Assembly (NCBI GenBank): GCA_963719225.1 | Contig: CAVRAY010000001.1 | Coordinates: forward strand, 416,001 to 480,000 | DNA from: Thermoanaerobaculia bacterium | GTDB taxonomy: Bacteria > Acidobacteriota > Thermoanaerobaculia > UBA5066 | Direction: 5' to 3' | Length of the DNA stretch: 64,000 nt | Shown: one piece after another, positions 1 through 64,000 of the stretch | Layout of the letters: the number at the start of each line of letters is the position of its first letter | How positions within the stretch are numbered: position 1 is the first letter of the stretch | Position numbers and translations under genes: made by a program | Notes under the pieces: generated by a model | What the model saw: the letters and a program-made list of their open reading frames with translations, nothing else | The model's database searches: none | Told to the model about the DNA's origin: nothing

Positions 1-1027
1 GATGCGCCGGGCAGAGGAGGACGGCGCGACTCTCATGATCTGCTCCGACCACGGCTTCAAGTGGGAGGAGGACCGGACGTGTCAACGCTCTTCGCTCAAC
101 TTCGCCACTGCGGCCTTCTGGCACCGACTGGACGGAATCCTTCTCCTGTGGGGAAACAACGTAAGACCCTCGCCCGGACGGGGGGATGCGAGCGTGTACG
201 ACGTGGCGCCCACGGTCTCCGCGCTCCTCGAACTCCCCGTCGACCCGAAGATGCAGGGGAAGGCGCTCCTCTCCGCTTTCCAAGGTGTGTCGTCGCCGCC
301 CCGCCGCGAGGTCTTCCGGAATGTGGAGGTTCGCCGGCTCGCGTCCAACGCGCCCACGGCCGCGCAGCGGAGCGAGTATGCCGAGAAGCTGCGCTCCCTC
401 GGCTACCTCACCGGGTCGGAGTCGAAGAGCCTTTCGGTGGCGGACGAGGGGGCCAGGCCGGGCCGAACCGAGGGGGCGTGGAACAACCTCGGGCTCTACC
501 AGCGGGAAGCGGGTCTCCTCGACGAAGCGGAGCGGTCGTTCCGGGAATCGCTGCGCCTGAAGCCGGACTACTCCTCTCCCATGTTCAATCTCGCCGTCCT
601 CGAGCGGACGCGGGGCCGTTGGGAACCTGCCCTCGACTGGCTCTTCAAGTCGCTCGCGGCAGGCCACGCGGAGCCCGACGAAACTCTTCTGCAGTGGGTT
701 TCGGCCGCAACGAAGGCGAAGCGGAGATCCTCCGCTGTCGCGATCCTGGAACGGGGCGTCGAGCGGTATCCCAAGGCCGAAAAGCTGAGATGGCCGCTGG
801 CCCGCCTCCGCCTCGAGGCGAAGGACTGTGAGGGTGCTCTCGCGGCGTTGCGAGACTTCGCGGAAAAGGGGAGCCGGGAAACCCTGAACCTCCTCGGCCT
901 ATCCGAGATGTGCCTCGGGCACCCGGAACAAGCGCGCCAGTACCTCGAACGCTCGCTGGCCCTCGATCCCGCTCAGCCTCCGATTCGGGAGGCACTCCGG
1001 CTCATGGCAGAAGCAGCGCAGAACTAA
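1..1027 (+). CDS. Alkaline phosphatase/nucleotide pyrophosphatase-family protein with C-terminal TPR repeats (5' partial)
   Basis: SDHGF metal motif, YDVAPT..LL and LRSLGYL motifs followed by TPR helices (AWNNLG..Y, FNLA). Clear paralog of 5395..7380. Truncated by the window edge. Confidence 0.8.
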   Translation, partial: MRRAEEDGATLMICSDHGFKWEEDRTCQRSSLNFATAAFWHRLDGILLLWGNNVRPSPGRGDASVYDVAPTVSALLELPVDPKMQGKALLSAFQGVSSPPRREVFRNVEVRRLASNAPTAAQRSEYAEKLRSLGYLTGSESKSLSVADEGARPGRTEGAWNNLGLYQREAGLLDEAERSFRESLRLKPDYSSPMFNLAVLERTRGRWEPALDWLFKSLAAGHAEPDETLLQWVSAATKAKRRSSAVAILERGVERYPKAEKLRWPLARLRLEAKDCEGALAALRDFAEKGSRETLNLLGLSEMCLGHPEQARQYLERSLALDPAQPPIREALRLMAEAAQN

Positions 1028-2091
1028 TTCTTCGGGAGCATAGTCTTCGCCACGGTCTCGAGCGTCGCGAGGACGTCGTGCCCCCTTTGCAGGACGTCAA
1101 CGCCGGCGCCTTCCTTCGTCTGGAACTCGAACTCGACCTCGGTGAACCGGACTTCCTTCGGGAGCCGATCGCGCCGGTAGTGCCAAGTCTCGCGAGTCCC
1201 CTGGAGCGTCTCGGCGGAAAGCGCGACACGAGGCACGAGCCGCATGGACGTGCTGCCGTCCGCATTCCTGACCATCTCGGAAGTGGGAGCATTCCGGCTG
1301 ACCTGAATCGGGTCGTCTTCGGGCTTGAGAGGGCTTTGGCCGACATAGCTCGGGGGACCGAGCAGGACGAAGACAAGCCCCCGATCCGTCGCGCTTCCCC
1401 TCGTCTCGCCCTGCTTGAGTCGCAGGTCTGCGAACCGGATCCTGCGTTCGATCTCCTGCTTTTGCGCCGGATCCCGTCGCTGCCAGAAAGTGTGGATGAA
1501 CTCTACCCGGTCTGCCGTAGACTGGAGAGCCCGCCAAGACTGCTTTTCCTCCTTCGTCATGAAGTACCGGACGGGACCTTCAGCCCAGCGCTCGTCTGGG
1601 AACGCCGCCGGCTCCTCCTGGTCTTCGGGGAAGAAGTGTGCGTAATCGCTCGCGATCCCGTTGTCGAGGGCGGCGGGAACATGCGGCGGCGGCGGCGCCT
1701 TCTCTCGGACGTTATTGAAGACCTCGATCACGGCCTTCGGAAACATGGCCGGGTCGAGCCGCGCGTTGGGCGCGGCTTCCAGATACTTCTCGAACTGGAG
1801 GCGCGCGTCCTCGTTCTTCCCGAGGGCCGCCAGGTTCGCGCCCCGGTAAAACGCAATGATCGGCTCCAGCTTCGTCCGCGCGGCCTCGAATCCGGACGCG
1901 CGGCTCATCTCGTCCAGCCGGTGGAAGGTCTCGAGGGAGGCCTCGTAGGTCCCCGTCCTGAACTCGGACTTCCCCTTCTGGAACAGCTCGTTGAGGGGAG
2001 CTTGCGCCCGGGCGTCCGTCGCGAAGAGCACCCCGGCGAAGATCATCAGTATCGGGGACCGCCAGAACCACCGGGAGAAGGTGCTACTCAT
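1024..2091 (-). CDS. GWxTD domain-containing protein with signal peptide and N-terminal TPR-like region
   Basis: WAEGPVRYFMTKEEK..W, FIHTFWQRRDP, RRIRFAD, GSATDRGLVFVLLGPP (variant of GWxTDRG) and ETWHY. Confidence 0.8.
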   Translation of the reverse strand: MSSTFSRWFWRSPILMIFAGVLFATDARAQAPLNELFQKGKSEFRTGTYEASLETFHRLDEMSRASGFEAARTKLEPIIAFYRGANLAALGKNEDARLQFEKYLEAAPNARLDPAMFPKAVIEVFNNVREKAPPPPHVPAALDNGIASDYAHFFPEDQEEPAAFPDERWAEGPVRYFMTKEEKQSWRALQSTADRVEFIHTFWQRRDPAQKQEIERRIRFADLRLKQGETRGSATDRGLVFVLLGPPSYVGQSPLKPEDDPIQVSRNAPTSEMVRNADGSTSMRLVPRVALSAETLQGTRETWHYRRDRLPKEVRFTEVEFEFQTKEGAGVDVLQRGHDVLATLETVAKTMLPKN

Positions 2092-2230
2092 CGCACGCCT
2101 CGAAACGCATCGAGTCTACCTCAAGGCAGGGCCTTCATTCGAATAGAATCGAATAGCAAACTCTCCATCGGCCGTCGAACCCCAGGTCGAGATCCCCCGT
2201 TTTCGTTTCGATTCAGGAGGTAGATCGAAT
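2092..2230. promoter_or_regulatory. Divergent promoter region (GWxTD gene / TonB receptor)
   Basis: -10-like TAGAAT at 2144-2149 (+) and TAGACT at 2113-2118 (-). AGGAGG RBS before ATG 2231. Confidence 0.45.
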
Positions 2231-5200
2231 ATGAGATCTCGTTGGCTGAGCACGTTCGTGTTGCTCGCGCTCACCGTTCTCGGTTCGATGGCGAACGAGG
2301 CTCGTTCCCAGACGACCGGAGATATCGAGGGCGCGGTCAGCGACTCGAATAACTCACCGCTTGCCGGCGGGTCGGTCGAGATTAAGTCGTCGGCTCTTCA
2401 GGGCACCCGCACGGCCGTGACGGATGCCGCCGGCCGCTTCCGCTTCCCGGCGCTCCCGCCCGGCGACTACGCGGTCGTCGCGTCGCTGTCCGGTTTCACG
2501 AAGGTGGAGAGATCGAGTATTCACGTCCGGCTCGGCGCCACGGTCACGATTCCCATCTCGTTGTCAGTCTCGGTGAAGGAGGACATCATCGTCACGGGTG
2601 AAGCTCCGGTTGTCGACACGACCAGGACGGTCATCGGGACGACGACCTCGGCCGAGTCTCTCCAGAAGCTTCCGCTCGCCCGCAACTTCTCGTCCATCGC
2701 ATTTCGCGCGCCCGGCACGGGCACCGATAACGCCGGCGGCGCGACGGTATACGGCGCGACGTCGCTCGAGAACCAGTACATCATCGACGGCGTCAACACG
2801 AGCGCCATCAAGGGATACTCGCTCGGCACGACCGACGGCAACCAGGGCAAGACGCTGAACCAGGAGTTCATCCAGGAAGTCGAGGTCAAGACCGGCGGCT
2901 ACGAGGCCGAATACGGCCGGGCCCTCGGCGGAACAATCAACGTCGTCACGAAGTCCGGCGGCAACGAGTTCCACGGAGACCTCTTTGGGTACTACGACCC
3001 GAAGAACGTCGCCGCCGTCGACGCACACCAGGCCGACCGCGCGGCCGAGGGCCTCGCCTCGCTTGCGGTCGCAAACCGTGTCGACTACGGCGCGGATCTT
3101 GGCGGCTACTTCGTCAAGGATCGCCTCTGGTTCTTCGGCGCGTACGACCGGGTCCAGAGAGATCAGGACTTCACCCGGCAGCTCACGGGGGTCACCTCCA
3201 CGGGTACCCTCTGCGGCACCGCCTGTCCGCAATCGAGTGGCACGACGGCGACTAGGTCGGACCTCTTCTCCGGCAAGCTCACGCTCCGCCTCGGCGAGGC
3301 CAACACGATCGCGGTCGCGGCGTTCGGCGACCCGAGCACGACCGGCAACACGGTGCGCGCCATCGTCGGTCCCGACGCGGCCGCCCTCGGAAACCGGGAC
3401 TTCGGCGGCACGGACCTTTCGGCGAAGTACGACGGCATCTTCGGCACGCAGTTCCTCGCCCAAGGTCAGTTTGGCTACCACGCGGAAAAGAACAAGATTG
3501 CAGCGGCGAATTCGGCGGCGGCCGATCCCCTCGTCGCGCCTGACTTCATCCGCACGCAGCCGGGCTTCCTCACCGAGCGCTACCCGAACTCCGGCTTCGG
3601 CACCGTGACCGACGAGAATTTCAAGCGGTACGCCTACAAACTCGCTGGCACCTGGTTTCTGGGCGCGAACGAGATCAAGGGCGGCGCGGACTTCGAGGAC
3701 ATCAAGTCCTCGTTCGCGACGAACTACATCGGCATCACGCGGCGCTTCCTCGCGGTCTCTGAGGGCGGCACCGAGCTCACGAGCCAGCATCGGTATTACG
3801 CCTCCGTTCCTCTCGGCCTGAACTGCCTCCGGAGCGCGGACGGCACGGTCCCGGTCGCGGGCGAAATCGTGCTCATCACCGACTGTAAGGGCTGGAAACC
3901 GGGGCAGGATTTCTCCGACCCTCACACCCAGAACCTCGGGGCCTTCGTGCAGGATTCCGTGAAGCTCCTGAAGAACCTCACCGTCAACGTCGGAGTCCGT
4001 TACGAACAGCAAAAGCTGTACGGCGTCGAGGTCGCCACAACGTTCACCGTGAAGAACGAGTGGTCGCCGCGCCTCGGCATCGTGTGGGACCCGATGAACA
4101 ACGGCAGGTCCAAGGTCTTCGGTTCCTACGGCCGCTTCTACACCGCGATCCCGCAGGACCTCCAGACCCGCTCGCTCGGCCGCGAAGCGACCATCATCGT
4201 GTCGAACACCACGACCACGAACACTCTGAACCCGATCGGGGCGGTGGGCTTTGCCCAGACCGGCGACTTCGTGAACCCTGAGGGCCTCAAAGGCATGTAT
4301 CAGGACGAGGCGATCCTGGGCTTCGAGTACGAAGTCGCCCGGGGCTGGTCCATCGGAGTCAAGGGAATCTACAAGGCCCTAGGCCGCGTCCTCGAGGATC
4401 GCTGTGACATCCCGTACAACGCCGACACGACCGCAATCCTGTCGTCTGACGATCCGTACATCAAGGCCTTCCAGCCGACGTGCGCGCTCATCAACGTCGG
4501 GGAAGGCGGTACCTTGAACACGATCAAGGACCCGGCTGACAAGCAGTGCTACCCGAACGGCGCCACGAACCCCGAAGGCTCCTACAAAGCGTCCTCGCCT
4601 TGCGAGACGACGCATGCGGTCCGCAAGTACCGCGGGATCGAACTGGATCTTGCCCACCGTTTCTCGAACAACTTCTTCATGCAGGCCTCCTACGTCTACT
4701 CGAAGCTCGAGGGGAACTACTCGGGCAACCTTTCGCAGACGCGTGAAGGTGGTCAGTTCGACCCGAACATCAACGCGGACTTCGACTACCCGGGCCTCGT
4801 GACGAACTCCTACGGCCTTCTCCGGAACGACACGCCGCATCAGGCCAAGTTCACGGGCTACTACGCCTTCCCGTTCGGCCTCACGGCGGGCTTGAACTTC
4901 ACGTTCCAGTCCGGCCGTCCGATCAGCCTGATCGGCTGCCCCGAGGACTTCGTGGCCTGCGCGTTCGGCTATTCGCAGGAAGGCTTCATCGTCCCCAAGG
5001 GCACGTATGGCCGGATGCCCTCGATCTACGAGGGTGACTTCCACCTCGAGTACGCGCTGCGCATCGGACAGGTCTCGATCACGCCCATGGTCGACGTCTT
5101 CAACTTTCTGAACCGTCAGGCGGAGACGTCGCGGGACGATCTTTACAACAACCAGGGCGAAGCCGCCCTCAACGCTCCCTGCACGGCTCCGGCGAGCGAC

Positions 5201-5320
5201 ACGACCAACGCGGGCAAGACGGGCTTCTTCGCCTCCTGCGCCCCGAACGCGAACTACGGCAAGCCGATTGCGTGGCAGGCGCCGCGGTCGGTCCGCTTCG
5301 GCGCTCGCGTTTCCTTCTAA
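2231..5320 (+). CDS. TonB-dependent receptor (Oar-like) with N-terminal carboxypeptidase-regulatory-like domain
   Basis: Signal peptide, G.IEGAV.D...L.G..V N-domain, plug motif IQEVEVKTGGYEAEYGRALGGTINVVTKSGGNEFHG, barrel strands and C-terminal RFGARVSF. Confidence 0.92.
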   Translation: MRSRWLSTFVLLALTVLGSMANEARSQTTGDIEGAVSDSNNSPLAGGSVEIKSSALQGTRTAVTDAAGRFRFPALPPGDYAVVASLSGFTKVERSSIHVRLGATVTIPISLSVSVKEDIIVTGEAPVVDTTRTVIGTTTSAESLQKLPLARNFSSIAFRAPGTGTDNAGGATVYGATSLENQYIIDGVNTSAIKGYSLGTTDGNQGKTLNQEFIQEVEVKTGGYEAEYGRALGGTINVVTKSGGNEFHGDLFGYYDPKNVAAVDAHQADRAAEGLASLAVANRVDYGADLGGYFVKDRLWFFGAYDRVQRDQDFTRQLTGVTSTGTLCGTACPQSSGTTATRSDLFSGKLTLRLGEANTIAVAAFGDPSTTGNTVRAIVGPDAAALGNRDFGGTDLSAKYDGIFGTQFLAQGQFGYHAEKNKIAAANSAAADPLVAPDFIRTQPGFLTERYPNSGFGTVTDENFKRYAYKLAGTWFLGANEIKGGADFEDIKSSFATNYIGITRRFLAVSEGGTELTSQHRYYASVPLGLNCLRSADGTVPVAGEIVLITDCKGWKPGQDFSDPHTQNLGAFVQDSVKLLKNLTVNVGVRYEQQKLYGVEVATTFTVKNEWSPRLGIVWDPMNNGRSKVFGSYGRFYTAIPQDLQTRSLGREATIIVSNTTTTNTLNPIGAVGFAQTGDFVNPEGLKGMYQDEAILGFEYEVARGWSIGVKGIYKALGRVLEDRCDIPYNADTTAILSSDDPYIKAFQPTCALINVGEGGTLNTIKDPADKQCYPNGATNPEGSYKASSPCETTHAVRKYRGIELDLAHRFSNNFFMQASYVYSKLEGNYSGNLSQTREGGQFDPNINADFDYPGLVTNSYGLLRNDTPHQAKFTGYYAFPFGLTAGLNFTFQSGRPISLIGCPEDFVACAFGYSQEGFIVPKGTYGRMPSIYEGDFHLEYALRIGQVSITPMVDVFNFLNRQAETSRDDLYNNQGEAALNAPCTAPASDTTNAGKTGFFASCAPNANYGKPIAWQAPRSVRFGARVSF

Positions 5321-5342
5321 CTCGTTCTCGATCGATTCTTTC

Positions 5343-5373
5343 GGGCCCCGGGCAACCGGGGCCCTTTCTTCTT
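5343..5373 (+). terminator. Intrinsic terminator after TonB receptor
   Basis: Perfect 9-bp stem GGGCCCCGG/CCGGGGCCC, GCAA tetraloop, followed by TTTCTTCTT. Confidence 0.8.
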
Positions 5374-5394
5374 GGGCCAGTAGAATCCTTTCCG

Positions 5395-7380
5395 GTGGCT
5401 CGACTTTCCCGTCATCCGAAGAGGCTCGCCGTCTTCGCCGCAGCGCCGCTCCTCGCCGCGGCCCTGCCCGCACAGGCTTCGAACCCGCCCGCGCCGGCAG
5501 CGGCTTCGAGGCCGCGCATCGTCCTCGTGGGCTGGGACGGCGCGGACTGGAAGCTGCTCGACCCGCTCCTCAAGGACGGGCGGCTTCCGAACCTCGCGGG
5601 AGTGATCGCGCGCGGAAGAACCTGGAGCTTCGCCACGTACCAGCCGATGGCTTCGCCGTTGATCTGGACCACGATCGCGACGGGGCGGACGCCGGTGGAC
5701 CACGGCGTGACGGACTTCCAGGAGCTGGATCTGAAGACCCGGGCGCGCCTCCCCATCTCCGGCCGGTCGCGCAGGGTGCCCGCGATCTGGAACCTGGCCT
5801 CCGCGAAGGGCCTGACGGTGGGCGTCGTCGGCTGGTGGGCGACGTGGCCGGCCGAGAATGTGAAAGGCTTCTTCGTCTCGGACCGTGCGGCGCCCGTGCT
5901 CTTCGATCCCGAGGCCCTCTCGAAGTCCCCCGGGCTCACGTGGCCGGAAGGTCTCGCCGACGGCGTGCGCCTCATCGGACGGCGCGAAGGCAACCCTTCG
6001 TTCGAAGACGTCGCCCAGGCGCTGCACGTTTCGCGCGCCGAGTTCGACGCGGCGGTCGCGGAGAAGAAGGACCTCTCCAACCCGATCACGGGCTATCGGA
6101 AGATCCTCGGCGTCACGCGCGTCATCGGGAAAGTCACCCTCGAGCTGTACGACCGCGGTGCCCCCGAGCTGTTGATGGTGTACTTCCAGGGGACCGACGA
6201 GATCGGCCACGTCCTCGGCCGCTACGATGCGCCGAAGCTGCCGGCGGTCTCCGAAGGGGAGTTCAGGAAGTACAAGGACGGCGTCGCCGCGTTCTACGCC
6301 GAGGCCGACCGCATCCTCGGAGAGCTGGCCCGACGCGCCCAGAACGACGGCGCGACGCTGATCCTCGTCTCGGACCACGGTTTCAAGCAGGGCTCCGACC
6401 GCCCCGCCCTCGCGTCCGGAACGAACTTCGACAGCGCTTTTCTCTGGCACGAGCAGCCGGGAGTCCTCGTCGCGGCGGGCCCCGCGGTGACGCCGTCTCG
6501 GGCGCGCGGAAAGGCGAACGTCTTCGACCTCACCCCCACGCTCTGCAGGATCCTCGGCTTGCCTCAGGATCCGGCCTTCGAGGGAAAGACCATCGCGGGC
6601 TTCCGGCTCCGGCCGGCCGTGGCGCGGGCGGCGTGGGCGAAGGCGGCGCCGGTCGAGCGCCTCGCCGTCGCGGTGAGCCCCGACGCCGACCGGAAATCCG
6701 CCGAGGAGTTCACGAAGCAGCTCATCTCGCTCGGCTACCTCACGGGCGCCGAAGCCTCGGCCGTGGACGCGCGCCCCGCCGACCGAACCGGAACCGAGAC
6801 CGCGGGCTCCTTTCAGAACGTCGGCACGTTCCTGCGCGAGCGCGGAAAGCCGGCGGAGGCGGTGACCTGGTATCGCAAGGCCCTCGAAGTGAACCCGAAG
6901 TCCGCGACGGCCTGGGTGAACCTTTCGACGGCGCTCCACCAGATCGGCCGCCACGACGAATCCGACGACGCGCTCGTGACGGCCGTCCAGAACGGCTATT
7001 TCGATCCCGAAGCGACGGTCTATCGCCGCGTGAAGCTCTACGCGGAGGGCCCGAAGAACCGGGAGCAGCGGCGGAGGCTGGTCTCTTTCATGCGCAAGGT
7101 GGTCGCAGCCTTTCCGCGCGACGACCGCTATCGCGCCTCGCTCGGGAAGGCGCTCTTCGAGGATCAGGATTGCGCGTCGGCGCAGCCGATCTTCGTGGAG
7201 CTCGCGGGAAGGACGCCCGTGGACCCGGACAACCTGAATCTCCTCGCGCTGACGAGCTGGTGCCTCGGGGAAACTTCCCGGGCCCAGGACGCTTTCAAGC
7301 GCTCGCTGGCGGTGAACCCGAATCAGCCGGTCGTCCGCGAGGGCCTCGCGACCCTTCAGAAGGGTCAGCCGCCGCGATGA
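5395..7380 (+). CDS. Alkaline phosphatase/NPP-family phosphodiesterase with TPR repeats, secreted
   Basis: GWDGADW, SPLIWTTIATG, GTDEIGH, SDHGF and C-terminal TPRs. GTG start chosen because it follows the terminator and a TAGAAT box and opens a signal peptide. Confidence 0.8.
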   Translation: MARLSRHPKRLAVFAAAPLLAAALPAQASNPPAPAAASRPRIVLVGWDGADWKLLDPLLKDGRLPNLAGVIARGRTWSFATYQPMASPLIWTTIATGRTPVDHGVTDFQELDLKTRARLPISGRSRRVPAIWNLASAKGLTVGVVGWWATWPAENVKGFFVSDRAAPVLFDPEALSKSPGLTWPEGLADGVRLIGRREGNPSFEDVAQALHVSRAEFDAAVAEKKDLSNPITGYRKILGVTRVIGKVTLELYDRGAPELLMVYFQGTDEIGHVLGRYDAPKLPAVSEGEFRKYKDGVAAFYAEADRILGELARRAQNDGATLILVSDHGFKQGSDRPALASGTNFDSAFLWHEQPGVLVAAGPAVTPSRARGKANVFDLTPTLCRILGLPQDPAFEGKTIAGFRLRPAVARAAWAKAAPVERLAVAVSPDADRKSAEEFTKQLISLGYLTGAEASAVDARPADRTGTETAGSFQNVGTFLRERGKPAEAVTWYRKALEVNPKSATAWVNLSTALHQIGRHDESDDALVTAVQNGYFDPEATVYRRVKLYAEGPKNREQRRRLVSFMRKVVAAFPRDDRYRASLGKALFEDQDCASAQPIFVELAGRTPVDPDNLNLLALTSWCLGETSRAQDAFKRSLAVNPNQPVVREGLATLQKGQPPR

Positions 7381-8321
7381 GCGTGCCGCACGTCCCCCGA
7401 AAGGTGTCCGTCGTCGTGCCGGTCTACAACGAGGAGGCGAACCTCCCGGAGCTTTTGCCGCGCCTTCTTCCCGTCCTCCGCGGCCTCGGCCGTCCCTTCG
7501 AGATCGTCTTCGCGGACGACGGCTCGCGCGACCGGTCGCTCGAGATTCTAAAGGCCGCCGCCGCCGCCCATCCGGGCCACGTGAAGGTCGTCGAGCTGGT
7601 GCGGAACGCGGGCCAGCACATGGCGATCCTCGCGGGCTTCACGGCGACGGACGGCGAGTACGTCCTCACGCTCGACGCCGATCTCCAGAATCCGCCCGAG
7701 GAGATCCCGAAGCTCGTGGACGCGATGGATCAGGGTCACGACGTCGTCGGGACGATCCGGCAGAACCGGCGGGACACGTTCTTCCGGCGCGTCGCGTCCC
7801 GACTCGTGAACCGCACGACGGCCGTGATCACCGGCATGCGCCTGAACGACTACGGCTGCATGCTGCGCGGATACCACCGCGACGTCGTGGACGTCATGTC
7901 GGCCTCGGACGAGGCCGCGACCTTCCTTCCCGCGCTCGCGCAGCAGTACGCCCGGCGGCCGATCGAGATCCCCGTGGCGCACGCCGAGCGCACGGCGGGC
8001 GAGTCGAAGTATTCTCTGTACAAGCTCGTGCGTCTGAACTTCGACCTCATGACCGGTTTTTCCGTCGTGCCGCTGCAGCTCTTCACGCTGTTCGGGTTCG
8101 TCACGGCCCTCTCGGGGTTCGGGTTCGGCGTCTTCCTGCTCCTGCGCCGGCTCGTGGGAGGCGCCGAGGCGGAGGGCGTCTTCACGCTCTTCGCGCTCGC
8201 CTTCGTCGTCATGGGCGTCCTCATGGCCGGGATCGGGATCGTGGGCGAGTACGTGGGTCGCATCTACCAGCAGGTGCGCGGTCGCCCGCGCTTCCTGATC
8301 CGGAAAGTCTGGGGGGCCTGA
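7377..8321 (+). CDS. arnC: Undecaprenyl-phosphate Ara4FN transferase-like GT2
   Basis: [51 protein letters not shown], two C-terminal TM helices. ATGA overlap with upstream gene; adjacent to arnA/arnD-like genes. Confidence 0.82.
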
Positions 8322-9235
8322 TGGGGGGAATTGTCGTCTGTGCTTACTCCGACGTCGGGTACAAGTGCCTGAAGACGCTCTTCGACGCCGGCGAGAGCGT
8401 GCGCGTCGTCTACACGCACGACGACATCCCGGGGGAGGAGCGCTGGTTCGACTCGGTGGCGGAGCTCGCGCGAGAGCATGGCATCGAGCCGCGGCGCGTC
8501 GCCGACCTGAACGACCCTCTCGACGAAAAGAGCATCCGCGCCGTGTCGCCGGATTTCCTGCTCTCCTTCTACTTCCGGAAGATGATTCCGGGACGCATCC
8601 TCGCCCTCGCGCGCCGCGGAGCTCTCAACATGCACGGCTCTCTCCTGCCCGCGTTCCGCGGCCGCTCGCCGGTGAATTGGGCGATTCTCAAGGGGGCGAC
8701 GGAGACCGGGGCCTCCCTCCACTACATGACCGAGAAGCCGGACGCCGGCGACCTCGTGGACCAGGAGAGCGTTCCTATCGGGCCCGAAGACGACGCCCTG
8801 GCCGTGTCGCGCCGGGTCGCGGACGCGGCCGCGCTCGTCCTCGCGCGGTCGCTTCCCCGCCTCAAGGCAGGCACTGCTGCGCGCATTCCGCTCGACCTCT
8901 CGAAGGGGTCCTATTTCGGCGGCCGCAAGCCCGAGGACGGTCTCATCGACTGGACACAGAGCGCGAAAGAGATCCACGACCTCGTCCGCGCCGTCACGAA
9001 GCCCTGGCCCGGCGCGTTCACGGACGTCTTCGGCAAGAAAGTCACGATCTGGAAGACGCGGCTCTCCCCCCACGGCGGACACGACGTCTTTTCGGGAAAA
9101 GTCGAGCTCACGGAGCGCTCCGTGATCGTCTTCGCGGGGGACGACCACACGGTCGAGATCGTGGCGGCGCGCCCGGAGGGCGGAGCGGATCTCGATGCCG
9201 CGGGATTCCACTCCTGGCTGTTGAGCAGCGTCTGA
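8321..9235 (+). CDS. UDP-L-Ara4N formyltransferase (stand-alone N-terminal half of ArnA)
   Basis: [61 protein letters not shown]. Confidence 0.85.
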
Positions 9236-10266
9236 TGAGAGTCCTGATCCTCGGCGTCAACGGCTTCATCGGGAACGCCCTCACGCGCCGCATCCTCACC
9301 GGCACGGACTGGGAGGTTTTCGGCCTCGACGTCGGAAGCGACCGCATCGAGGAGTTCCTGCCCGACAAGAGGTTCCGCTTCCTCGAGGGCGACATTTCGA
9401 TCAACCGCGAGTGGATCGAATACCACGTCAAGAAGTGCGACGTCGTGCTGCCGCTCGTCGCGATCGCGACTCCCGCGACGTACGTGAAGAACCCGCTGTC
9501 CGTCTTCGAGCTGGACTTCGAGGAGAACCTCCGGATCATCAAGATGGCGGGGAAGTACGGCAAGCGCGTCGTCTTTCCGTCCACGTCCGAGGTCTACGGG
9601 ATGTGCCCGGACAAGGAATTCGACGAGGACCGCTCGCCGCTCGTCTACGGGCCTATCGCGAAGCCCCGCTGGATCTACTCGGCCTCCAAGCAGCTCCTCG
9701 ACCGCGTCATCTCCGCGATGGGCGCCGCGCAGGGGCTGAAGTACACGCTCTTCCGCCCGTTCAACTGGTACGGCCCGCACCTCGACAACGTGGACGCGCC
9801 CAAGGAAGGCTCGAGCCGCGTCCTCACGCAGTTCCTGCACAACATCCTCTACGGCGTGCCCATCAAGCTCGTGGACGGCGGCGCGCAGCGGCGATGCTTC
9901 ACGTACATCGAGGACGGCATCGACGGGCTCATGACGATCCTCGAGAACCCGCGCGGAAAAGCCGACAGCCAGATCTTCAACCTCGGGAACCCCCGGGCCG
10001 ACCTGTCGATCGACGAGCTCGCGCACGCACTCATCGACACCGTGGCGACGTATCCGAAATTCGCCGCGGCCGCGAAGAAAACGCGGATCGTGAAAGTCTC
10101 GTCGAAGGAGTACTACGGCGAGGGCTATCAGGACATCACGACGCGCGTGCCGTCGGTCGCGAAGGCGAAGAAGCTCCTCGGGTGGACGCCGAAGACGGAC
10201 TTTCCGACGGGACTCCGGAAGACGCTCGACTTCTACCTCAAAGGCCGCAAGCCTCCCGTCGTTTGA
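9235..10266 (+). CDS. UDP-glucuronate decarboxylase (stand-alone C-terminal half of ArnA)
   Basis: [73 protein letters not shown]. Confidence 0.92.
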
Positions 10267-11279
10267 AGAAGCTCGCCCTCAAGGTCGACGTCGACACCTA
10301 CCGCGGGACGCTGGAAGGCGTGCCGCGTCTCGTGGACCTCTTCGAAAAGCACGGCGTCAAGGCGACGTTCTTCTTCTCGCTCGGACCCGACACGAGCGGC
10401 AAGGCGATCAAGCGCATCTTCCGGAAGGGCTTCGTGAAGAAGGTCCTCTCGGCGAGCCCGGCGGCGTCTTACGGCTTCCGCACGATGCTCTACGGGACGC
10501 TGCTTCCGGCGCCGGACATCGGCGGCCGCAAAGAAACCGTCGCCCGGATGCGCGAGGCCTCGGCCGCGGGACACGCCGTCGGCATCCACGCGTGGGACCA
10601 CATCGACTGGCACGACCGCCTGCCGGCGATGGCGAGGTCCGAGATCGAGGACGTCGTCGCGAAAGAACACGCGCGCTTCGCGGCGATCTTCGGGAAGCCC
10701 GCGTTGTTCCAGGCAGCTCCGGGATGGACCGCGACCCCGCTTTCCGTCGAAGTGCAGGAATCGCACGGCCTCCTCGCGACCTCGGACACGCGCGGCGGCG
10801 AGCCGTTCTTCGCGCTGCGCGCGGATGGCGTGCCGAGCAAGGTCCTCGAGATCCCTTCGACGCTGCCGACGCTGGATGAGCTCTTGGCCCTCTCGTTGCC
10901 TGGGGCCGGGACCCAGATTGAAAAGGCCTGCAAATTTCTTAGAAAGGGAATGAAGGGAGGCGCGTCGGCGGGGGGCGGCGGGGCAGAGTCTGCGGTGGCG
11001 GTGCCTGAGCAGACCGCGGCTCGAGAGCCCGTCGAAGTCCATTCGATTCACACGGAAATCGAGGGCGGCACCGCCTATTTCGCGCCCTTTACCGATTTGC
11101 TCGCCGCCTGGAGGAGCGACGGCGTGACCTTTCTTACCTTCGAAGAAATTTGCAGAACGCTGCTCCCCGCGGATACGCCTGCACGAAACGCTCGGGAGCA
11201 AATATCGATTCCTGTCAAGCGTCTCACCTTCACGATGCTCCCTGGACGCGCGCTGCCCGTCGCGACGGGAGTGGGATGA
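10263..11279 (+). CDS. arnD: Ara4FN-undecaprenyl-phosphate deformylase-like polysaccharide deacetylase
   Basis: TTG start overlapping previous stop. [59 protein letters not shown]. Confidence 0.82.
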
Positions 11280-11286
11280 TTCGCGC

Positions 11287-11745
11287 ATGAAGAGCCTCCA
11301 GGAGACCTACGCGCCCCAGAACCGCTGCTTCGGATGCGGCCCGACGAACGAGAAGGGGCTGCGCATTCGAAGCTTCGCCGAGGGCGACGAGTTCGTCGCC
11401 ACCTGGAAGCCCGAGCCGCACCACCTCGCCTTCGAAGGCATCGTGAACGGGGGCATCATCGGAGCGCTCCTGGATTGCCACAGCAACTGGGCCGCCGCGA
11501 TCCACCTCATGAAGAAGGCGGGGGCTGCGTCGCCGCCTTTCACGGTCACGGCGGAATTCCACGTCCACCTGATGCGCCCCACGCCCATGGACGAGCCGCT
11601 CCACCTGAAAGCGCGCGTGGTCGATTCCTCCGAGTCCTGGGCGGTCGTGGACGCGGAGATCGAGGCGGCCGGGAAAGTGACCGCGACGTGCAAGGGCACG
11701 TTCGTCGCCGTGCGCGAAGGCCACCCCGCGTTCCGGCGCTGGTAG
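11287..11745 (+). CDS. PaaI-family hotdog thioesterase
   Basis: CFGCG..N..GL, NGGIIGALLD, VTAEFHVHLMRPTP. Confidence 0.85.
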   Translation: MKSLQETYAPQNRCFGCGPTNEKGLRIRSFAEGDEFVATWKPEPHHLAFEGIVNGGIIGALLDCHSNWAAAIHLMKKAGAASPPFTVTAEFHVHLMRPTPMDEPLHLKARVVDSSESWAVVDAEIEAAGKVTATCKGTFVAVREGHPAFRRW

Positions 11746-11755
11746 GACCCGTCCG

Positions 11756-14041
11756 TCAGGGTGCGAGGTCGAGGACGACGCGCGCGGACCCCGCCGGAAC
11801 CGGTACGCCGATGAGATGAAGGTCGGCGGCGAGAAGCGTGGCGCGGTGCCCGTTCACGGTGGCGACGGCTCGCGGCGTGAAGCTCCGATCCACGTGGAGG
11901 ATCGCGGGACGTGCGCCCGAGGTCTCGATCACGAGGCGGTCGGGCGCGTCTTCGAGGACGCGGGCCTCGGCGGAAGGATCGCGCCCTTCCGAGGCCAGCG
12001 CCGCGGCGTTTTTCCCGTAGACGACGACGTCGGTCTTCGGGTCGAAGTCGTCGCGCTCGAAAACGGAAACGGTCTCGGTGATCGAGCCCGCCGCCAGGAC
12101 ACGGCTCGAGCGCCTCACGCCGGGCAGGGGAGCAGTGAGCTTCCAGAGGGTCACCGGCACGCCGACGGACGCTTCGACGAAGACGGGCGTGAGGCCCGCT
12201 GTTTCGGCCGGCACGTCCGAGGCGATCACGGACGTCACCGCAGCCGCCCGAAGCCACTTCACGCGGCGCTCCCAGCTTCTCTGGCGCAGGACGTCCGAGG
12301 CGTAGCGCGTGAGGATCGTGTAGCTGCCGTCGGGGTCCGGGTCCCAGGCATACGCGAGACCGTGAGGCGCGCCGGAGAGGGCCCAAGCCTGACGAGTCTG
12401 CGCCAGAGCCAGATCGAGGAGGCCGTCGCTCTCGACGCGCCCGGCGGCGCCGCGGCGCACGGCGTCGAAATCCTTCGAGGCCCGCTCGAAGACGCGCCCT
12501 CCGAGAGCGGCGGCGCGCGCGACGAGCGGAGACGGCTTGTCGTAAAGGGACGCCGGAACGCGCGGAATCGTGGTCGGGGCGCCGGCGAGGAGCGAAAGCG
12601 CCGTCGCGCCGAGCAGGATGAGGCCGCCGCGCGCGTCGGCGGCCCCGCGCAGGAGGAGGAGCGCGACGAGGAGGAGCCCGGCGCCTGCAAGCGCCGCCTG
12701 ACCCGGCAGCCGATTCACGACGGGGGCGAGGACGATGCGCGGGTCCGATCTCCACGCCGGGTCCCAGCCCGAGAGAAGCACTCTCTCGACGCGAAGGGGA
12801 GCGAGGCGTCCCGCGATGGCGAGAGCCGCCATGAGACCGCCGAGCGCGAGGAGGACGCCCGCCGCACGCCGCCGGAAACGCGGCAGGACGCCTTCGACGA
12901 GAAGGCGGTCCGCGCCTCGCGCCGCGAGGGCCGCGAGCGCGAACGTGAAGAGAAGGAGCGCCTTGACGGGATAGCGCAGGACGTGGGCGGCAGGCACGGC
13001 CTCGTAAAGGGCGCGCATCCCCGGGAGCCACGGCGCGACGGAGGCGGCGAGCGCCACGGCTGCGGCGCCGATCCAGAAACGGCCCTCGCTCCGCCGCGCG
13101 GAGACGACGAAGACGGCGGCGAGCGCGAAAGGGACGACTCCGAAGGAGAGCGAAGCGTGGTACGGCGGGTTTCCCTGGGTCACCGCGAACCCCCAGAACG
13201 CTCCCGAGACGATTCGCGTGGGATCGCCGAAGAGCAGGGGGAACGGCGTCTCGAGGAGTCGGAGCGGATGGAACCCGACGGCGGCGAATTCGTTCCAGGA
13301 AAAACCTCTCGAGCGGCGCGCCGCGAAGGTCGACGCGCGCGCGACCTCGAAGAGCCACGGCGATACGAGAAGGGCCGCCGCGAACCCTCCTCCGAAAAGG
13401 GCGAAGAGGCCGCGTTTTCGCTCCTCGCCCGGCCCGCGGATCGCGAGGGCCAGAGCCAGAAGGAGGGCGAGGGCCGCGAGCGCGGGCTCGCCGCCGAGGA
13501 CGAGGAGCGCCGACGAGATCAAGGCGAGACCGCCCGCGCGCAGGAGGTCGGGCCGGCCCGCCGCGGTCCGCGCCCGTGCGACGGCGAAGAGCAGCCACGG
13601 CATCCAGGCGATCGTCGTCGTCGCGTTCAGGAACGCGGCCGAGGACAGGACGTAACCCGAGAGGCCGAACGCGAACGCCCCGGCCAGCGCCGCCTCCCTC
13701 GAACGGACCTCCGTGCCGAGGAAAAGGAACGTACCGAGGAGACCCAGGCCCAGGTGGAGGAGGAGATGAAGGCCGAGAAATCGCGGGCTCGCCGGAAAGG
13801 GATACGCGAGGAGGAGGTTCGGATTGCCCCGATACGCCTGCCCGAAGGACGCGTACGGATCGAGGCGCGCGCCGTCGAGGCTGGCGGCGAGCGCGCGGGC
13901 CGGCCGCTGCGTCGTCGCGATGTCGCGGTACGCGGGGGTCGTCCGGCCGGAGAGGAGATCCGCGTGTGTGAAGAGCGCGGCAACCACGAGGAGCGCTGCG
14001 GCCAGCGCCGCCGGAAAGAAAGAGGCGCGCCGGTCGCTCAC
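11756..14041 (-). CDS. YfhO-like GT-C membrane glycosyltransferase
   Basis: GTGA overlap with upstream stop. YRD, DPY..FGQ....NPN, many TM helices, LRYPVK loop, C-terminal periplasmic beta domain (GVPVPAG). Confidence 0.7.
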   Translation of the reverse strand: MSDRRASFFPAALAAALLVVAALFTHADLLSGRTTPAYRDIATTQRPARALAASLDGARLDPYASFGQAYRGNPNLLLAYPFPASPRFLGLHLLLHLGLGLLGTFLFLGTEVRSREAALAGAFAFGLSGYVLSSAAFLNATTTIAWMPWLLFAVARARTAAGRPDLLRAGGLALISSALLVLGGEPALAALALLLALALAIRGPGEERKRGLFALFGGGFAAALLVSPWLFEVARASTFAARRSRGFSWNEFAAVGFHPLRLLETPFPLLFGDPTRIVSGAFWGFAVTQGNPPYHASLSFGVVPFALAAVFVVSARRSEGRFWIGAAAVALAASVAPWLPGMRALYEAVPAAHVLRYPVKALLLFTFALAALAARGADRLLVEGVLPRFRRRAAGVLLALGGLMAALAIAGRLAPLRVERVLLSGWDPAWRSDPRIVLAPVVNRLPGQAALAGAGLLLVALLLLRGAADARGGLILLGATALSLLAGAPTTIPRVPASLYDKPSPLVARAAALGGRVFERASKDFDAVRRGAAGRVESDGLLDLALAQTRQAWALSGAPHGLAYAWDPDPDGSYTILTRYASDVLRQRSWERRVKWLRAAAVTSVIASDVPAETAGLTPVFVEASVGVPVTLWKLTAPLPGVRRSSRVLAAGSITETVSVFERDDFDPKTDVVVYGKNAAALASEGRDPSAEARVLEDAPDRLVIETSGARPAILHVDRSFTPRAVATVNGHRATLLAADLHLIGVPVPAGSARVVLDLAP

Positions 14042-14781
14042 CGGAAGAGCGGGTCGTTCCGCCATCCCCACTTGACGGCCTTGAACCGGGCCATGACGCC
14101 GAGGATCGAGAAGCCGTACACGCACGAGTTCCAGAAGTCGATCTGCGAGGCCTCGTCGAAGTACCGCGTCACGATGGGGACCTCGCGGATGCGCATGTTC
14201 TTCCACATGCCCGCGGCGATGATCTCCGTGTCGAAGACGAAGCCGTCCGAGAAGGCTTCGAGGTTCACGCTCTCGAGATAGCGGCGGGAATAGGCGCGGA
14301 GGCCCGAGTGGTACTCGGTGAGGTAGAGGTAGAAGGTGGCGTTCTCGACGGCAGTCAGGAAGATGTTCGCGAGGTACTTCCATTTCGGCATCCCGCCCTC
14401 GAGCGGGCGCCCCCCGAGCATCCTGCTGCCGAACATCGCGTCTTCGTCGCCTCGCGCGATGGGGCCGATCAGGTCGGGGAGGACCGAGGCGTCGTACTGG
14501 TGATCGGGGTGCACCATGACGCAGATGTCCGCGCCCCGCTGGAGCGCTGTCGCGTAACAGGTCTTCTGGTTCGCGCCGTAGCCGCGGTTCTCGGCGTGCG
14601 TCACGACGTGGAGGCCCGGAATCGCGCGCGCGACCTCGACCGTGCGGTCCTTCGAGGCGTCGTCCACGAGGATGATGTCGTCCACCCAGTCCTTCGGGAT
14701 CTCGTTCCACGCCAGGTGCAGCGTCTTCTCGGCGTTGTAAGCGGGCATCACGACGGCCACCCGCTTTCCCTGAATCGGCAT
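14038..14781 (-). CDS. GT2 family polyprenyl-phosphate glycosyltransferase (DPM1-like)
   Basis: VVMPAYNAEKT, LVDDASKD, NRGYGANQKTCY, HPDHQY, GGMPKWKY, EYHSGLRAY, FVFDTE. Confidence 0.9.
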   Translation of the reverse strand: MPIQGKRVAVVMPAYNAEKTLHLAWNEIPKDWVDDIILVDDASKDRTVEVARAIPGLHVVTHAENRGYGANQKTCYATALQRGADICVMVHPDHQYDASVLPDLIGPIARGDEDAMFGSRMLGGRPLEGGMPKWKYLANIFLTAVENATFYLYLTEYHSGLRAYSRRYLESVNLEAFSDGFVFDTEIIAAGMWKNMRIREVPIVTRYFDEASQIDFWNSCVYGFSILGVMARFKAVKWGWRNDPLFR

Positions 14782-14793
14782 CTCCGAGGGATT

Positions 14794-16712
14794 CTAGGGT
14801 GCGGCCGCCTCGCGCACGCGAAAGACCCGGAACCGCGGCTGGAAGCTGCCGTCGGCGCGGCGCGTCCCGGTCTTCGAATCGAGTACCCGCTCGAGAAACG
14901 GCGCCGGGTTCGGAGAATCCGACTCGTGCACCCGCCTCGCGAACATCCGCGCCGTCGGCGTGGGCGGGCGGCCGGCGGCGGCCGCGTAGGCGGGAAGGAG
15001 CGGCGCGAGGTCCGTCGTGACGAGATAGCGGCACTTCGCCGCGGAGAGGATCGCGAGAGCTTCGGCGTCGTCCGTCGCCGTGAAGAGGCGGCATTGCCGG
15101 CGCCAGCCATAGACGAACGGGTCCGCAGCGGACGGCCGCTCGGCGATCGCCGTCACGAAGTGCCCCGCGGACCAGGGAGGCATGACGCCCGGGATCGCGC
15201 CCGGAGCGGGAGGCGGCACGACCGACGGTTCCACCGGCGGCGGATCGAGAACGCGCAGCCGTGCGAAGAGGTCCAGCACGTCGTAGCCGGGTGCGTCCGC
15301 GAAGGCGCGCGCCCGCGCGAGATAGGGGAGGCCGGGCAGGACGACGAGACAGACGGCGAGGGCGATCGGCACAGCGGTACGAGCGCGCGGGGGAGCTGCC
15401 GCGGCGCGACGCGCCCAAGGAGCTCGGCGAGCGCGAGCGCGGCGAAGATCGCGAGGTAATAGACGTTGCGCTGCTGAAAGAGGGCCATCGCGAAAACGGC
15501 GGCCGCGAAGAAGGCGAGAAGGAGGCGGGCGGCGCCTCGCGGCGGCATCGGCCGCCGAAGCGACGCCCGGAGCCACACGAGCGCCGCGAGCGGCACGAGG
15601 AGGAAGCCCGGAGACACCTCGCGCACGGCGCGCTCCAAGGAGCTCCACCCCCGTATGAGCGGCTGACACTCGGCGACGAGCCGCAGAAACTCGGGCGGAT
15701 AGGAAAGGAAGCCGCCTTCCGCGAAGTCACCGGACCCCGCTCCCGCCCCTCCCTTGAAGACGTACGCCCCGCCGTGAAAGACCGAGTCGAGGACGCGCCG
15801 CGCGTTGGGCAGCGCGACCGCGAGGCCGAGGGCCGTGAGAAGCCCCCACAGCGCGCGGCGCCGGAGCGTCGGCGCGCGCGCCGCCGCGAGCGCGAGAAGC
15901 GGCACGGTGGCGCCCGCGAGGAGGAGAGGCTGGAACCAGCCGAAGGAGACGAACGAGAAAGGCATGGGCTCCGCGGGAAGGGTCGCGGCGGCCCCGAGGG
16001 CGACGAGCGCCGTGGCGACGAGGCCCGCCACGGCCGCGGCCTCGCCGAGCGCGAGCGCGGCCCACAGGAACGAGAGGCCGGCGACGAACACGGCGCCCTG
16101 CCACGTGAGGACGGCCAGGGCGATCGCGGCTCCGAAGGGAACGGCCCGCAGGAATCGCGCGTCGCCGCGGGCGGAGGCGGCCCACGCGCCGGCCGCGAGG
16201 ACGAGGAGGAGGTTCAAAGCCTCGGCCACGTGATGGTCGAAATGCCCGAAGCCTCCCCAGAGCACGGCCGCGGGGAGCGCGACGTAGGCGGCCGTCGCGA
16301 TCCGGGCGCGCCGCCGGCCGAACGAGCGCCTCGCCACGGCGAAGAGCGGCAGGATCTGGAGCGCGCCCAGGAGCGCGGGAAGGGTCGCCGCGACCGTGAG
16401 GACTTGTTCCGTCGTCGCCCCGCGTCCGAAGAGAAGGCGCGCCGCGCCGCCCGCGACGAGATCGAACGCCGGTGGCCAGATGAAGACGCCGCCTTCGGGG
16501 TGGTTCAGGTACGGATCGCGATACGGGACGCGGGGGAAGTTCCGGGCGACGGAGACGGTCCGTCTGAGGTGCCCGTAGCAGTCCGGCGACAGGAGGCGAA
16601 AGCCGCGGGAGGTCGCTGCCGGAAAGGGCGCGAGGCGCAGCGCGAGCGCGGCGAGGAACATGCACCACACGAATCGCCCGTCCCGCGAGATGCGTCCGGA
16701 GCGCGCGCTCAC
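14794..16712 (-). pseudogene. STT3/AglB-like oligosaccharyltransferase interrupted by a one-base frameshift near 15370-15420 (pseudogene or sequencing error)
   Basis: Frame 1 (16712 downward): [44 protein letters not shown] and many TM helices. Frame 2 (to 14794): VMPPWSAGHFV..IAERP..ADPF, RYLV. The two halves join if one base is restored. Confidence 0.65.
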
Positions 16713-16762
16713 TCCCGAGAGCGTAGCAGGGCGCCGGGCAACCCTCCCCCTACAATCGCCGG
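16713..16762. promoter_or_regulatory. Back-to-back leaderless-type promoters
   Basis: TACAAT 16751-16756 lies 6 nt before ATG 16763 (+). TG-C-TACGCT (16720-16725) lies 7 nt before GTG 16712 (-). No well-spaced SD. Confidence 0.6.
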
Positions 16763-18493
16763 ATGGTCGAGGGCCGCCGGTTGAGATTCTGGGCCGCCGT
16801 GCTTCTCCTCGCCTCTCTGGGCTCGGCGCTCGTCTTCGATCACACGCGCCTCGACAGCCCGACGATGGACGAGCCGTTCCACACGCTCGCGGCGGCGGAA
16901 TACGCGATCGCGGGCACGTACTACGCGAACCTGGAGCACCCTCCCCTCGTGAAGCTCCTGTCGGGATTCGCGATCCGGGCGGCGGGAGGACGCGCGCCGA
17001 GGATGGAGGTCCCGTTCTCGATGGCGACGGCCGAGCAGCCCAGGCCGTTCAGCTTCAGCTCGCCGCTGCGTCCCGAGACGCTCTTCGCCGTCGCGCGCGC
17101 GCCGGTTCTCGCGCTGTTCTTCCTTCTCGTCGTCGTCGTCGGCGGGGCCGTGCGCTCGTGGGCAGGCGACCTCGCCGGAATCCTCGCGGCCGCGCTCGTC
17201 GCGTTCGAGCCCAATCTCCTCGCGCACGCGGGTGTCGTTCACACGGACCTCGCGGCCGCGCTGGGTTTCTTCGGGACGCTCGTTCTCGCGGTCAAGGCCC
17301 TCGAGCGCCGCTCGCTCGGCTTGTGGGCGGCGGCCGGCGCTGCTCTCGGCGCGAGCCTCGCCGCGAAGTTCTCGTGCGTCCTCCTCGTCCCGATGGTCGC
17401 GCTCCTCGCGCTGACCGGCCTCTTCCGGGAGCGTCGGGCCGCCGCCCGGGAAGGCCGCCTTCCGGATCTCGTCGCCCTCAAGGGGCTCCTTCTCGCGGGC
17501 GCGACGTCGCTCGCGGTCCTCCTCGGCTGCTACGCGATCGCCATGCGGCACATGAGCGGCGGCGAGGCCGCCAAGGCGGTGCGCCTTTTTCTCGTCACGC
17601 GGCAGGCGCCCGAGGCGACGATCGACCGGATCCTCGCGATCTCGCGGCTCGACAAGGAAGCCGGCCACTATGCGGCGGGTCTCGCGGGCATCGCCGTCCA
17701 GAACAAGACGGGCGGCGGCGTGAACACCCTCCGCGGAAAGCTCTCGGTGGACGGATTCTGGGAGTACTTCTTCGTCGCCTTCGCGGTGAAGAGCACGCTC
17801 GCCACGCTGGCGATTCTCCTGATCGCCTGCGCTGCGGGCATCGCGCGAAAGGTCCGCCCCGACCTCGTCCTGCTCACGCTCGTCCTCCCGCCGGCCTATC
17901 TCTTCCTGACCGGCATGGCGACGTCCTACAACATCGGTATCCGCCACATGCTGCCCGTGTACCCGCTCCTCCTCGCGGCAGCCGTTCTCGTTCTGTTCCG
18001 GTCTCTGTCCGCGCGCGCGGCCGCGGTCGTCCTCGCCGTTCTCGCCTCGGGGCAGGTCGTCGAGACCCTCAGCGTCCATCCGCACGAGCTCTCGTTCTTC
18101 AACGTCGCCGCGGGAGGGCCGGCGAACGGCGCGGCATGGCTGAACGACTCCAACCTGGACTGGGGACAGGACCTCGAGCGGCTCGCGCGCCGGCTCGAGG
18201 CGCGCGGCGAGGAAGGACGCACGACGATCGCGTATTTCGGCGGAGGCGACGTGCCGTACTACGCGCCAAAGGCGCGGGTGTTCATCCCGGCGCGGACACC
18301 GCTCACCCCCGGCCTCTGGGCGGTGTCCTCGTTCCTCATGTGCTGCGGGCCGGAGGCGATGGCCTTCCACGGCGATCCGGCCGCCGCCGTGGGCTTCCAG
18401 CAGCTTCGCCGAGAGATCTCCGCGCGCGGAACGCCCGTGGGTCGCGTGGGATACTCCATCGTCCTGTACGACCTGAAAGAAAAGAGCCCATGA
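16763..18493 (+). CDS. ArnT/PMT-like GT-C (GT39/GT83) membrane glycosyltransferase
   Basis: [52 protein letters not shown]; many TM helices. Confidence 0.8.
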
Positions 18494-19902
18494 AGCTGTC
18501 GATCGTGATGCCGGCGTACAACGAGCGCCGGACGATTCGCGAGATCCTCGCGCGGGTCAAGGCCGTCGACCTCGGAGACCTCGAGCGCGAGATCCTGATC
18601 GTGGACGACGGCTCGGAGGATGGCACGCGGGAGCTCCTCAAGGAGCTCGACGGCAAGGACGGCGTCCGCGTCCTGCTGCAGCCGCGCAACATGGGGAAGG
18701 GAGCGGCCGTCTGGGCCGGCATGCGGGCCTCGACGGGAGACCTCGTCGTCATCCAGGACGCGGACCTCGAGTACGACCCGGAGGAATACCCGGTGCTGCT
18801 CGGGCCGATTCTCGCCGGCAAGGCGGACGTCGTTTACGGATCCCGCTTCCTGGGAAGCCCTCACGGACACCGCGTCCTCTATTACTGGCATACCGTCGGA
18901 AACCGGCTGCTCACGCTCATGTCGAACCTCTTCACGGACCTGAACCTCTCCGACATGGAGACCTGCTACAAGGTCATGACGCGCGGCGTCGTGGACCGGC
19001 TCGATCTCAAATCGCAGCGTTTCGGCGTGGAGCCCGAGATCACGTGCAAGGTGGCGCGCATGCGCGCCCGGATCTTCGAGGTCCCCATCTCCTACAGCGG
19101 ACGAACTTACGAAGAGGGCAAGAAGATCGGCGCCAAGGACGCCTTCCAGGCCGTCTGGACGATTCTCAAGTACTTCCGCTGGGAGGCTCCGGACAGCGAC
19201 GTCGGAGCGATCACGCTGCGGCGGATGGGGGAGCTCTCCGTCTACAACCGCTGGCTTCACGATCGGGTCGACGGGTGGCTCGGGTCGCGTGTCCTCGAGG
19301 TCGGCTCGGGAGTCGGAAACCAGACCCGTTTCTTCGCCGACAAGGAACGGGTCATCGCCTCGGACATCGAGCCGCACTACGTTCGCGAGCTCCGCACACG
19401 GTTCGAAAAGCACGGAAACGTCCGCGTCGCCTCGTTCCGTTTTCCGCTCACCCCCCAGGACCGCGCCGATCTCGAAGCGGAGCGGATCGACTCGATCGTC
19501 TGCATGAACGTGCTCGAGCACATCGAGAACGACGCGGGAACGCTCGCGGATTTCTGCCGCGTCCTCCAGCCGGGAGGACACCTTGCGCTTCTCGTGCCCG
19601 CTCTTCCCGCCCTCTACGGCACGCTCGACGAGAACCTGCGCCACTACCGCCGCTACGAGAAGGGCGCCCTCGCGACCCTCGTGGGACACGCGGGATTCAC
19701 GGTGGAATCCGTCCGGTACCTGAACCGCCCCGGCGTCCTGGGCTGGTGGCTGAACTCGCGCGTCCTCAAGCGCCGCGTCCTTCCGAAGAGGCAGCTGGGG
19801 GCCTTCAAGTGGATCATGCCGCTGCTGGAGGCAGAGGAGAGGACGGAGCCGTCGTTCGGGATGTCCCTCCTCGTCCTCGCCCGGAAACCCCAAGCGGCGT
19901 GA
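18490..19902 (+). CDS. Bifunctional GT2 glycosyltransferase / class I SAM-dependent methyltransferase
   Basis: ATGA overlap. GT2 motifs [41 protein letters not shown]; MT motifs [22 protein letters not shown]. Confidence 0.88.
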
Positions 19903-22133
19903 AGCAAAAGGCGCCGGACCTGGTACCGGCTCTCGTCCTCGTGTTCGGCGCCGCGGCGCTTCGCTTCGCGCCCTTTCTGGCCGGCGGCACGCTGTACCGC
20001 CGCGACGCGGGCTTCTTCTTCGTCCCCTGGAGGCTCGTTCTCGCGAGATTCTTCCGGGCGGGCGAGGCGCCGTTCTGGAACGAGTGGATGTCGGCCGGAA
20101 GGGCCTTCGCGGCCGATCCCAACGCCGCGGTTTTCTGGCCCCTGTCGCCCCTTCTCCTCGTCGTCTCGCCGACCGTCCTCGCCCTCGCGAACGCCGCTCT
20201 CCTTCTGGGCGTCTTCTTCTTCGCGCTCCGCCGAATCGGGCTCTCGGCGACGGCGTCCGGCGCCGGGACGCTCGTCCTTCTCTTCTCGGGTGTCTTCCAG
20301 GCGCTGCCTGTTTACGCGACGACGTGCGCGGCGGCCGTTCCGCTTTCCCTAGCGCTCGTCGAGGCCCCGCGCCTTTCCGCGCGCGAGCCCGCCATCCGCC
20401 GCCGCGCCTGTGCTTTCGCGGCGCTCGCCTTCGGCCTTTCCGCGCTCGGCGGCGAGCCCGCGGTGACGCTGATGGGCGCCGCGGCCTTCGTCGCGGTCGC
20501 GATCGGCGCGGCAAAGGGATCGCGCCCGCGCGCGACGGCCGGCGGCGTCTTCGCGCTCGCCCTCGGGATCGGGATCGCCGCGATCCAGGTCCTTCCGGCG
20601 GCCCTCGAGGTGGCCCGGTCCGCTCGTGGCGCGGGGATGCGTCCCGAGCACGGCGCCCTCTTCTGGTCCGTGCGTCCGGCACGCGTCCTGACGCTCCTCG
20701 AGCCCCGCCTCACGGGAGATCCGCCGGGGGACACGGCCTCGTTCTGGGGCTCGGGCACGTTCGACGCGGGAAATCCGTACTTCGAGGACCTCGCGCTCGG
20801 CCTCGTGCCCCTCCTTTTCGCGGCGGCCGCGTGCCGCGATCGGCGCGGGCGCGCGGCGCTTCTCCTCGCGGGGTCGGGAACGGTTCTTTCCTTCGGGCGG
20901 TTCCTGCCAGGCTACTCGGTCCTCGCCGCGGCGCTCCCGGTGATCCGGTATCCGGAGAAGTGGTGGCTGCTCGTGACGCTCGCGCTCGCGGCGGCGGCGG
21001 CGGTCGGCGTCGAGGCAGTCTTTTTAGGCGAGGCGGAGGTTCGGGAATCGGCGCGAAGGATTTTGCTGAAGACCGCCGTGGGAATGGCTCTCGTCTGCGG
21101 CGCGCTGCTCGCTTTGGCGTTCGGCGCTGAAGATTTTCTTAGAAAGGGCATATGGGCTGTGGGACTGGGCGCCGGATCCACTTCTGCTGCGGCCGTGGCT
21201 TCGGCTCTTCGCCCCCACCTCATTCTAGGAACTCTTAGTCTTGTCGTCATCGCGGCACTCACATCGCTCGTCACGCACAACTGCCAGCCCGAACCCCTCT
21301 TCACCTTCGAGGAGAAGCTGCGCAGCCCGCTGCTTCTCGCCGGCATTCTCGGCGTGCTGTTCTTCACCGACGCCGCGCGGCGCGTCGCCGGAACCTGCCC
21401 CGCGGGGCCGCCGGATCTCTACCGCAAGGAGACGCCCGCGGTCGCGCTCGTCGGGAAGGAGGCCGGTGCCGGCCGTTTCTACGACGACGGTGCGGACGAT
21501 GCCCCGACCGCGGCGCGAAGGACGCGCGAGGCCGGCGGCCTCGACCTCCTTCGTCCCGTCACGGGAACGGCTTTCGGCATCCGGTACGCGGGGGAGAACG
21601 ATGTGGACCGAATGACGGCGGCCCCGTCGGTGCGGTTCGCGAGCCAGACGGCGGGCCTGGGCTGGTGGCCGGAGAAGGTCGCGCGCCTGCGCCGGCTCGG
21701 AGTTGCCATCGTCCGCACCGCGGTTTCGCCTCCCGATCCGACCGGCGTCGTCGAGCTCGGGCGCTTCGGGGGCGATCGGATCCTGCGCATCGAGGGAACG
21801 CGCGACGAGTTCGCGGTCCTGCCGGCGGGAGGCGGACGCGTGACGGTCGAGGAACGCGGCGCGAATTTCGCGCGTCTCGCCCTCCACGTCGCGCTGCCCG
21901 CCGCGATCCTTTCCGTCTCGCGGAGCTTCGATCCGAACTGGCACGCCCTCCTGGACGGGAAAGAGCTCGTCCTCCGCCCCGCGGACGGTTTTCTGACGGC
22001 CGCGGACGTGCCGCAGGGAGACCACGAGCTCGTCCTTCGGTACCGCAATCCCGCTTTCGCGGCCGGAGGGGCGCTGTCGATCGCATCGCTTCTTTTCGTC
22101 GCTCTTCTCGCACGATCTCCCGGCGGGCCATGA
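19899..22133 (+). CDS. YfhO-like GT-C membrane glycosyltransferase
   Basis: GTGA overlap. YRRD..FFFVPW, PFWN....GRAFAADPN...[30 protein letters not shown]. Confidence 0.75.
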
Positions 22134-24235
22134 AGGCCTCTCTCCGCGCCCGCCTCCCGCTTGCGGCGGCGATCGTCCTCGCTCTCCTGCCGTTCCGCGA
22201 GTTCCTCGGTTCCGGAGTGCCGTCCGGCCGCGACCTCCTTTTCTATTTCTTTCCGCTCAAAGCCCACCTCGTCGAGGCGGTGACGCGCGGCGAGATGCCG
22301 TGGGTGGACCGTTTTCGATGGGGCGGATCGCCGCTCCTGGGCGCGCCTTCGGCGGCCCCCTTCGACCCCGCGAACATCCTCTTTCTGGTCCTGCCGCTCG
22401 GTGCGGCCATGAAGGCGTGGATCCTCCTCCACCTCGGCGTCGCGCTCGCGGGTTTCGCCGCGTTCACGCGGCGCCTCGGGCTCGAGCGCGGGCCGGCAGC
22501 CGTCGCCGGGCTCGTCTTCGCGCTCGGTGGCACGACCGTGTCGCTCGCCGCGTTTCCACCCACGCTTTCCGCCCTCTCGATCCTCCCCTGGTTCGCCGCG
22601 TTCGTGTTCGACCTCGTCCGTGCACCGGGAAGGCGCACGACGGCGGCCGTCGCCGCCTCCGCCGCTCTGATCCTCCTCGCCACGTCGCCCGAGCTCATTT
22701 TCTTCTCGGCGTGTGTCGCCGTTGCGGTCTTCTTCTCGGCGCGCCGCGAGGCCGGGACCTGGCGCCAGGCGATGCGTCCTCTGACTCTCCTCGCGCTGAG
22801 CGCGCTTCTTGCCGGCGGCCTCGGCGCGATCGCGCTCCTGCCGGCGGCCGCCACCGCCGAGCGCAGCGTCCGCTCGCCGGGGGGCGGCCTGGGAACCGGA
22901 GCCGCGTCGATCAAGCCGCTCGCTGTCCCGCGACTTCCCGAACTCCTCTTCGACGGGGTGGTCGCGGACTGGACGGTCGTCGCGGTGGTGCCGCGCGTCC
23001 CGGACTATCCGTTTCTCCCCTCCCTGACGCCGGGGCGCGTCGCGTGGGCGCTCGTCCTCGCGGGGCTGCTCCGAAAAGGCACCGGGCGGATCGCCGCAAT
23101 CGGTATCGCTCTTTTCGGAACCCTGCTCGCGCTCGGCGACGCGACGCCGTTCTTCGGCCTCGTGGCAAGAGCGGTCCCTCTCCTCGCGCGGATCCGGTAC
23201 CCGGAAAGACACGTGATCCTCGCGGGCTTCGGTCTCGCCTGGCTCGCCGCTCTCGGCATCTCGCGGCTCGCAGCTGCCGTCTCGCCTCGCGCCCGGAAGG
23301 TCGTCCTCGTGCTCCTCGCCCTTGCGGTCTTCGTGGACCGCGAAGGAGTCGCGCGCCGCCTCTCGCCGGTCGAGGACGCGTCCCTCCTGACAAAACGGCC
23401 TCCTCTTCTCGCGTCGTTGCCGGAGGCTTCCGGGGACGCGCCGCCACCTCGTCTCTTCTTCAACGATGCCTACCAGCCCGTTCCGATGTACGACACGCGC
23501 GACATCGTGGCCGTGAGCCGGGTCGGGTGCCAGACGCTCCTTCCCGCGTACGCGTCGCTCTTCGGCGTCGGCTACCAATTCGAGCTCGACTACGACCTCT
23601 CCCTCTCCGCGGAGGCGTTCGAGTGGACGCGGCTCCTTTCGAAGGCGGTGCCGAAGACGCCTTCTCTCGCTTTGCGTTTCGTCCGCGCCGCCGGTGTTTC
23701 GGCAATCCTGAAGAGCGATCGCGAGGCGGACGGGCGCTACCACCCGCACCTGATGAAGATCTTCAATCCCCTGCCGCCGTACCGCTTCGCGGCGCGTGTC
23801 GTCGCCTCCGGCGATGCGTCGTCGGTCTTCTCGAAGCTTCTCGAGGACGGCTTTTCCGCCGACACGGCGTACGTCGACACCGCGCTGCCGGGCGTTCCCG
23901 CTCTTCCCGCGGCTGGCCGGATCCTCTCAGCGGTCGACCGGCCTTCCGGGCTCCTCCTCGACGTCGAGGTGGACGGTCCGGCGCCGGGTTTCCTCATGCT
24001 CTACCGCCTGCGTGAAGCGGCGGAAGAGGCGACGCTCGACGGGCGTCCCGTTCCGGTCTCGCAGGTGGCCTTCGGGTTCGCGGGCCTCCCGGTCCCGCCG
24101 GGGAGACATGCTTTGCGATTGCGGCCCGACACGCGCTGGGTGAAGATCGGGGCGTTGATCTCCACCCTCACGGCGCTCGGTCTGGCCGCCGCCCTGCTCT
24201 CTCCCAGGCACCGCGCCGCATCCGGGAGCGCATGA
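22130..24235 (+). CDS. YfhO-like GT-C membrane glycosyltransferase
   Basis: ATGA overlap. GRDLLFYFFPLK, GEMPW..F.WGGSPLLG, IRYPER, VPPGRHALRLR and terminal TM helix. Confidence 0.75.
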   Translation: MKASLRARLPLAAAIVLALLPFREFLGSGVPSGRDLLFYFFPLKAHLVEAVTRGEMPWVDRFRWGGSPLLGAPSAAPFDPANILFLVLPLGAAMKAWILLHLGVALAGFAAFTRRLGLERGPAAVAGLVFALGGTTVSLAAFPPTLSALSILPWFAAFVFDLVRAPGRRTTAAVAASAALILLATSPELIFFSACVAVAVFFSARREAGTWRQAMRPLTLLALSALLAGGLGAIALLPAAATAERSVRSPGGGLGTGAASIKPLAVPRLPELLFDGVVADWTVVAVVPRVPDYPFLPSLTPGRVAWALVLAGLLRKGTGRIAAIGIALFGTLLALGDATPFFGLVARAVPLLARIRYPERHVILAGFGLAWLAALGISRLAAAVSPRARKVVLVLLALAVFVDREGVARRLSPVEDASLLTKRPPLLASLPEASGDAPPPRLFFNDAYQPVPMYDTRDIVAVSRVGCQTLLPAYASLFGVGYQFELDYDLSLSAEAFEWTRLLSKAVPKTPSLALRFVRAAGVSAILKSDREADGRYHPHLMKIFNPLPPYRFAARVVASGDASSVFSKLLEDGFSADTAYVDTALPGVPALPAAGRILSAVDRPSGLLLDVEVDGPAPGFLMLYRLREAAEEATLDGRPVPVSQVAFGFAGLPVPPGRHALRLRPDTRWVKIGALISTLTALGLAAALLSPRHRAASGSA

Positions 24236-25662
24236 GCCTGGAGCCGGCTGCCCGCCGCCGCGCCGCCCTGTACGGCGGGGCGACCCTCGTTGCCGCGCTC
24301 GCGCTGTGGGCGATCCCGGCCTTCATCTCCCGTCTCGTCCCGGACGTGGTGGTTCGCCGGACGTACGTCGAAGCCGACGCCGCCATGAAGACCGAGGCGG
24401 TCAAGCTCCTCGGCGAATACGTCCGGATCGACACCTCGAATCCCCCGGGGCACACACGCCCCGCGATCGAGTTCCTCACCCGAATCCTCGAGTGCGAAGG
24501 GATTCCCGTGACGGTCACCGGCGCCGATCCGGAGCGCCCGATTCTCGTGGCTCGTCTCAAGGGCCGGACCTCCGAGGGGGCGCTCGCGCTTTACAACCAC
24601 GCGGACGTGGTTCCGGCCGGGGACCTCACGAAGTGGACGAAGCCGCCCTTCGCGGGAGAGCGCGGCGAGGGCCGTGACAGAGACCACCTCTTCGGCCGGG
24701 GAACGCTCGACATGAAGGGACAGACGATTGCGAACGTCCTCGCGCTCGCCTCCCTCGTGCGGGCGGGCGTCGTTCCCCTTCGCGACATCGTTTTCGTCGT
24801 GGAATCCGGAGAGGAGACCTATGACGAGAGCCTCGGGATGATCTGGATCATGGACCACCGTCCGGACCTTCTCCGGGGCGTGACGGACGTCTTCAACGAG
24901 GGAGGCGTCAACGAGGTCAGGACGCAGCAGGTCGAGCGCTTCGGCATCGAGGTCATGCAGAAAGCAATCCTCTCCGTGGACGTTCTCGCGAAGGAGCAGA
25001 AGCCGCTGGAGGATTTCGCGGCGTTTCTGAAGGTCGAGGATGAAAAAGAGCCGATACGCGTGGTGCCCGCCGTGCGGGAGTTCCTGCGATTCATCGCCCC
25101 CTCGCGCTCGGACGTCTGGGGCCGCCGAATGATCGGAGAGGCCGAGAAGATCGGCCCCGGAACGGAGTTCTGGCAGTACGTTCCCGAGGTCTATCGGGCC
25201 CTCCTCAGGGACAGCATCTACATGGGAGCGATCCAGAAGGAACCGGGCGGCTTCTCCATGCGCGTCGTGAAGACGCTCTTGCCCGGGAGCCCGGTCGCCG
25301 CCGCCAGGGGCCGGCTCGACGGCTGGCTTCGGGAGCGGAACCTCCGTCTGCGCGTCATTATGGCGACCGCGGACTCCGTGTCGAGCGCCGCGGAGGGACG
25401 CGCCTACCGGTGCGTCGAGAACGTGTTCAGCATGGACGAGGCGCATGCCCCGGTCGGGCCTTACATCCTGAGCAACCAGTACACGTCGTCCCAGGGGATT
25501 CGGGCGCGCGGCCTTCGCGCCTACGGTGTCTCCCCTTTCGCCGTGAGCATTTACGACGCGTTGTCGATTCATCACGAGAACGAGCGCATTTCCCTGCCGT
25601 TCTTCGTCGATGGAATCGAGCGGATGAGGCGGATCCTCTTCGAGTTCGCGACCTCGCCCTGA
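24232..25662 (+). CDS. M20/DapE-family metallopeptidase/amidohydrolase with N-terminal membrane anchor
   Basis: LYNHADVV, GRGTLDMKG, GEE, NEGG and IHHENERI metal-ligand motifs. Confidence 0.85.
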   Translation: MSLEPAARRRAALYGGATLVAALALWAIPAFISRLVPDVVVRRTYVEADAAMKTEAVKLLGEYVRIDTSNPPGHTRPAIEFLTRILECEGIPVTVTGADPERPILVARLKGRTSEGALALYNHADVVPAGDLTKWTKPPFAGERGEGRDRDHLFGRGTLDMKGQTIANVLALASLVRAGVVPLRDIVFVVESGEETYDESLGMIWIMDHRPDLLRGVTDVFNEGGVNEVRTQQVERFGIEVMQKAILSVDVLAKEQKPLEDFAAFLKVEDEKEPIRVVPAVREFLRFIAPSRSDVWGRRMIGEAEKIGPGTEFWQYVPEVYRALLRDSIYMGAIQKEPGGFSMRVVKTLLPGSPVAAARGRLDGWLRERNLRLRVIMATADSVSSAAEGRAYRCVENVFSMDEAHAPVGPYILSNQYTSSQGIRARGLRAYGVSPFAVSIYDALSIHHENERISLPFFVDGIERMRRILFEFATSP

Positions 25663-25763
25663 GCGGTCCGGCTGCTACACTCCGGACCCGGGCTCGCTGG
25701 CACGCTCCTCGCGTCATCGAGCTTCACGTGCCGGCCCGGCCGGCATCCCGTTCAGGAGTACCG

Positions 25764-26327
25764 ATGAAGGTCCCGCTCGTTTTCTTCGCAGGCCTGGCGC
25801 TCGCGGCCCTTCCTTCTGCCGCGCAGGTGCAGGTGCAGACGAAGCAGATCGGTCCCACGCCCGGATCGAACTCCCCCGGCACCGGCGCGCCGGCCGCGCA
25901 GCCCACGCCACCGCCCTGTCCCGGCATGGCCGGCCTCGAGGTCGGCCAGACCCGCACGTTTTCGTTCGAGCGCATGGCTCTGCGCGAGCCCGCGAAAAAG
26001 ACGGTGACGCGCGACCTCAAGGTCGTGCACACCCCGGCGGGGCGCCCGTGGACGGTCGACGTCACGTACGCGTCCGATGCGCTCGACGCGAAAGTCGTGG
26101 CGCTCCATTACCTGCTCGACCCGCCCTCGGGTCTCTACGAAGGCATCCTCGAAAGGTACGGCAAAGGCACGCCCGTCGCGTCCGAATCCGGCGTGTCGTC
26201 GTGGGACATCCCGCATTGCAGCGTGCGCCTTCGTTACCGCATGGGGGTCTCGGAAAAGCAGCGCCGGGTGGAGGAGCTCTGGGTCGAGCCGCTGACGTCG
26301 AGAAACGCCACCGCCCGGAAGCGCTGA
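25764..26327 (+). CDS. Hypothetical secreted protein
   Basis: AGGAG RBS before ATG 25764, signal peptide (ALAALPSAA-Q), Pro-rich linker, typical GC3 codon usage. Confidence 0.65.
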   Translation: MKVPLVFFAGLALAALPSAAQVQVQTKQIGPTPGSNSPGTGAPAAQPTPPPCPGMAGLEVGQTRTFSFERMALREPAKKTVTRDLKVVHTPAGRPWTVDVTYASDALDAKVVALHYLLDPPSGLYEGILERYGKGTPVASESGVSSWDIPHCSVRLRYRMGVSEKQRRVEELWVEPLTSRNATARKR

Positions 26328-26343
26328 CCGGCTTTCCCCCACG

Positions 26344-28623
26344 ATGAGGCGCGCTCTCTCGGGGCTCCTCGCCGCGGCGCTTGCGGCGGTGCTTCTCGCG
26401 TTCGCCGCCCTCGGCTTTCTCGTCGAACGGAATCTTCCGGACCTTTTGTTTCCGAGAATCCCGGGCCTCGACGCGAGCGTTTCCGTTTCGTTCGACGACC
26501 GGGGCGTCGCAACCGTGACGGCCGGGAGCGTCGGAGACGCCCTCCGCGCCCAGGGTTATCTCACGGCGCGCGAGCGGCTGTTCCAGATGGAGCTCCAGCG
26601 CCGCGCTGCCGGCGGCGAGCTGGCGGAAATCTTCGGGAAAATCGTTCTCCCGTCGGACCGGCTTCACCGGACCTACGGTTTTCCCCGCGTCGCCGAAGCA
26701 GCCGTTCCTCTCCTTCCCGCGGCGGAACGTGCGGACGTCCAGGCGCTGACGGACGGCATCAACGCGTTCGTCGACACGCATGCGGGCCGCTGGGGCCTGG
26801 AGTTCGCCCTGTTGCGGCTCGAGCCGCGCCGATACACCGCGGCCGATGCGTTGCGCGTTCTGCTCCTCATGTGCGAGGACCTATCCTCTTCCTGGCGAAG
26901 GGAGCTGGCCAACGAGCGTCTCCTCAGTCGCCCGCGCGCGCTTCGGCGGTTCCTGACCTCGCCGTTCACGTCCGACGATCTCGTCCTCTTTCCGGACGCC
27001 GGGAAACCCGAGCTGCCCGTGCTGCCCGAGCTGGAAGGCGCGGTTCCGGCCGCTGCCCTCGGTCTCGCATCCCCTGACACGTCCGAAGAGGAACGCGCCG
27101 GCTCGAATGGCTGGGTCGTCTCCGGCGCCCTGACCAAGAGCGGCAAGCCCATTCTCGCGAACGATCCGCACCTCGGCTTGAACATGCCCGGGATCTGGCT
27201 GCCGATGCGTTTCGTCATCCGCGGCCGCGTCGTCGAAGGCGTGACCTTGCCGGGGCTCCCGGGCGTCACCTTGGGGCGGAGCGAGCGCGTCGCGTGGGGA
27301 TTCACGAACCTCTACGCCGACGTCCAGGACCTCTACCGGGAGACGATCGTGGACGGCAGGGCGAAGCGCGGCTCGGAATGGGAACCCGTCCGCGAGCGCG
27401 AAGAGACGATCCGGGTGCGCGGCGCGGCTGAAGAGCGCCTCGTCGTCCGCGAGACGTCGCACGGCCCCCTCGTGTCGGAGAACCTCGCGCTGAAATGGGT
27501 CGTGCTCGATCCCTCGCACCTGCGGCTTCCCTCGTCGCGGGTCATGCAAGCCGTGGACTCCGAGGGCGTGAAGGTCGCTCTCGACGAACTCCTCGCGCCC
27601 GCGCAGAACGTCGTCTGGGCCGACGCTGCCGGTCACATCGGGTGGCGGGCGACCGGCCTCGTCCCGGTGCGGAGGCCGGGCACCGACGGTAGCGTGCCGT
27701 ATGACGGATCGGATCCTTCGAACGACTGGAAGGGCTTCGTGCCGCAGTCGGAGATGCCGCGCGCCGAGGATCCGGCAGAGGGTTTCCTCGCCACCGCGAA
27801 CCAGCGCGTGGCGGGGACGAGCTGGCCTCACGTGCTCGGCACCGACTGGCCCTCGCCCGCGCGGGCGCGCCGCATCGCATCCCTGCTGGAGGCCGCGAAG
27901 CACGAGGGACGCAAGCTCGACCGTGCCGCCGCCGAATCGATCCAGCTCGACACCGCCTCGCCCGCTCTCGCCGCCGTCATGGGAGCGCTCGCGCCTTTCC
28001 TGCCCGCGAAATGGGCCAGGCGATTCCGGGGTTGGGACGGGCGCGCCGACGCGGACTCGGCATCGTTCCTCGTCGCGCGCGCGTTTCGCCGCAGGCTGGG
28101 TGAGCGCGTCCTTCAGGCGTGGCGGATCCCGCCCGGGATCGGCCTCTCGGAGTACCGGGTCCTGGACGTCGCTCGGGCGAACGACGCCGCCTTCCGGCGG
28201 GCCGGACTCGGAGCCAAGGCGATGCTCGTCCGGGGGGCTTTCGACGAGGCGCTCGCGGACCTTTCCAAGAGCGGCCACGATCCCGCGCGCTTCTGCTGGG
28301 GCGAGGCGAACCGGCTCGCCGTGCGGCATCCGCTGGGGCGCGTGCCGGGCCTCGCCTGGCTCTTCGATCCGCCGTCGTTTCCGCAATCGGGGGCGACAGG
28401 AATCGTGCGGGTCGCCTCCGCCACGTTCGGGCAGTCCATGCGCTTCATCGTGGACTGGGGAGCGCCGGAAGAGGCGACCCTCGTCGTCCCCTTCGGCGTC
28501 TCCGGGCACGTGGGCTCGCCTCATCGCTTCGACCAGCTTCCTCTCTGGCGCAACGGCGATCCCTCCGGCGCTTCGACCCGGTTGTCGCGGCCCGCGCGCG
28601 AAAAAGCCGTCTTCCTGCCTTGA
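26344..28623 (+). CDS. Penicillin acylase-family (S45, Ntn hydrolase) protein
   Basis: QGYLTARERLFQMEL, nucleophile motif GSNGWVVSG, ANDPHL, AQNVVWAD, ATANQ, GVSGHVGSPH..DQ. Confidence 0.9.
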   Translation: MRRALSGLLAAALAAVLLAFAALGFLVERNLPDLLFPRIPGLDASVSVSFDDRGVATVTAGSVGDALRAQGYLTARERLFQMELQRRAAGGELAEIFGKIVLPSDRLHRTYGFPRVAEAAVPLLPAAERADVQALTDGINAFVDTHAGRWGLEFALLRLEPRRYTAADALRVLLLMCEDLSSSWRRELANERLLSRPRALRRFLTSPFTSDDLVLFPDAGKPELPVLPELEGAVPAAALGLASPDTSEEERAGSNGWVVSGALTKSGKPILANDPHLGLNMPGIWLPMRFVIRGRVVEGVTLPGLPGVTLGRSERVAWGFTNLYADVQDLYRETIVDGRAKRGSEWEPVREREETIRVRGAAEERLVVRETSHGPLVSENLALKWVVLDPSHLRLPSSRVMQAVDSEGVKVALDELLAPAQNVVWADAAGHIGWRATGLVPVRRPGTDGSVPYDGSDPSNDWKGFVPQSEMPRAEDPAEGFLATANQRVAGTSWPHVLGTDWPSPARARRIASLLEAAKHEGRKLDRAAAESIQLDTASPALAAVMGALAPFLPAKWARRFRGWDGRADADSASFLVARAFRRRLGERVLQAWRIPPGIGLSEYRVLDVARANDAAFRRAGLGAKAMLVRGAFDEALADLSKSGHDPARFCWGEANRLAVRHPLGRVPGLAWLFDPPSFPQSGATGIVRVASATFGQSMRFIVDWGAPEEATLVVPFGVSGHVGSPHRFDQLPLWRNGDPSGASTRLSRPAREKAVFLP

Positions 28624-29504
28624 GAATTTTCGTCTTCACCCTTGCCGCACTGGCGGCTTTCCGCCCGCCGGTGCTTCCGCGCCCTCTCTGGCTGACGGTC
28701 ACGGCCTCCGCCTCGAGACCGCGACAGGGCGGCATCGTGGCGTTCACGGTCAGGAGCGAGCGCGCCCTCCCCGGGCTCGTCCTCGTCGACGGGGATGCGC
28801 GCATTCCGCTCGAGCGCGAAACGGACGGCACCAGGTTCCACGGCCTCTACGGTCTGGACCTCGAGGCGACGACCGGCGAGCGTCGGCTCTCCTTCGAGAC
28901 TCCCGACGGTGCGGTGACGGTCCCCTGGTCCTTACGCGTGGCCCCGGGCCGCTTCAGAGTCCAACGTCTCTCCGTCGATCAGCGCTTCGTGGAGGTGCCT
29001 GAGGAGGAGCGCGAGCGGGTGAAGGCGGATCAGGCTCGAGTCGCGGCGGCGTACCGTCACGCGTCGGAGGCCCGGCTCTCCACGTCTTTCGAGCGGCCTC
29101 TTCGCGCTCGATCCAGCGGCAACTTCGGCGCGCGCCGCGTCTACAACGGCAAGACCGAGAGCTTTCACGCGGGACTCGACCTGTCGGCCGCCGAAGGGAC
29201 TCCGGTCGCGGCCGCCGGCGACGGGCGCGTCGTTCTCGCGGGAGATCTCTACTTCAGCGGCGGCACGGTGCTCCTGGATCACGGGGCCGGCCTTTTCACG
29301 CAGTATTTCCACCTTTCGCGCATCGACGTGAAGGAGGGAGACGCCGTCGCGAAGGGAACACGCCTCGGCGCGTCGGGGCACACGGGACGCGTCACGGGCC
29401 CGCACCTGCACTGGGGCGCGAGGCTCCACGGGGCGCGCGTGGATCCCGTGAATCTCCTCGTGCTTCCCGCGTGGCCCCTTCCAAGCACCGACGCGGCTCC
29501 TTGA
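28620..29504 (+). CDS. M23-family metallopeptidase
   Basis: TTG start overlapping previous stop. FGARRVYNG, HAGLD, LDHGAG...YFHLS, TGRVTGPHLHWG. Confidence 0.9.
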   Translation: MRIFVFTLAALAAFRPPVLPRPLWLTVTASASRPRQGGIVAFTVRSERALPGLVLVDGDARIPLERETDGTRFHGLYGLDLEATTGERRLSFETPDGAVTVPWSLRVAPGRFRVQRLSVDQRFVEVPEEERERVKADQARVAAAYRHASEARLSTSFERPLRARSSGNFGARRVYNGKTESFHAGLDLSAAEGTPVAAAGDGRVVLAGDLYFSGGTVLLDHGAGLFTQYFHLSRIDVKEGDAVAKGTRLGASGHTGRVTGPHLHWGARLHGARVDPVNLLVLPAWPLPSTDAAP

Positions 29505-29518
29505 ACTAGACTTCGGGC

Positions 29519-29929
29519 ATGAGCGTCTTCATGAGCGGGAGACTGACTTCCCCCACGTCCACCGAGCTCGTCCACGGCCCGTCCGGAGCCGTTCTCGAGA
29601 CCACGGCTCCGAGGGACAACGGCGGCGACGGGAGCCGCTTCTCGCCTACGGACCTCTGCACCGCCTCGGCCGCCTCGTGCGCCGCGACGACCGTGAGCCT
29701 CTACGCGACGCGCAACGGAATTCCGCTGACCTCGATCGGGTTCGAGATCGAGAAGCACATGACCGCCGAGCCCCCGCGGCGCATCGCCAGGCTCGTGGCG
29801 CGCTTTCGCGTTTCGTCCCCGTGCGGCGACGAGGACTTCCAGAAGCTCGTCCAGGTCGGCAAGGCTTGTCCCGTCTTCCGCTCGCTGCACCCCGACGTCC
29901 TCATCGAGGACGTCTGGGAGCGGGGTTGA
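29519..29929 (+). CDS. OsmC-family protein
   Basis: TTAPRDNGGDG..FSPTDL...AASC and ACPV..SL Cys pair. Confidence 0.88.
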   Translation: MSVFMSGRLTSPTSTELVHGPSGAVLETTAPRDNGGDGSRFSPTDLCTASAASCAATTVSLYATRNGIPLTSIGFEIEKHMTAEPPRRIARLVARFRVSSPCGDEDFQKLVQVGKACPVFRSLHPDVLIEDVWERG

Positions 29930-29958
29930 GCGCCTTCCAGGTCCTCGATCTCGAGTGA

Positions 29959-30933
29959 TCAGGAGACGTTGGAGAAAGAGCCCGTCTCTCCCAGGGGAAA
30001 CCGCTCGGCCTCGATCTCGTAGCCAGCGGCCTGCCACGCGTCGAGCCCCCCTTCCAGCGGACGGACGAGCGTGAACCCGCGGTCCATGAGGAGGCGTGCC
30101 ACACGGGCCGCCGACGCTTCATTCGGTCACGTGCAGTAGAGGACGATTTCCCGATCCGTCGGCAGGTGCGAGATCTTCTCGTCCAGCTCGGCGACGTCGG
30201 CGACGATCGCCCCCGGGATTCGCCGCGGGTCGCGAGCGCGCGCGCTGCCGGACCGCACGTCGACGATCACCGGAGCCTCGCCGTCGTCCATGAGCCGGCG
30301 CAGATCGGTCGCGCGAATGCGCGCCATGCGCAGGACCTTGTAAAACCGCCTCCGCTGCATCCACTTCGCCGCGATGTAGAGGAGGAGCGCGAGGCCCAGG
30401 AGGACGAGAGCGCTTCCACCGAGCCCCGAGAGAAACGAAAGAGCCCGCTCGACGGCGCCATGGAAGAGGGCGCCGAGCGCCAGAGCGCCGCCTGCCCAGA
30501 GCACCGTGCCTCCCGCCGTGAACAGGAGGAACCGCGAAAGCGGCGCCTTCGCGGCGCCCGCGAGAGGAGGCGCGACGGTGGAATAGCCGGGGATGAACTT
30601 CGCGACGAGAAGGGACGCGAGGCCGTACGTGTCGAAGAGGCCCTCGGTCTGGCGCACGCAGGAATCCGGAGAGAGAGAAACCTTGCAGAGAGTCTTGAGG
30701 ATCTTCTGTCCGTAGCGGCGTCCGAGGAGGTACCAGACCGTGTCGGCCGCGACCGTCGCCACGAGGGCGGCGGCGAGGAGCTTTCCGAACTGCAGCCTGC
30801 CGTCCGCCGCCAGCGCTCCCGCCACGACGAGCGTCGGGACAGCGGGAACCGGGATGCCGAGCTGCTCGACGAGGACGTTCAGGAAGACGAACCCGACGCC
30901 ATGCTCGAGGATGAGGGCCGTCAGCTCGTTCAC
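29959..30933 (-). CDS. DedA(VTT)-rhodanese fusion, probable selenoprotein (Sec at UGA 30127-30129)
   Basis: DedA motifs EQLGIPVPA, ADTVWYLLGRRYG, VAKFIPG. The rhodanese domain VDVRS..IPGA..IVLYCT-TGA-PNEASAARVARLLMDRGFTLVRPLEGGLDAWQAAGY continues in frame to a stop at 29959. Confidence 0.85.
30093..30112 (-). promoter_or_regulatory. Putative bacterial SECIS hairpin
   Basis: GGCG-GCC[CGUGU]GGC-A-CGCC starts 15 nt after the UGA: 7-bp stem with one bulge, GU in the apical loop about 22 nt from the UGA. Confidence 0.7.
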
Positions 30934-30934
30934 G

Positions 30935-31495
30935 TCAGCTCACGCCCGTCGACGAGGAGGAGACGGACGCCGGATCGACGCCGAGGCGCGCGAGGGCGCG
31001 CTCCCAGAGTCCCGTCACGTCGTGCGTGAAGACGAGCGCTGGGTCCCAGGGCAGGACGAGCCAGGTTCCTTCCTCCATCTCGCTCTCGAGCTGGTCCGCC
31101 GCCCAGCCCGAATACCCGAGGACGAGGAGACCCGGCGTGCCGGACGCCGGCGGCGCGGCGAAAAGCCTGGGAAGAATCTCCGCGGCGACCGAGACGCGCA
31201 ACCCGGGAGCCATCTCGACGGATTCGACGCCGGGCATCTCGTCGGTGAAGAGCGCGACGAGGCCGTTCGTGAAGATCGGGCCGCCGACGCGAAGCGGCGT
31301 CTCGGGATGGACACTCGTGTCCAGAGGCGGAGCGAGGAGCGAGACCGCCGGCTCGCCGAGGAACCGGTTTACGACCCAGCCCAGGGCGCCTTCGCGCGTG
31401 TGGTGGCCCATGACGACGACCGTCTTCTGGAAGTTCGGATCGAGCATGACGGGCGCGGCGAGAAGCAGATAGGGCGTCGTGAGGGACTCGACCAC
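30935..31495 (-). CDS. YqgE/AlgH-family protein (UPF0301)
   Basis: LLAAP.M.DPNF..TVV...HH..GALG.VVN, GGP, LGYSGW..DQLE.E...G.W. Confidence 0.9.
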   Translation of the reverse strand: MVESLTTPYLLLAAPVMLDPNFQKTVVVMGHHTREGALGWVVNRFLGEPAVSLLAPPLDTSVHPETPLRVGGPIFTNGLVALFTDEMPGVESVEMAPGLRVSVAAEILPRLFAAPPASGTPGLLVLGYSGWAADQLESEMEEGTWLVLPWDPALVFTHDVTGLWERALARLGVDPASVSSSSTGVS

Positions 31496-31538
31496 GCGGG
31501 AAGACTAGCGCGCCCGGCCGTCCCGCCCAAGGGGCGCG

Positions 31539-32156
31539 TCAGGTCGCGAACGCCTGCCAGGCCGCACGCGCGACCCGGGCGATGGCCTCCTCGCGGGACC
31601 CCGCATTCCGGCCGCCTCGCGTGAAGACGACGATGGCGAGATGGGTCCCATCGGGAAGCCTCACGATCCCCGCGTCGTTCGCGCAGCGCCCGACGGTGCC
31701 GGTCTTGTCGAGGACCTCCGTTCCTTTCGGCACGCCCGCGCGCAGGCGGCGGTCGCCCGTCGCGCAGCGGCGCATCGCATCGAGGATGCGGTCCGTCGAG
31801 GGGCGCGAAAGCAGGAGCGAGCCCGGACGCGCTCGCGGCGCTCCTCGCCCGGCGGGCCGGATCTCGACTTCCTCGTCGAGACGGAGAGTGCCTTTCTCGG
31901 CTGCGCCGAAAACGGCGATCGCGACCGGGAGCTTGAAGACGCTTGCCATCTGGAAGCGTCCCTCCCCGCGGTGCGACAGGCGCCTGCCGGATTCGACGTG
32001 AACGGCCGTGACGCCCACGATCGCCCCGCCGGATTCACGGGCCGCGGCGCCGACGGCGGCGGCGAAGGCCTTGGAGGACGAGTCGGGAGGGTCGGGAGCG
32101 GGCGACGAGAGCGCGAGGGCGGCGAGTGCGACGCTGACGTGGAATCCTGCGTTCAT
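31539..32156 (-). pseudogene. Class A beta-lactamase/serine hydrolase remnant with large internal deletion
   Basis: FQMASVFK (SxxK) and DKTGT..ANDAGIV are present, but the SDN loop and omega loop are missing. Only 205 aa. Confidence 0.7.
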
Positions 32157-32196
32157 ATGGCGAGCGCCTAAGTCGCACCAGCCGGGCCCGATCGTC

Positions 32197-34884
32197 CTAT
32201 TGGAAATACCCGTTGACGTCGATGATCACGTGAACGGCCCCAGGCGCGTCGTTCTTGACGTCGACGCGGCCGGTCCCGTCAGCCGCGAGCTCCACGATCG
32301 CGTTGTTGGCGCGGGTCTGGCCCGCCCTGAAGTTGATGGTCGTCGCCGTTGGAAGCGGCGTGCCCGTCGCGAAGAGCTTCAGATCGCCCGCCGCGGCCGG
32401 CTGAGTGACCGTGACGTTCATGGAAACGGCCTTGGCCGTGGATGGAATCGTGCACGGCCCGTTGGTGAGGACGAACGTGCGCTGTCCGGCGGCAGCGAGA
32501 GCCGGCGCGTCCGCCGAGAAACGCGTATCGATCCGCCGGCAGGGCGGCGCGGCGACGAACGCGGTAGGACCGACGCAGGCCGTGTCGATCGGGATCGTGA
32601 CCATCCCGCTGGACGTGCAGCCGGAGGCGACCTCGACGATGTCGAGCTTCACGGAGCCGGAGGGCCCGGCCATGAAGACGAGGGTCGGCGTTCCCTGACC
32701 GCTCACGATCGTCCCGTTCGTCACGCTCCAGGTATACGTCGCTCCGGAACCCGCGGCCGGCACCGAGGCCGTGGCGTTCGAGCTCGCGCAGAGGCTAGCC
32801 GGGGCGTTGATCGTGACGTTCTGGCTCGGGCCGATCGTGAGGGTCACGTTGGCCGTGGACGGGGAGCAGGGCGGATTCGAAATCGTCCAGGCGAGGACGA
32901 TGGGGCCCGCGCCGCCGGTGTGCGTGAAAGTGGCGTTCGGCGTCGTGGCGTTCGGGCTGAACGTGCCGGTCCCGCCGCTCACGACGGTCCACGCGCCGGT
33001 GCCGACGGTCGGCGTATTGCCTCCGAGCCCCGCCGTGGTGCCGAGCGCGCAGATCGTCTGCGGGCCGCCCGTCGTCGCGGCCGTCGGCGGTTGTCTGATC
33101 GTGATCGTGACGTTCGCGACGGACGGAGCGCACGGCGCGTTCGAGATCGTCCAGGCGAGAACGACGGGGCCCGCGCCGGTCGCGTGTGTGAACGTGGCGT
33201 TCAGCGTCGTGGCGTTCGGGGAGAACGTGCCCGTGCCGCCGCTGGCGACGGACCACGTGCCCGTGCCGACGGTCGGCGTGTTGCCCCCGAGCCCCGCCGT
33301 GGTGCCGAGCGCGCAGATCGTCTGCGGGCCGCCCGCCGTGGCCATCGTCGGCGGCTGGCTCACCGTGACCACGACATCGGCGGTTGCGTCGGTGCAAGGC
33401 GGATTCGAGACGGTCCAGCGCAACGTGATCGGGCCCGTGCCGGTTGCGTGCGTGAACGTGGCGTTCGGCGTCGTCGTGTTCGGGGAGAACGTGCCCGTGC
33501 CGCCGCTCACGACCGACCAGGCGCCCGTCCCGACGCTTGGCGTATTGCCGCCGAGGCCCGCCGTGGTGCCGAGGGCGCAGATCGTCTGGGGACCGCCGGC
33601 CGTCGCAACGGGCACCGCAGCGATCGTCACGGAAGTCGGAGCGGACGCATTCGACGTGCAGCCGGCATTCGTACCGGTGACCGTGTAAGAGCCCGTGTCG
33701 CCCGTGACCGCCGTCTTCGTGTACGTCGCCGACGTGGCCCCGCCGATCGCGATGCTGTTGCGATACCACTGGTAGGACGCCCAGCCCCCGCTCGCCGTGA
33801 GCGTCAGGGTCGTGCCAGCGCACTGGGTGCCGCCGCCGGTGATCGTCGGAACCGTGACGACGCAGTCGACGAGGAGCTGTCCGATCTGCGTCGGGCTGTT
33901 GTCGCGCTCGGTAAACCAGAGCGCCCGGTCGGGTCCGAGGGCGATCCCGTAGGGGCCGGCGAGGCCCGTGGTCGTGTACTCGGTGATCGTCCCGGACGTC
34001 GTGACCCGCGCGATCATGCCGCCCGCTCCGCCGTTGTTCTCCGTGAACCACAGCGCGCCGTCGGGGCCGGACACGATACGGAAGGGCGTCGCCGTCGGTG
34101 TCGCGTACTCGGTGATGTCCGTCGGGAGAGCGGCGGAGGTCGCCATAACGCCGACCTTGTTTCCGCTGAACTCGACGAACCAGATCCGGCCGTCCGGTCC
34201 GACGGTGATGCCCGCGGGATTACCGCCCGCCGTGGGCGTGCTGATGCGCTTCACGATCGAGCCGCTCGTGTCCATGACGCCGATCGAGCTCGTCGCGTCC
34301 CGGTCGGCGAACCAGAGGTTTCCGTCCGGCCCGGCGACGATCCCGAGCGGAGTCGCGCTTGGAACACCGACCGAAAACTCCGTGACGACGCCGAGCGTCG
34401 TAATCCGTGCGATCGCGTTGTTGTTCCGTTCGGTGAACCAGAGGTTGCCGTCCGGTCCCGTGCTGATTCCGAAGGGGCTGGCGCCTGCCGTGATGCCTGT
34501 CGTGAAATGGGTGACCGAGCCGCCCGCCGGAAACGTCGTCGTGTCGACGCGGCCGATGGAGGCGGGACTGCCCGATTCGACGAACCACATGGCGAGGTCG
34601 GGGCCAGCCACGATTCCGATCGGCCTGCTCGTGTCGGGAAGCACGAATTCCGTGAGCGTCCCGGCCGGCGTGATCCGGCCGATCTTCGAGGTGCCCGCGC
34701 TCCCGTCGCCGTTGACGGTGTACCAGATGTTTCCGTCGGGGCCCGCCGCGATGTCGAGCGGCTGGATGTCCGCGCCGAGAGGAAACTGATTGATCGTGCT
34801 CTGCGCCGCGAGCGGGAAGGTCCCCGCGACGCACATGAGCGCCATGAAGGTCCCGGCACGGCTGATGGATCGGAAAGGGCTCAT
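32197..34884 (-). CDS. Secreted Vgb-like beta-propeller protein with Ig-like repeats and C-terminal PCRxxDTR domain
   Basis: Signal peptide, seven GIxxGPDG(N/A)LWF blades, Ig-like SYQWYRN domain, three 88-aa repeats, C-terminal PCRRIDTR...DVNGYFQ. Confidence 0.8.
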   Translation of the reverse strand: MSPFRSISRAGTFMALMCVAGTFPLAAQSTINQFPLGADIQPLDIAAGPDGNIWYTVNGDGSAGTSKIGRITPAGTLTEFVLPDTSRPIGIVAGPDLAMWFVESGSPASIGRVDTTTFPAGGSVTHFTTGITAGASPFGISTGPDGNLWFTERNNNAIARITTLGVVTEFSVGVPSATPLGIVAGPDGNLWFADRDATSSIGVMDTSGSIVKRISTPTAGGNPAGITVGPDGRIWFVEFSGNKVGVMATSAALPTDITEYATPTATPFRIVSGPDGALWFTENNGGAGGMIARVTTSGTITEYTTTGLAGPYGIALGPDRALWFTERDNSPTQIGQLLVDCVVTVPTITGGGTQCAGTTLTLTASGGWASYQWYRNSIAIGGATSATYTKTAVTGDTGSYTVTGTNAGCTSNASAPTSVTIAAVPVATAGGPQTICALGTTAGLGGNTPSVGTGAWSVVSGGTGTFSPNTTTPNATFTHATGTGPITLRWTVSNPPCTDATADVVVTVSQPPTMATAGGPQTICALGTTAGLGGNTPTVGTGTWSVASGGTGTFSPNATTLNATFTHATGAGPVVLAWTISNAPCAPSVANVTITIRQPPTAATTGGPQTICALGTTAGLGGNTPTVGTGAWTVVSGGTGTFSPNATTPNATFTHTGGAGPIVLAWTISNPPCSPSTANVTLTIGPSQNVTINAPASLCASSNATASVPAAGSGATYTWSVTNGTIVSGQGTPTLVFMAGPSGSVKLDIVEVASGCTSSGMVTIPIDTACVGPTAFVAAPPCRRIDTRFSADAPALAAAGQRTFVLTNGPCTIPSTAKAVSMNVTVTQPAAAGDLKLFATGTPLPTATTINFRAGQTRANNAIVELAADGTGRVDVKNDAPGAVHVIIDVNGYFQ
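32830..33620 (-). repeat. Three tandem 264-bp intragenic repeats (PKD/Ig-like units)
   Basis: AGATCGTCTG recurs at 33051, 33315 and 33579. Unit: GGPQTICALGTTAGLGGNTP.VGTG.W.V.SGGTGTFSPN.TT.NATFTH. Confidence 0.9.
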
Positions 34885-34982
34885 GAGATCTCCCTCCGGG
34901 GGAAAGTGTTCAAGGAGCTTATACGAAAACTCGACATGGGGGGTGGCCGAAACGGGATCGAAAGAGGGCCGGGCTTTTGGTG

Positions 34983-36059
34983 TCAGGAGAGGCCGGTGAG
35001 CGACTCCACGAGGTAGCGCGCCTGAGGCGCCGGGGCGCAGATCGAATCGAAGAACTCGCGCCCGTTCACCGCGATCCGTTCCCGCTCCTCGTCATGCTCG
35101 AGGTAGTAGGAGACCTTCTCCTCGAGATCGCTCAGGTCGCTGTCGAAGAAGACGGCGTGGTGACCGTCGACGAAAGGTTCTCGCGTGAGATTGATCGGCC
35201 GCTCGACGAGCGCGAAACGCCGGAGCGCGAGGTGCTCGCCCATTCGCCACGAGAAGCAGTCCTTGACGCCGTGCGTCACCAGGCTCATGTGAGCGCCGGC
35301 GACGTCGCGCAGGTAGCCCCGGCGGCCGGATTCCGTGGGGAGGACGTACTCCGGAAAGTGCGCGCGCGCATGCGGAGTGCCGACGAACCCGTAGGCCATC
35401 CGGTACGTCGTCCGGGATCGGATCCGGTCGAGGATCTTCATGACCTCGAGCCGCTCGGCCGTCGCGTGGTCGCTGCGCCACGCGGACACCTTCCAGAAGA
35501 AATCACGGGTGCGCTCGGGGTGGTTCGCGAAGGCGTCCGTGTATTCCTCGAGGAACGGAAAGCGCAGCGACGCGGCGAATGTTCTGAGGCCGAAGGGAAA
35601 ATCCTCCCTCACGAGCGGCAAGCCCGAGGCTCCGCACAGGAGAGCGGCGCGAGCCGCGCGCAGCCCGTCCACGGGGAGACGCGCGGCCCGGACGAGACGG
35701 ATCGGGAACCAGAACGCGAGGGGGTGGATCTTGGAGCGGACGGCGGAAGGCGCGTGAGCATCGAGATGGGCCGGGTTGTAGTTGAACTTGAAATACGCGT
35801 CCGCAAGTTCGAGCGCCGGCATGTTCAGCTCCTCGAAACCGTCGCGCAGCTCGAGGAAACCGACGCGGCGGCGATCGAGCCCTCCCCCTTCCACCGTGAA
35901 GGTGAGGGATCCCCAGCCGCCGATTTCGTGCGGCACCGGCGAGTTGCGACCGCGCGCGAAACGGAGTTCGATCTCGCCGCGCCGGGCGAGATCCTGGAAT
36001 CCGAGAACCCAGAAATAGAACTCCCAGGTCGTGTTGTCGTAGACCGTGACCGAGAACAT
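34983..36059 (-). CDS. Glycosyltransferase with C-terminal GT-B (Glyco_trans_1_2/CgeB-like) domain
   Basis: AAGGAG RBS before ATG 36059. SWRMGEHLA...F.DG.H.VFF.....L.EKV.YYL.HDEERERIA.NG signature. Confidence 0.7.
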   Translation of the reverse strand: MFSVTVYDNTTWEFYFWVLGFQDLARRGEIELRFARGRNSPVPHEIGGWGSLTFTVEGGGLDRRRVGFLELRDGFEELNMPALELADAYFKFNYNPAHLDAHAPSAVRSKIHPLAFWFPIRLVRAARLPVDGLRAARAALLCGASGLPLVREDFPFGLRTFAASLRFPFLEEYTDAFANHPERTRDFFWKVSAWRSDHATAERLEVMKILDRIRSRTTYRMAYGFVGTPHARAHFPEYVLPTESGRRGYLRDVAGAHMSLVTHGVKDCFSWRMGEHLALRRFALVERPINLTREPFVDGHHAVFFDSDLSDLEEKVSYYLEHDEERERIAVNGREFFDSICAPAPQARYLVESLTGLS

Positions 36060-36104
36060 CGCGCTCCTTCGGGCTCCGGGAAGAAGTGAGTGTAGAGCAC
36101 GGGC

Positions 36105-36151
36105 CCTGTCCCGATGGACAGTCAACCCTGTCCTTTTGCTCCTGTCCTTTT
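36105..36151. promoter_or_regulatory. Putative operator array in divergent intergenic region
   Basis: Palindrome CTGTCC-N4-GGACAG (36106-36121) plus direct repeats CCTGTCCTTTT at 36127 and 36141. Confidence 0.5.
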
Positions 36152-36225
36152 TTGATGCACTCGACCAGTAGTTCGATGCGGACGTGCGTCCCTAGGCTGT
36201 TGAAGTCCAAGGGAGTCCGCTCAAA

Positions 36226-38805
36226 ATGGTTCGAAGCCAGCGCTTCTTCTCCGTCATCTTCGCCCTCGTTGCGATCGGGTTCGCATCGGGTCGGGTCTTC
36301 GCGGCCGACTTCTACGCATCGCCGACGGGGACGACGAGCACGGCGGCGGGCACCGGCAGCCTTTCGAACCCATGGGCTCTCGCCACGGCGCTCGCGCATC
36401 CGGCGGCCGTTCAGCCGGGGGACACCATCTGGCTTCGCGGAGGTACGTACACGGGCCGCGTGTCGAGCTCCCTGACGGGCACGGCCGTGGCGCCCATCAA
36501 GGTGCGGCCTTATCAGAGCGAGCGCGCGAAGCTCGACGGCGGCCCGGGGCCGCTCGTCGCGACGCTCACGGTCTACGGCCAGTACACGTGGTACTGGGGC
36601 TTCGAGGTCTTCTCCTCCGAGCCCAACCGGCGCTCGACGCAGGACGGCTCGTGGCCCACGGATCTCAATCGCGGCTCGTGCGTCGGGATCGCGCAGGACA
36701 TCCCACACGTCGGGATCCGGCTCATCAACCTCGTCCTCCACGACGGGACCGACGCGATCGGGAGCTTCCAGAGCCACCAGGACGGCGAGATCTACGGCAA
36801 CCTCATCTTCAACAACGGCTGGAACGGCGCCACGGACCGCGGCCACGGCCACGGCCTGTACGTCCAGAACCAGGCCGGCACCAAGAAGATCTCGGACAAC
36901 GTGATCTTCAACCAGTACGGCGGCGGGATGCAGATCTACGGCTCTGCGGCGGCTTATCTCGACAACATCCAGGTGACGGGCAACACGATCTTCTCCGCCG
37001 GCTGGCCGTCCGCCTACGGGTGCGACCGCAACTTCCTCTTCGGAGGCGACCGAATCGCCACGAACGGAACGGTCGTCTCGAACTCCTTCTATTACCCCGA
37101 CTCCTTCGGCGCCTGCACGTCCGGCGGCTCGAACATCGGCTACAACGCCGGCGTGTCGAACTTCACCATCCAGAACAACTGGTTCGCGAACGGCGACGGC
37201 GGAATCTCGTCGTACTTCTTCGGCGCGATCACCGGCCTCACGATGACGGGCAACCACTTCCTCCAGGACATCTCGGGCGTCGTCGCGCCGGCGTCGTATC
37301 CGTCGAACACCTATCACGGCACCACGAAACCCACCGGGACGTACGTTTACGTTCGGCCGAACGCTTACGAGATTGGGCGCGCGAACATCACGGTCTTCAA
37401 CTGGGACAAGAAGAGCACCGTCGCCGCGGACTTGAGCGCGGCGCTCGCCGTGGGACAGGCGTTCGAGGTGAGGAACGCGCAGGACTTCTTCGGTGCGCCG
37501 GTCCTCACGGGCACGTACGCCGGCGGCTCGATCACCTTGCCGATGTCGGGGCTGACGGTCGCGGCTCCGATCGGCGGGATCGCTCCGCCTCCCACCGGGC
37601 CCGAATTCAACGTCTTCGTCGTGCTCCCTCTCGCGGGCGCGCCCACGTGCTCCTTCACGCTCGGGGCGCTGTCGGCGTCGACGGCGGGCTCGGGCGGGAC
37701 GGGGAGCGACTCCGTGTCGACCGGCGCCACGTGCGGGTGGGCGGCGACGAGCAACGCGGCGTGGCTCACGATCTCGGGCGGCGCCTCGGGCATGGGCAAC
37801 GGCTCGGTCAACTATTCGGTCGCGGCGAACCCGAACTGCACCTCCCGCTCCGGATCGCTCACGATCGCGGGCCAGACGTTCATGGTCACGCAGAGCGCCG
37901 GCAGCCCCTCGGCCTCGATCAGCCCGACGGCGGCGACCACGGGTGCGGGCGCCGGCGGCGGCTCGATCGCCGTGACGATCGGTACGGGCTGCGCCTGGAC
38001 GGCGACGAGCAACGCGGCGTGGCTCACGATCTCGGGCGGCGCCTCGGGCATGGGCAACGGAAGCGTGACCTATTCGGTAGCCTCCAATCCGACCTGCACC
38101 TCCCGTTCCGGTTCGCTCACGGTGGCCGGGAAGACCTTCACCGTCACGCAGAGCGCCGGCAGTGCGACGGCCTCGATCAGCCCGACAGCCACCTCGGTGG
38201 GCGCGGGCGCGAGCGGCGGCTCGGTCGCCGTCACGATCGGCACGGGCTGCGCGTGGACGGCCTCGAGCAATGCGGCGTGGCTCACGGTCTCCGGCGGCGG
38301 CACGGGCAACGGCACGGCGACGTACACCGTCGCGTCCAACAGCGGGTGCGCGCGCACCGGCACGTTGACGGTCGCCGGCCGGACGTTCACGGTGAGCCAG
38401 TCCGCGGGCGCGTCGTGCAGCGGCGCGTCCGGGTTCTACCCGGTGACGCCCTGCCGCGCGATCGACACGCGCCAGGCGACGGGCCCGCTGGGCGGGCCGA
38501 TCCTCGCGGCCGGAGCGCGGCGCGTCTTCCCGATCACCACCTCGGTCTGCGGAGTGCCTTCGACGGCGAAGTCCATCGCGGTCACGGTGACCGCCGTCCG
38601 ACCCGCGGCGAACGGCACGCTTCACGCCTACCCGGGAGACCTCGCTCCCACGGCGGCCTCGATCCTGAGCTTCCGGAAGAACCGCACGCAGGCGGCGACC
38701 GCGCTGCTCCTCCTCGCGACCGATGGCTCCGGTGGCCTCGGGGTCCAGAACGAGTCGACGGGGACGCTGGACGTCATCGTGGACGTGAGCGGCTACTTCA
38801 GGTAG
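36226..38805 (+). CDS. Secreted right-handed beta-helix protein + 3 BACON-like domains + C-terminal PCRxxDTR domain (paralog 1)
   Basis: Signal peptide, FYASPTG..PW.LATAL...PGDTIWLRGGTY, Asn-ladder repeats (GNLIFNNG, DNVIFNQ), W.ATSNAAWLT repeats, PCRAIDTR...DVSGYFR. Confidence 0.8.
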   Translation: MVRSQRFFSVIFALVAIGFASGRVFAADFYASPTGTTSTAAGTGSLSNPWALATALAHPAAVQPGDTIWLRGGTYTGRVSSSLTGTAVAPIKVRPYQSERAKLDGGPGPLVATLTVYGQYTWYWGFEVFSSEPNRRSTQDGSWPTDLNRGSCVGIAQDIPHVGIRLINLVLHDGTDAIGSFQSHQDGEIYGNLIFNNGWNGATDRGHGHGLYVQNQAGTKKISDNVIFNQYGGGMQIYGSAAAYLDNIQVTGNTIFSAGWPSAYGCDRNFLFGGDRIATNGTVVSNSFYYPDSFGACTSGGSNIGYNAGVSNFTIQNNWFANGDGGISSYFFGAITGLTMTGNHFLQDISGVVAPASYPSNTYHGTTKPTGTYVYVRPNAYEIGRANITVFNWDKKSTVAADLSAALAVGQAFEVRNAQDFFGAPVLTGTYAGGSITLPMSGLTVAAPIGGIAPPPTGPEFNVFVVLPLAGAPTCSFTLGALSASTAGSGGTGSDSVSTGATCGWAATSNAAWLTISGGASGMGNGSVNYSVAANPNCTSRSGSLTIAGQTFMVTQSAGSPSASISPTAATTGAGAGGGSIAVTIGTGCAWTATSNAAWLTISGGASGMGNGSVTYSVASNPTCTSRSGSLTVAGKTFTVTQSAGSATASISPTATSVGAGASGGSVAVTIGTGCAWTASSNAAWLTVSGGGTGNGTATYTVASNSGCARTGTLTVAGRTFTVSQSAGASCSGASGFYPVTPCRAIDTRQATGPLGGPILAAGARRVFPITTSVCGVPSTAKSIAVTVTAVRPAANGTLHAYPGDLAPTAASILSFRKNRTQAATALLLLATDGSGGLGVQNESTGTLDVIVDVSGYFR
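37645..38410 (+). repeat. Three tandem ~258-bp BACON-like repeats
   Basis: GAGCAACGCGGCGTGGCTCACGATCTCGGG at 37749 and 38007. Unit: C.W.A.SNAAWLT.SGG.....GNG...Y.VA.N....R.G.LT.AG.TF.V.QSAG. Confidence 0.85.
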
Positions 38806-38873
38806 GCCCTCCGCCGCCGGCCGGTCCGAAAAACGATACCTCTCCGGGCACAGTCATAGTACGATTTCCGATA

Positions 38874-40673
38874 ATGGTCCCCCGGAGTATTCGCTGGTGG
38901 TGTGCCCTTGGGGTGCTCGCGGCCGCGACGCACGCGCCCGCGGCCGATTTCTACGTCGCGACGAACGGGACGTCGAGCACGGCGGCCGGCACCGGCACGC
39001 TCGGCAACCCCTGGAGCCTCGCGACGGCCTTCTCGGCGCCGGCGGCTGTGCACCCGGGCGACTCGGTCTGGCTTCGTGGCGGGACGTACCGGGGACGCTT
39101 CCGGAGTCTTCTCACCGGCTCACCGCTCGCTTCGATCCGCGTGCGGCCTTACCCGGGCGAGCGGGCGCTCCTCGACGGCGGCCCAGGGCCGATCCAGCCG
39201 ACGCTGACGATTTCGGGCCAGTACACGTGGTACCAGGGACTCGAGATCTTCTCGTCGGATCCCGATCGCCGATCGAGCCAGAACGGCTCCGCGCCGTCAG
39301 ATCTGAACCGGGGCTCGTGCGTCGGGATCGCCCAGGACGCGCCGCATGTCGGCATCAAGCTCATCAACATGATCCTGCACGACGGCACCGACGGGATCGG
39401 ATCGTTCGAAAGCCACCAGGACGCGGAGATTTACGGAAACCTCATCTTCAACAACGGGTGGGACGGCGCGACGGATCGATCCCACGGCAACGGCATCTAC
39501 GCCCAGAACATCACGGGAAACAAGCGAATCGCCGACAACCTCGTCTTCGACAACTACGCCGAGGGGTTTCAGATCTACGGCAGCGCGGTCGCGTTCCTCG
39601 ACAACATCGAGGTGACGGGGAACGCGATCTTCTCGAACGGGTCCCCGTCCGTTTTCGGCTGCAGCCGCAACCTCCTCTTCGGGGGAGACACCATCGCGAA
39701 CAACGGGCAAATTCTCTCGAACATCGTCTACCTCGCTCCCTCGGGAGGTTCCTGCACCGTCGGGGGCTCGAACGTCGGGTACAACGCCGGCGCGAACTCC
39801 TTCATGATCCTGAACAACTGGTTCTCGAACGGCGACGGCGGCTTTGCCGCCTATTTCATCGGGTCGATCACGAATCTCACGATGACGGGGAACGACTTCG
39901 TTCGCGACATCTCGGGTGTGGTCAATCCGGCTTCGTTTCCCGCGAACACGTATCACCACGGCGCACGGCCGACCGGGACGAAAGTATTCGTGCGTTCGAA
40001 CGCGTACGAGCCGGGCCGGGCGAATATCGTCGTCTTCAACTGGGGCCTGCTTCCGAAGGTGAACGTGGACGTCAGCGCCGTCCTCGTCGCCGGCTCGCTC
40101 TTCGAGGTCCGGAACGCGCAGAATTTCTTCGGTCCGCCGGTTCTGAGCGGCGTCTATTCGGGAGGGACGCTCTCTCTGCCGATGTCGGGGCTGTCGGTCG
40201 CGGGACCGATCGGGGGCCGGACGCCGCCCCCGACGGGTCCCGAGTTCAACGCGTTCGTTCTCCTCTCGATCGCGGCCGGCGCGCCTCCATCGGCCAGCGC
40301 GTTCTTCCCGGTCACACCCTGCCGCGTCCTGGACACGCGCGGCGCCGTCGGTCCAAAGGGGGGGCCGGCGCTCGGGGCGTTCGGCGTCCGCGTCCTTCCG
40401 GTCCTGACGTCCGGCTGCGGGGTCCCTTCCGGGGCCAAGGCCGTCGCGGTCAACGTGACGGCGGTGTCCCCGACTGCGGCCGGGGAATTCCAGACCTTCC
40501 CGGGCGACCTCCTTCCGGGGACGGCCGCGGTCGTCTCCTTCCGCGCGGGCAGGACTCGGGCCGTGGGCGCGGTCGCGCGGCTCGCGACGGACGGATCCGG
40601 GACTCTCGGAATCCTAAACGATTCGCCGGCGCCGACACACGCGGTCGTGGACGTCAGCGGCTACTTCAAATAG
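38874..40673 (+). CDS. Secreted beta-helix protein + C-terminal PCRxxDTR domain (paralog 2)
   Basis: ATG 8 nt after TACGAT, signal peptide, collinear with paralog 1 but without BACON repeats; ends DVSGYFK. Confidence 0.8.
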   Translation: MVPRSIRWWCALGVLAAATHAPAADFYVATNGTSSTAAGTGTLGNPWSLATAFSAPAAVHPGDSVWLRGGTYRGRFRSLLTGSPLASIRVRPYPGERALLDGGPGPIQPTLTISGQYTWYQGLEIFSSDPDRRSSQNGSAPSDLNRGSCVGIAQDAPHVGIKLINMILHDGTDGIGSFESHQDAEIYGNLIFNNGWDGATDRSHGNGIYAQNITGNKRIADNLVFDNYAEGFQIYGSAVAFLDNIEVTGNAIFSNGSPSVFGCSRNLLFGGDTIANNGQILSNIVYLAPSGGSCTVGGSNVGYNAGANSFMILNNWFSNGDGGFAAYFIGSITNLTMTGNDFVRDISGVVNPASFPANTYHHGARPTGTKVFVRSNAYEPGRANIVVFNWGLLPKVNVDVSAVLVAGSLFEVRNAQNFFGPPVLSGVYSGGTLSLPMSGLSVAGPIGGRTPPPTGPEFNAFVLLSIAAGAPPSASAFFPVTPCRVLDTRGAVGPKGGPALGAFGVRVLPVLTSGCGVPSGAKAVAVNVTAVSPTAAGEFQTFPGDLLPGTAAVVSFRAGRTRAVGAVARLATDGSGTLGILNDSPAPTHAVVDVSGYFK

Positions 40674-40707
40674 GAATTCTCGTCCGGACAATGGAGCCGA
40701 AGGCACG

Positions 40708-42231
40708 ATGACTTCCATAGGCGGTCGCCGCCGCATGTCTCTTCGCCTCGCCATCCTCGCGCTTTCTCTGGGGCGGGTCCCGGCGGCCCGCGCGGCGGAG
40801 TTCTTCGTCTCGCCGACGGGGACTCCGGGCGAGAGCCCGGAAGCGGGTACGCGGGCGCACCCGTGGGATCTCGCGACCGCGCTCGCGCACCCTTCCGCCG
40901 TGAAGGGAGGCGACACGATCTGGCTTCGCGGCGGAACCTACGTGGGCCGGTTCGAAAGCGCGCTCGCCGGATCCGTCGACGCTCCGATCGTGGTCCGGCA
41001 GGCACCGGGTGAGCGCGCGCGCATCGACGGCGGCCCGGGCCCGCTCGAGGCGACTCTCACGATCGGCGGCCAGTACACGTGGTACTGGGGCTTCGAGGTC
41101 TTTTCCTCCGGAGGGCGGCGGACCTCATCCGAGGACGGCTCCGCCCCCGGAGATCTGAACCGCGGCTCCTGCATCGGCGGAGCGCAGGATCGACCCCACC
41201 CCGGCATCCGGCTCGTCAATCTCGTCCTCCACGACGGGACGGACGCGATCGGCTTTTTCGAAGCCGAGGAGGATGCGGAGATTCACGGGAACCTCATCTA
41301 CAACAACGGCTGGGACGGCGCCACGGACCGCGGGCACGGAAACGGGATGTACATCCAGAACCGTACCGGGAAAAAGAGGATCACCGACAACATCGTCTTC
41401 GGCCAGTATGAGCAGGGGCTGCAGATCTACGGCTCGGACGCGGCGTATCTGGACAACATCGAGGTCATCGGCAACTCCATCTTCGAGAACGGCGCTCCTT
41501 CGGCATACGGGCGGTCGCGCAACCTCCTCTTCGGAGGCGGCCGGATCGCACACGACGGGCGAATCGAATCGAACGTGACGTATCACGCCGACTCGCCCGA
41601 GGGCTCCGTGACGACCGGCGTGAGCCTCGGGTACGACGCCGGGATCTCGCGCTTCACGATCCTGAACAACTGGTTCACCGCCGGGGGCGGGCTCTTCTCG
41701 TGCGATTTCAGCGGGGCGATCGACCAGCTCACGATGACGGGAAACGACTTCGTCCGCGGCGTCGACGGGATCGACCTTTCTGCCTATCCGAACAACGTCT
41801 ACCACGGCGACGTCAAACCGACGGGATCGAACGTCTTCGTGCGTGAGAACGCCTACGAACCGGGTCGCGCGAACATCACGGTCCTGAACTGGGACCGGCT
41901 CCCGTTCGTCGACGTGGACGTTTCCGGCGTCCTCGCTCCCGGGTCGGCGTTCGAGATCCGGAACGCCCAGGATTTCTTTTCGCCGCCCGTCGTGGCCGGC
42001 GTCTTCAGCGGAGGGATCATTCGGGTTCCGTTGTCGGGACTGACGGCCGCGAGCCCGACCGGCGCGTCGCGTGCCGCCGTGCCGACCGGTCCCGAGTTCA
42101 ACGTGTTCATCCTCTTGCCGTACCGCCTCCCGTGCACGTTCGACGACGGCGCCTTGCGCGCCGGCACGCCGCCGCGCTGCGGCGCGACGGCCACGGGAGG
42201 GACGGTTGTCACTCACCGCCCCGCGCGCTGA
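40708..42231 (+). CDS. Secreted beta-helix protein (paralog 3)
   Basis: Signal peptide and the same core (GDTIWLRGGTY, NNGWDGATDRGHGNG, EIRNAQDFF, GPEFNVF); short tail. Start may be 40735. Confidence 0.8.
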   Translation: MTSIGGRRRMSLRLAILALSLGRVPAARAAEFFVSPTGTPGESPEAGTRAHPWDLATALAHPSAVKGGDTIWLRGGTYVGRFESALAGSVDAPIVVRQAPGERARIDGGPGPLEATLTIGGQYTWYWGFEVFSSGGRRTSSEDGSAPGDLNRGSCIGGAQDRPHPGIRLVNLVLHDGTDAIGFFEAEEDAEIHGNLIYNNGWDGATDRGHGNGMYIQNRTGKKRITDNIVFGQYEQGLQIYGSDAAYLDNIEVIGNSIFENGAPSAYGRSRNLLFGGGRIAHDGRIESNVTYHADSPEGSVTTGVSLGYDAGISRFTILNNWFTAGGGLFSCDFSGAIDQLTMTGNDFVRGVDGIDLSAYPNNVYHGDVKPTGSNVFVRENAYEPGRANITVLNWDRLPFVDVDVSGVLAPGSAFEIRNAQDFFSPPVVAGVFSGGIIRVPLSGLTAASPTGASRAAVPTGPEFNVFILLPYRLPCTFDDGALRAGTPPRCGATATGGTVVTHRPAR

Positions 42232-42253
42232 CGCCTGGTTCCCCTGCGTCCCC

Positions 42254-43729
42254 ATGCGGTGGGCCTTCGCCGCCGCCCTCGTCGCGGCGGCTCCCCTCCT
42301 CGCCGCCGAGTTCCACGTTTCGCCCTCCGGGACTCCTGCGGGCGACGGCTCGGCGCGGCGACCGTGGAACCTCGCGACGGCTTTCGCGTCCCCGCCGACC
42401 GTCCGGCCGGGCGACGTGATCTGGCTGCACGGAGGCACTTATCGCGGGCGGTTTCAGAGCGTTCTTCGGGGGACCGCGCAGGCTCCGATCGTCGTGCGGG
42501 GCTTTCCCGGAGAGCGGGCGACGCTCGACGGCGGCTCGGGCCCGATGGCCACGATTCTCTATGTCGGCGGCGGCTTCACCTGGTACCAGGGCTTCGAGAT
42601 CACGGACTCGGACCCGAAGCGCGCGTCCACGGAAAGCGGGTCGGAGCCGGCGGACGTCCGCCGGTCGAGCTGCATCGGCGTCACGCAGGACGGGCCTCAC
42701 GAGGGAATCCGCCTCATCAACCTCCTGCTGCACGACGGGGCGAACGGAATCGGCGCATTCAAGGACGCGCGCAATCTCGAGATCTACGGAAACCTCGTCT
42801 ACAACAACGGCTGGGACGGGCCGGACCGCGGTCACGGACACGGGATCTACGCGCAGAACGAGACGGGGACGATGCGGATCGAGGACAACGTCGTCTTCGA
42901 CCAGTTCGGGGCGGGCATCCACGTCTACGGATCGGAGGCCGCGACCCTCGACAACTTCTGGATCGTGGGGAACGTGGTTTTCGGCAACGGCGTTCCGAGC
43001 CGCCACGGCTTCTCACGGAACCTGCTCCTGGGCGGTGGCCGCGTCGCGAGGAATGCACGCGTCGAATCAAACATCTTCTACCTCCCGCCGTCCGGCGGCC
43101 GCGAGACGGGCGGCGGGGCGAACCTCGGCTACCACGCCGGTCTCGAAGGAGCTGTCGTGCGCGACAACTGGTTCGCGAACGGCGACGGCGGGATCTCCCT
43201 TTACCTCGTCCGCGCTCACGGCGTCGAGATGACCGGGAACCGGTTCGTGCAACCGGTCTCGGGCTTCGCCGAAACCGCTTTTCCCAGGAATCGGTATTAC
43301 CGCGAGAAAGAGAGGCCGACGGGGACGTACCTCGTCGTTCGTCCGAACCGGTACGAGAAAGGGCGCGGGCACGTCGTCGTCCTCAACTGGGACCACAAGC
43401 CGTCGGTCGATGCGAAGCTCGGATCGCTCCTTCTGCCGGGAACTCCTTTCGAGGTCCGGAACGCGCAGGATTTTTTCGGAAAGCCGGTCGCGTCGGGAGT
43501 CTTCGACGGCTCTCCGGTCCGTCTTCCGATGACAGGGCTGGCCGCCGTTCCTCCGATCGGATCGACGAGAGCCGTCGCCTCGACGGGCCCGGAGTTCGCC
43601 GTGTTCGTCGTGCTGCCGAGAGTGGAGGCAAAAGAGGAGTCCAAAGCGAAGGCCCCGCCTCCCTCTCACCCGATCACGCCGCGCCCTCCGGCCAGTCGCA
43701 CGTCACGACGCGCGACGGCCGCGCCGTGA
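42254..43729 (+). CDS. Secreted beta-helix protein (paralog 4)
   Basis: MRWAFAAALVAAAPLLAA-EFHVSPSG and the same core motifs (DRGHGHGIY, EVRNAQDFFG, GPEFAVF). Confidence 0.8.
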   Translation: MRWAFAAALVAAAPLLAAEFHVSPSGTPAGDGSARRPWNLATAFASPPTVRPGDVIWLHGGTYRGRFQSVLRGTAQAPIVVRGFPGERATLDGGSGPMATILYVGGGFTWYQGFEITDSDPKRASTESGSEPADVRRSSCIGVTQDGPHEGIRLINLLLHDGANGIGAFKDARNLEIYGNLVYNNGWDGPDRGHGHGIYAQNETGTMRIEDNVVFDQFGAGIHVYGSEAATLDNFWIVGNVVFGNGVPSRHGFSRNLLLGGGRVARNARVESNIFYLPPSGGRETGGGANLGYHAGLEGAVVRDNWFANGDGGISLYLVRAHGVEMTGNRFVQPVSGFAETAFPRNRYYREKERPTGTYLVVRPNRYEKGRGHVVVLNWDHKPSVDAKLGSLLLPGTPFEVRNAQDFFGKPVASGVFDGSPVRLPMTGLAAVPPIGSTRAVASTGPEFAVFVVLPRVEAKEESKAKAPPPSHPITPRPPASRTSRRATAAP

Positions 43730-44410
43730 CGACCGCGCCCGCGTAGCCGGCTGCCGGCGCGAGATCGCGCAGGTACCAGTGCGCCCCCTCGGTCGATCCC
43801 TCGACCTCCTCTCGCGGGTCGCCGGACTCGGTGGTCGTCGAGAAGGCTTCGAGAGGCGCGGAAAGGCCCGCGCCGTGAGCTTTCAGGAAGGCCTCCTTGC
43901 GCGTCCAGATCCGGAAGAAGGTCTCGACTCGAACGGCGGCCTTCGCCGCGTGAACTGCCGCGATTTCGGAAGGCGCGAAGAAGCGCCGGGCGAGCTCCGC
44001 GATCTCGACGCCATCCCGGACCAGCTCCACGTCGACGCCGACCGGACAGACGGCAAACGCGAGGAGGATGACGCCTCCGGAGTGGGCCACGTTGAAGTCG
44101 AGCGCGGGATCGGCAGACCCGCGCGCGAGAGCCGGCTTCCCGTGCGGCCCCGTCGTGAAACGCAGGGCCGCGGGCGTCGAGCCGACGTACCGCGCGAGGA
44201 GCTTCCGGAGAGCCGTGCGCGAGACGAGAGAACGGGTCCGATCCTCCGGGCGATGAAAACGCCCCGCGCGGGCGCGCTCCTCCCCCGAGAGGACGCCGGC
44301 GTCCGCCGGGCCGCCCTCGGGGCCCAGGAGCACCCGAAAGACGCGAACCTCTCCGGGAACGAGCTGTGGCGTCAGGCGGCGTCTCTCGAGGGAAGCGATC
44401 CACGTGTCAT
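43674..44410 (-). CDS. Sfp-type 4'-phosphopantetheinyl transferase (start uncertain: ATG 44410 with a one-base frameshift near 44375, or a CTG start)
   Basis: LSGEERARA.RF, GKP, FNVAHS, VGVDVE, FFRIWTRKEAFLKA.GAGL. Confidence 0.85.
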
Positions 44411-45390
44411 CGGGGCGCGCGACCCAGGACTTTCCCGAGGAGCGCCGCGGGCCGCGCGACACGCTCGACCCCCCCACGCAGGAGGTCGTTCTTGCTCTGC
44501 GGGTGCCGGCGGGCGCGGGAGGAGACGAAGGCGCGCTTGAGGCCGTCCCTCCAGGCCGAACGTCCCGGAGGCGTTGGCGAAAAGCCGAGGGACCTCAGGT
44601 AGTGATTCACCTGATAGACGGGCGCCTCGCGGTCCCAGACGCGGAGGCACGAGAGGATGCTGAAGGAGACCGAGTACTCGTCGCCGTTTCGCACCCAGTG
44701 CGGCGCACGCGGCGGCTGGTGAACGCCGAGGCCGGGTCGCAGGTGGTAGACGTCGGCACGCGGCTGAGCCTCATCGCGATACCGTGCCGAGCTGAGGTCG
44801 CCGAGGTAATACTGCTCGATCTCCTCGTCGGTGAGCTCGGCGCGATCGAAGATGTTGTACGTCTTCTCGCCGTGGATCTGCATGAGGAACGTGGATTCGT
44901 GGTCGAAATGGTACGGCGTGATCGAGTGTGGAGACGCGATGAAGATATACGCGTCCGGCCAGGACACGTCGCGTTCGACGTCGAGGCCCGCGAGCTCTCC
45001 GAGGTCGCGATAGCCCTGGTCCATCAGCTCCTTGTACTCGGGATCGAGGAAGACGTTCTTCAGCATGAGCCAGGCGCCGGACTCGGGGAGCTCCCGGATC
45101 GCCTTGACGAGCGACATGGGCTTGCCGGGCATGTCCGTCCAGCCGCCTCCGACGGAGGTTTGCCCGGACTTCATCGTCACGAGGCCCTTGCCTGTTCCCC
45201 AGAGCTTCATCGCGAGCTCGGCGATGCGGGGGAGCTCGAACAGGGGATGCTCCCCGAGCGTGTGCCGGTACTCGAACGACTTCCTGTTGAACCGCTCGCG
45301 GAAGAGACCGGGCTCGCCTTCGAAGACCCGCGACGGACCGGCCGGCGCGGAGGAAGAAGAGGCAGGCGGAACGGGTTCGGCAGCGGACAT
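44407..45390 (-). CDS. JmjC/cupin-like Fe(II)/2-oxoglutarate-type oxygenase
   Basis: TPYHFDHE..FLMQIHGEK and PHWVRNG give an HxD...H triad. GGAGG RBS; directly follows the terminal NRPS gene. Confidence 0.75.
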   Translation of the reverse strand: MSAAEPVPPASSSSAPAGPSRVFEGEPGLFRERFNRKSFEYRHTLGEHPLFELPRIAELAMKLWGTGKGLVTMKSGQTSVGGGWTDMPGKPMSLVKAIRELPESGAWLMLKNVFLDPEYKELMDQGYRDLGELAGLDVERDVSWPDAYIFIASPHSITPYHFDHESTFLMQIHGEKTYNIFDRAELTDEEIEQYYLGDLSSARYRDEAQPRADVYHLRPGLGVHQPPRAPHWVRNGDEYSVSFSILSCLRVWDREAPVYQVNHYLRSLGFSPTPPGRSAWRDGLKRAFVSSRARRHPQSKNDLLRGGVERVARPAALLGKVLGRAPR

Positions 45391-45391
45391 G

Positions 45392-47920
45392 TCACCTCCC
45401 GCCCGGCGGGACGGCCCGGCCGGCTTTTCGATGCGCGGCTTCGAGGCAGCGCGCGAGCTGCTGCGCGAGGGCGCTCACACGCGGCTCGTAGACGATGGCG
45501 CCGTGGTGCCCCGGGACCTCGTAGACCTCGAGCCCGCCCTCGGCGATCCGCGTCCAGCCGAGCTCCGGGTCCGGCTGGATGTGCGCCCCCTGCTTGGAAG
45601 CGCGGAAGAGCGTGATCCGCGACGGATACGGCCGGGGCACGTAGCGCTTCGTCGCCTCCCGGGTCTCGCCCTCGATCTTCCTGAGGACCTTCGGGAGCGG
45701 CTGCGCCACATGCTCCGTGAACTCCCGGAGTCGGCCGAGGCGCTTCTTCGTGTTCTTGATCGCGTTGTTCTTGACGCGGATCGACTTCGTGACGATGTAG
45801 CGGAGCTTCTCGCGGGGTCCGTCCGCGACGAGAAAGTTGCCGACGTGGAGATCGACGCGCTCGACGAGCTTCTTGACCTTGAGGCGCGTCCCGGTCATGC
45901 CCGGAACGTAGACCGGGTAGTCGGGCCCCCACGTGTCGAAGAGCGCGAGGACGCCGACCGTCTGGTTCTGTTCGACGAGCTGCCGGGCCATCTCGAACGC
46001 GATCATGCCGCCGAAGGACGTCCCGCCGAGGTAATAGGGGCCCTCGGGCTGGAACTCGCAGATCTCCTCGATGTAGTCGCGCGCCATCTCCTCGAGCGTC
46101 TCGTGGGGCGCCTGCTTGCCGTCGAGCCCTCGCGCCTGCAGTCCGTAAACGGGCTGGTCGTTTCCGAGATGGCGTGCGAGATCGAGGTACGTGAGGACGT
46201 TGCCGCCGGCGGCATGCACGCAGTAGAAGGGCGGTCTCGTCCCGTCCGGCTGGATCGGCACGAGCGACGACCACGACGCCGACCACGTCTTGTCGCGCAG
46301 CAGGGCCGCGAGCTCGGCGATCGTCGGCGCCTGGACGAGAGTCGCGAGCGGAAGCTCCTTGCCGAACTGCTTGCCGACCTCCGTCATGATCCCGACGGCC
46401 ATGAGCGAGTGGCCGCCGAGCTCGAAGTAATTGTCGCGGATGCCGATGGGCGACGTGCCGAAGACCTTCTCCCAGATCGCGACGAGCTTCCGCTCGGCGT
46501 CGTCCGTCGGCGCGACGAGCGCGGGGAGGACCGCGGGGATCGGCCGCTCTCCCGAAACCGGCGCCTTCCGTGCGGACGTCTCGATCTTCACGTCCGCGAG
46601 CAGGGCGTCGGGCGTCGTCGCGATCGCGCGAAGGAGCGTCTCGTAGTCCTTCAGGAAACGCGACATCGTCGAGGAGTCGAAGAGATCCGCGTTGTACTCG
46701 AGCTGCAGGCGCTGGCCTTCCGCGCGCTCGACGACGGACTGCATGAGCTCGAAGGCCGAGCCCGGGCTGACGGAGCGGCGCGGCGTCAGCGTGAGGCCTC
46801 CCGGCAGGGCGACGGGCTGCATGAAGGCGCTCTGATAGATGAACATCACGCGCGGCGCATAGGGCACCTTCCTGAGCGTCGTCTCCTGCCACTCGATGAG
46901 CTTCTCGAACGGAAGCTCGGCGAAGCTGAACGCGGCGAGCGCGAGCTCGCGCACCCTCACGACGAGGCCGCGGAGGGTCGGCGATCCGGTCAGGTCGGCG
47001 CGCAGGAGGAGCGGGTTTGCGAACGGACCGATCAACCCCTCCGTCTCGACGTGCTGGCGGTTCGCGGCAGGCGAGCTCACGAGGACGTCGTCCTGTCCGG
47101 ACCAGCGCGAAAGCAACGCGACGAAGGCCGCGAAAAAGAGCATGAACGGCGTCGCGTCCACCTGACGCCCGAAGGCCTTGAGGGCGTCGGAGAGCGGCTT
47201 GTCGAGGAGGAGCGATTCGATGACGCCCGCGGAGGCGATCCCGGGACGCCGCGGCCGGTCGGTCGGAAGCTCGAGCGGCGGAAGGGTGCCGGCGAGCTTT
47301 TCGCGCCAGTAATCGAAGGCCTCCTCGAACTTCTCTCCGCTCAGCCATTCCTGCTGCCAGCTCGCGAAGTCCGCGAACTGGATCGTGAGCTCTTTCAGCC
47401 TGGACGCGTCGCCTTCGACCGCCGCGCGATAGAGCTCCCCGAGCTCGCGGACGAGGATGCCGTTCGACCAGCCGTCGCACACGATGTGGTGCATCGTGAC
47501 GAGGAGGACGTGGTCGATCGCGGCGCGCGTGACGAGCGTCGCCCTCAGGAGAGGCCCGCACGCGAGAGTGAACGGCCGGCGCGCCTCCTCGAGGACGAGC
47601 TCCTCGGTGCCCAGGTCGCGCTCGGCGGCGGGCAGGGAGCTCACGTCGACGACGCGGAGACTCACCGTCGCCTGCGGTTTGACGATCTGCATGACGTCGG
47701 GGCCCACCCGGTCGAAGCTCGCGCGAAGGATCTCGTGGCGGGCCGCGAGGTCGGAGAGCGCACGTTCGAGGGCGGGGACCTCGAGCGGCCCCTCGAGGCG
47801 AAACGCGAGCGGCATGTTGAGAGCGGGATTCCCGGGGACGAGCTGGTCGAGCTGCCAGTAGCGCTTCTGCGCGAGAGAGGTCGGCAGCAGGAAGACGTCG
47901 TCGTTGAGGAGCGCGCTCAT
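45392..47920 (-). CDS. NRPS termination protein C-T-TE (no adenylation domain)
   Basis: C domain with HHIVCDGWS; carrier DNYFELGGHSL; TE with HAAGG and GTSFGG. True start is ATG 47920, not 50269. Confidence 0.9.
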   Translation of the reverse strand: MSALLNDDVFLLPTSLAQKRYWQLDQLVPGNPALNMPLAFRLEGPLEVPALERALSDLAARHEILRASFDRVGPDVMQIVKPQATVSLRVVDVSSLPAAERDLGTEELVLEEARRPFTLACGPLLRATLVTRAAIDHVLLVTMHHIVCDGWSNGILVRELGELYRAAVEGDASRLKELTIQFADFASWQQEWLSGEKFEEAFDYWREKLAGTLPPLELPTDRPRRPGIASAGVIESLLLDKPLSDALKAFGRQVDATPFMLFFAAFVALLSRWSGQDDVLVSSPAANRQHVETEGLIGPFANPLLLRADLTGSPTLRGLVVRVRELALAAFSFAELPFEKLIEWQETTLRKVPYAPRVMFIYQSAFMQPVALPGGLTLTPRRSVSPGSAFELMQSVVERAEGQRLQLEYNADLFDSSTMSRFLKDYETLLRAIATTPDALLADVKIETSARKAPVSGERPIPAVLPALVAPTDDAERKLVAIWEKVFGTSPIGIRDNYFELGGHSLMAVGIMTEVGKQFGKELPLATLVQAPTIAELAALLRDKTWSASWSSLVPIQPDGTRPPFYCVHAAGGNVLTYLDLARHLGNDQPVYGLQARGLDGKQAPHETLEEMARDYIEEICEFQPEGPYYLGGTSFGGMIAFEMARQLVEQNQTVGVLALFDTWGPDYPVYVPGMTGTRLKVKKLVERVDLHVGNFLVADGPREKLRYIVTKSIRVKNNAIKNTKKRLGRLREFTEHVAQPLPKVLRKIEGETREATKRYVPRPYPSRITLFRASKQGAHIQPDPELGWTRIAEGGLEVYEVPGHHGAIVYEPRVSALAQQLARCLEAAHRKAGRAVPPGGR

Positions 47921-47934
47921 GGCGATCGTCGAGA

Positions 47935-50900
47935 TTATGTCCCGGCGCGCGCCGGCGGAGTGCCGGCGTCCGCTGGCCGCCTCGTGATCTGCCGTGGAAT
48001 CGCCTTGAGAGTCGGGCCATGAGCCGCGTGCTTCGCCGGCGAACCCGCGGCCTTCGCGAGAGCCGCCACGGTGCGAAGCTGGAACACCTGGCGCGGGGAG
48101 ACCTGCACGCCCGCCTGATGCGCGCGCGTCGTGATTTGAAAGACGAGGAGGGAGTCGGCCCCGAGGTCGAACACGCTGTCCTCGACGCTGACCTTCTCGA
48201 GGCGCAGGACTTCGCCGAAGATGCCCGCGAGCGTCCGCTCGGCGTCGGTCCGGGGAGCGACGAACCGGCCGGTGCCGGACGCCTCGGGATCGGGAGCGGG
48301 CAGGGCGCGGCGATCGAGCTTGCCGTTGGGCGTGCGGGGGAGCGCGGGGAGCGCCACGAAGGCGACGGGGACCATGTAGTCCGGCACGAGGTCTTCGAGA
48401 TGAGCCCGCAGCTTCGGTGTGAGGTCGCGCAGCGCGAAACCGCGGTTCGGAGCGTTCGCGTGCGGCGGGGCGGCGCCCGCTCCGGGAGAAGGCGCCGCGG
48501 GCAACGGGCTCCGCCGGTCGTGTCCGGAGGCAAGCGCGAAAACGTCGAAACGGGATCCGTCTCCCGAGGACGGCCAGAGCGCCTCGACGTCGCGGGACGA
48601 GTCCGCGAGCGCGAAAACGGCTTCGGGATCCACGCCGGGATCGCCCGCTGCGAGCGCATCCTTCAGGGCGGATGCCGTCGCCTCCGCCGGAGCGGCCTCG
48701 AGCAGCCGTGCGAATCGGACGGGGCCGGCGACGCGCGCGTTCGGAACTCCCGTCACGAGGACGGGGCCCCTCGAGACGTCGAGGACGGCCGCGAGAGCCT
48801 CGAGCGTACGCACCTCGGAGTCCCAGTGAAGCGTTCGCGGAGGCGCCGCGGCCGTGGGAACGGGTCCGGCGTGCAGGGTCACGTCGTAGTGAAACTGCGT
48901 CGTCTCGTTCCAGAGGCGGCCGCGCCTCACGCGGAACGTCGCACGAGAGAGCCGCGGGTCTTTCCCGACGAGTGCCAGGAAGAACGCGGGGTCGACGACC
49001 AGCTCGTTCTCCAGCGAGATGCGCTCCCGCACGCGCCTCTTCAGCTCGTGGGCGCTCGCCCCCTCCTCGGTGCGCGCGAGCTGCGCGGACGCGTGGAACG
49101 TCTCGAGGAGGGCGAAGCTCTGGACGTCGCCCACGAAGACGACGCCGCCGTCGGCGACCGCCCGCGCGGCGCCGTCGAGGACGCGGGCGAGATAGTCCGC
49201 GTCCGGAAAGTACTGCGCGACGGAGTTGATGACGACGGTGTCGAAGGTCCCGGCCGGGACGCCGTCGAGGTCGTCGGCGGCCCGGCAGAGGAGTCGCACG
49301 CGGCTCCTCGTCGACGCGTCCTCCGACTCGAGCCGGGCCTCGAGCGCCGCGATCGCGGTCTCGGAGAAGTCGAGGCCCCAGTACGCGTCGCAGGCGGGCG
49401 CGAGGCGCGTGAGGATCTGGCCCGTGCCGCAGCCGATCTCGAGGACGCGTTTCGGCGCGAGCTCGCGGATCCTCGTGACGCTCGCGTCGATCCACTCTTC
49501 GACTTCTTCCTTCGCGGTCGAACCCGTCCAACCGGTGATGACGGCGTCGATCGCGTCGAGGGACGTCTTCTTCGTTCCGTCTCCCTCGATCGCGGTCTTG
49601 AAGAGCACCTCCCACTGGGCGTGCCACTGCGCGGTCGCGGCGGAGGATCCGTCGCCGGCGGTCTCGCCGGCCTTCGACACGATGTAGGAGACGAGGCGCT
49701 TCTGCCCCGGCACGTCCTCCCTCACGACCGTGGCGCTCTCGCCGACGTCCGGGTGCCGGGCGAGAGCGGCATCGATCTCGCCGAGCTCGATCCGGAAGCC
49801 GCGCACCTTCACCTGATGATCGGTGCGGCCGAGGAACTCGAGCGTGTCGTCCGCGCGCATGCGCACGAGATCTCCCGTCCGGTAGAGGCGCGCTCGCGGC
49901 ACGCTGGAAAACGGATCCGGCACGAAGCGCTCGCGGGTCAGGTCCTCTCGCTCCCAGTAGCCGTCGGCGACGCCGGCGCCGCCGATGACGAGCTCGCCGG
50001 GAACGCCGACCGGAACAGGGTGCAGCCGCGCGTCGACGACGTAGAACTGTGTGTTCGCGATCGGACGGCCCAGCGGGATCGCGCCGGGACCTGGAGCGAC
50101 CCGGGCGACGCTCGACCAGATCGTCGTCTCGGTCGGGCCGTACATGTTCCAGAGCTCCGGTTCGCGCGCGAGGAGGTCGTTCGCGAGGTCCCGGGGCAGC
50201 GCCTCTCCTCCGCAGAGCATCTTGAGGGGCTTCCCTCCGGACCAGCCCGCCATGAGGAGGAGCCTCCACGTCGCGGGCGTCGCCTGCAGCACCGTCGCGT
50301 CCTTTCGCCCCAGGAGCGCGAGAAGGCGCGTGCCGTCCGAGGCATCCTCGCGCGTCGCGAGGATCACGCGCCCGCCGACGATGAGCGGCAGATAGAGCTC
50401 GAGGCCCGCGATGTCGAACGAGAGGGTCGTGACGGCCACGATCCCGTCCCGGGCCGTAAAGCCGGGCTCCTTCGCCATCGTCCTCAGGAAGTTCGCGACG
50501 GCGCCGTGGGGGACGGCGACGCCCTTGGGGCGCCCCGTCGAGCCCGACGTGAACATCACGTAGGCGAGGTCGGAGGGCGCGACGTCGGCGGGCCCCGCTT
50601 CAGAGGCCGCGTCGATGAGCGCCGCGTCGGTGTCGAGGCGGACGACGGCCGCGCCGTGCCGGGGCAGGTCCTCTTCGAGTGAGCTCTGGGTGACGAGCAG
50701 CTTCGGGTGCGCATCCTCGAGGATGAGCGCGAGACGTTCCTTCGGGAACGCCGGGTCCAGCGGGACGTAGGCCGCGCCCGTCCTGAGGATCCCGAGGAGC
50801 GCCACGACCATGTCGGCCGACCGCTCGACCGAGAGACCCACGAGAGAGCCGGGCCCGGCTCCCCGCGTCGCGAGGAATCCCGCGAGCCGCGCGGCTCGGG

Positions 50901-53900
50901 CGGTAAGGTCCCGGTACGTGAGCGTCACCTCACCCGCCACGACGGCGACGGCGTCGGGCGTCGACGCGGCCTGCTTCTCGATGAGGGCGTGGATCGTGTA
51001 CGGAGGAGGCCAGCCCACGGCGGTGTCGTTGCAGGCGCCGAGGATGCGTTCCTTCTCGGGCGCGGACAGGAGCGGCAGCTCGTCGACGCGGGCCTCCGGG
51101 TCCGCCGCGATCCCCTCGAGCAGAGTCTCGAAATGTCCGAGCCAGCGGTGGATCGTGTCCCTTGAGAAGAGCTCGGTCTTGAAGTCGCAATCCAGGACGA
51201 GACCCGCGGGCCCTTCGATGACGTTCAGGAAGATGTCGGAGTTCGCGTACTTCTTCCCGTTCGGATCGACCGAGACCCTGAGGCCGGGGAGGGCGAAGTC
51301 GTCGCCGACCTTCTCGACGTTGAACTGGACTTCCATGAGCGGCAGCCGGCTCGGGTCGCGCGGGAGCGCCAGCTTTCTCACGAGCGTTCCGTACGTGTAG
51401 TTCTGGTGCTCGTAGGCGTCGAGGACGCGGGTCCTCGTGGCCTTGAGGAAGTCCTTGACGGTGGAGCCTTCCTCGAGCAGCGACCGGACGGGCAGGAAGT
51501 TCACGCAATGCCCCACGACGTCCTCGCGTCCCCAGGACGACTGGCCGGCCGCCGGAACCCCGACGACGACGTCGTCCTGGCCGCTGAGCCGGTGGAGAAG
51601 GACGTCGAACGCCGCGAGGAGGGTCGCGAAGAGCGTGCAGCCCTGGCGGGCGCCGGCCTTGCGCACGGCGTCGACGAGCGGCCTGGAAACGGTCCGGCGC
51701 TCGGTCGCTCCCGCATACGTCAGGACGGACGGACGCAGGCCCTCCGTCGGAAGCTCGAGGAATCCCGGAGGCTGTTCGTATTGCGAAATCCAGTACGCCT
51801 CGGTCGCCGATCCTTCCACGGAGCGGCGCGTCTCCTCCTCCCAGCGCGAGTAGTCGGCGTACTGCGCGGCCGGGGGAAGCGCCGCCGCGTCGCCCGAGGC
51901 CGCGTAGAGCGGCCCCAGCTCGGAGAGGAGGACGTTCGTCGACCAGCCGTCGCAGACGAGGTGATGAGCGGTCAGGAGAAGGACGTGGTCCTCGGGCTCG
52001 AGCCGGACGAGCCGGAACCGGACCGTGGGGCCGTTCACGAGGTCGAGCGGTGACTCGCCTTCGCCGTCGACCATCGCGGCCAGGTTCCGGTCCCGCTCCT
52101 CCCGCGGAAGAGAGGACAAGTCCATGATCGGAACCTCGACGGTGACGTGCGGCGCGACGCGCTGGACGTCTCCTTCGGGAGCGAACGTCGCCCGGAGCGC
52201 GTCGTGCCGGTCGACGAGCGCCTGGATCGCCCGGGTGAGCCGTGCCTCGTCGAGCGGGCCTTCGAACCGGATGCTGACGGACTCGTTGAACGCGCACGAC
52301 GCGTCGTCGCCCATGCGCGTCGCGAGCCACACCTCGCGTTGCGCCTCGGTGAGCGGCACGACGACCGGCTCGAGGGCCTCGCCCCCCGACGCGGCGGCGT
52401 GCGACGGAGGTGGCGCGAAGAGTCCGCCCTCCTGCATCGCGGCGATGCTCTTTTCGTACGCGTCGAGGACGAAGTCGAGGTCCTCCTCCGTGTGCGCCGT
52501 CGTCATGAAGCACGGGAAACCCTCGAGGACGTGGACGCCGTTCGCTCGCAAATGCGCGAAGAAGAGGCTTGCGAAGCGCTCCTCGGGCGGGAACTTGTAG
52601 TACATGACCGAGCCGAACCGCTGGACGTGCGTCGAAAGGCCGGCCCTTTCGAAGATCCCGTTCAACCGTGACGTGAAACGCGCCGTCTTGGCGTTGAGGG
52701 TTTCCTGGAGAGCGGGTCCCTGCTCCTTGAGGTGCTTGAGGACGGCGACGCAGGCCGCCATCGCGATGGGATGGCGGACGAACGTGCCCGCGAAGAACGT
52801 GACGCCCTTCTCCGGGATCGAGTCGTCGCCGTAGCGCCAGGTTCCGCCGTCGAGGGCGTCCATGTAAGTCGCGCTCCCGGCGACGGCACCGATCGGCATT
52901 CCGCCGCCGATCACCTTTCCGTACGACGCGAGGTCCGCCTTCACGCCGAACACGGCCTGGGCGCCGCCCGGATGCACGCGGAAGCCGCAGATGACCTCGT
53001 CGAAGATGAGCGCCGTGTCGTGGGCCGACGTCAGCCGTCGCACGGCGTGCAGGAACTCGCGCGGCTGGAGGTCCGGGTGCCGGCTCTGGACGGGCTCGAC
53101 GAGGACGGCCGCGAGATTCGCCATCTCGGCCTCGAGGATCCGGAGCGACTCGTCGGTGCCGTAATCGAGGACGAGGAGGTTCTCGACCTTCTCCTCGGGA
53201 ATTCCGGGCGCGATCGGGAGGGAACGCGGCTGCCCCTTCACCTTCGCCGCGCGCACGAGGACCTCGTCGAACGTGCCGTGGTACGAGCCCGAGAAGAGCG
53301 CGATCTTCTTGCGCCCCGTGACGGTGCGCGCGAGCCGCATCGCGGTCATCACGGCCTCGGAGCCGGTATTGCAGAACGTCGCGCGCTCCATTCCCGTGAA
53401 CTCGCAGATGAGCGACGCCGCGAGCAATGCGTCGGGAGACTGCGGCCCGATCTCGACGCCCTTCCTGAGCTGCTCGACGACCGCGTCGGTCACGAACGCG
53501 GGCGAGTGGCCGAACATGTTCAGGCCGAACCCCATGAGCATGTCGACGTACTCGTTGCCGTCGACGTCCCGGATCCTCGAGCCCGAGGAGCTCACGGCGA
53601 CGATGGGATAGACGACTTCCTTCCAGAGAAGCTTGAAGCCGGCGGCGACGCGCGGGTCGGCGAACCGGTCGCGCGTCTCGTCCGTCATCCGCTTGGAGCC
53701 CTTCGTCTTCGCCGTGTAGCGCCGCGTGAAGTCCTGGAGCGCGCGATGCTGCCTCTCGGTCAGGCCGCTCCTCGCTCCGGGCGCAACGGGCTTGTAGGGA
53801 CCGAACGCTTCGAACTCCTTCTTCTTCGGCGGTGCGGCCGCGGGTGCGGGAGCGAGAGGGACCGCGGCCGGGGCTGCGGGGGGTATCGTCTCGGGAGCCG

Positions 53901-56900
53901 CCGGAGGAGCCTCGGGGACGACCTGCCCGTCGATCCACTCCGCGAGAGAGCCCGGCGTCGCGCTCTCGTCCAGGAGCTGCCGGAAGGAGATCTTGACGCC
54001 GAATTCCTTCTGCAGCTCCTGGCTGACCTGGGTGAGGACGAGAGAATCGAAGCCGAGCTCGAGGAAGTTCGCCGCCGGAGAGAGATCCGACTCGGGGAAG
54101 CCCGACTGCTCCGAAAGCGTGCGCAGGATCTCCCCGAGGATGCGCGCGCGCCGGTCGCCGGGCACCGGAACGGGAGGCGCGGGCGCGGGAAGCGCGTCCG
54201 GCGCGGAAACGGAGGTCGCGGCGCGCTCTTCCTTCGCGGCGACGGCGGTTGCCGCGCCGCGCGGCGCATTTGCGCCCGCGTCGAGCCAGTACTTCTTCCG
54301 CTCGAAGGGATACGTCGGGAGCGCGACGAGGCGGCGGCGCTCCTCGGCCTGATGTCCTTGCCAATCCACCGCGACCCCTGACGCCCAGAGGCGCGCGAAC
54401 GTCTCGAGGAGGTGCGGAGCATCGGCGCCGGGGTCCTCCGGATGGCGGAGGGACGCGAAGGTGACGGCTCCCGCGGCGCGGGCCGCCGGCGCCTTTGCGA
54501 GCGTCGCGAGCGTCTGGCCGGGGCCGACCTCGAGGAGAACGGTGCTCGGATGCTCCGCGAGAAGCCTGGCGAGGGCGTCCGAGAAGCGCACTTTCTCCCG
54601 AGCATGGCGCGACCAGTAGGACTCGGCCGTCGCCTCGGCCTGGGTGATCCATTCCCCCGTCACGGTCGAGACCCATGGGATCCGCGGAGGGGAGAGACGA
54701 ACGCCGCGCACGTCGTTCGCGAGGCGCTCGAGAAGCGCGTCGAGCATCCGCGAATGGAAGGCGTGCGAGGTCGAGAGGCGCCGATGGGCGACGTCCACTC
54801 TGGCGAGACGTGCCTCGAGCGCCGCGATGTCGGCCGTCGCGCCGGAGACGACGACCATCGAGGGGCCGTTCACGGCCGCGACGTCGAGGGAGGAGCCGAT
54901 GTGGGGCGCGATCTCCGCCTCGGAGAGCCGCACGGCGAGCATCGAGCCTGCCGGCATCTCCTGCATGAGCGCGCCCCGCTTCGCGACGAGCCGGAGAGCA
55001 TCCTCGAGCGAAAGGACGCCGGCGCGGGTGGCCGCGACGAGCTCGCCCACGCTGTGGCCGAGCATCGCGTCCGGAACGACGCCCCAGGCGGCCCAGAGCT
55101 CCGCGAGCGCCCACGAGACGGAGAAGATCGCGGGTTGCGCGAGGCGCGTCTGATTCAGGGCTTCGGCTGCGCCGGCAGCGGTCGTGAAGATCGCCTCGCG
55201 AAGGTCGAGGCCGAGGACCGGCCGGACGATCTCCGCGCAACGATCGAACGCGCGATGGAAGACGGGCTCCGTGGCATGGAGGTCCGACGCCATGCCGGGG
55301 GTCTGCGCACCCTGGCCGGGGAAAAGAAACGTGACGTGCCGTCGCGCGGACACCGCCGAGGCGGTGGGAGGACGGCGGGCGCCCGCCGCTTCGAGCGCGG
55401 TACGGGCGGTCGCGAGGTCCGGCGCCGTGAATGCGCGGCGGCGATCGAACGCGCGGCGGCCCGACTGGAGCGTGCGCGCGACGTCGCCGGCGGAGGATTC
55501 CGGATGTGCTTCGAGGTGAGCCGCGAGGTTCCGGGTCGCGGCCTCGAGAGCGTCGTCCGTCCGTGCGGACAGGACGAAGACGTGCTGCGTTCGGGAGCCG
55601 GAAGAGGGCGCCGTCGGCGGCGCCTCTTCGAGCACCACGTGCGCGTTCGTCCCGCCGACGCCGAACGCGCTGACGCCGGCGAGGCGCGGAGCGTCGGAGG
55701 TCCAGGGGGCTCCGCGCGCGTTCACGAAGAACGGGCTCGCCGCGAAGTCGATGTGCGGGTTCGGCGTCGTGAAGTGGAGCGTGGGCGGGAGGACGCGGTC
55801 GCGCAGCGCGAAGACGGTCTTGATGAGCCCGGTGACGCCGGCGGCCGCGTCGAGGTGGCCCACGTTGGGTTTGACGGAGCCGAGCGCGCAGAACCCGCGG
55901 TCCTTCGTGCCCGCGCGGAACGCCTTCGTCAGGCCGCTGACCTCGATCGGGTCGCCGAGAGGCGTGGCGGTCCCGTGAGCCTCGACGTAGCCGACGGCGC
56001 GCGGGTCGACGCCGGCCATGGCCTGGGCGAGCGCGATGACCTCGGCCTGCCCGTCGACGCTCGGAGCCGTGTACGCGACCCTCTGCGAACCGTCGTTGTT
56101 CACGGCGAACCCACGGATCACGGCGAGGATGCGGTCGCCGTTCTCGAGGGCGTCGGAGAGACGCTTGAGGACGACGACGCCGGCCCCGCTGCCGAAGACG
56201 GTCCCGTCCGCCTTCGCGTCGAACGTGCGGCAGTGACCGTCCTGAGAGACCATCCCGCCCTCGAGATACAGGTAGCCCCGGGCCTGGGGGAAGCTGATCG
56301 AGACGCCGCCGGCGAGCGCGGCGTCGCACTCGTAGTGGAGGAGGCTGCGGCAGGCCATCGAGACCGCGACGAGGGACGTCGAGCACGCCGTCTGGACGTC
56401 GACGCTCGGGCCCCTCAGGTTCAGCTTGTAGGAGAGGCGCGTCGTGAGGAAGTGCCCGTCGTTCCCGAAGAGGACCGGGAACGCGCCCACCTGGAACTGC
56501 TCGACGACGTCGCGGAGGAAAGCGCGGTCGGGCGCGACCTGGGACGCGAGGTACGTGTTCACGCTCGAGCCCGCGTAGACGCCCACGAGCCCCGGGAACG
56601 TCGCGGGGTCGAGCGCCGCGTCCTCGAGCGCCTCGTGGCAGACCTCGAGGAAGACGCGGTGCTGCGGGTCCATGAGCTCGGCTTCCCGCGGGATCACGCC
56701 GAAGAAAGGCGCGTCGAAGAGGTCGGCGTCGTCGAGGATCGCCCGCGCCTTCACGTAACGCGGATCGCGGATCGTCTCCTCCGGGATGCCGGCGGCACGG
56801 AGCTCGTCGTCCGCGAGCGGCCGGATCGACTCGACGCCCCCGAGGACGTTCCGCCAGAGCTCCTCGGCGCTTCGGGCGCCCGGAAAGCGGCCCGCGAGCC

Positions 56901-56925
56901 CGACGATCGCGACGGCGTCAGCCAC
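47935..56925 (-). CDS. Hybrid PKS-NRPS: KS-AT-ACP-aminotransferase-C-A(Gly)-N-methyltransferase-T
   Basis: KS TACSTS/EAHGT/NVGH; AT GHSVG and HAFHS (malonyl type); ACP GFDSL; class III aminotransferase FDEVICGFR and YGKVIGGG; C HHLVCDG; A code DILQLGMIWK; MT VLEIGCGTG and INSVAQYFP; T LGADSL. Confidence 0.93.
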   Translation of the reverse strand: MADAVAIVGLAGRFPGARSAEELWRNVLGGVESIRPLADDELRAAGIPEETIRDPRYVKARAILDDADLFDAPFFGVIPREAELMDPQHRVFLEVCHEALEDAALDPATFPGLVGVYAGSSVNTYLASQVAPDRAFLRDVVEQFQVGAFPVLFGNDGHFLTTRLSYKLNLRGPSVDVQTACSTSLVAVSMACRSLLHYECDAALAGGVSISFPQARGYLYLEGGMVSQDGHCRTFDAKADGTVFGSGAGVVVLKRLSDALENGDRILAVIRGFAVNNDGSQRVAYTAPSVDGQAEVIALAQAMAGVDPRAVGYVEAHGTATPLGDPIEVSGLTKAFRAGTKDRGFCALGSVKPNVGHLDAAAGVTGLIKTVFALRDRVLPPTLHFTTPNPHIDFAASPFFVNARGAPWTSDAPRLAGVSAFGVGGTNAHVVLEEAPPTAPSSGSRTQHVFVLSARTDDALEAATRNLAAHLEAHPESSAGDVARTLQSGRRAFDRRRAFTAPDLATARTALEAAGARRPPTASAVSARRHVTFLFPGQGAQTPGMASDLHATEPVFHRAFDRCAEIVRPVLGLDLREAIFTTAAGAAEALNQTRLAQPAIFSVSWALAELWAAWGVVPDAMLGHSVGELVAATRAGVLSLEDALRLVAKRGALMQEMPAGSMLAVRLSEAEIAPHIGSSLDVAAVNGPSMVVVSGATADIAALEARLARVDVAHRRLSTSHAFHSRMLDALLERLANDVRGVRLSPPRIPWVSTVTGEWITQAEATAESYWSRHAREKVRFSDALARLLAEHPSTVLLEVGPGQTLATLAKAPAARAAGAVTFASLRHPEDPGADAPHLLETFARLWASGVAVDWQGHQAEERRRLVALPTYPFERKKYWLDAGANAPRGAATAVAAKEERAATSVSAPDALPAPAPPVPVPGDRRARILGEILRTLSEQSGFPESDLSPAANFLELGFDSLVLTQVSQELQKEFGVKISFRQLLDESATPGSLAEWIDGQVVPEAPPAAPETIPPAAPAAVPLAPAPAAAPPKKKEFEAFGPYKPVAPGARSGLTERQHRALQDFTRRYTAKTKGSKRMTDETRDRFADPRVAAGFKLLWKEVVYPIVAVSSSGSRIRDVDGNEYVDMLMGFGLNMFGHSPAFVTDAVVEQLRKGVEIGPQSPDALLAASLICEFTGMERATFCNTGSEAVMTAMRLARTVTGRKKIALFSGSYHGTFDEVLVRAAKVKGQPRSLPIAPGIPEEKVENLLVLDYGTDESLRILEAEMANLAAVLVEPVQSRHPDLQPREFLHAVRRLTSAHDTALIFDEVICGFRVHPGGAQAVFGVKADLASYGKVIGGGMPIGAVAGSATYMDALDGGTWRYGDDSIPEKGVTFFAGTFVRHPIAMAACVAVLKHLKEQGPALQETLNAKTARFTSRLNGIFERAGLSTHVQRFGSVMYYKFPPEERFASLFFAHLRANGVHVLEGFPCFMTTAHTEEDLDFVLDAYEKSIAAMQEGGLFAPPPSHAAASGGEALEPVVVPLTEAQREVWLATRMGDDASCAFNESVSIRFEGPLDEARLTRAIQALVDRHDALRATFAPEGDVQRVAPHVTVEVPIMDLSSLPREERDRNLAAMVDGEGESPLDLVNGPTVRFRLVRLEPEDHVLLLTAHHLVCDGWSTNVLLSELGPLYAASGDAAALPPAAQYADYSRWEEETRRSVEGSATEAYWISQYEQPPGFLELPTEGLRPSVLTYAGATERRTVSRPLVDAVRKAGARQGCTLFATLLAAFDVLLHRLSGQDDVVVGVPAAGQSSWGREDVVGHCVNFLPVRSLLEEGSTVKDFLKATRTRVLDAYEHQNYTYGTLVRKLALPRDPSRLPLMEVQFNVEKVGDDFALPGLRVSVDPNGKKYANSDIFLNVIEGPAGLVLDCDFKTELFSRDTIHRWLGHFETLLEGIAADPEARVDELPLLSAPEKERILGACNDTAVGWPPPYTIHALIEKQAASTPDAVAVVAGEVTLTYRDLTARAARLAGFLATRGAGPGSLVGLSVERSADMVVALLGILRTGAAYVPLDPAFPKERLALILEDAHPKLLVTQSSLEEDLPRHGAAVVRLDTDAALIDAASEAGPADVAPSDLAYVMFTSGSTGRPKGVAVPHGAVANFLRTMAKEPGFTARDGIVAVTTLSFDIAGLELYLPLIVGGRVILATREDASDGTRLLALLGRKDATVLQATPATWRLLLMAGWSGGKPLKMLCGGEALPRDLANDLLAREPELWNMYGPTETTIWSSVARVAPGPGAIPLGRPIANTQFYVVDARLHPVPVGVPGELVIGGAGVADGYWEREDLTRERFVPDPFSSVPRARLYRTGDLVRMRADDTLEFLGRTDHQVKVRGFRIELGEIDAALARHPDVGESATVVREDVPGQKRLVSYIVSKAGETAGDGSSAATAQWHAQWEVLFKTAIEGDGTKKTSLDAIDAVITGWTGSTAKEEVEEWIDASVTRIRELAPKRVLEIGCGTGQILTRLAPACDAYWGLDFSETAIAALEARLESEDASTRSRVRLLCRAADDLDGVPAGTFDTVVINSVAQYFPDADYLARVLDGAARAVADGGVVFVGDVQSFALLETFHASAQLARTEEGASAHELKRRVRERISLENELVVDPAFFLALVGKDPRLSRATFRVRRGRLWNETTQFHYDVTLHAGPVPTAAAPPRTLHWDSEVRTLEALAAVLDVSRGPVLVTGVPNARVAGPVRFARLLEAAPAEATASALKDALAAGDPGVDPEAVFALADSSRDVEALWPSSGDGSRFDVFALASGHDRRSPLPAAPSPGAGAAPPHANAPNRGFALRDLTPKLRAHLEDLVPDYMVPVAFVALPALPRTPNGKLDRRALPAPDPEASGTGRFVAPRTDAERTLAGIFGEVLRLEKVSVEDSVFDLGADSLLVFQITTRAHQAGVQVSPRQVFQLRTVAALAKAAGSPAKHAAHGPTLKAIPRQITRRPADAGTPPARAGT

Positions 56926-58828
56926 GGGAGCTCCTCGACCGTTGTTCCGAAAGCGCCTCGCGCTGCTTGCGGGCCCGGTCGGACACGCGGGGAGAAGCGG
57001 TCTCGGCCCCGGCCGGCCGGTTGAGCAGGAGTCCCAGGGCTTCGATCGTGGGGTGCTCGAAGAGCGCCGTGAGGGGAAGGTCGCAGGCGAACCGGCGACA
57101 CAGCTCCTCGTGCACCACGGCTGCGAGGATCGAGCTTCCGCCGAGGTCGAAGAAGTTGTCGCGTCGGCCGACGCGCGGAAGGCGCAGCGCGGCGGCCCAG
57201 ATCGCGGAAAGCCGCCGCTCCCACTCCGAGGCGGGTGCCACGAATTCCTCGGCCAGCCGGGGACGTTCCTCGGATGGGGCGGGCAGCGCGCCGCGATCGA
57301 TCTTCCCGTTCGCGGTCAGGGGAATCGCGGAAATCCGGACGAACGCCGAAGGGAGCATGTAGTCGGGCAGGCTGCGTGCGACGTGCGCGCGGATCTCGTC
57401 GTCCAGCGCCGGCGGGTCGGCCTCCGCGACGATCCAGGCCACGAGCCGCTTCTCGCCCGCGGGGCCGTCATCGGCGAAGACGGCGGCATCCCGGATCGAG
57501 GTGTGGCGGCGGAGCACGGTCTCGACCTCGCCGAGCTCCACGCGGAACCCGCGGATCTTCACCTGACCGTCCATGCGGCCGAGGTACTCGAGATCGCCGT
57601 CCGCGGCGCGCCGTCCGAGATCCCCCGAGCGGTAGACACGCCGGCCTTCGTGGACGAGAAAACGGGCTGCCGTGAGCTCCGGCCGGTCGAGGTAGCCACG
57701 CGCCACGCCGGCGCCCGCGACGACGATCTCGCCGGCGGTGCCGGGGGGCACCTGCCGGAGGTTCTCGTCGAGGAGGAGGACGTCGAGATCGGGGATCGGC
57801 ACCCCGATCGGGCTCACGCCCGCCTTTGCGAGGTCCGCAATCAGGAGGGGCCGGTACGTGACGTGTACGGTGGTCTCGGTGATGCCGTACATGTTCACGA
57901 GGCGCGGGCTTTCGTCGCCGAAACGTTCGAACCAGGGACGCAGTCCCTCGAGGTTCAGCGCCTCACCGCCGAAGACGACGACGCGAAGCGCGAGTCGCGA
58001 CGGATGCTCGACGGCAGTGCGGGCGAGCTGCCGGAACGCGGAGGGAGTCTGGTTCAGGACCGTGACGCCTTCGCGAAGGAGGAGCGCGTGGAATTCCCGA
58101 GGCGAGCGGCTCACACCGTAGGGGACGACGACGAGCCGGCCGCCGTAAAGGAGCGCTCCCCAGATCTCCCAGACGGAGAAGTCGAACGCGGGAGAGTGGA
58201 AGAGAGTCCAGACGTCCTCCTCGGAAAAGCGGAACCAGGGTTCCGTCTCGCGGAAGAGGCGCAGAACGTTTCCGTGCGTGACGAGAGTGCCTTTCGGCAC
58301 GCCCGTCGATCCGGACGTGTAGATCACGTACGCGAGGCTTTCGGCATCGGCCGTCACGCCAAGGGCCGTCTCCACCCCTTCGTCTTCTCCAGCTTCGACG
58401 TCGAGGACCACGAGGCCCGGTGAATCGGGCAGCCGCGAGGCGAGCGCATGGCTCGTGACGACGATCCGTGTGCCGGAGTCCGAGAGCATGAAGGCGAGGC
58501 GCTCTTCGGGAACGACGGGATCGAGAGGCACGTATGCGGCGCCGGCCTTGAGGATTCCGAGGATGCCGGCGACGAGATCGAGCGAACGATCGAGGAAGAC
58601 GCCGACGAAAGCGCCCGGCTCGACACCTTTGGCGAGGAGACGGCGGGCGATGCGGTTTGCCCGCGCGTCGAGCTCGCGGTACGTCAGCGAGTCCCCCCCG
58701 CAGACGACGGCGGTGGCGTCGGGCCTCGAACGCGCGCTCCGCTCGAAGGCCGTGGCGAGCCCGGCGTCCGGCTCCGCCGACCGTCCGCCGACGTTCCGGG
58801 ATGGGTCTTCTCGCAAAGGGGTACGCAT
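56918..58828 (-). CDS. NRPS loading module A(Thr)-T
   Basis: YTSGSTG.PKG, FDFSVWEIWG, TVLNQTPSAF, NMYGITETTVH give code DFWNVGMVHK; carrier FFDLGGSSI. Confidence 0.92.
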   Translation of the reverse strand: MRTPLREDPSRNVGGRSAEPDAGLATAFERSARSRPDATAVVCGGDSLTYRELDARANRIARRLLAKGVEPGAFVGVFLDRSLDLVAGILGILKAGAAYVPLDPVVPEERLAFMLSDSGTRIVVTSHALASRLPDSPGLVVLDVEAGEDEGVETALGVTADAESLAYVIYTSGSTGVPKGTLVTHGNVLRLFRETEPWFRFSEEDVWTLFHSPAFDFSVWEIWGALLYGGRLVVVPYGVSRSPREFHALLLREGVTVLNQTPSAFRQLARTAVEHPSRLALRVVVFGGEALNLEGLRPWFERFGDESPRLVNMYGITETTVHVTYRPLLIADLAKAGVSPIGVPIPDLDVLLLDENLRQVPPGTAGEIVVAGAGVARGYLDRPELTAARFLVHEGRRVYRSGDLGRRAADGDLEYLGRMDGQVKIRGFRVELGEVETVLRRHTSIRDAAVFADDGPAGEKRLVAWIVAEADPPALDDEIRAHVARSLPDYMLPSAFVRISAIPLTANGKIDRGALPAPSEERPRLAEEFVAPASEWERRLSAIWAAALRLPRVGRRDNFFDLGGSSILAAVVHEELCRRFACDLPLTALFEHPTIEALGLLLNRPAGAETASPRVSDRARKQREALSEQRSRSSRG

Positions 58829-58854
58829 CGGGTCTCCGTCTCTCGACTGCGCCG

Positions 58855-61110
58855 TCAGACGGCCTTGCCGGCAGGCGGCTCGACTTCTTGGGCCGGGACG
58901 GGCTGGGCAGCGGGGTAATAGGCGCCGCCGTACCGCTCGCGGTCCGAGGGATTGTGTTTTTCGTCGAGCGCGTTGATCAGGACGCCGAGCACCTTCACGT
59001 TGCTGTTCCTGAGCTCGGTCAAGGCGTGCAAAACCTGTTCGCGCGGTGTCTGACCCCCGCGGACGGTGAGGATCACGCCGTTCGTGAGATAGCCGAGGAC
59101 GATTGCGTCCGCGACGGCGAGGACCGGCGGCGCGTCGAGCACGACATAGTCGTAGCGGGCGACGGCGCCGTCGAGGAACCGGCGCATCTTGTCCGAGGCG
59201 AGGAGCCCGGAGGGATTCGGAGAGGGGGGGCCCGCGGGAAGGAGGCTCAGGCCGGGAACGGCGGTCTTCTGGACGGCGTGCACAGCATCGACGCGCCCGG
59301 CGAGGACCGAGACGAGTCCCTCGGCATTGGACACCTGGAAGACCTCGTGGAGACGGGAGCGATGCAGGTCCGCGTCGACGAGGAGGACGCTCTTCCCGAG
59401 CTGGGAGAGGACGACCGCGAGATTCGTCGCCGTCGTCGTCTTGCCCTCGAGGGGAACCGCGGACGTGACCACGAAGGAGCGGAGGAGATCCGCGCTCGAC
59501 AGGAGGAGCGACGTGCGGAAGGCCCGGTAGGCCTCGGAAACGGCCGAGCGCGCGACCTCGTGTGGGAGAAGCTCGATCGCCGGAAGGTCGGGTTTCGAGC
59601 CGGGGCGCCCCTTCCCCCAGCTTGCCGCCATGGACGCGGGAGAGGGCGCAGGCCCCGAGAGACTCTTCGCAGCCTTTTGCGTCGCCGGGATCACTCCGAG
59701 CACCGGGAGGCGGAGGTACTCGGCGACCTGCTCGGGGGTGCGGAGGCTGCGGTCGAGAGTTTCGAGCCCGAACGCGAACGCGAGCCCGAGCATCACCCCG
59801 CAGACGAGGCCGAGAACGCCGTACCTCCGGTAGGAAGGTCCCCAGCGCTGCCGGGGAGGTAGCGCGCTCTCCACGATGCGGATATTGGAGACGCGCTCTC
59901 CTTGCAGGCGCGCCGCGACCTGCGTCTCCGCGTCGCGCTTGAGAAGATTGTCGAGAAGTGCCCTCTGCGTCTCCGTCTCCACCCGGAGGTTGTTGTAGTC
60001 CATCGCGTCCGCGTTCTGAGCGATGGCGTCGGATCGCTGGGACTGCAGGGCGTCCCGCAGGTTCTGCTCGCGCCGAAGAGCGGCGAGGTAGTCGGCGCGG
60101 GCCGCGTCCCGGGACTTCTTGACCGTCTCCTGGGTGACGGCATCGAGGCTCTGGCGGCCCCGCTCGATCTGCGCCTTGAGCTGCTGCATCGCCGGCCAGT
60201 CGGGCTTGAAGAGGTTCAGCTTCTCGGCGTATTCACGCTCCAGCTTGGCCTGCTCGGCGCGCAGCTGGACGACGAGGCCGTTCGAAAGGGAATCCGCGAG
60301 CGCGTCCGCGTTTTCGTTCTTGAGCTCGTGGTCCTTGGCCTCCTTCGCCATGCGGTCCGCCGTGGCCGCGGCGAGGTCGCGGTTCAAGGCGTCGAGACGG
60401 GCGAGCGCGCTGTTGGACTGCGGGTCCCCGCTCAGGATGTCCTTCTTGCGTCCGAACGCGAGCAACCGCTGCTCCCGCGTGGCGAGGTTCCGCTTGGCCT
60501 CCTCGATCTGGGTCGCGAGGAAGCGGGAAGCCTGGCCGAGGAGGCGGAACTTCGTCTCGAGCTTCCAGTCGATGTACGACTCCGCGACCGCGTTCGCGAT
60601 CTCCGCGGCGTCCTTGGGCGACGTCGCGACGCAGGCCAGCTCGACGAGGGTCGTCCCCTGGATCTGTCGCGCTTCGAGCATGCCGCGCATGCGCCGGGCT
60701 CCGTCCGCAATCCGGGCCTTCTCCGGGGCGTCCGTGGTCTCCACGGCTGGCGGCTTTTCGGTACTGCCGGCCTGGAGGCGCCGCACGGCCCGTTCGAGGA
60801 CCTCACGATTCCGGATCAGGCGGGTCTCGGTCTCGAGAAAGAGCGCGTCGACGCCCGTTTCGCGCTGGGCGCCGAACCCCAGATCGAGGGGATTTCCCTG
60901 CTCCTTCTCGAGGTTGATGAGCGCCACCGCGCGGTAGGTCGGGGCTTCGCGGAAGGCGAGGGCCGCGGCGACGGCGAGCGAACCGAGGACGCAAGAAATG
61001 ATCAACCACCGCCGCCGCGAGACGACGCGGGTGTAATCGGACAGCCGGAACTCCCGCGGGGAGGGGGAGTCACCCGCCGTGACGTCGTCGTTCCCGAGAT
61101 TTTTGTCCGT
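58855..61110 (-). CDS. wzc: Wzc-like polysaccharide co-polymerase / BY-kinase (apparent ACG start)
   Basis: EFRLSDY.RV..RRRWLI and TM1, coiled coil, TM2, SEAYRAFRTSL, Walker A PLEGKTT, VDADL, VLDAPP, short Tyr tail (RYGGAYY). Confidence 0.88.
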   Translation of the reverse strand, partial: TDKNLGNDDVTAGDSPSPREFRLSDYTRVVSRRRWLIISCVLGSLAVAAALAFREAPTYRAVALINLEKEQGNPLDLGFGAQRETGVDALFLETETRLIRNREVLERAVRRLQAGSTEKPPAVETTDAPEKARIADGARRMRGMLEARQIQGTTLVELACVATSPKDAAEIANAVAESYIDWKLETKFRLLGQASRFLATQIEEAKRNLATREQRLLAFGRKKDILSGDPQSNSALARLDALNRDLAAATADRMAKEAKDHELKNENADALADSLSNGLVVQLRAEQAKLEREYAEKLNLFKPDWPAMQQLKAQIERGRQSLDAVTQETVKKSRDAARADYLAALRREQNLRDALQSQRSDAIAQNADAMDYNNLRVETETQRALLDNLLKRDAETQVAARLQGERVSNIRIVESALPPRQRWGPSYRRYGVLGLVCGVMLGLAFAFGLETLDRSLRTPEQVAEYLRLPVLGVIPATQKAAKSLSGPAPSPASMAASWGKGRPGSKPDLPAIELLPHEVARSAVSEAYRAFRTSLLLSSADLLRSFVVTSAVPLEGKTTTATNLAVVLSQLGKSVLLVDADLHRSRLHEVFQVSNAEGLVSVLAGRVDAVHAVQKTAVPGLSLLPAGPPSPNPSGLLASDKMRRFLDGAVARYDYVVLDAPPVLAVADAIVLGYLTNGVILTVRGGQTPREQVLHALTELRNSNVKVLGVLINALDEKHNPSDRERYGGAYYPAAQPVPAQEVEPPAGKAV

Positions 61111-61317
61111 GGCGGCTCCTCAGGGAAGCGCGGATTCTAGCACCTTGAGGCTGCGACTCAGACGCCTGTTTCCCGCGGGCGCACCCCTGTCGCATAATCC
61201 GCCTTCACCCGCCGGTGCGTCTCGGACGATCGGGCTCGTTGGCTGAACGTATCTCCGCTGATCGCGCAGGAGTTCCGTTCCGGAAAAGTGAAATCGAGAC
61301 GGCGCGGAAGGAGGGCG
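61111..61317. promoter_or_regulatory. Divergent promoter region between the wzc-NRPS operon and the nucleotide-sugar/wzm operon
   Basis: Extended -10 TG-C-TAGAAT (61134-61142, -) with AGGAG RBS at 61116-61120. CATAAT near 61193 (+) and AAGGAGG RBS before ATG 61318. Confidence 0.55.
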
Positions 61318-62658
61318 ATGGAAACCAGTTCGTTCCGCTCGGCGCACGAAGCCGGACTCGCCGGGGCGATCCGGGACCATTCGGCCCTCGTGGGGATCGT
61401 CGGGCTCGGCTACGTCGGCCTTCCGATGGCGCTCGCGTTCGCCGAGAAAGGCTTCTCCATCCTGGGCTTCGACGTCGACCGGGCGAAGGTCGACGCGCTC
61501 GCCCGCGGCCAGAGCTACATCAAGCACCTCGACGGCGGGAGGCTGGCCGCGGCCGTCGCGACCGGGCGCTTTGCGGCGAGCTCGGATTTCTCGAGGCTCA
61601 GGGAGCCGGATGCGATCCTGATTTGTGTCCCGACGCCGCTCACTCCGCAACGCGAACCGGACATGACGTTCGTCGTGTCGACGGCGGAAAAAATCGCGAA
61701 GACCCTCCGGCCCGGCCAGCTCGTCATCCTGGAGTCCAGCACGTACCCCGGCACGACCGACGAGCTCCTGCGGGGCCTTCTCGAGACGCCCGCTCTTCGG
61801 GCCGGTCGGGACTTCTTCCTGGCCTATTCGCCCGAGCGCGAGGATCCCGGCAACAAGCAGTTCGGGACGACGTCGATCCCGAAAGTCGTCGGCGGAGTCG
61901 ATGAGGTGTCGGGCGACCTCGCGCAGCTCCTGTACGACCAGGTCATCGCCAGGACGGTCCGGGTCTCGACGGCGCGGACGGCCGAGGCGACGAAGCTCGT
62001 CGAGAACATCTTCCGCGCGGTGAACATCGCGCTCGTGAACGAGCTCAAGATGGTCTTCGACCGGATGGGCATCGACGTCTGGGAGGTGCTGGACGCGGCC
62101 GCGACGAAACCGTTCGGCTTCATGCGCTTCAACCCCGGTCCCGGCTGGGGCGGCCATTGCATCCCGCTCGACCCGTTCTATCTTTCTTGGAAGGCCCGGG
62201 AATACGGCGTCGCCCCGCGATTCATCGAGCTCGCGGGGGAGGTGAACGTCGAGATGCCCGCCTACGTCGTCGGGAAGGTGCAGGCGGCGCTCAACGACCG
62301 GGGGAAGTCGGTCAAGGGCAGCCGGATCCTCGTGCTCGGGCTCGCCTACAAGAAGGACATCGACGACCCGCGCGAGAGTCCTGCGTTCGACGTGATCGAA
62401 AGGCTCCTCCACCTCAAGGCGGAAATCTCCTACCACGATCCCCACGTGCCGCGCGCGCCCCGGATGCGGACGTGGCCGGACCTTCCAACGCTCACGTCCG
62501 TTCCGCTCACGGAGCAGGTGCTCGCGGCGTCGGACGCCGTCGTCCTCGTGACGGACCACACGGCCGTCGACTACGCCCTGGTCGCCCGCGTGGCGCCGCT
62601 CGTCGTGGACACGCGCGGCGTGTATCGCGATCCTCTCCCGAACGTGGTCAAGGCGTGA
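61318..62658 (+). CDS. UDP-N-acetylhexosamine 6-dehydrogenase (WbpA/WecC family)
   Basis: GLGYVGLP, ICVPTP, LESSTYPGTT, SPEREDPGN, KLVENIFRAVNIA, GGHCIPLDPFYL, LAYKKDIDD.RESP. Confidence 0.9.
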   Translation: METSSFRSAHEAGLAGAIRDHSALVGIVGLGYVGLPMALAFAEKGFSILGFDVDRAKVDALARGQSYIKHLDGGRLAAAVATGRFAASSDFSRLREPDAILICVPTPLTPQREPDMTFVVSTAEKIAKTLRPGQLVILESSTYPGTTDELLRGLLETPALRAGRDFFLAYSPEREDPGNKQFGTTSIPKVVGGVDEVSGDLAQLLYDQVIARTVRVSTARTAEATKLVENIFRAVNIALVNELKMVFDRMGIDVWEVLDAAATKPFGFMRFNPGPGWGGHCIPLDPFYLSWKAREYGVAPRFIELAGEVNVEMPAYVVGKVQAALNDRGKSVKGSRILVLGLAYKKDIDDPRESPAFDVIERLLHLKAEISYHDPHVPRAPRMRTWPDLPTLTSVPLTEQVLAASDAVVLVTDHTAVDYALVARVAPLVVDTRGVYRDPLPNVVKA

Positions 62659-63674
62659 GCGTGGCCTCTCCGACGGAAAGCGCCTTCGAAGGGCGGCTCG
62701 CGCTCGTGACGGGGGGAGCCGGCTTCATCGGGTCTCATCTCGTGGACGCGCTCCTCGCGCGAGGGTCGCGTGTCCGCGTCCTCGACGACCTCTCGAACGG
62801 CTCCCTCGGCAACCTCACCCACGCGGGTTCGCGGATCGATTTCGTCGAGGGGGACATCCGCGACGCCGAGGTCTGCCGCCGCTGCTGCGACGGCGCGACG
62901 TTCGTCTTTCACGAGGCGGCGCGCGGTTCGGTGCCGCGCTCGATGGCCGATCCGGCCGCCACGATCGCCATCAACGTGGCGGGCACGGCGAACGTCTTCG
63001 CGGCGGCCCGGGACGCGACGGTGGAGCGCATCGTCTATGCCTCGTCGTCGAGCGTTTACGGCGACTCCCCGACTCTTCCGAAGCGCGAGGGCGAGGAAGG
63101 CAAGCCGCTGTCTCCGTACGCGGTCTCGAAGGCGATGGACGAGGAGCTCGCGGATGTTTACGCGCGGTGCTTTGGGCTGCTCCTCGTCGGGCTGAGGTAC
63201 TTCAACGTGTACGGGCCGCGGCAGGATCCGGAGGGCGCCTACGCGGCGGTGATTCCGCGGTTCTTCAAGGCGTGTCTCGCGGGCGAGGCGCCGATCGTCT
63301 ACGGGGACGGGGAGCAGTCGCGCGATTTCACGTACGTCTCCGACGCGGTGGCGGCGAACCTCGCCGCCGCGGTCGCTCCCGCCGGCTCGTGCGGCCGCGC
63401 GTACAACGTCGCCGGAGGCCGAAGGACCACGGTGAACGAGCTCGCCGATCTCGTCCGCGGCGCCGCGGGCCGCGGACTCCCGTCCGAACACCGTCCCGTG
63501 CGGCCTGGAGATATCCCGCACTCGCTCGCGGACCTCACCCGGACGCGGGCGGACCTGGGCTACGCTCCCGCGGTGGAGCTTCGGGAGGGCCTCGGACTTT
63601 CCGTCGCGCACTACAAGGCGGTCCTCGGAGCTTCGACGCGCCCGGTCTGGGGCCGCCCGGGAGTGCCGGGGTGA
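62655..63674 (+). CDS. NAD-dependent UDP-HexNAc(A) 4-epimerase (WbpP/TviC-like extended SDR)
   Basis: GTGA overlap. TGGAGFIG, GSVPRS, ASSSSVYGD, SPYAVSK, YFNVYGPRQDP.GAYAAVIPRF. Confidence 0.88.
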   Translation: MSVASPTESAFEGRLALVTGGAGFIGSHLVDALLARGSRVRVLDDLSNGSLGNLTHAGSRIDFVEGDIRDAEVCRRCCDGATFVFHEAARGSVPRSMADPAATIAINVAGTANVFAAARDATVERIVYASSSSVYGDSPTLPKREGEEGKPLSPYAVSKAMDEELADVYARCFGLLLVGLRYFNVYGPRQDPEGAYAAVIPRFFKACLAGEAPIVYGDGEQSRDFTYVSDAVAANLAAAVAPAGSCGRAYNVAGGRRTTVNELADLVRGAAGRGLPSEHRPVRPGDIPHSLADLTRTRADLGYAPAVELREGLGLSVAHYKAVLGASTRPVWGRPGVPG

Positions 63675-64000
63675 CCGAAACGACGGCCGGGCCGGCCGTC
63701 GTCGTGATCCGGCCGAGCACGGGCTGGGTCGCGCTGAACCTCGCCGAGCTCTGGGCGTACCGCGAGCTCCTCTTCTTCCTCGTCTGGCGCGACGTGAAGG
63801 TCCGCTACAAGCAGACGGCGCTCGGTGCGGCATGGGCGATCCTGCAGCCTCTCCTGAGTATGGTCGTGTTCACGATCTTCTTCGGGCGGCTCGCCGGCGT
63901 GGGCTCCGACGGCCTGCCCTATCCGATCTTCTCCTACGTCGGCCTCCTGCCGTGGACGCTTTTCTCGCAGGGCGTCAATCAGGCGTCCACCAGCATCGTG
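63671..64000 (+). CDS. wzm: Polysaccharide ABC transporter permease (3' partial; absent from ORF track)
   Basis: Manual translation from GTG 63671: ..IRPSTGW..LNLAELWAYRELLFFLVWRDVKVRYKQTALGAAWAILQPL...F..FFGRLA....GLPYPIF. Confidence 0.85.
   Translation, partial: MTETTAGPAVVVIRPSTGWVALNLAELWAYRELLFFLVWRDVKVRYKQTALGAAWAILQPLLSMVVFTIFFGRLAGVGSDGLPYPIFSYVGLLPWTLFSQGVNQASTSIV

Follow-up and report, generated by a model that had tools for sequence, protein, structure and literature searches.

The fusion gene and its surroundings

The stretch of DNA analysed here (the window; 64,000 nucleotides) carries on its minus strand a gene in which a DedA/VTT membrane domain is joined to a rhodanese-fold domain. 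Its reading frame contains a single in-frame TGA (30129-30127) in the context ...IVLYCT*PNEASAARVA...PLEGGLDAW.... The ORF obtained with translation table 11 comprises 268 aa and halts at YCT-TGA, from where 55 further codons lead to a second TGA. The features of the gene, in window coordinates, are the following:

29959..30933, minus strand: DedA/VTT-rhodanese fusion gene; 324 aa if TGA269 is read as selenocysteine (Sec); GTG start at 30933, TGA stop at 29961-29959
30358..30933, minus strand: DedA/VTT membrane domain, residues 1-192; Pfam PF09335 at residues 29-155, 54.2 bits (gathering cut-off 33.9)
30658..30687, minus strand: Cys83-x8-Cys92 pair (LCKVSLSPDSC) in conserved columns, at helix ends in the structural model and predicted to lie on the cytoplasmic side
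30025..30312, minus strand: rhodanese-fold domain, residues 208-303; Pfam PF00581, 50.3 bits (cut-off 22.2), complete in the read-through product
30133..30135, minus strand: Cys267, at the position of the canonical rhodanese catalytic Cys; aligns with the YC of YCGSGFRS in PDB 6mxv
30127..30129, minus strand: in-frame TGA, predicted Sec269; CxU motif, two residues past the canonical catalytic Cys
30093..30112, minus strand: SECIS-type hairpin; stem +15..+21 / +27..+34, loop CGUGU at +22..+26, conserved core at +19..+29 (30108-30098)

An earlier note on this DNA had proposed that the frame runs on past YCT-TGA and completes the rhodanese domain, and the Pfam match on the minus strand bears this out. 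An AlphaFold2 model of the 324-aa read-through product, built on a 126-sequence alignment, gave a pLDDT of 88 and a pTM of 0.67; owing to the latter value the orientation of the two domains is uncertain. Residues 267-269 form the loop between a strand (263-266) and a helix (270-284) of this model. Foldseek returned rhodanese-domain structures only, including GlpE (1gmx; TM 0.78 by target), and no solved DedA structure was found among the PDB sequence matches or the Foldseek matches.

Upstream lies a YqgE/AlgH (DUF179) gene (30935-31495, minus strand), which ends one base ahead of the start codon of the fusion gene, and the two genes likely share one transcript. YqgE/AlgH is the upstream neighbour in 21/21 same-genus loci and in none of the 92 other loci. 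A scan for promoters and terminators revealed nothing above chance. On the other side, a convergent OsmC-family gene (29519-29929, plus strand) encodes two Cys and has no in-frame TGA; it matches the model of an OsmC-related (seleno)protein weakly, with 29.5 against 95 bits. A class A beta-lactamase-like ORF of 205 aa (31539-32156, minus strand) matches in two pieces and looks internally deleted by its sequence, an open frame from the same genus having about 317 aa.

Probable recoding of the in-frame TGA

The genome assembly (4.75 Mb, 97% complete, 6% contaminated) consists of 2 contigs, here C1 and C2. The search for selA, selB, selC and selD suggested in the earlier note detected all four genes above their curated cut-offs: selA at C1:575085-576416 (443 bits), selB from C2:235298 on (296 bits), selD at C1:3641398-3642363 on the minus strand (335 bits) and selC, encoding tRNA-Sec with a TCA anticodon, at C1:2786564-2786658 (59.9 bits). 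The selD gene itself has one in-frame TGA with a downstream hairpin. Since TGA is the main stop codon of this genome (about 68% of 1405 long-ORF stops) and the only tRNA with a TCA anticodon that was found is tRNA-Sec, an alternative genetic code does not explain the reading frame.

Searches in 61 related genomes revealed 46 full-length matches, a count that includes the source genome itself and one unpublished genome (G037), and each of the 46 contains exactly one TGA. Among 401 genomes drawn from the phylum, 72 have a match to the fusion at E <= 1e-30. The aligned codon in 115 Acidobacteriota loci is TGA in 76, TGC or TGT in 36 and another codon in 3; homologs with Cys at this position, which the earlier note had described, are present and read YCxCP. 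The frame stays open for 37-85 codons past the TGA in 74 of 75 loci, and the exception stops at a contig edge. A search of GTDB contigs matched at least 588 loci, and the 80 best of them comprise 41 TGA and 39 Cys forms; these 41 TGA loci belong to Acidobacteriota (29), Betaproteobacteria (8) and others (4). An in-frame UGA is thus aligned to Cys of homologous proteins in both sets. With the site masked, the resulting tree requires at least six U/C switches; it is unrooted, includes long-branch joins flagged by FastTree and does not distinguish gain from loss of Sec. Excluded from this tree are 27 loci that are near-duplicates or partial, one frameshifted locus (L243) and the 29 loci from Acidobacteriota in the GTDB search; the locus of the unpublished genome (L056) is likewise excluded from it and from the motif, codon-usage, conservation, neighbour and hairpin-filter counts.

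The TGA form follows the presence of selA. Of the 75 genomes carrying the TGA form, 74 yielded a selA gene, the sole miss being a 480-contig assembly, as against 3 of 27 genomes of the Acidobacteriota set without this form. For 50 genomes outside this set the corresponding values are 10/11 (TGA) and 9/39 (Cys). The genomes compared are kin rather than independent samples, and these co-occurrence counts therefore overstate the support.

The hairpin downstream of the UGA begins after 15 nt and consists of a stem of 7 bp with one bulge and a 5-nt loop, CGUGU, which follows a spacer of 21 nt; the folding energy of the 33-nt segment is -11.8 kcal/mol. The published consensus for bacterial SECIS elements describes a loop of 3-9 nt starting 16-37 nt past the UGA with a G in the first two loop positions, a stem of 4-16 bp and an MFE <= -7.5 (PMC13188914 Fig. 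2), and the hairpin of the fusion gene, with G as the second loop nucleotide, agrees with it in all these respects. Its folding energy is not beyond chance, as the z-score of the 70-nt fold is -0.16. A filter on bSECIS geometry alone was discarded as a SECIS test, since 30 of 36 Cys genes passed it along with 73 of 74 TGA genes. The sequence of the hairpin, in contrast, separates the two forms: the motif GCCCG(T/G)G(T/C)GGC occurs at +19..+29 in 73/75 TGA genes and in 0/36 Cys genes. The Arg codon at codon +8 of the TGA genes, which lies in the loop, is CGT in 55, CGG in 19 and never CGC, against 6% CGT and 51% CGC genome-wide. Across 22 same-genus loci, a single codon is used at 11 of 114 invariant four- or sixfold-degenerate sites, and eight of these 11 fall at codons 265-280. 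Within the 80 best loci of the GTDB search, a 3-bp stem with a CG(T/G)G(T/C) loop is found in 41/41 TGA genes and 0/39 Cys genes. The closing pair of this stem is C-G in 31 of the 41 and G-C in 10, mostly betaproteobacterial genes, which amounts to a double synonymous change; the swap may be a single ancestral event. The SECIS signal is one of conservation and covariation, not of energy.

The GU-looped hairpin and the CxU selenoprotein postulated in the earlier note are hence both supported, the latter by the decoding machinery, the TGA/Cys exchange and the conservation of the hairpin; its expectation that the UGA should recur in relatives also held. We conclude from these comparisons that UGA269 is very probably recoded as Sec. 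The UGA would be decoded by the genome's own SelB and tRNA-Sec by means of the downstream hairpin. Of the named proteins in the databases, those of Thermoanaerobaculia come closest, and most of the best 120 database matches are 268-aa forms; 26 of 149 distant representatives likewise end at the TGA site. These truncated entries, together with TGA being the commonest stop codon here, speak for a true stop. The same TGA is, however, followed by a conserved open domain in the 76 loci, exchanges with Cys alone, tracks selA and precedes a covarying hairpin. A sequencing error was addressed with independent sequence, in which the earlier note had proposed to look for TGC or TGT: 40 contig pieces from 4 public runs with at least 90% likeness, which derive from relatives and not from reads of the source strain, show no other letter at 30127-30129. 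With the sole TCA tRNA found being that for Sec, we regard a genuine stop, an error of sequencing, a pseudogene lesion and an alternative code all as extremely improbable explanations of the TGA. Under recoding, the databases cut the gene at 268 residues, and its true product is very likely a 324-residue inner-membrane selenoprotein.

Further in-frame TGAs were observed in the genome. The formate dehydrogenase alpha subunit FdhA (C1:733651-736698, minus strand; 1355 bits) has one, with a downstream hairpin. A peroxiredoxin of the BCP/PrxQ type (C1:116187-116780, plus strand) has its TGA at 116472, giving TxxU at the peroxidatic site, and a hairpin of 7 bp with its loop beginning at +22, in register with that of the fusion gene. 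A small protein with a signal-peptide-like N-terminus (C1:208248-208841, minus strand; TGA at 208487) carries the UxxC motif LPG-U-PVC, followed by a hairpin whose CGUGA loop is close to that of the fusion gene. It has no NCBIfam match at E 1e-4 and, judged by its sequence features, may be a thioredoxin-like selenoprotein that is exported and so far uncatalogued. When the whole genome was scanned by codon bias for TGAs that are read through, 26 candidates emerged, most of them adjacent genes; FdhA, the peroxiredoxin and the UxxC protein were among them, but the fusion gene and selD were missed, and the scan is hence no census. ARAGORN revealed two tmRNA genes (C2:222382-222743 and C2:609793-610153) whose tags differ slightly, which would agree with either the 6% contamination figure or a duplication. 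A further clade of the fusion, divergent with about 30-35% identity (L116, L117, L119-L131), comprises TGA forms reading YCT-U-[ALI]RE, which carry the same hairpin core, and Cys forms, some of which are second copies in genomes without selA.

The predicted CxU site and the conserved cysteines

Selenocysteine at this rhodanese position is already catalogued, and it is the DedA-fused architecture that is absent from the catalogues examined. Of the hidden selenoprotein announced in the earlier note, the annotation of the gene is indeed hidden, but the Sec site is not. The best NCBIfam match of the fusion (E 3e-24) is NF041203, rhodanese_LYCAU, listed as rhodanese-like selenoprotein 'form 3, CxU' among 119 families (PMC13188914 Table 1) and identical with 'COG0607 form 2' (PMC9312934). 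Its representative, TKB26178.1, is a stand-alone protein with the sequence LYCAUPNE (PMC12013277 supplement). The fusion shares its fold and CxU site and reads LYCTUPNE, in agreement with the pattern LYCx[CU]P. The representative, however, has about 150 aa and by eye a signal-peptide-like N-terminus, whereas the rhodanese domain of the fusion follows a multi-helix DedA domain and is likely cytoplasmic. The fusion, not being stand-alone, also scores below the NF041203 cut-off of 115 bits, with 84.9 bits for the whole protein and 86.9 for the domain alone.

Cys forms of the fusion are known as 'DedA family protein/thiosulfate sulfurtransferase GlpE'. They have the same two domains and the same four Cys positions, are 50-60% identical and occur in Betaproteobacteria, Gammaproteobacteria and Acidobacteriota; in the protein described here, Sec replaces the second Cys of their CxC. 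PA1209 of P. aeruginosa shares the architecture. No published function of a DedA-rhodanese fusion was found in the literature examined. Sec in membrane or membrane-fused proteins has precedents in the predicted selenoproteins YeeE/YedE, the TsoB rhodanese/DsbD-like fusion, SaoP and a MerT-like protein (PMC13188914 Table 1), although their membrane domains are unrelated and their Sec motifs differ. DedA, VTT or SNARE is mentioned neither in the main texts of PMC13188914, PMC9312934, PMC13326102, PMC12013277 and PMC13745706 nor in four deep-Sep supplements. Full-text searches turned up no listed paper on a Sec form of the fusion; a prior annotation may exist in RefSeq or BSepDB records. In the 2026 selenoprotein review the string 'Acidobacteri' has 0 occurrences. 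With the fusion, the catalogue of selenoproteins gains a DedA-fused architecture, from a phylum that goes without mention in that review. The fusion also calls for a correction of annotation at scale, most close database homologs being 268-aa forms that end at the active site. The surprise is moderate, as the Sec site itself was known.

Compared with classical rhodaneses of the GlpE and PspE type, the fold and the position of Cys267 are alike. The alignment of Cys267 with the loop Cys of solved rhodaneses makes Sec269 the second residue of CxU and not the canonical catalytic position. The loop C-T-U-P-N-E-A-S is one residue longer than the classical one, includes a second Cys/Sec, and lacks Gly-x-Arg; an acidic residue, Glu or Asp, stands at 272 in 92/106 distant representatives. 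The catalytic Cys of GlpE-type enzymes is present and their six-residue anion-binding loop of the CxxGxRS type is not, and the match to NF001195 reaches 22.9 of 102 bits. A plain thiosulfate sulfurtransferase activity is doubtful because the loop is without Gly and Arg and has the acidic residue 272. Rhodanese phosphatases and arsenate reductases of the Cdc25/Acr2 type are defined by a Cx5R motif, and this assignment was rejected, as position 273 is Ala and not Arg.

The protein has no Cys positions other than C83, C92, C267 and C/U269, which are conserved in 114, 112, 114 and 111 of 114 loci, respectively. Among 106 distant representatives (about 35-50% identity), C83 is found in 99 and C92 in 98, and 80 retain all four positions; in the 26 representatives truncated at the TGA site, both C83 and C92 are kept without exception. 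The coupling between the pairs is not strict: five of the 106 have the rhodanese CxC without either DedA Cys, three have lost one DedA Cys, and 11 have the DedA pair but no CxC that could be recognised, several of these genes apparently being frameshifted or truncated. In the model, C83 lies at the end of helix 76-84 and C92 at the start of helix 89-109, with a four-residue turn between them. The pair is absent from YghB and from the canonical DedA of this genome in the alignment. By the positive-inside rule, with GRRYG preceding C83/C92 and QRRRFYK preceding the rhodanese domain, both Cys pairs would face the cytoplasm.

As a Sec residue is nearly always redox-active, the rhodanese-fused DedAs are likely to be so too. 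The near-invariant Cys83/Cys92 pair suggests a four-thiol relay and offers four exact residues to probe in tractable Cys homologs. We favour, with slightly less than even confidence, a membrane-anchored thiol/selenol relay. Cys267 and Sec269 would take up an oxidising equivalent or a sulfane sulfur or selenium atom, as a selenenylsulfide or persulfide, and exchange this load with Cys83/Cys92, predicted to lie on the same, cytoplasmic, side of the DedA domain. The DedA domain would anchor the Cys267/Sec269 site, which may in turn gate it. At the second position, Sec would be superior to Cys as a nucleophile or resolving group, and Cys would do the same job where selA is missing. Extending this, we tentatively propose, as a possible though somewhat unlikely case, that the DedA-rhodanese fusions form a distinct functional class of DedA proteins: redox- or chalcogen-gated membrane devices that move or detoxify reactive sulfur or selenium species, the CxU site relaying directly onto the Cys83/Cys92 hairpin within the DedA domain. 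The class would represent a selenoprotein that is widespread in Acidobacteriota, occurs in some Betaproteobacteria and is systematically mis-annotated, Sec and Cys having been exchanged several times. Such a gated device may possibly account for the long-unexplained link between DedA and selenite uptake.

Among 113 loci (flanks of 1.5-2.5 kb) no conserved sulfur or selenium gene points to a substrate. Outside the genus there is no common neighbour; the recurrent ones are lineage-specific and include kdsA/kdsD, UbiD-like and efflux genes, named by eye from their sequences. This bears on a further reading of the selenoprotein, in which a soft metal or a metalloid (Cu, Hg, Zn, selenite, tellurite) is bound by the four thiol/selenol ligands and this site is coupled to transport by the DedA domain, for instance in selenite uptake or handling. 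The four conserved Cys/Sec positions with the conserved Glu/Asp272 would suit it, as would Lys112 and Glu23, kept at the re-entrant helices, and five papers cite a DedA protein of Cupriavidus metallidurans CH34 as tied to selenite uptake. The CH34 protein is known here from these citing papers, however, and may or may not be rhodanese-fused, and neither metal-resistance nor sel genes occur among the recurrent neighbours of the 113 loci. A role in selenium supply for Sec synthesis is itself unlikely, as most carriers of the Cys form are without selA. On balance a metal or metalloid site appears fairly unlikely.

The DedA domain and the glycosylation cluster

The earlier note had placed a glycosylation island about 6 kb from the fusion gene and suggested a possible lipid-carrier flippase beside it. 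The distance was correct, as the cluster ends at 24235, 5.7 kb from the fusion gene. It extends over 8321-24235 and contains PMT-, STT3- and GT2-type genes, two weak YfhO matches (below the Pfam cut-off) and an ArnA-like formyltransferase gene. Its gene content makes it a candidate locus for bacterial glycosylation of proteins or of the cell surface, and it is conserved across the genus.

The fusion could then recycle undecaprenyl phosphate (UndP) for this GT-C/GT2 cluster. Rhodanese fusions belong to COG0586, the subfamily with the UndP flippases, although their link to UndP is termed 'unclear' by Todor et al., who describe E39, D51, R130 and R136 of YghB as essential (PMC9881974). With UptA, YghB/YqjA, PA4029 and DbcA the fusion has in common the DedA/VTT core and the Glu at E39, and differs from them by the loss of D51 and R136, Lys in place of R130, and the additional Cys pair and rhodanese domain. 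Aligned with E. coli K-12 YghB, Glu23 corresponds to E39, which is mostly kept across the fusion family, and Lys112 is a conservative replacement of R130, with Lys in 109/111 loci. The D51 position, a column that is less certain as it lies near a 3-residue gap, is never Asp or Glu in 111 loci and mostly shows hydrophobic or small residues or a gap. The R136 position is Ser118 here and Ser, Asn, Ala or Gly in the family, with Arg in 0/111 loci and 0/106 representatives. The acidic and basic tip residues that characterise UndP flippases are accordingly incomplete in the fusion. Matches to the UptA models are weak, 47 and 31 bits against cut-offs of 250 and 300. The genome encodes two more DedA proteins, and one of them (C1:1228076-1228447), a canonical DedA, retains all four YghB residues (E/D/R/R).

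The cluster lies 5.7-16 kb away in 14/14 same-genus loci, but is absent within 9 kb in 6/6 loci from other families, and it stands on the opposite strand with five unrelated ORFs between. The intervening OsmC (13/14), M23 and M20 genes are also syntenic in the genus, and none of them occurs within 9 kb in the 6/6 other-family loci. As this synteny is confined to the genus and shared by unrelated genes, the proximity reflects inherited gene order and not partnership. In excerpts from a study of P. aeruginosa, deletions of dedA genes other than PA4029 left fosmidomycin sensitivity unchanged, PA1209, likened to the fusion by Pfam architecture only, being among these 'other' genes (PMC12893004). 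The flippase suggestion is thus not supported, given the lost D51 and R136, the separate canonical DedA and a synteny confined to the genus, and we regard recycling of UndP for the cluster as very unlikely.

DedA proteins without the acidic and basic tip residues are taken by Todor et al. as probable phospholipid scramblases (PMC9881974). The fusion might accordingly be a selenoprotein whose DedA domain scrambles or transports a lipid other than UndP, with the rhodanese CxU as a redox switch. The core motifs and helices of the DedA domain are intact, and kdsA/kdsD-like genes adjoin the fusion in some sister families. This neighbourhood is limited to certain lineages, however, and provides no pointer to a substrate, and the same excerpts report no envelope phenotype for the PA1209 deletion and no phenotype for any dedA deletion except PA4029/PA4011 (PMC12893004). 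We consider a scramblase or transporter of another lipid unlikely and retain the relay as the preferred reading.

Elsewhere in the window, within 36226-42231 and 47935-58828, we observed three tandem paralogous secreted beta-helix proteins, the first of them with BACON repeats, and a pair of large ORFs beside polysaccharide genes which appear PKS/NRPS-like by eye.

Follow-up and report, generated by a model that had tools for sequence, protein, structure and literature searches.

The KS-AT-ACP-aminotransferase-C modules of McyE (microcystin) and MycA (mycosubtilin) form beta-amino groups. Syringomycin assembly uses a stand-alone Thr A-T protein (SyrB1), an Fe/2OG enzyme (SyrB2) and SyrC, and the last module of SyrE is a C-T-TE that lacks an A domain. 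RkpA of the Sinorhizobium K antigen and WcbR of the Burkholderia capsule are reducing PKSs encoded in capsule loci and acting for a lipid, while Dlt D-alanylation and the exosortase A-associated ligase/ACP/hydrolase genes are systems of a single A domain and a carrier. In Vibrio, VpsH, a PaaK/CapK-like protein, is reported to be responsible for glycine amidation of the polysaccharide, a decoration dispensable for polymer assembly (PMC13463779). Carenaemin of Collimonas arenae is made by a hybrid PKS-NRPS with an aminotransferase domain, and its activity is reported to depend on saccharide genes (PMC8313283).

The locus compared here lies in a window of 64,000 nucleotides from a Thermoanaerobaculia genome (contig CAVRAY010000001.1, positions 416,001 to 480,000) and contains the following features.

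34983..36059, minus strand: glycosyltransferase-like protein at the far edge of the locus (Pfam Glyco_trans_1_2), syntenic in G019 and G006
36226..43729, plus strand: four right-handed beta-helix proteins with signal peptides (Pfam Beta_helix 3/4; the fourth by blast similarity)
43674..44477, minus strand: Sfp-type phosphopantetheinyl transferase, PPTase (Pfam ACPS and AASDHPPT_N)
44407..45390, minus strand: JmjC-type Fe(II)/2-oxoglutarate oxygenase (weak Pfam JmjC_2/Cupin_8 matches below cut-off; alignment; fold model)
45392..47920, minus strand: A-less terminal module C-T-TE, 842 aa, with HHxxxDG and GxSxG intact (Pfam C, PP, TE; motifs)
47935..56925, minus strand: hybrid PKS-NRPS, 2996 aa, KS-AT(HAFH)-ACP-class III aminotransferase-C-A(DILQLGMIWK, Gly signature)-MT-T (Pfam, motifs)
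56918..58828, minus strand: stand-alone A-T didomain with code DFWNVGMVHK, the predicted starter module (Pfam AMP-binding and PP-binding; core-motif code)
58855..61005, minus strand: wzc, polysaccharide co-polymerase/tyrosine autokinase (Pfam Wzz, GNVR, AAA_31; TIGR01007 above cut-off)
61318..62658, plus strand: UDP-glucose/GDP-mannose dehydrogenase family protein (uronic-acid precursor), first gene of the divergent polysaccharide operon (Pfam)
62655..63674, plus strand: NAD-dependent sugar epimerase/dehydratase (Pfam)
63671..64000, plus strand, continuing beyond the window: wzm ABC-2 permease (Pfam, sequence)

The genes from wzc through the A-T, PKS-NRPS, C-T-TE and oxygenase proteins to the PPTase form one tight minus-strand run of six (43674..61005). 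Its intergenic gaps measure 26, -8, 14 and 1 bp and end in an overlap, bearing out an earlier note that had described a same-strand run with gaps of at most 26 bp or overlaps; the divergent UDP-HexNAc dehydrogenase, epimerase and wzm genes named there are also all present by Pfam and sequence. The divergent operon runs ~23 kb further and encodes wzt, glycosyltransferases, a deacetylase, a Wzy_C protein, a PaaK/CapK-like ligase, a GNAT protein, two DegT aminotransferases, a sugar phosphotransferase, a CapD-like dehydratase, a barrel, wza and wzb, the wzt, glycosyltransferase and CapD names being taken from sequence reading and blastp to Pfam-labelled homologs. The Wza/Wzb/Wzc (group 1-like) gene set comprises wza, wzb, wzc, an initiating phosphoglycosyl transferase, glycosyltransferases and a Wzy-like protein; the wza, wzb and sugar-transferase matches lie below NCBIfam cut-offs and Wzy_C lies above its Pfam cut-off. 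Two flippase queries against C1:440001-510000 returned no Wzx match, and wzm/wzt are found there instead. No hexapeptide acetyltransferase was found in the polysaccharide locus. The exported polysaccharide probably contains uronic acid. The earlier claim that exporter, resistance and regulator genes are missing is true of the six-gene run but not of the divergent side, where export genes (wzm/wzt, wza, an outer-membrane barrel and wzb) extend up to G000 C1:502746. The assembly line is the sole NRPS of this soil-type Acidobacteriota bacterium (no further C domain at E<1e-15), and it sits in the only wzc/wza/wzb locus of the genome. A search for promoters and terminators was uninformative: it picked up 0 promoter-like and 12 terminator-like sites, where shuffled sequence has 8.1 +/- 2.6.

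G019 and G006 conserve synteny across the entire locus, with identities of about 57-91%, and the assembly line is present in 4 of 29 genomes of the genus. Beta-helix genes, convergent on the line, accompany wzc within the genus, and comparison of these genomes identifies the line as an optional cassette inserted between wzc and the beta-helix genes. wzc is the first gene of the run, as had been claimed, but the line is a cassette behind an older wzc: three congeners have wzc and lack the line, so the polymer system can do without it. Compared with G019 and G006, wzc itself probably starts upstream of its annotated start, at an uncertain position in 61080-61143; the start shared with the relatives, a GTG at 61143, has an in-frame TGA behind it at codon 8. 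A frameshift may also affect the 5' end of the PPTase gene, where the ATG corresponding to that of relatives (44410) is not in the reading frame of the remaining gene.

Pfam orders the domains of the PKS-NRPS as KS, AT, PP, Aminotran_3, C, AMP-binding, MT and PP, and together with motifs it agrees with the domain reading given earlier for the A-T, hybrid and C-T-TE proteins. Active-site motifs are present throughout (KS C/H/H, AT GHS and HAFH, HHxxxDG in both C domains, TE GxSxG), and KS-AT-ACP-class III aminotransferase-C lie in one chain with intact catalytic motifs, the arrangement of a McyE/MycA-type module. The best NCBIfam matches of the aminotransferase domain are HemL-type and below cut-off. 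Both A-domain codes, re-read from core motifs as DFWNVGMVHK and DILQLGMIW(K), agree with those reported, and the former is a Thr signature. Thr as the predicted starter is supported by two observations on relatives: the A-T is fused ahead of KS in five of the homologs examined (Rhodobacter, Jannaschia, Aliiroseovarius, Variovorax and G454), and G244 and G416 retain a stand-alone Thr A-T despite a last module with its own Gly A domain. The Val-like code of G322 belongs to an internal A domain. No fatty acyl ligase or upstream PKS that would supply an acyl or polyketide starter was called in the run, where the upstream gene is the Thr-code A-T.

Alignment with the complete Gly module of G244/G416 (66% in C, 59% in T-TE) identifies the terminal C-T-TE as a C-A(Gly)-T-TE module minus its A domain, lost in a related lineage, with the C motif kept. 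With this motif intact, the line likely incorporates a second Gly/Sar or includes a transfer step. The product proposed earlier, about 3,4-diamino-5-hydroxyhexanoyl-sarcosine, keeps its Thr start but, given the A-less Gly-type end, is probably longer or transfer-terminated. Ends of the A-less C-T-TE or C-C-T-TE type occur in 105 of the 120 best homologs, and 14 of 19 loci with an A-less end are polysaccharide-linked vs 4 of 24 other loci; such ends are notable in themselves as an unexplained way of terminating a line.

The A-less end also permits another order of events, in which the Thr A-T loads the terminal module in trans, the oxygenase modifies the tethered Thr, and an acyl-primed KS leads to a beta-amino-acyl-Sar-Thr lipodipeptide, possibly an anchor or surfactant. 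The set of Thr A-T, Fe/2OG enzyme and C-T-TE resembles that of syringomycin, and a rule of PRISM assumes that a stand-alone A-T acts in trans when a C-T lacks its A domain (PMC4787774). This order is nevertheless improbable: the fused homologs put A-T before KS, G244 and G416 combine a Thr A-T with a complete Gly terminal module, which the A-less module resembles, and no fatty acyl ligase or SyrC-like shuttle is called in the run. The oxygenase motif, moreover, is HxD and not the HxA/G of halogenases.

The oxygenase triad (H161, D163, H231) is invariant in 19 of 19 aligned sequences. Its alignment-based model (pLDDT 87) has YxbC, YcfD, NO66 and FIH as top Foldseek matches (YxbC at E 1.7e-12, TM about 0.5) and displays a double-stranded beta-helix with an HxD/E...H triad; a sequence search of the PDB gave 0 matches. 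The gene is present, as the suggestion that a cupin may oxidise the NRPS product had it, but members of the family are also found in polysaccharide loci whose retrieved stretch has no assembly line, and the enzyme may therefore act on something other than the NRPS product. The oxygenase was tried and rejected as a marker for the assembly-line family: among 11 non-self loci only L025 had a KS-aminotransferase line, and L023 had an A domain.

In an aminotransferase-domain tree (a quick build with SH-aLRT support only and a midpoint root), polysaccharide genes lie near 18 of 35 loci of the line's own clade vs 0 of 17 of its sister clade, the sister-clade negatives coming from tblastn alone, with queries taken partly from family loci and windows partly filled by long NRPS genes. 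The background rate is 6 in 115 windows, and evenly drawn GTDB rows by themselves give 9/20 vs 0/15. Among 400 Acidobacteriota genomes there are 18 aminotransferase loci, 12 of compact layout; in eight of the compact loci, polysaccharide genes lie no more than about 20 kb away (seven confirmed by Pfam, G393 and G416 by blast, with G416 outside the Pfam scan). Independently, G322 has wza-wzc directly before the line, and six of seven plasmid homologs examined lie in wza/wzc/flippase loci (Rhizobium, Sinorhizobium, Variovorax VAI-C, Rhodobacter, Aliiroseovarius, Jannaschia). A metagenome scan yielded ~7 close matches among 80, mostly short, five of which were used in the tree. For 17 of the 35 loci in the clade, some of them on cut contigs, the retrieved stretch contains no polysaccharide genes; among these are G346, G217 and G253, and also G919, the nearest outside relative of the studied aminotransferase. 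These comparisons place the assembly line in a cross-phylum family whose association with polysaccharide genes is non-random but not obligatory. The link drawn in the earlier note recurs in distant bacteria, but as a tendency, and an independent-pairs test that corrects for phylogeny has no power (3 pairs, p about 1, nine loci <25 kb left out).

Polysaccharide loci might be hot spots for incoming DNA, making the adjacency a by-product unrelated to the role of the line. The patchy presence within the genus and the non-significant phylogeny-corrected test fit this view, which we consider very doubtful: aminotransferase lines of the sister clade are never in such loci, and the host loci vary in gene order and in whether export is of the Wzm/Wzt or the Wzx type, pointing to repeated re-association of the line with polysaccharide genes.

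The main alternative, still somewhat unlikely, is that the product is a small molecule, either free or cell-associated (a signal, chelator or matrix additive), that is co-regulated with the exopolysaccharide and unattached to it, the TE hydrolysing or cyclising the chain. The Ser TE is intact, the line is optional within the genus, and one lineage with long contigs (G346, by Pfam, G217 and G253) keeps the Thr/Gly line, oxygenase and PPTase with no polysaccharide genes, as does G118 for the Thr/Gly line as far as its contig reaches. Regulators and curli genes adjoin the line in Rhizobium, and NusG or STAS/SpoIIE genes adjoin it in G322 and G142, both of which fit a shared biofilm programme. Against a free molecule, the six-gene run has no small-molecule exporter, resistance or regulator gene, and the line recurs among flippase, glycosyltransferase, wza and wzc genes in three bacterial classes, far above background.

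We favour, with a probability of roughly 0.5, the reading that the small amino-rich product of the line decorates the Wza/Wzc-exported polysaccharide. As the domains and codes predict, the A-T protein would load Thr and pass it to the KS, one malonyl extension would give 4-amino-5-hydroxy-3-oxohexanoyl-ACP, and the aminotransferase would convert C3 to the amine, giving a 3,4-diamino-5-hydroxyhexanoyl chain, or the 3-amino-4-oxo isomer if it is HemL-like. A point against this route is that the 4-amino group, being free on an ACP thioester, could cyclise to a lactam, and a domain protecting against this is absent from the line. C-A-MT-T would then append N-methylglycine, and the A-less C-T-TE would either incorporate another Gly/Sar provided in trans or hand the chain on, with the TE releasing or transferring it. 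Attachment would be cytoplasmic, onto the lipid-linked repeat, either by acylation of a free amino sugar, for which the locus has its two DegT enzymes, or, in the manner of VpsH and glycine, by the PaaK/CapK-like ligase amidating a uronate carboxyl. Hydroxylation by the oxygenase would take place on a tethered intermediate or on the glycan. No transfer enzyme common to all loci was found besides the line's own C/TE; candidates at single loci are an Acyl_transf_3 directly 3' of C-T-TE in G219 and G132, and exosortase-associated hydrolases (TIGR03100/03101, below cut-off) after the line in G1170, G589, G905 and G1196.

More tentatively, the family may be a widespread undescribed hybrid NRPS-PKS class for surface-polymer chemistry, in which a variable amino acid is turned into a diamino acid and coupled to Gly/Sar. 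The A-less C-T-TE would graft the product onto a lipid-linked repeat, or build oligomers of it, a cationic polyamide able to bind or cross-link an anionic capsule, and differences in starter code would serve to diversify the surface. Lines of this kind are filed by genome-mining pipelines under antibiotic or lipopeptide clusters. If the family decorates exopolysaccharide, a recurrent class of orphan clusters in soil Acidobacteriota, rhizobia, Variovorax and marine Rhodobacterales would have a structural role, and polysaccharide-tailoring machinery would come to include modular assembly lines. Cultured, harmless carriers of the line (Rhizobium sp. CCGE531, Sinorhizobium americanum, Variovorax paradoxus VAI-C and Rhodobacter sp. 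CZR27 among them) make the question directly testable. In the literature searched, mostly without subscription papers, no paper describing this line family was found; two papers only list Phaeobacter PKS/NRPS locus tags (PMC4062626, PMC3910554).

Among known systems, the carenaemin cluster was considered as the same system and rejected: its line is larger, with Gln-like, Ser and Leu-like codes and an epimerase, its product is a diffusible antifungal, and the O-antigen genes occupy a separate locus (PMC8313283). The Vibrio VpsH locus is likewise of Wza/Wzc type, with a uronic-acid dehydrogenase and a PaaK/CapK-like protein, and the locus here has a PaaK-like AMP-binding protein, the likeness being at family level; VpsH adds plain glycine with no NRPS/PKS (PMC13463779). 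RkpA, WcbR, Dlt and the exosortase A systems also place carrier-protein chemistry in surface-polysaccharide loci, but none of them combines a Thr/Gly hybrid line with an aminotransferase. With syringomycin (SyrB1/SyrE) the line shares the stand-alone Thr A-T and the A-less terminal C-T-TE, but no SyrC-like shuttle or SyrB2-like halogenase is called, the oxygenase is of the JmjC-type HxD...H kind, and the fusions put A-T before KS. McyE, MycA and a Ralstonia megaplasmid lipopeptide synthetase have the same domain string and class III aminotransferase, and the Ralstonia line aligns with the PKS-NRPS at 42% over 79% of the protein, its aminotransferase domain falling in the sister clade that lacks a polysaccharide link. 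Their modules extend acyl or polyketide chains within long lipopeptide lines, whereas the line described here has two or three modules, a free amino acid as its predicted starter and an A-less C-T-TE end.

The assembly line forms one run of six genes, assigned with Pfam as follows:

58855-61005, minus strand: wzc
56918-58828, minus strand: A-T didomain
47935-56925, minus strand: hybrid PKS-NRPS of 2996 aa
45392-47920, minus strand: C-T-TE protein
44407-45390, minus strand: oxygenase
from 43674, minus strand: PPTase

From wzc to the PPTase gene, the intergenic distances are 26, -8, 14 and 1 bp, followed by an overlap, and Pfam recovered each domain that the earlier note had called. The adenylation codes of the A-T and PKS-NRPS proteins read DFWNVGMVHK and DILQLGMIWK, which we take to be signatures for Thr and Gly, just as the HAFH motif of the AT presumably marks malonyl selection and the embedded MT an N-methyltransferase. 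Both C domains contain HHxxxDG, and the TE contains GxSxG. The window covers G000 C1:416001-480000 of a 4.75-Mb genome in two contigs, in which this line is the sole NRPS at E<1e-15; an additional PPTase gene lies on C2, the second contig. Two 5' ends are irregular. When wzc is read from the start that two same-genus genomes, G019 and G006, use, codon 8 is a TGA (61120-61143, minus strand), and the ATG of the PPTase gene lies in a different frame from its body (44403-44412, minus strand). Because related MAGs also carry frameshifts, these anomalies may be assembly errors, the alternative being a real lesion.

The surrounding polysaccharide locus holds the genome's only wzc/wza/wzb set. Past the window end, the divergent operon goes on to encode wzt, glycosyltransferases, a deacetylase, a Wzy_C protein, a PaaK/CapK-like AMP-binding protein, a GNAT, two DegT aminotransferases, a sugar phosphotransferase, a CapD-like dehydratase, an outer-membrane barrel, wza and wzb. 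The export layout (63671 to C1:502746) is mixed, combining Wzm/Wzt with a Wzy_C protein and Wza/Wzb/Wzc; wzm/wzt likewise occur in G219, G132, G022 and G017. Two queries found no Wzx flippase in the locus, and one query found no hexapeptide acetyltransferase. On the opposite flank, a glycosyltransferase and four paralogous secreted right-handed beta-helix proteins (36226-43729, plus strand; one with BACON domains) are convergent on the line. Beta-helix genes accompany wzc in the genus (G019, G006, G022, G017 and G003), and their products may act on polysaccharide as lyases or epimerases or may bind it. At the locus border, an 882-aa protein (32197-34845, minus strand) combines Vgb-lyase-like propeller repeats with Ig/PKD domains, and its paralogs adjoin wzc in G017 and G003.

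In the genus, the line behaves as an optional cassette. Among 29 genus genomes, searches found wzc in six, the oxygenase in four and the aminotransferase in three, the last search missing G006 owing to frameshifts. G019 and G006 carry the complete locus in the same gene order; G017, G022 and G003 carry wzc without the line. In G022, the dehydrogenase and divergent wzc are followed directly by convergent beta-helix genes, which is the arrangement described here minus the five line genes. G008 has the line without beta-helix genes, on a contig that ends within the PKS gene, and no wzc was found in this 88% complete genome.

More widely, the aminotransferase domain has matches in 17 of 400 other Acidobacteriota genomes (18 loci), in 5 of 401 genomes from the class of an alphaproteobacterial MAG, that MAG included, and in at least 12 of 400 from the class of a gammaproteobacterial MAG. 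A tree of 52 such domains (quick search, SH-aLRT support without bootstrap, midpoint root) splits with SH-aLRT 99 into 35 that include ours, here called the family, and a sister clade of 17, mostly from large NRPS clusters or non-compact lines. The compact layout is common to 12 of the 18 Acidobacteriota loci; in G253, the gene finder mis-called the KS part and A-T. Of these twelve, 11 have a Gly-type code in the internal A domain; starter codes read Thr in seven, Val-like in two and partial in one, with two giving no reading; the embedded methyltransferase is limited to the genus, G219 and G132. Polysaccharide genes lie near eight, the others being one lineage (G346, G217 and G253) and G118, whose contig begins 2 kb upstream of the line. 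Eight plasmid homologs were opened among the 50 listed, namely seven family members and Ralstonia as outgroup; all but Variovorax RA8 of the seven lie in wza/wzc/flippase/glycosyltransferase loci (6/7), and their starter codes are variable.

Several neighbours recur. TIGR04325-family methyltransferases occur near proteobacterial members without an embedded N-methyltransferase (L027, L028, L031, L032, L079, L107, L184) and might methylate in trans there. A conserved protein of ~325 aa directly follows the terminal module in G244 (L043:10934-11899), G401 (L048:6990-7976) and G416 (L055:11133-12116), with no Pfam or NCBIfam match in the two of three scanned. An MbnB/TglH/ChrH-family enzyme and its DUF2063 partner, encoded within a few kb of the line in G346 (L050:10582-12362) and syntenic in G217 and G253, are a RiPP-like cluster separate from the line.

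A locus was scored as linked when tblastn hits in the fetched stretch covered two or more of eight polysaccharide families. By this rule, 18 of 35 family loci are linked versus 0 of 17 in the sister clade, several queries being derived from family loci and the sister-clade negatives being tblastn results in windows partly filled by long NRPS genes. Evenly drawn GTDB entries alone give 9/20 versus 0/15, and loci with an A-less end 14/19, compared with 4/24 for the others; 6 of 115 other 40-kb windows of the genome pass the same rule. Related loci in these counts are not independent, the linkage label requires eight changes on the tree, and an independent-pairs test yields three pairs (p about 1). 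The enrichment, which spans three classes of bacteria, is therefore clear in the raw counts but short of statistical proof, and the family does not always show the link. We regard a chance neighbourhood as very unlikely.

A different order of assembly, a trans-loaded lipodipeptide, would have the A-T serve the A-less terminal module, as fits a standard prediction rule (PMC4787774) that assigns stand-alone A-T proteins to A-less modules. Homologous sequences argue against it: the A-T is fused ahead of the KS in Rhodobacter, Jannaschia, Aliiroseovarius, Variovorax and G454, and G244 and G416 retain the Thr A-T alongside a complete C-A(Gly)-T-TE, making this order very unlikely. The G244 terminal protein matches the G401 C-T-TE at 66% (C) and 59% (T-TE), ~520 A-domain residues being absent from the latter, and G322 has an A domain without core motifs.

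The best 120 homologs of the C-T-TE protein include 74 C-C-T-TE, 29 C-T-TE and 2 C-T-T-TE proteins. HHxxxDG is kept in the C domain before T in 26/29 C-T-TE and 72/74 C-C-T-TE proteins, which argues that the last C domain is probably active. Its reaction could be with a second Gly or Sar supplied in trans, with an amine from outside the line, for example an amino sugar, or between monomers. The A-less C-C-T-TE proteins of ~1300 aa are a large family (Bradyrhizobium, Bryobacteraceae, Candidatus Cybelea; P0016-P0113; L033-L036, L045), many with a Cys-type thioesterase; Cys replaces Ser in 26 of the 36 readable by pattern. The best family matches of the aminotransferase are HemL-type, so a 1,2-amino shift could take the place of diamine formation, with the caveat that such a match may not discriminate between the two; a free 4-amine could likewise close to a lactam. 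Because of these options, the first half of the product proposed earlier, about 3,4-diamino-5-hydroxyhexanoyl-sarcosine, is plausible, and its end is uncertain.

We put the probability that the product covalently decorates the polysaccharide at about 0.5. Free amino sugars from the two DegT enzymes would act as acceptors, or the PaaK/CapK-like ligase of the locus would provide a second route. Other family loci have Acyl_transf_3, an alpha/beta hydrolase or exosortase-associated hydrolases directly beside the line. Two points count against decoration: none of these candidate enzymes is shared by all family loci, and the lineage of G346, G217 and G253 has lost its polysaccharide neighbours. A co-regulated free product, not attached to the polysaccharide, is a tentative and less probable reading. 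TE-less members are flanked by homologs of exosortase A-associated hydrolases 1/2 (TIGR03100/03101, below cut-off; L069, L083, L093, L101), a hint that this uncharacterised pair acts in release or transfer.

The oxygenase is a JmjC enzyme in which H161, D163, K176 and H231 are invariant (alignment of 19), and its model (pLDDT 87) resembles YxbC, YcfD, NO66 and FIH. It accompanies the line in 8 of 12 compact Acidobacteriota loci, and the family also occurs in polysaccharide loci without the line, beside GNAT, wza or wzc. Such loci, with no NRPS in the fetched stretch, come from Blastocatellia and others (L018, L019, L020, L021, L022, L024) and place JmjC genes near Acetyltransf_6 GNAT tandems, glycosyltransferases, wza or wzc. 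The JmjC enzymes are possibly a polysaccharide-tailoring oxygenase family of their own.

The individual domains of the line are all known, and PKS or carrier systems occur inside capsule loci, as with RkpA, WcbR and Dlt. We found no description of this line family in open-access literature text; the family is a real and recurring variant, apparently undescribed, among hybrid lines that carry an aminotransferase; it tends to sit in polysaccharide loci, and its function is putative. A ligase of the PaaK/CapK-like kind also belongs to a Vibrio polysaccharide system, where, according to PMC13463779, it adds glycine to a uronate.
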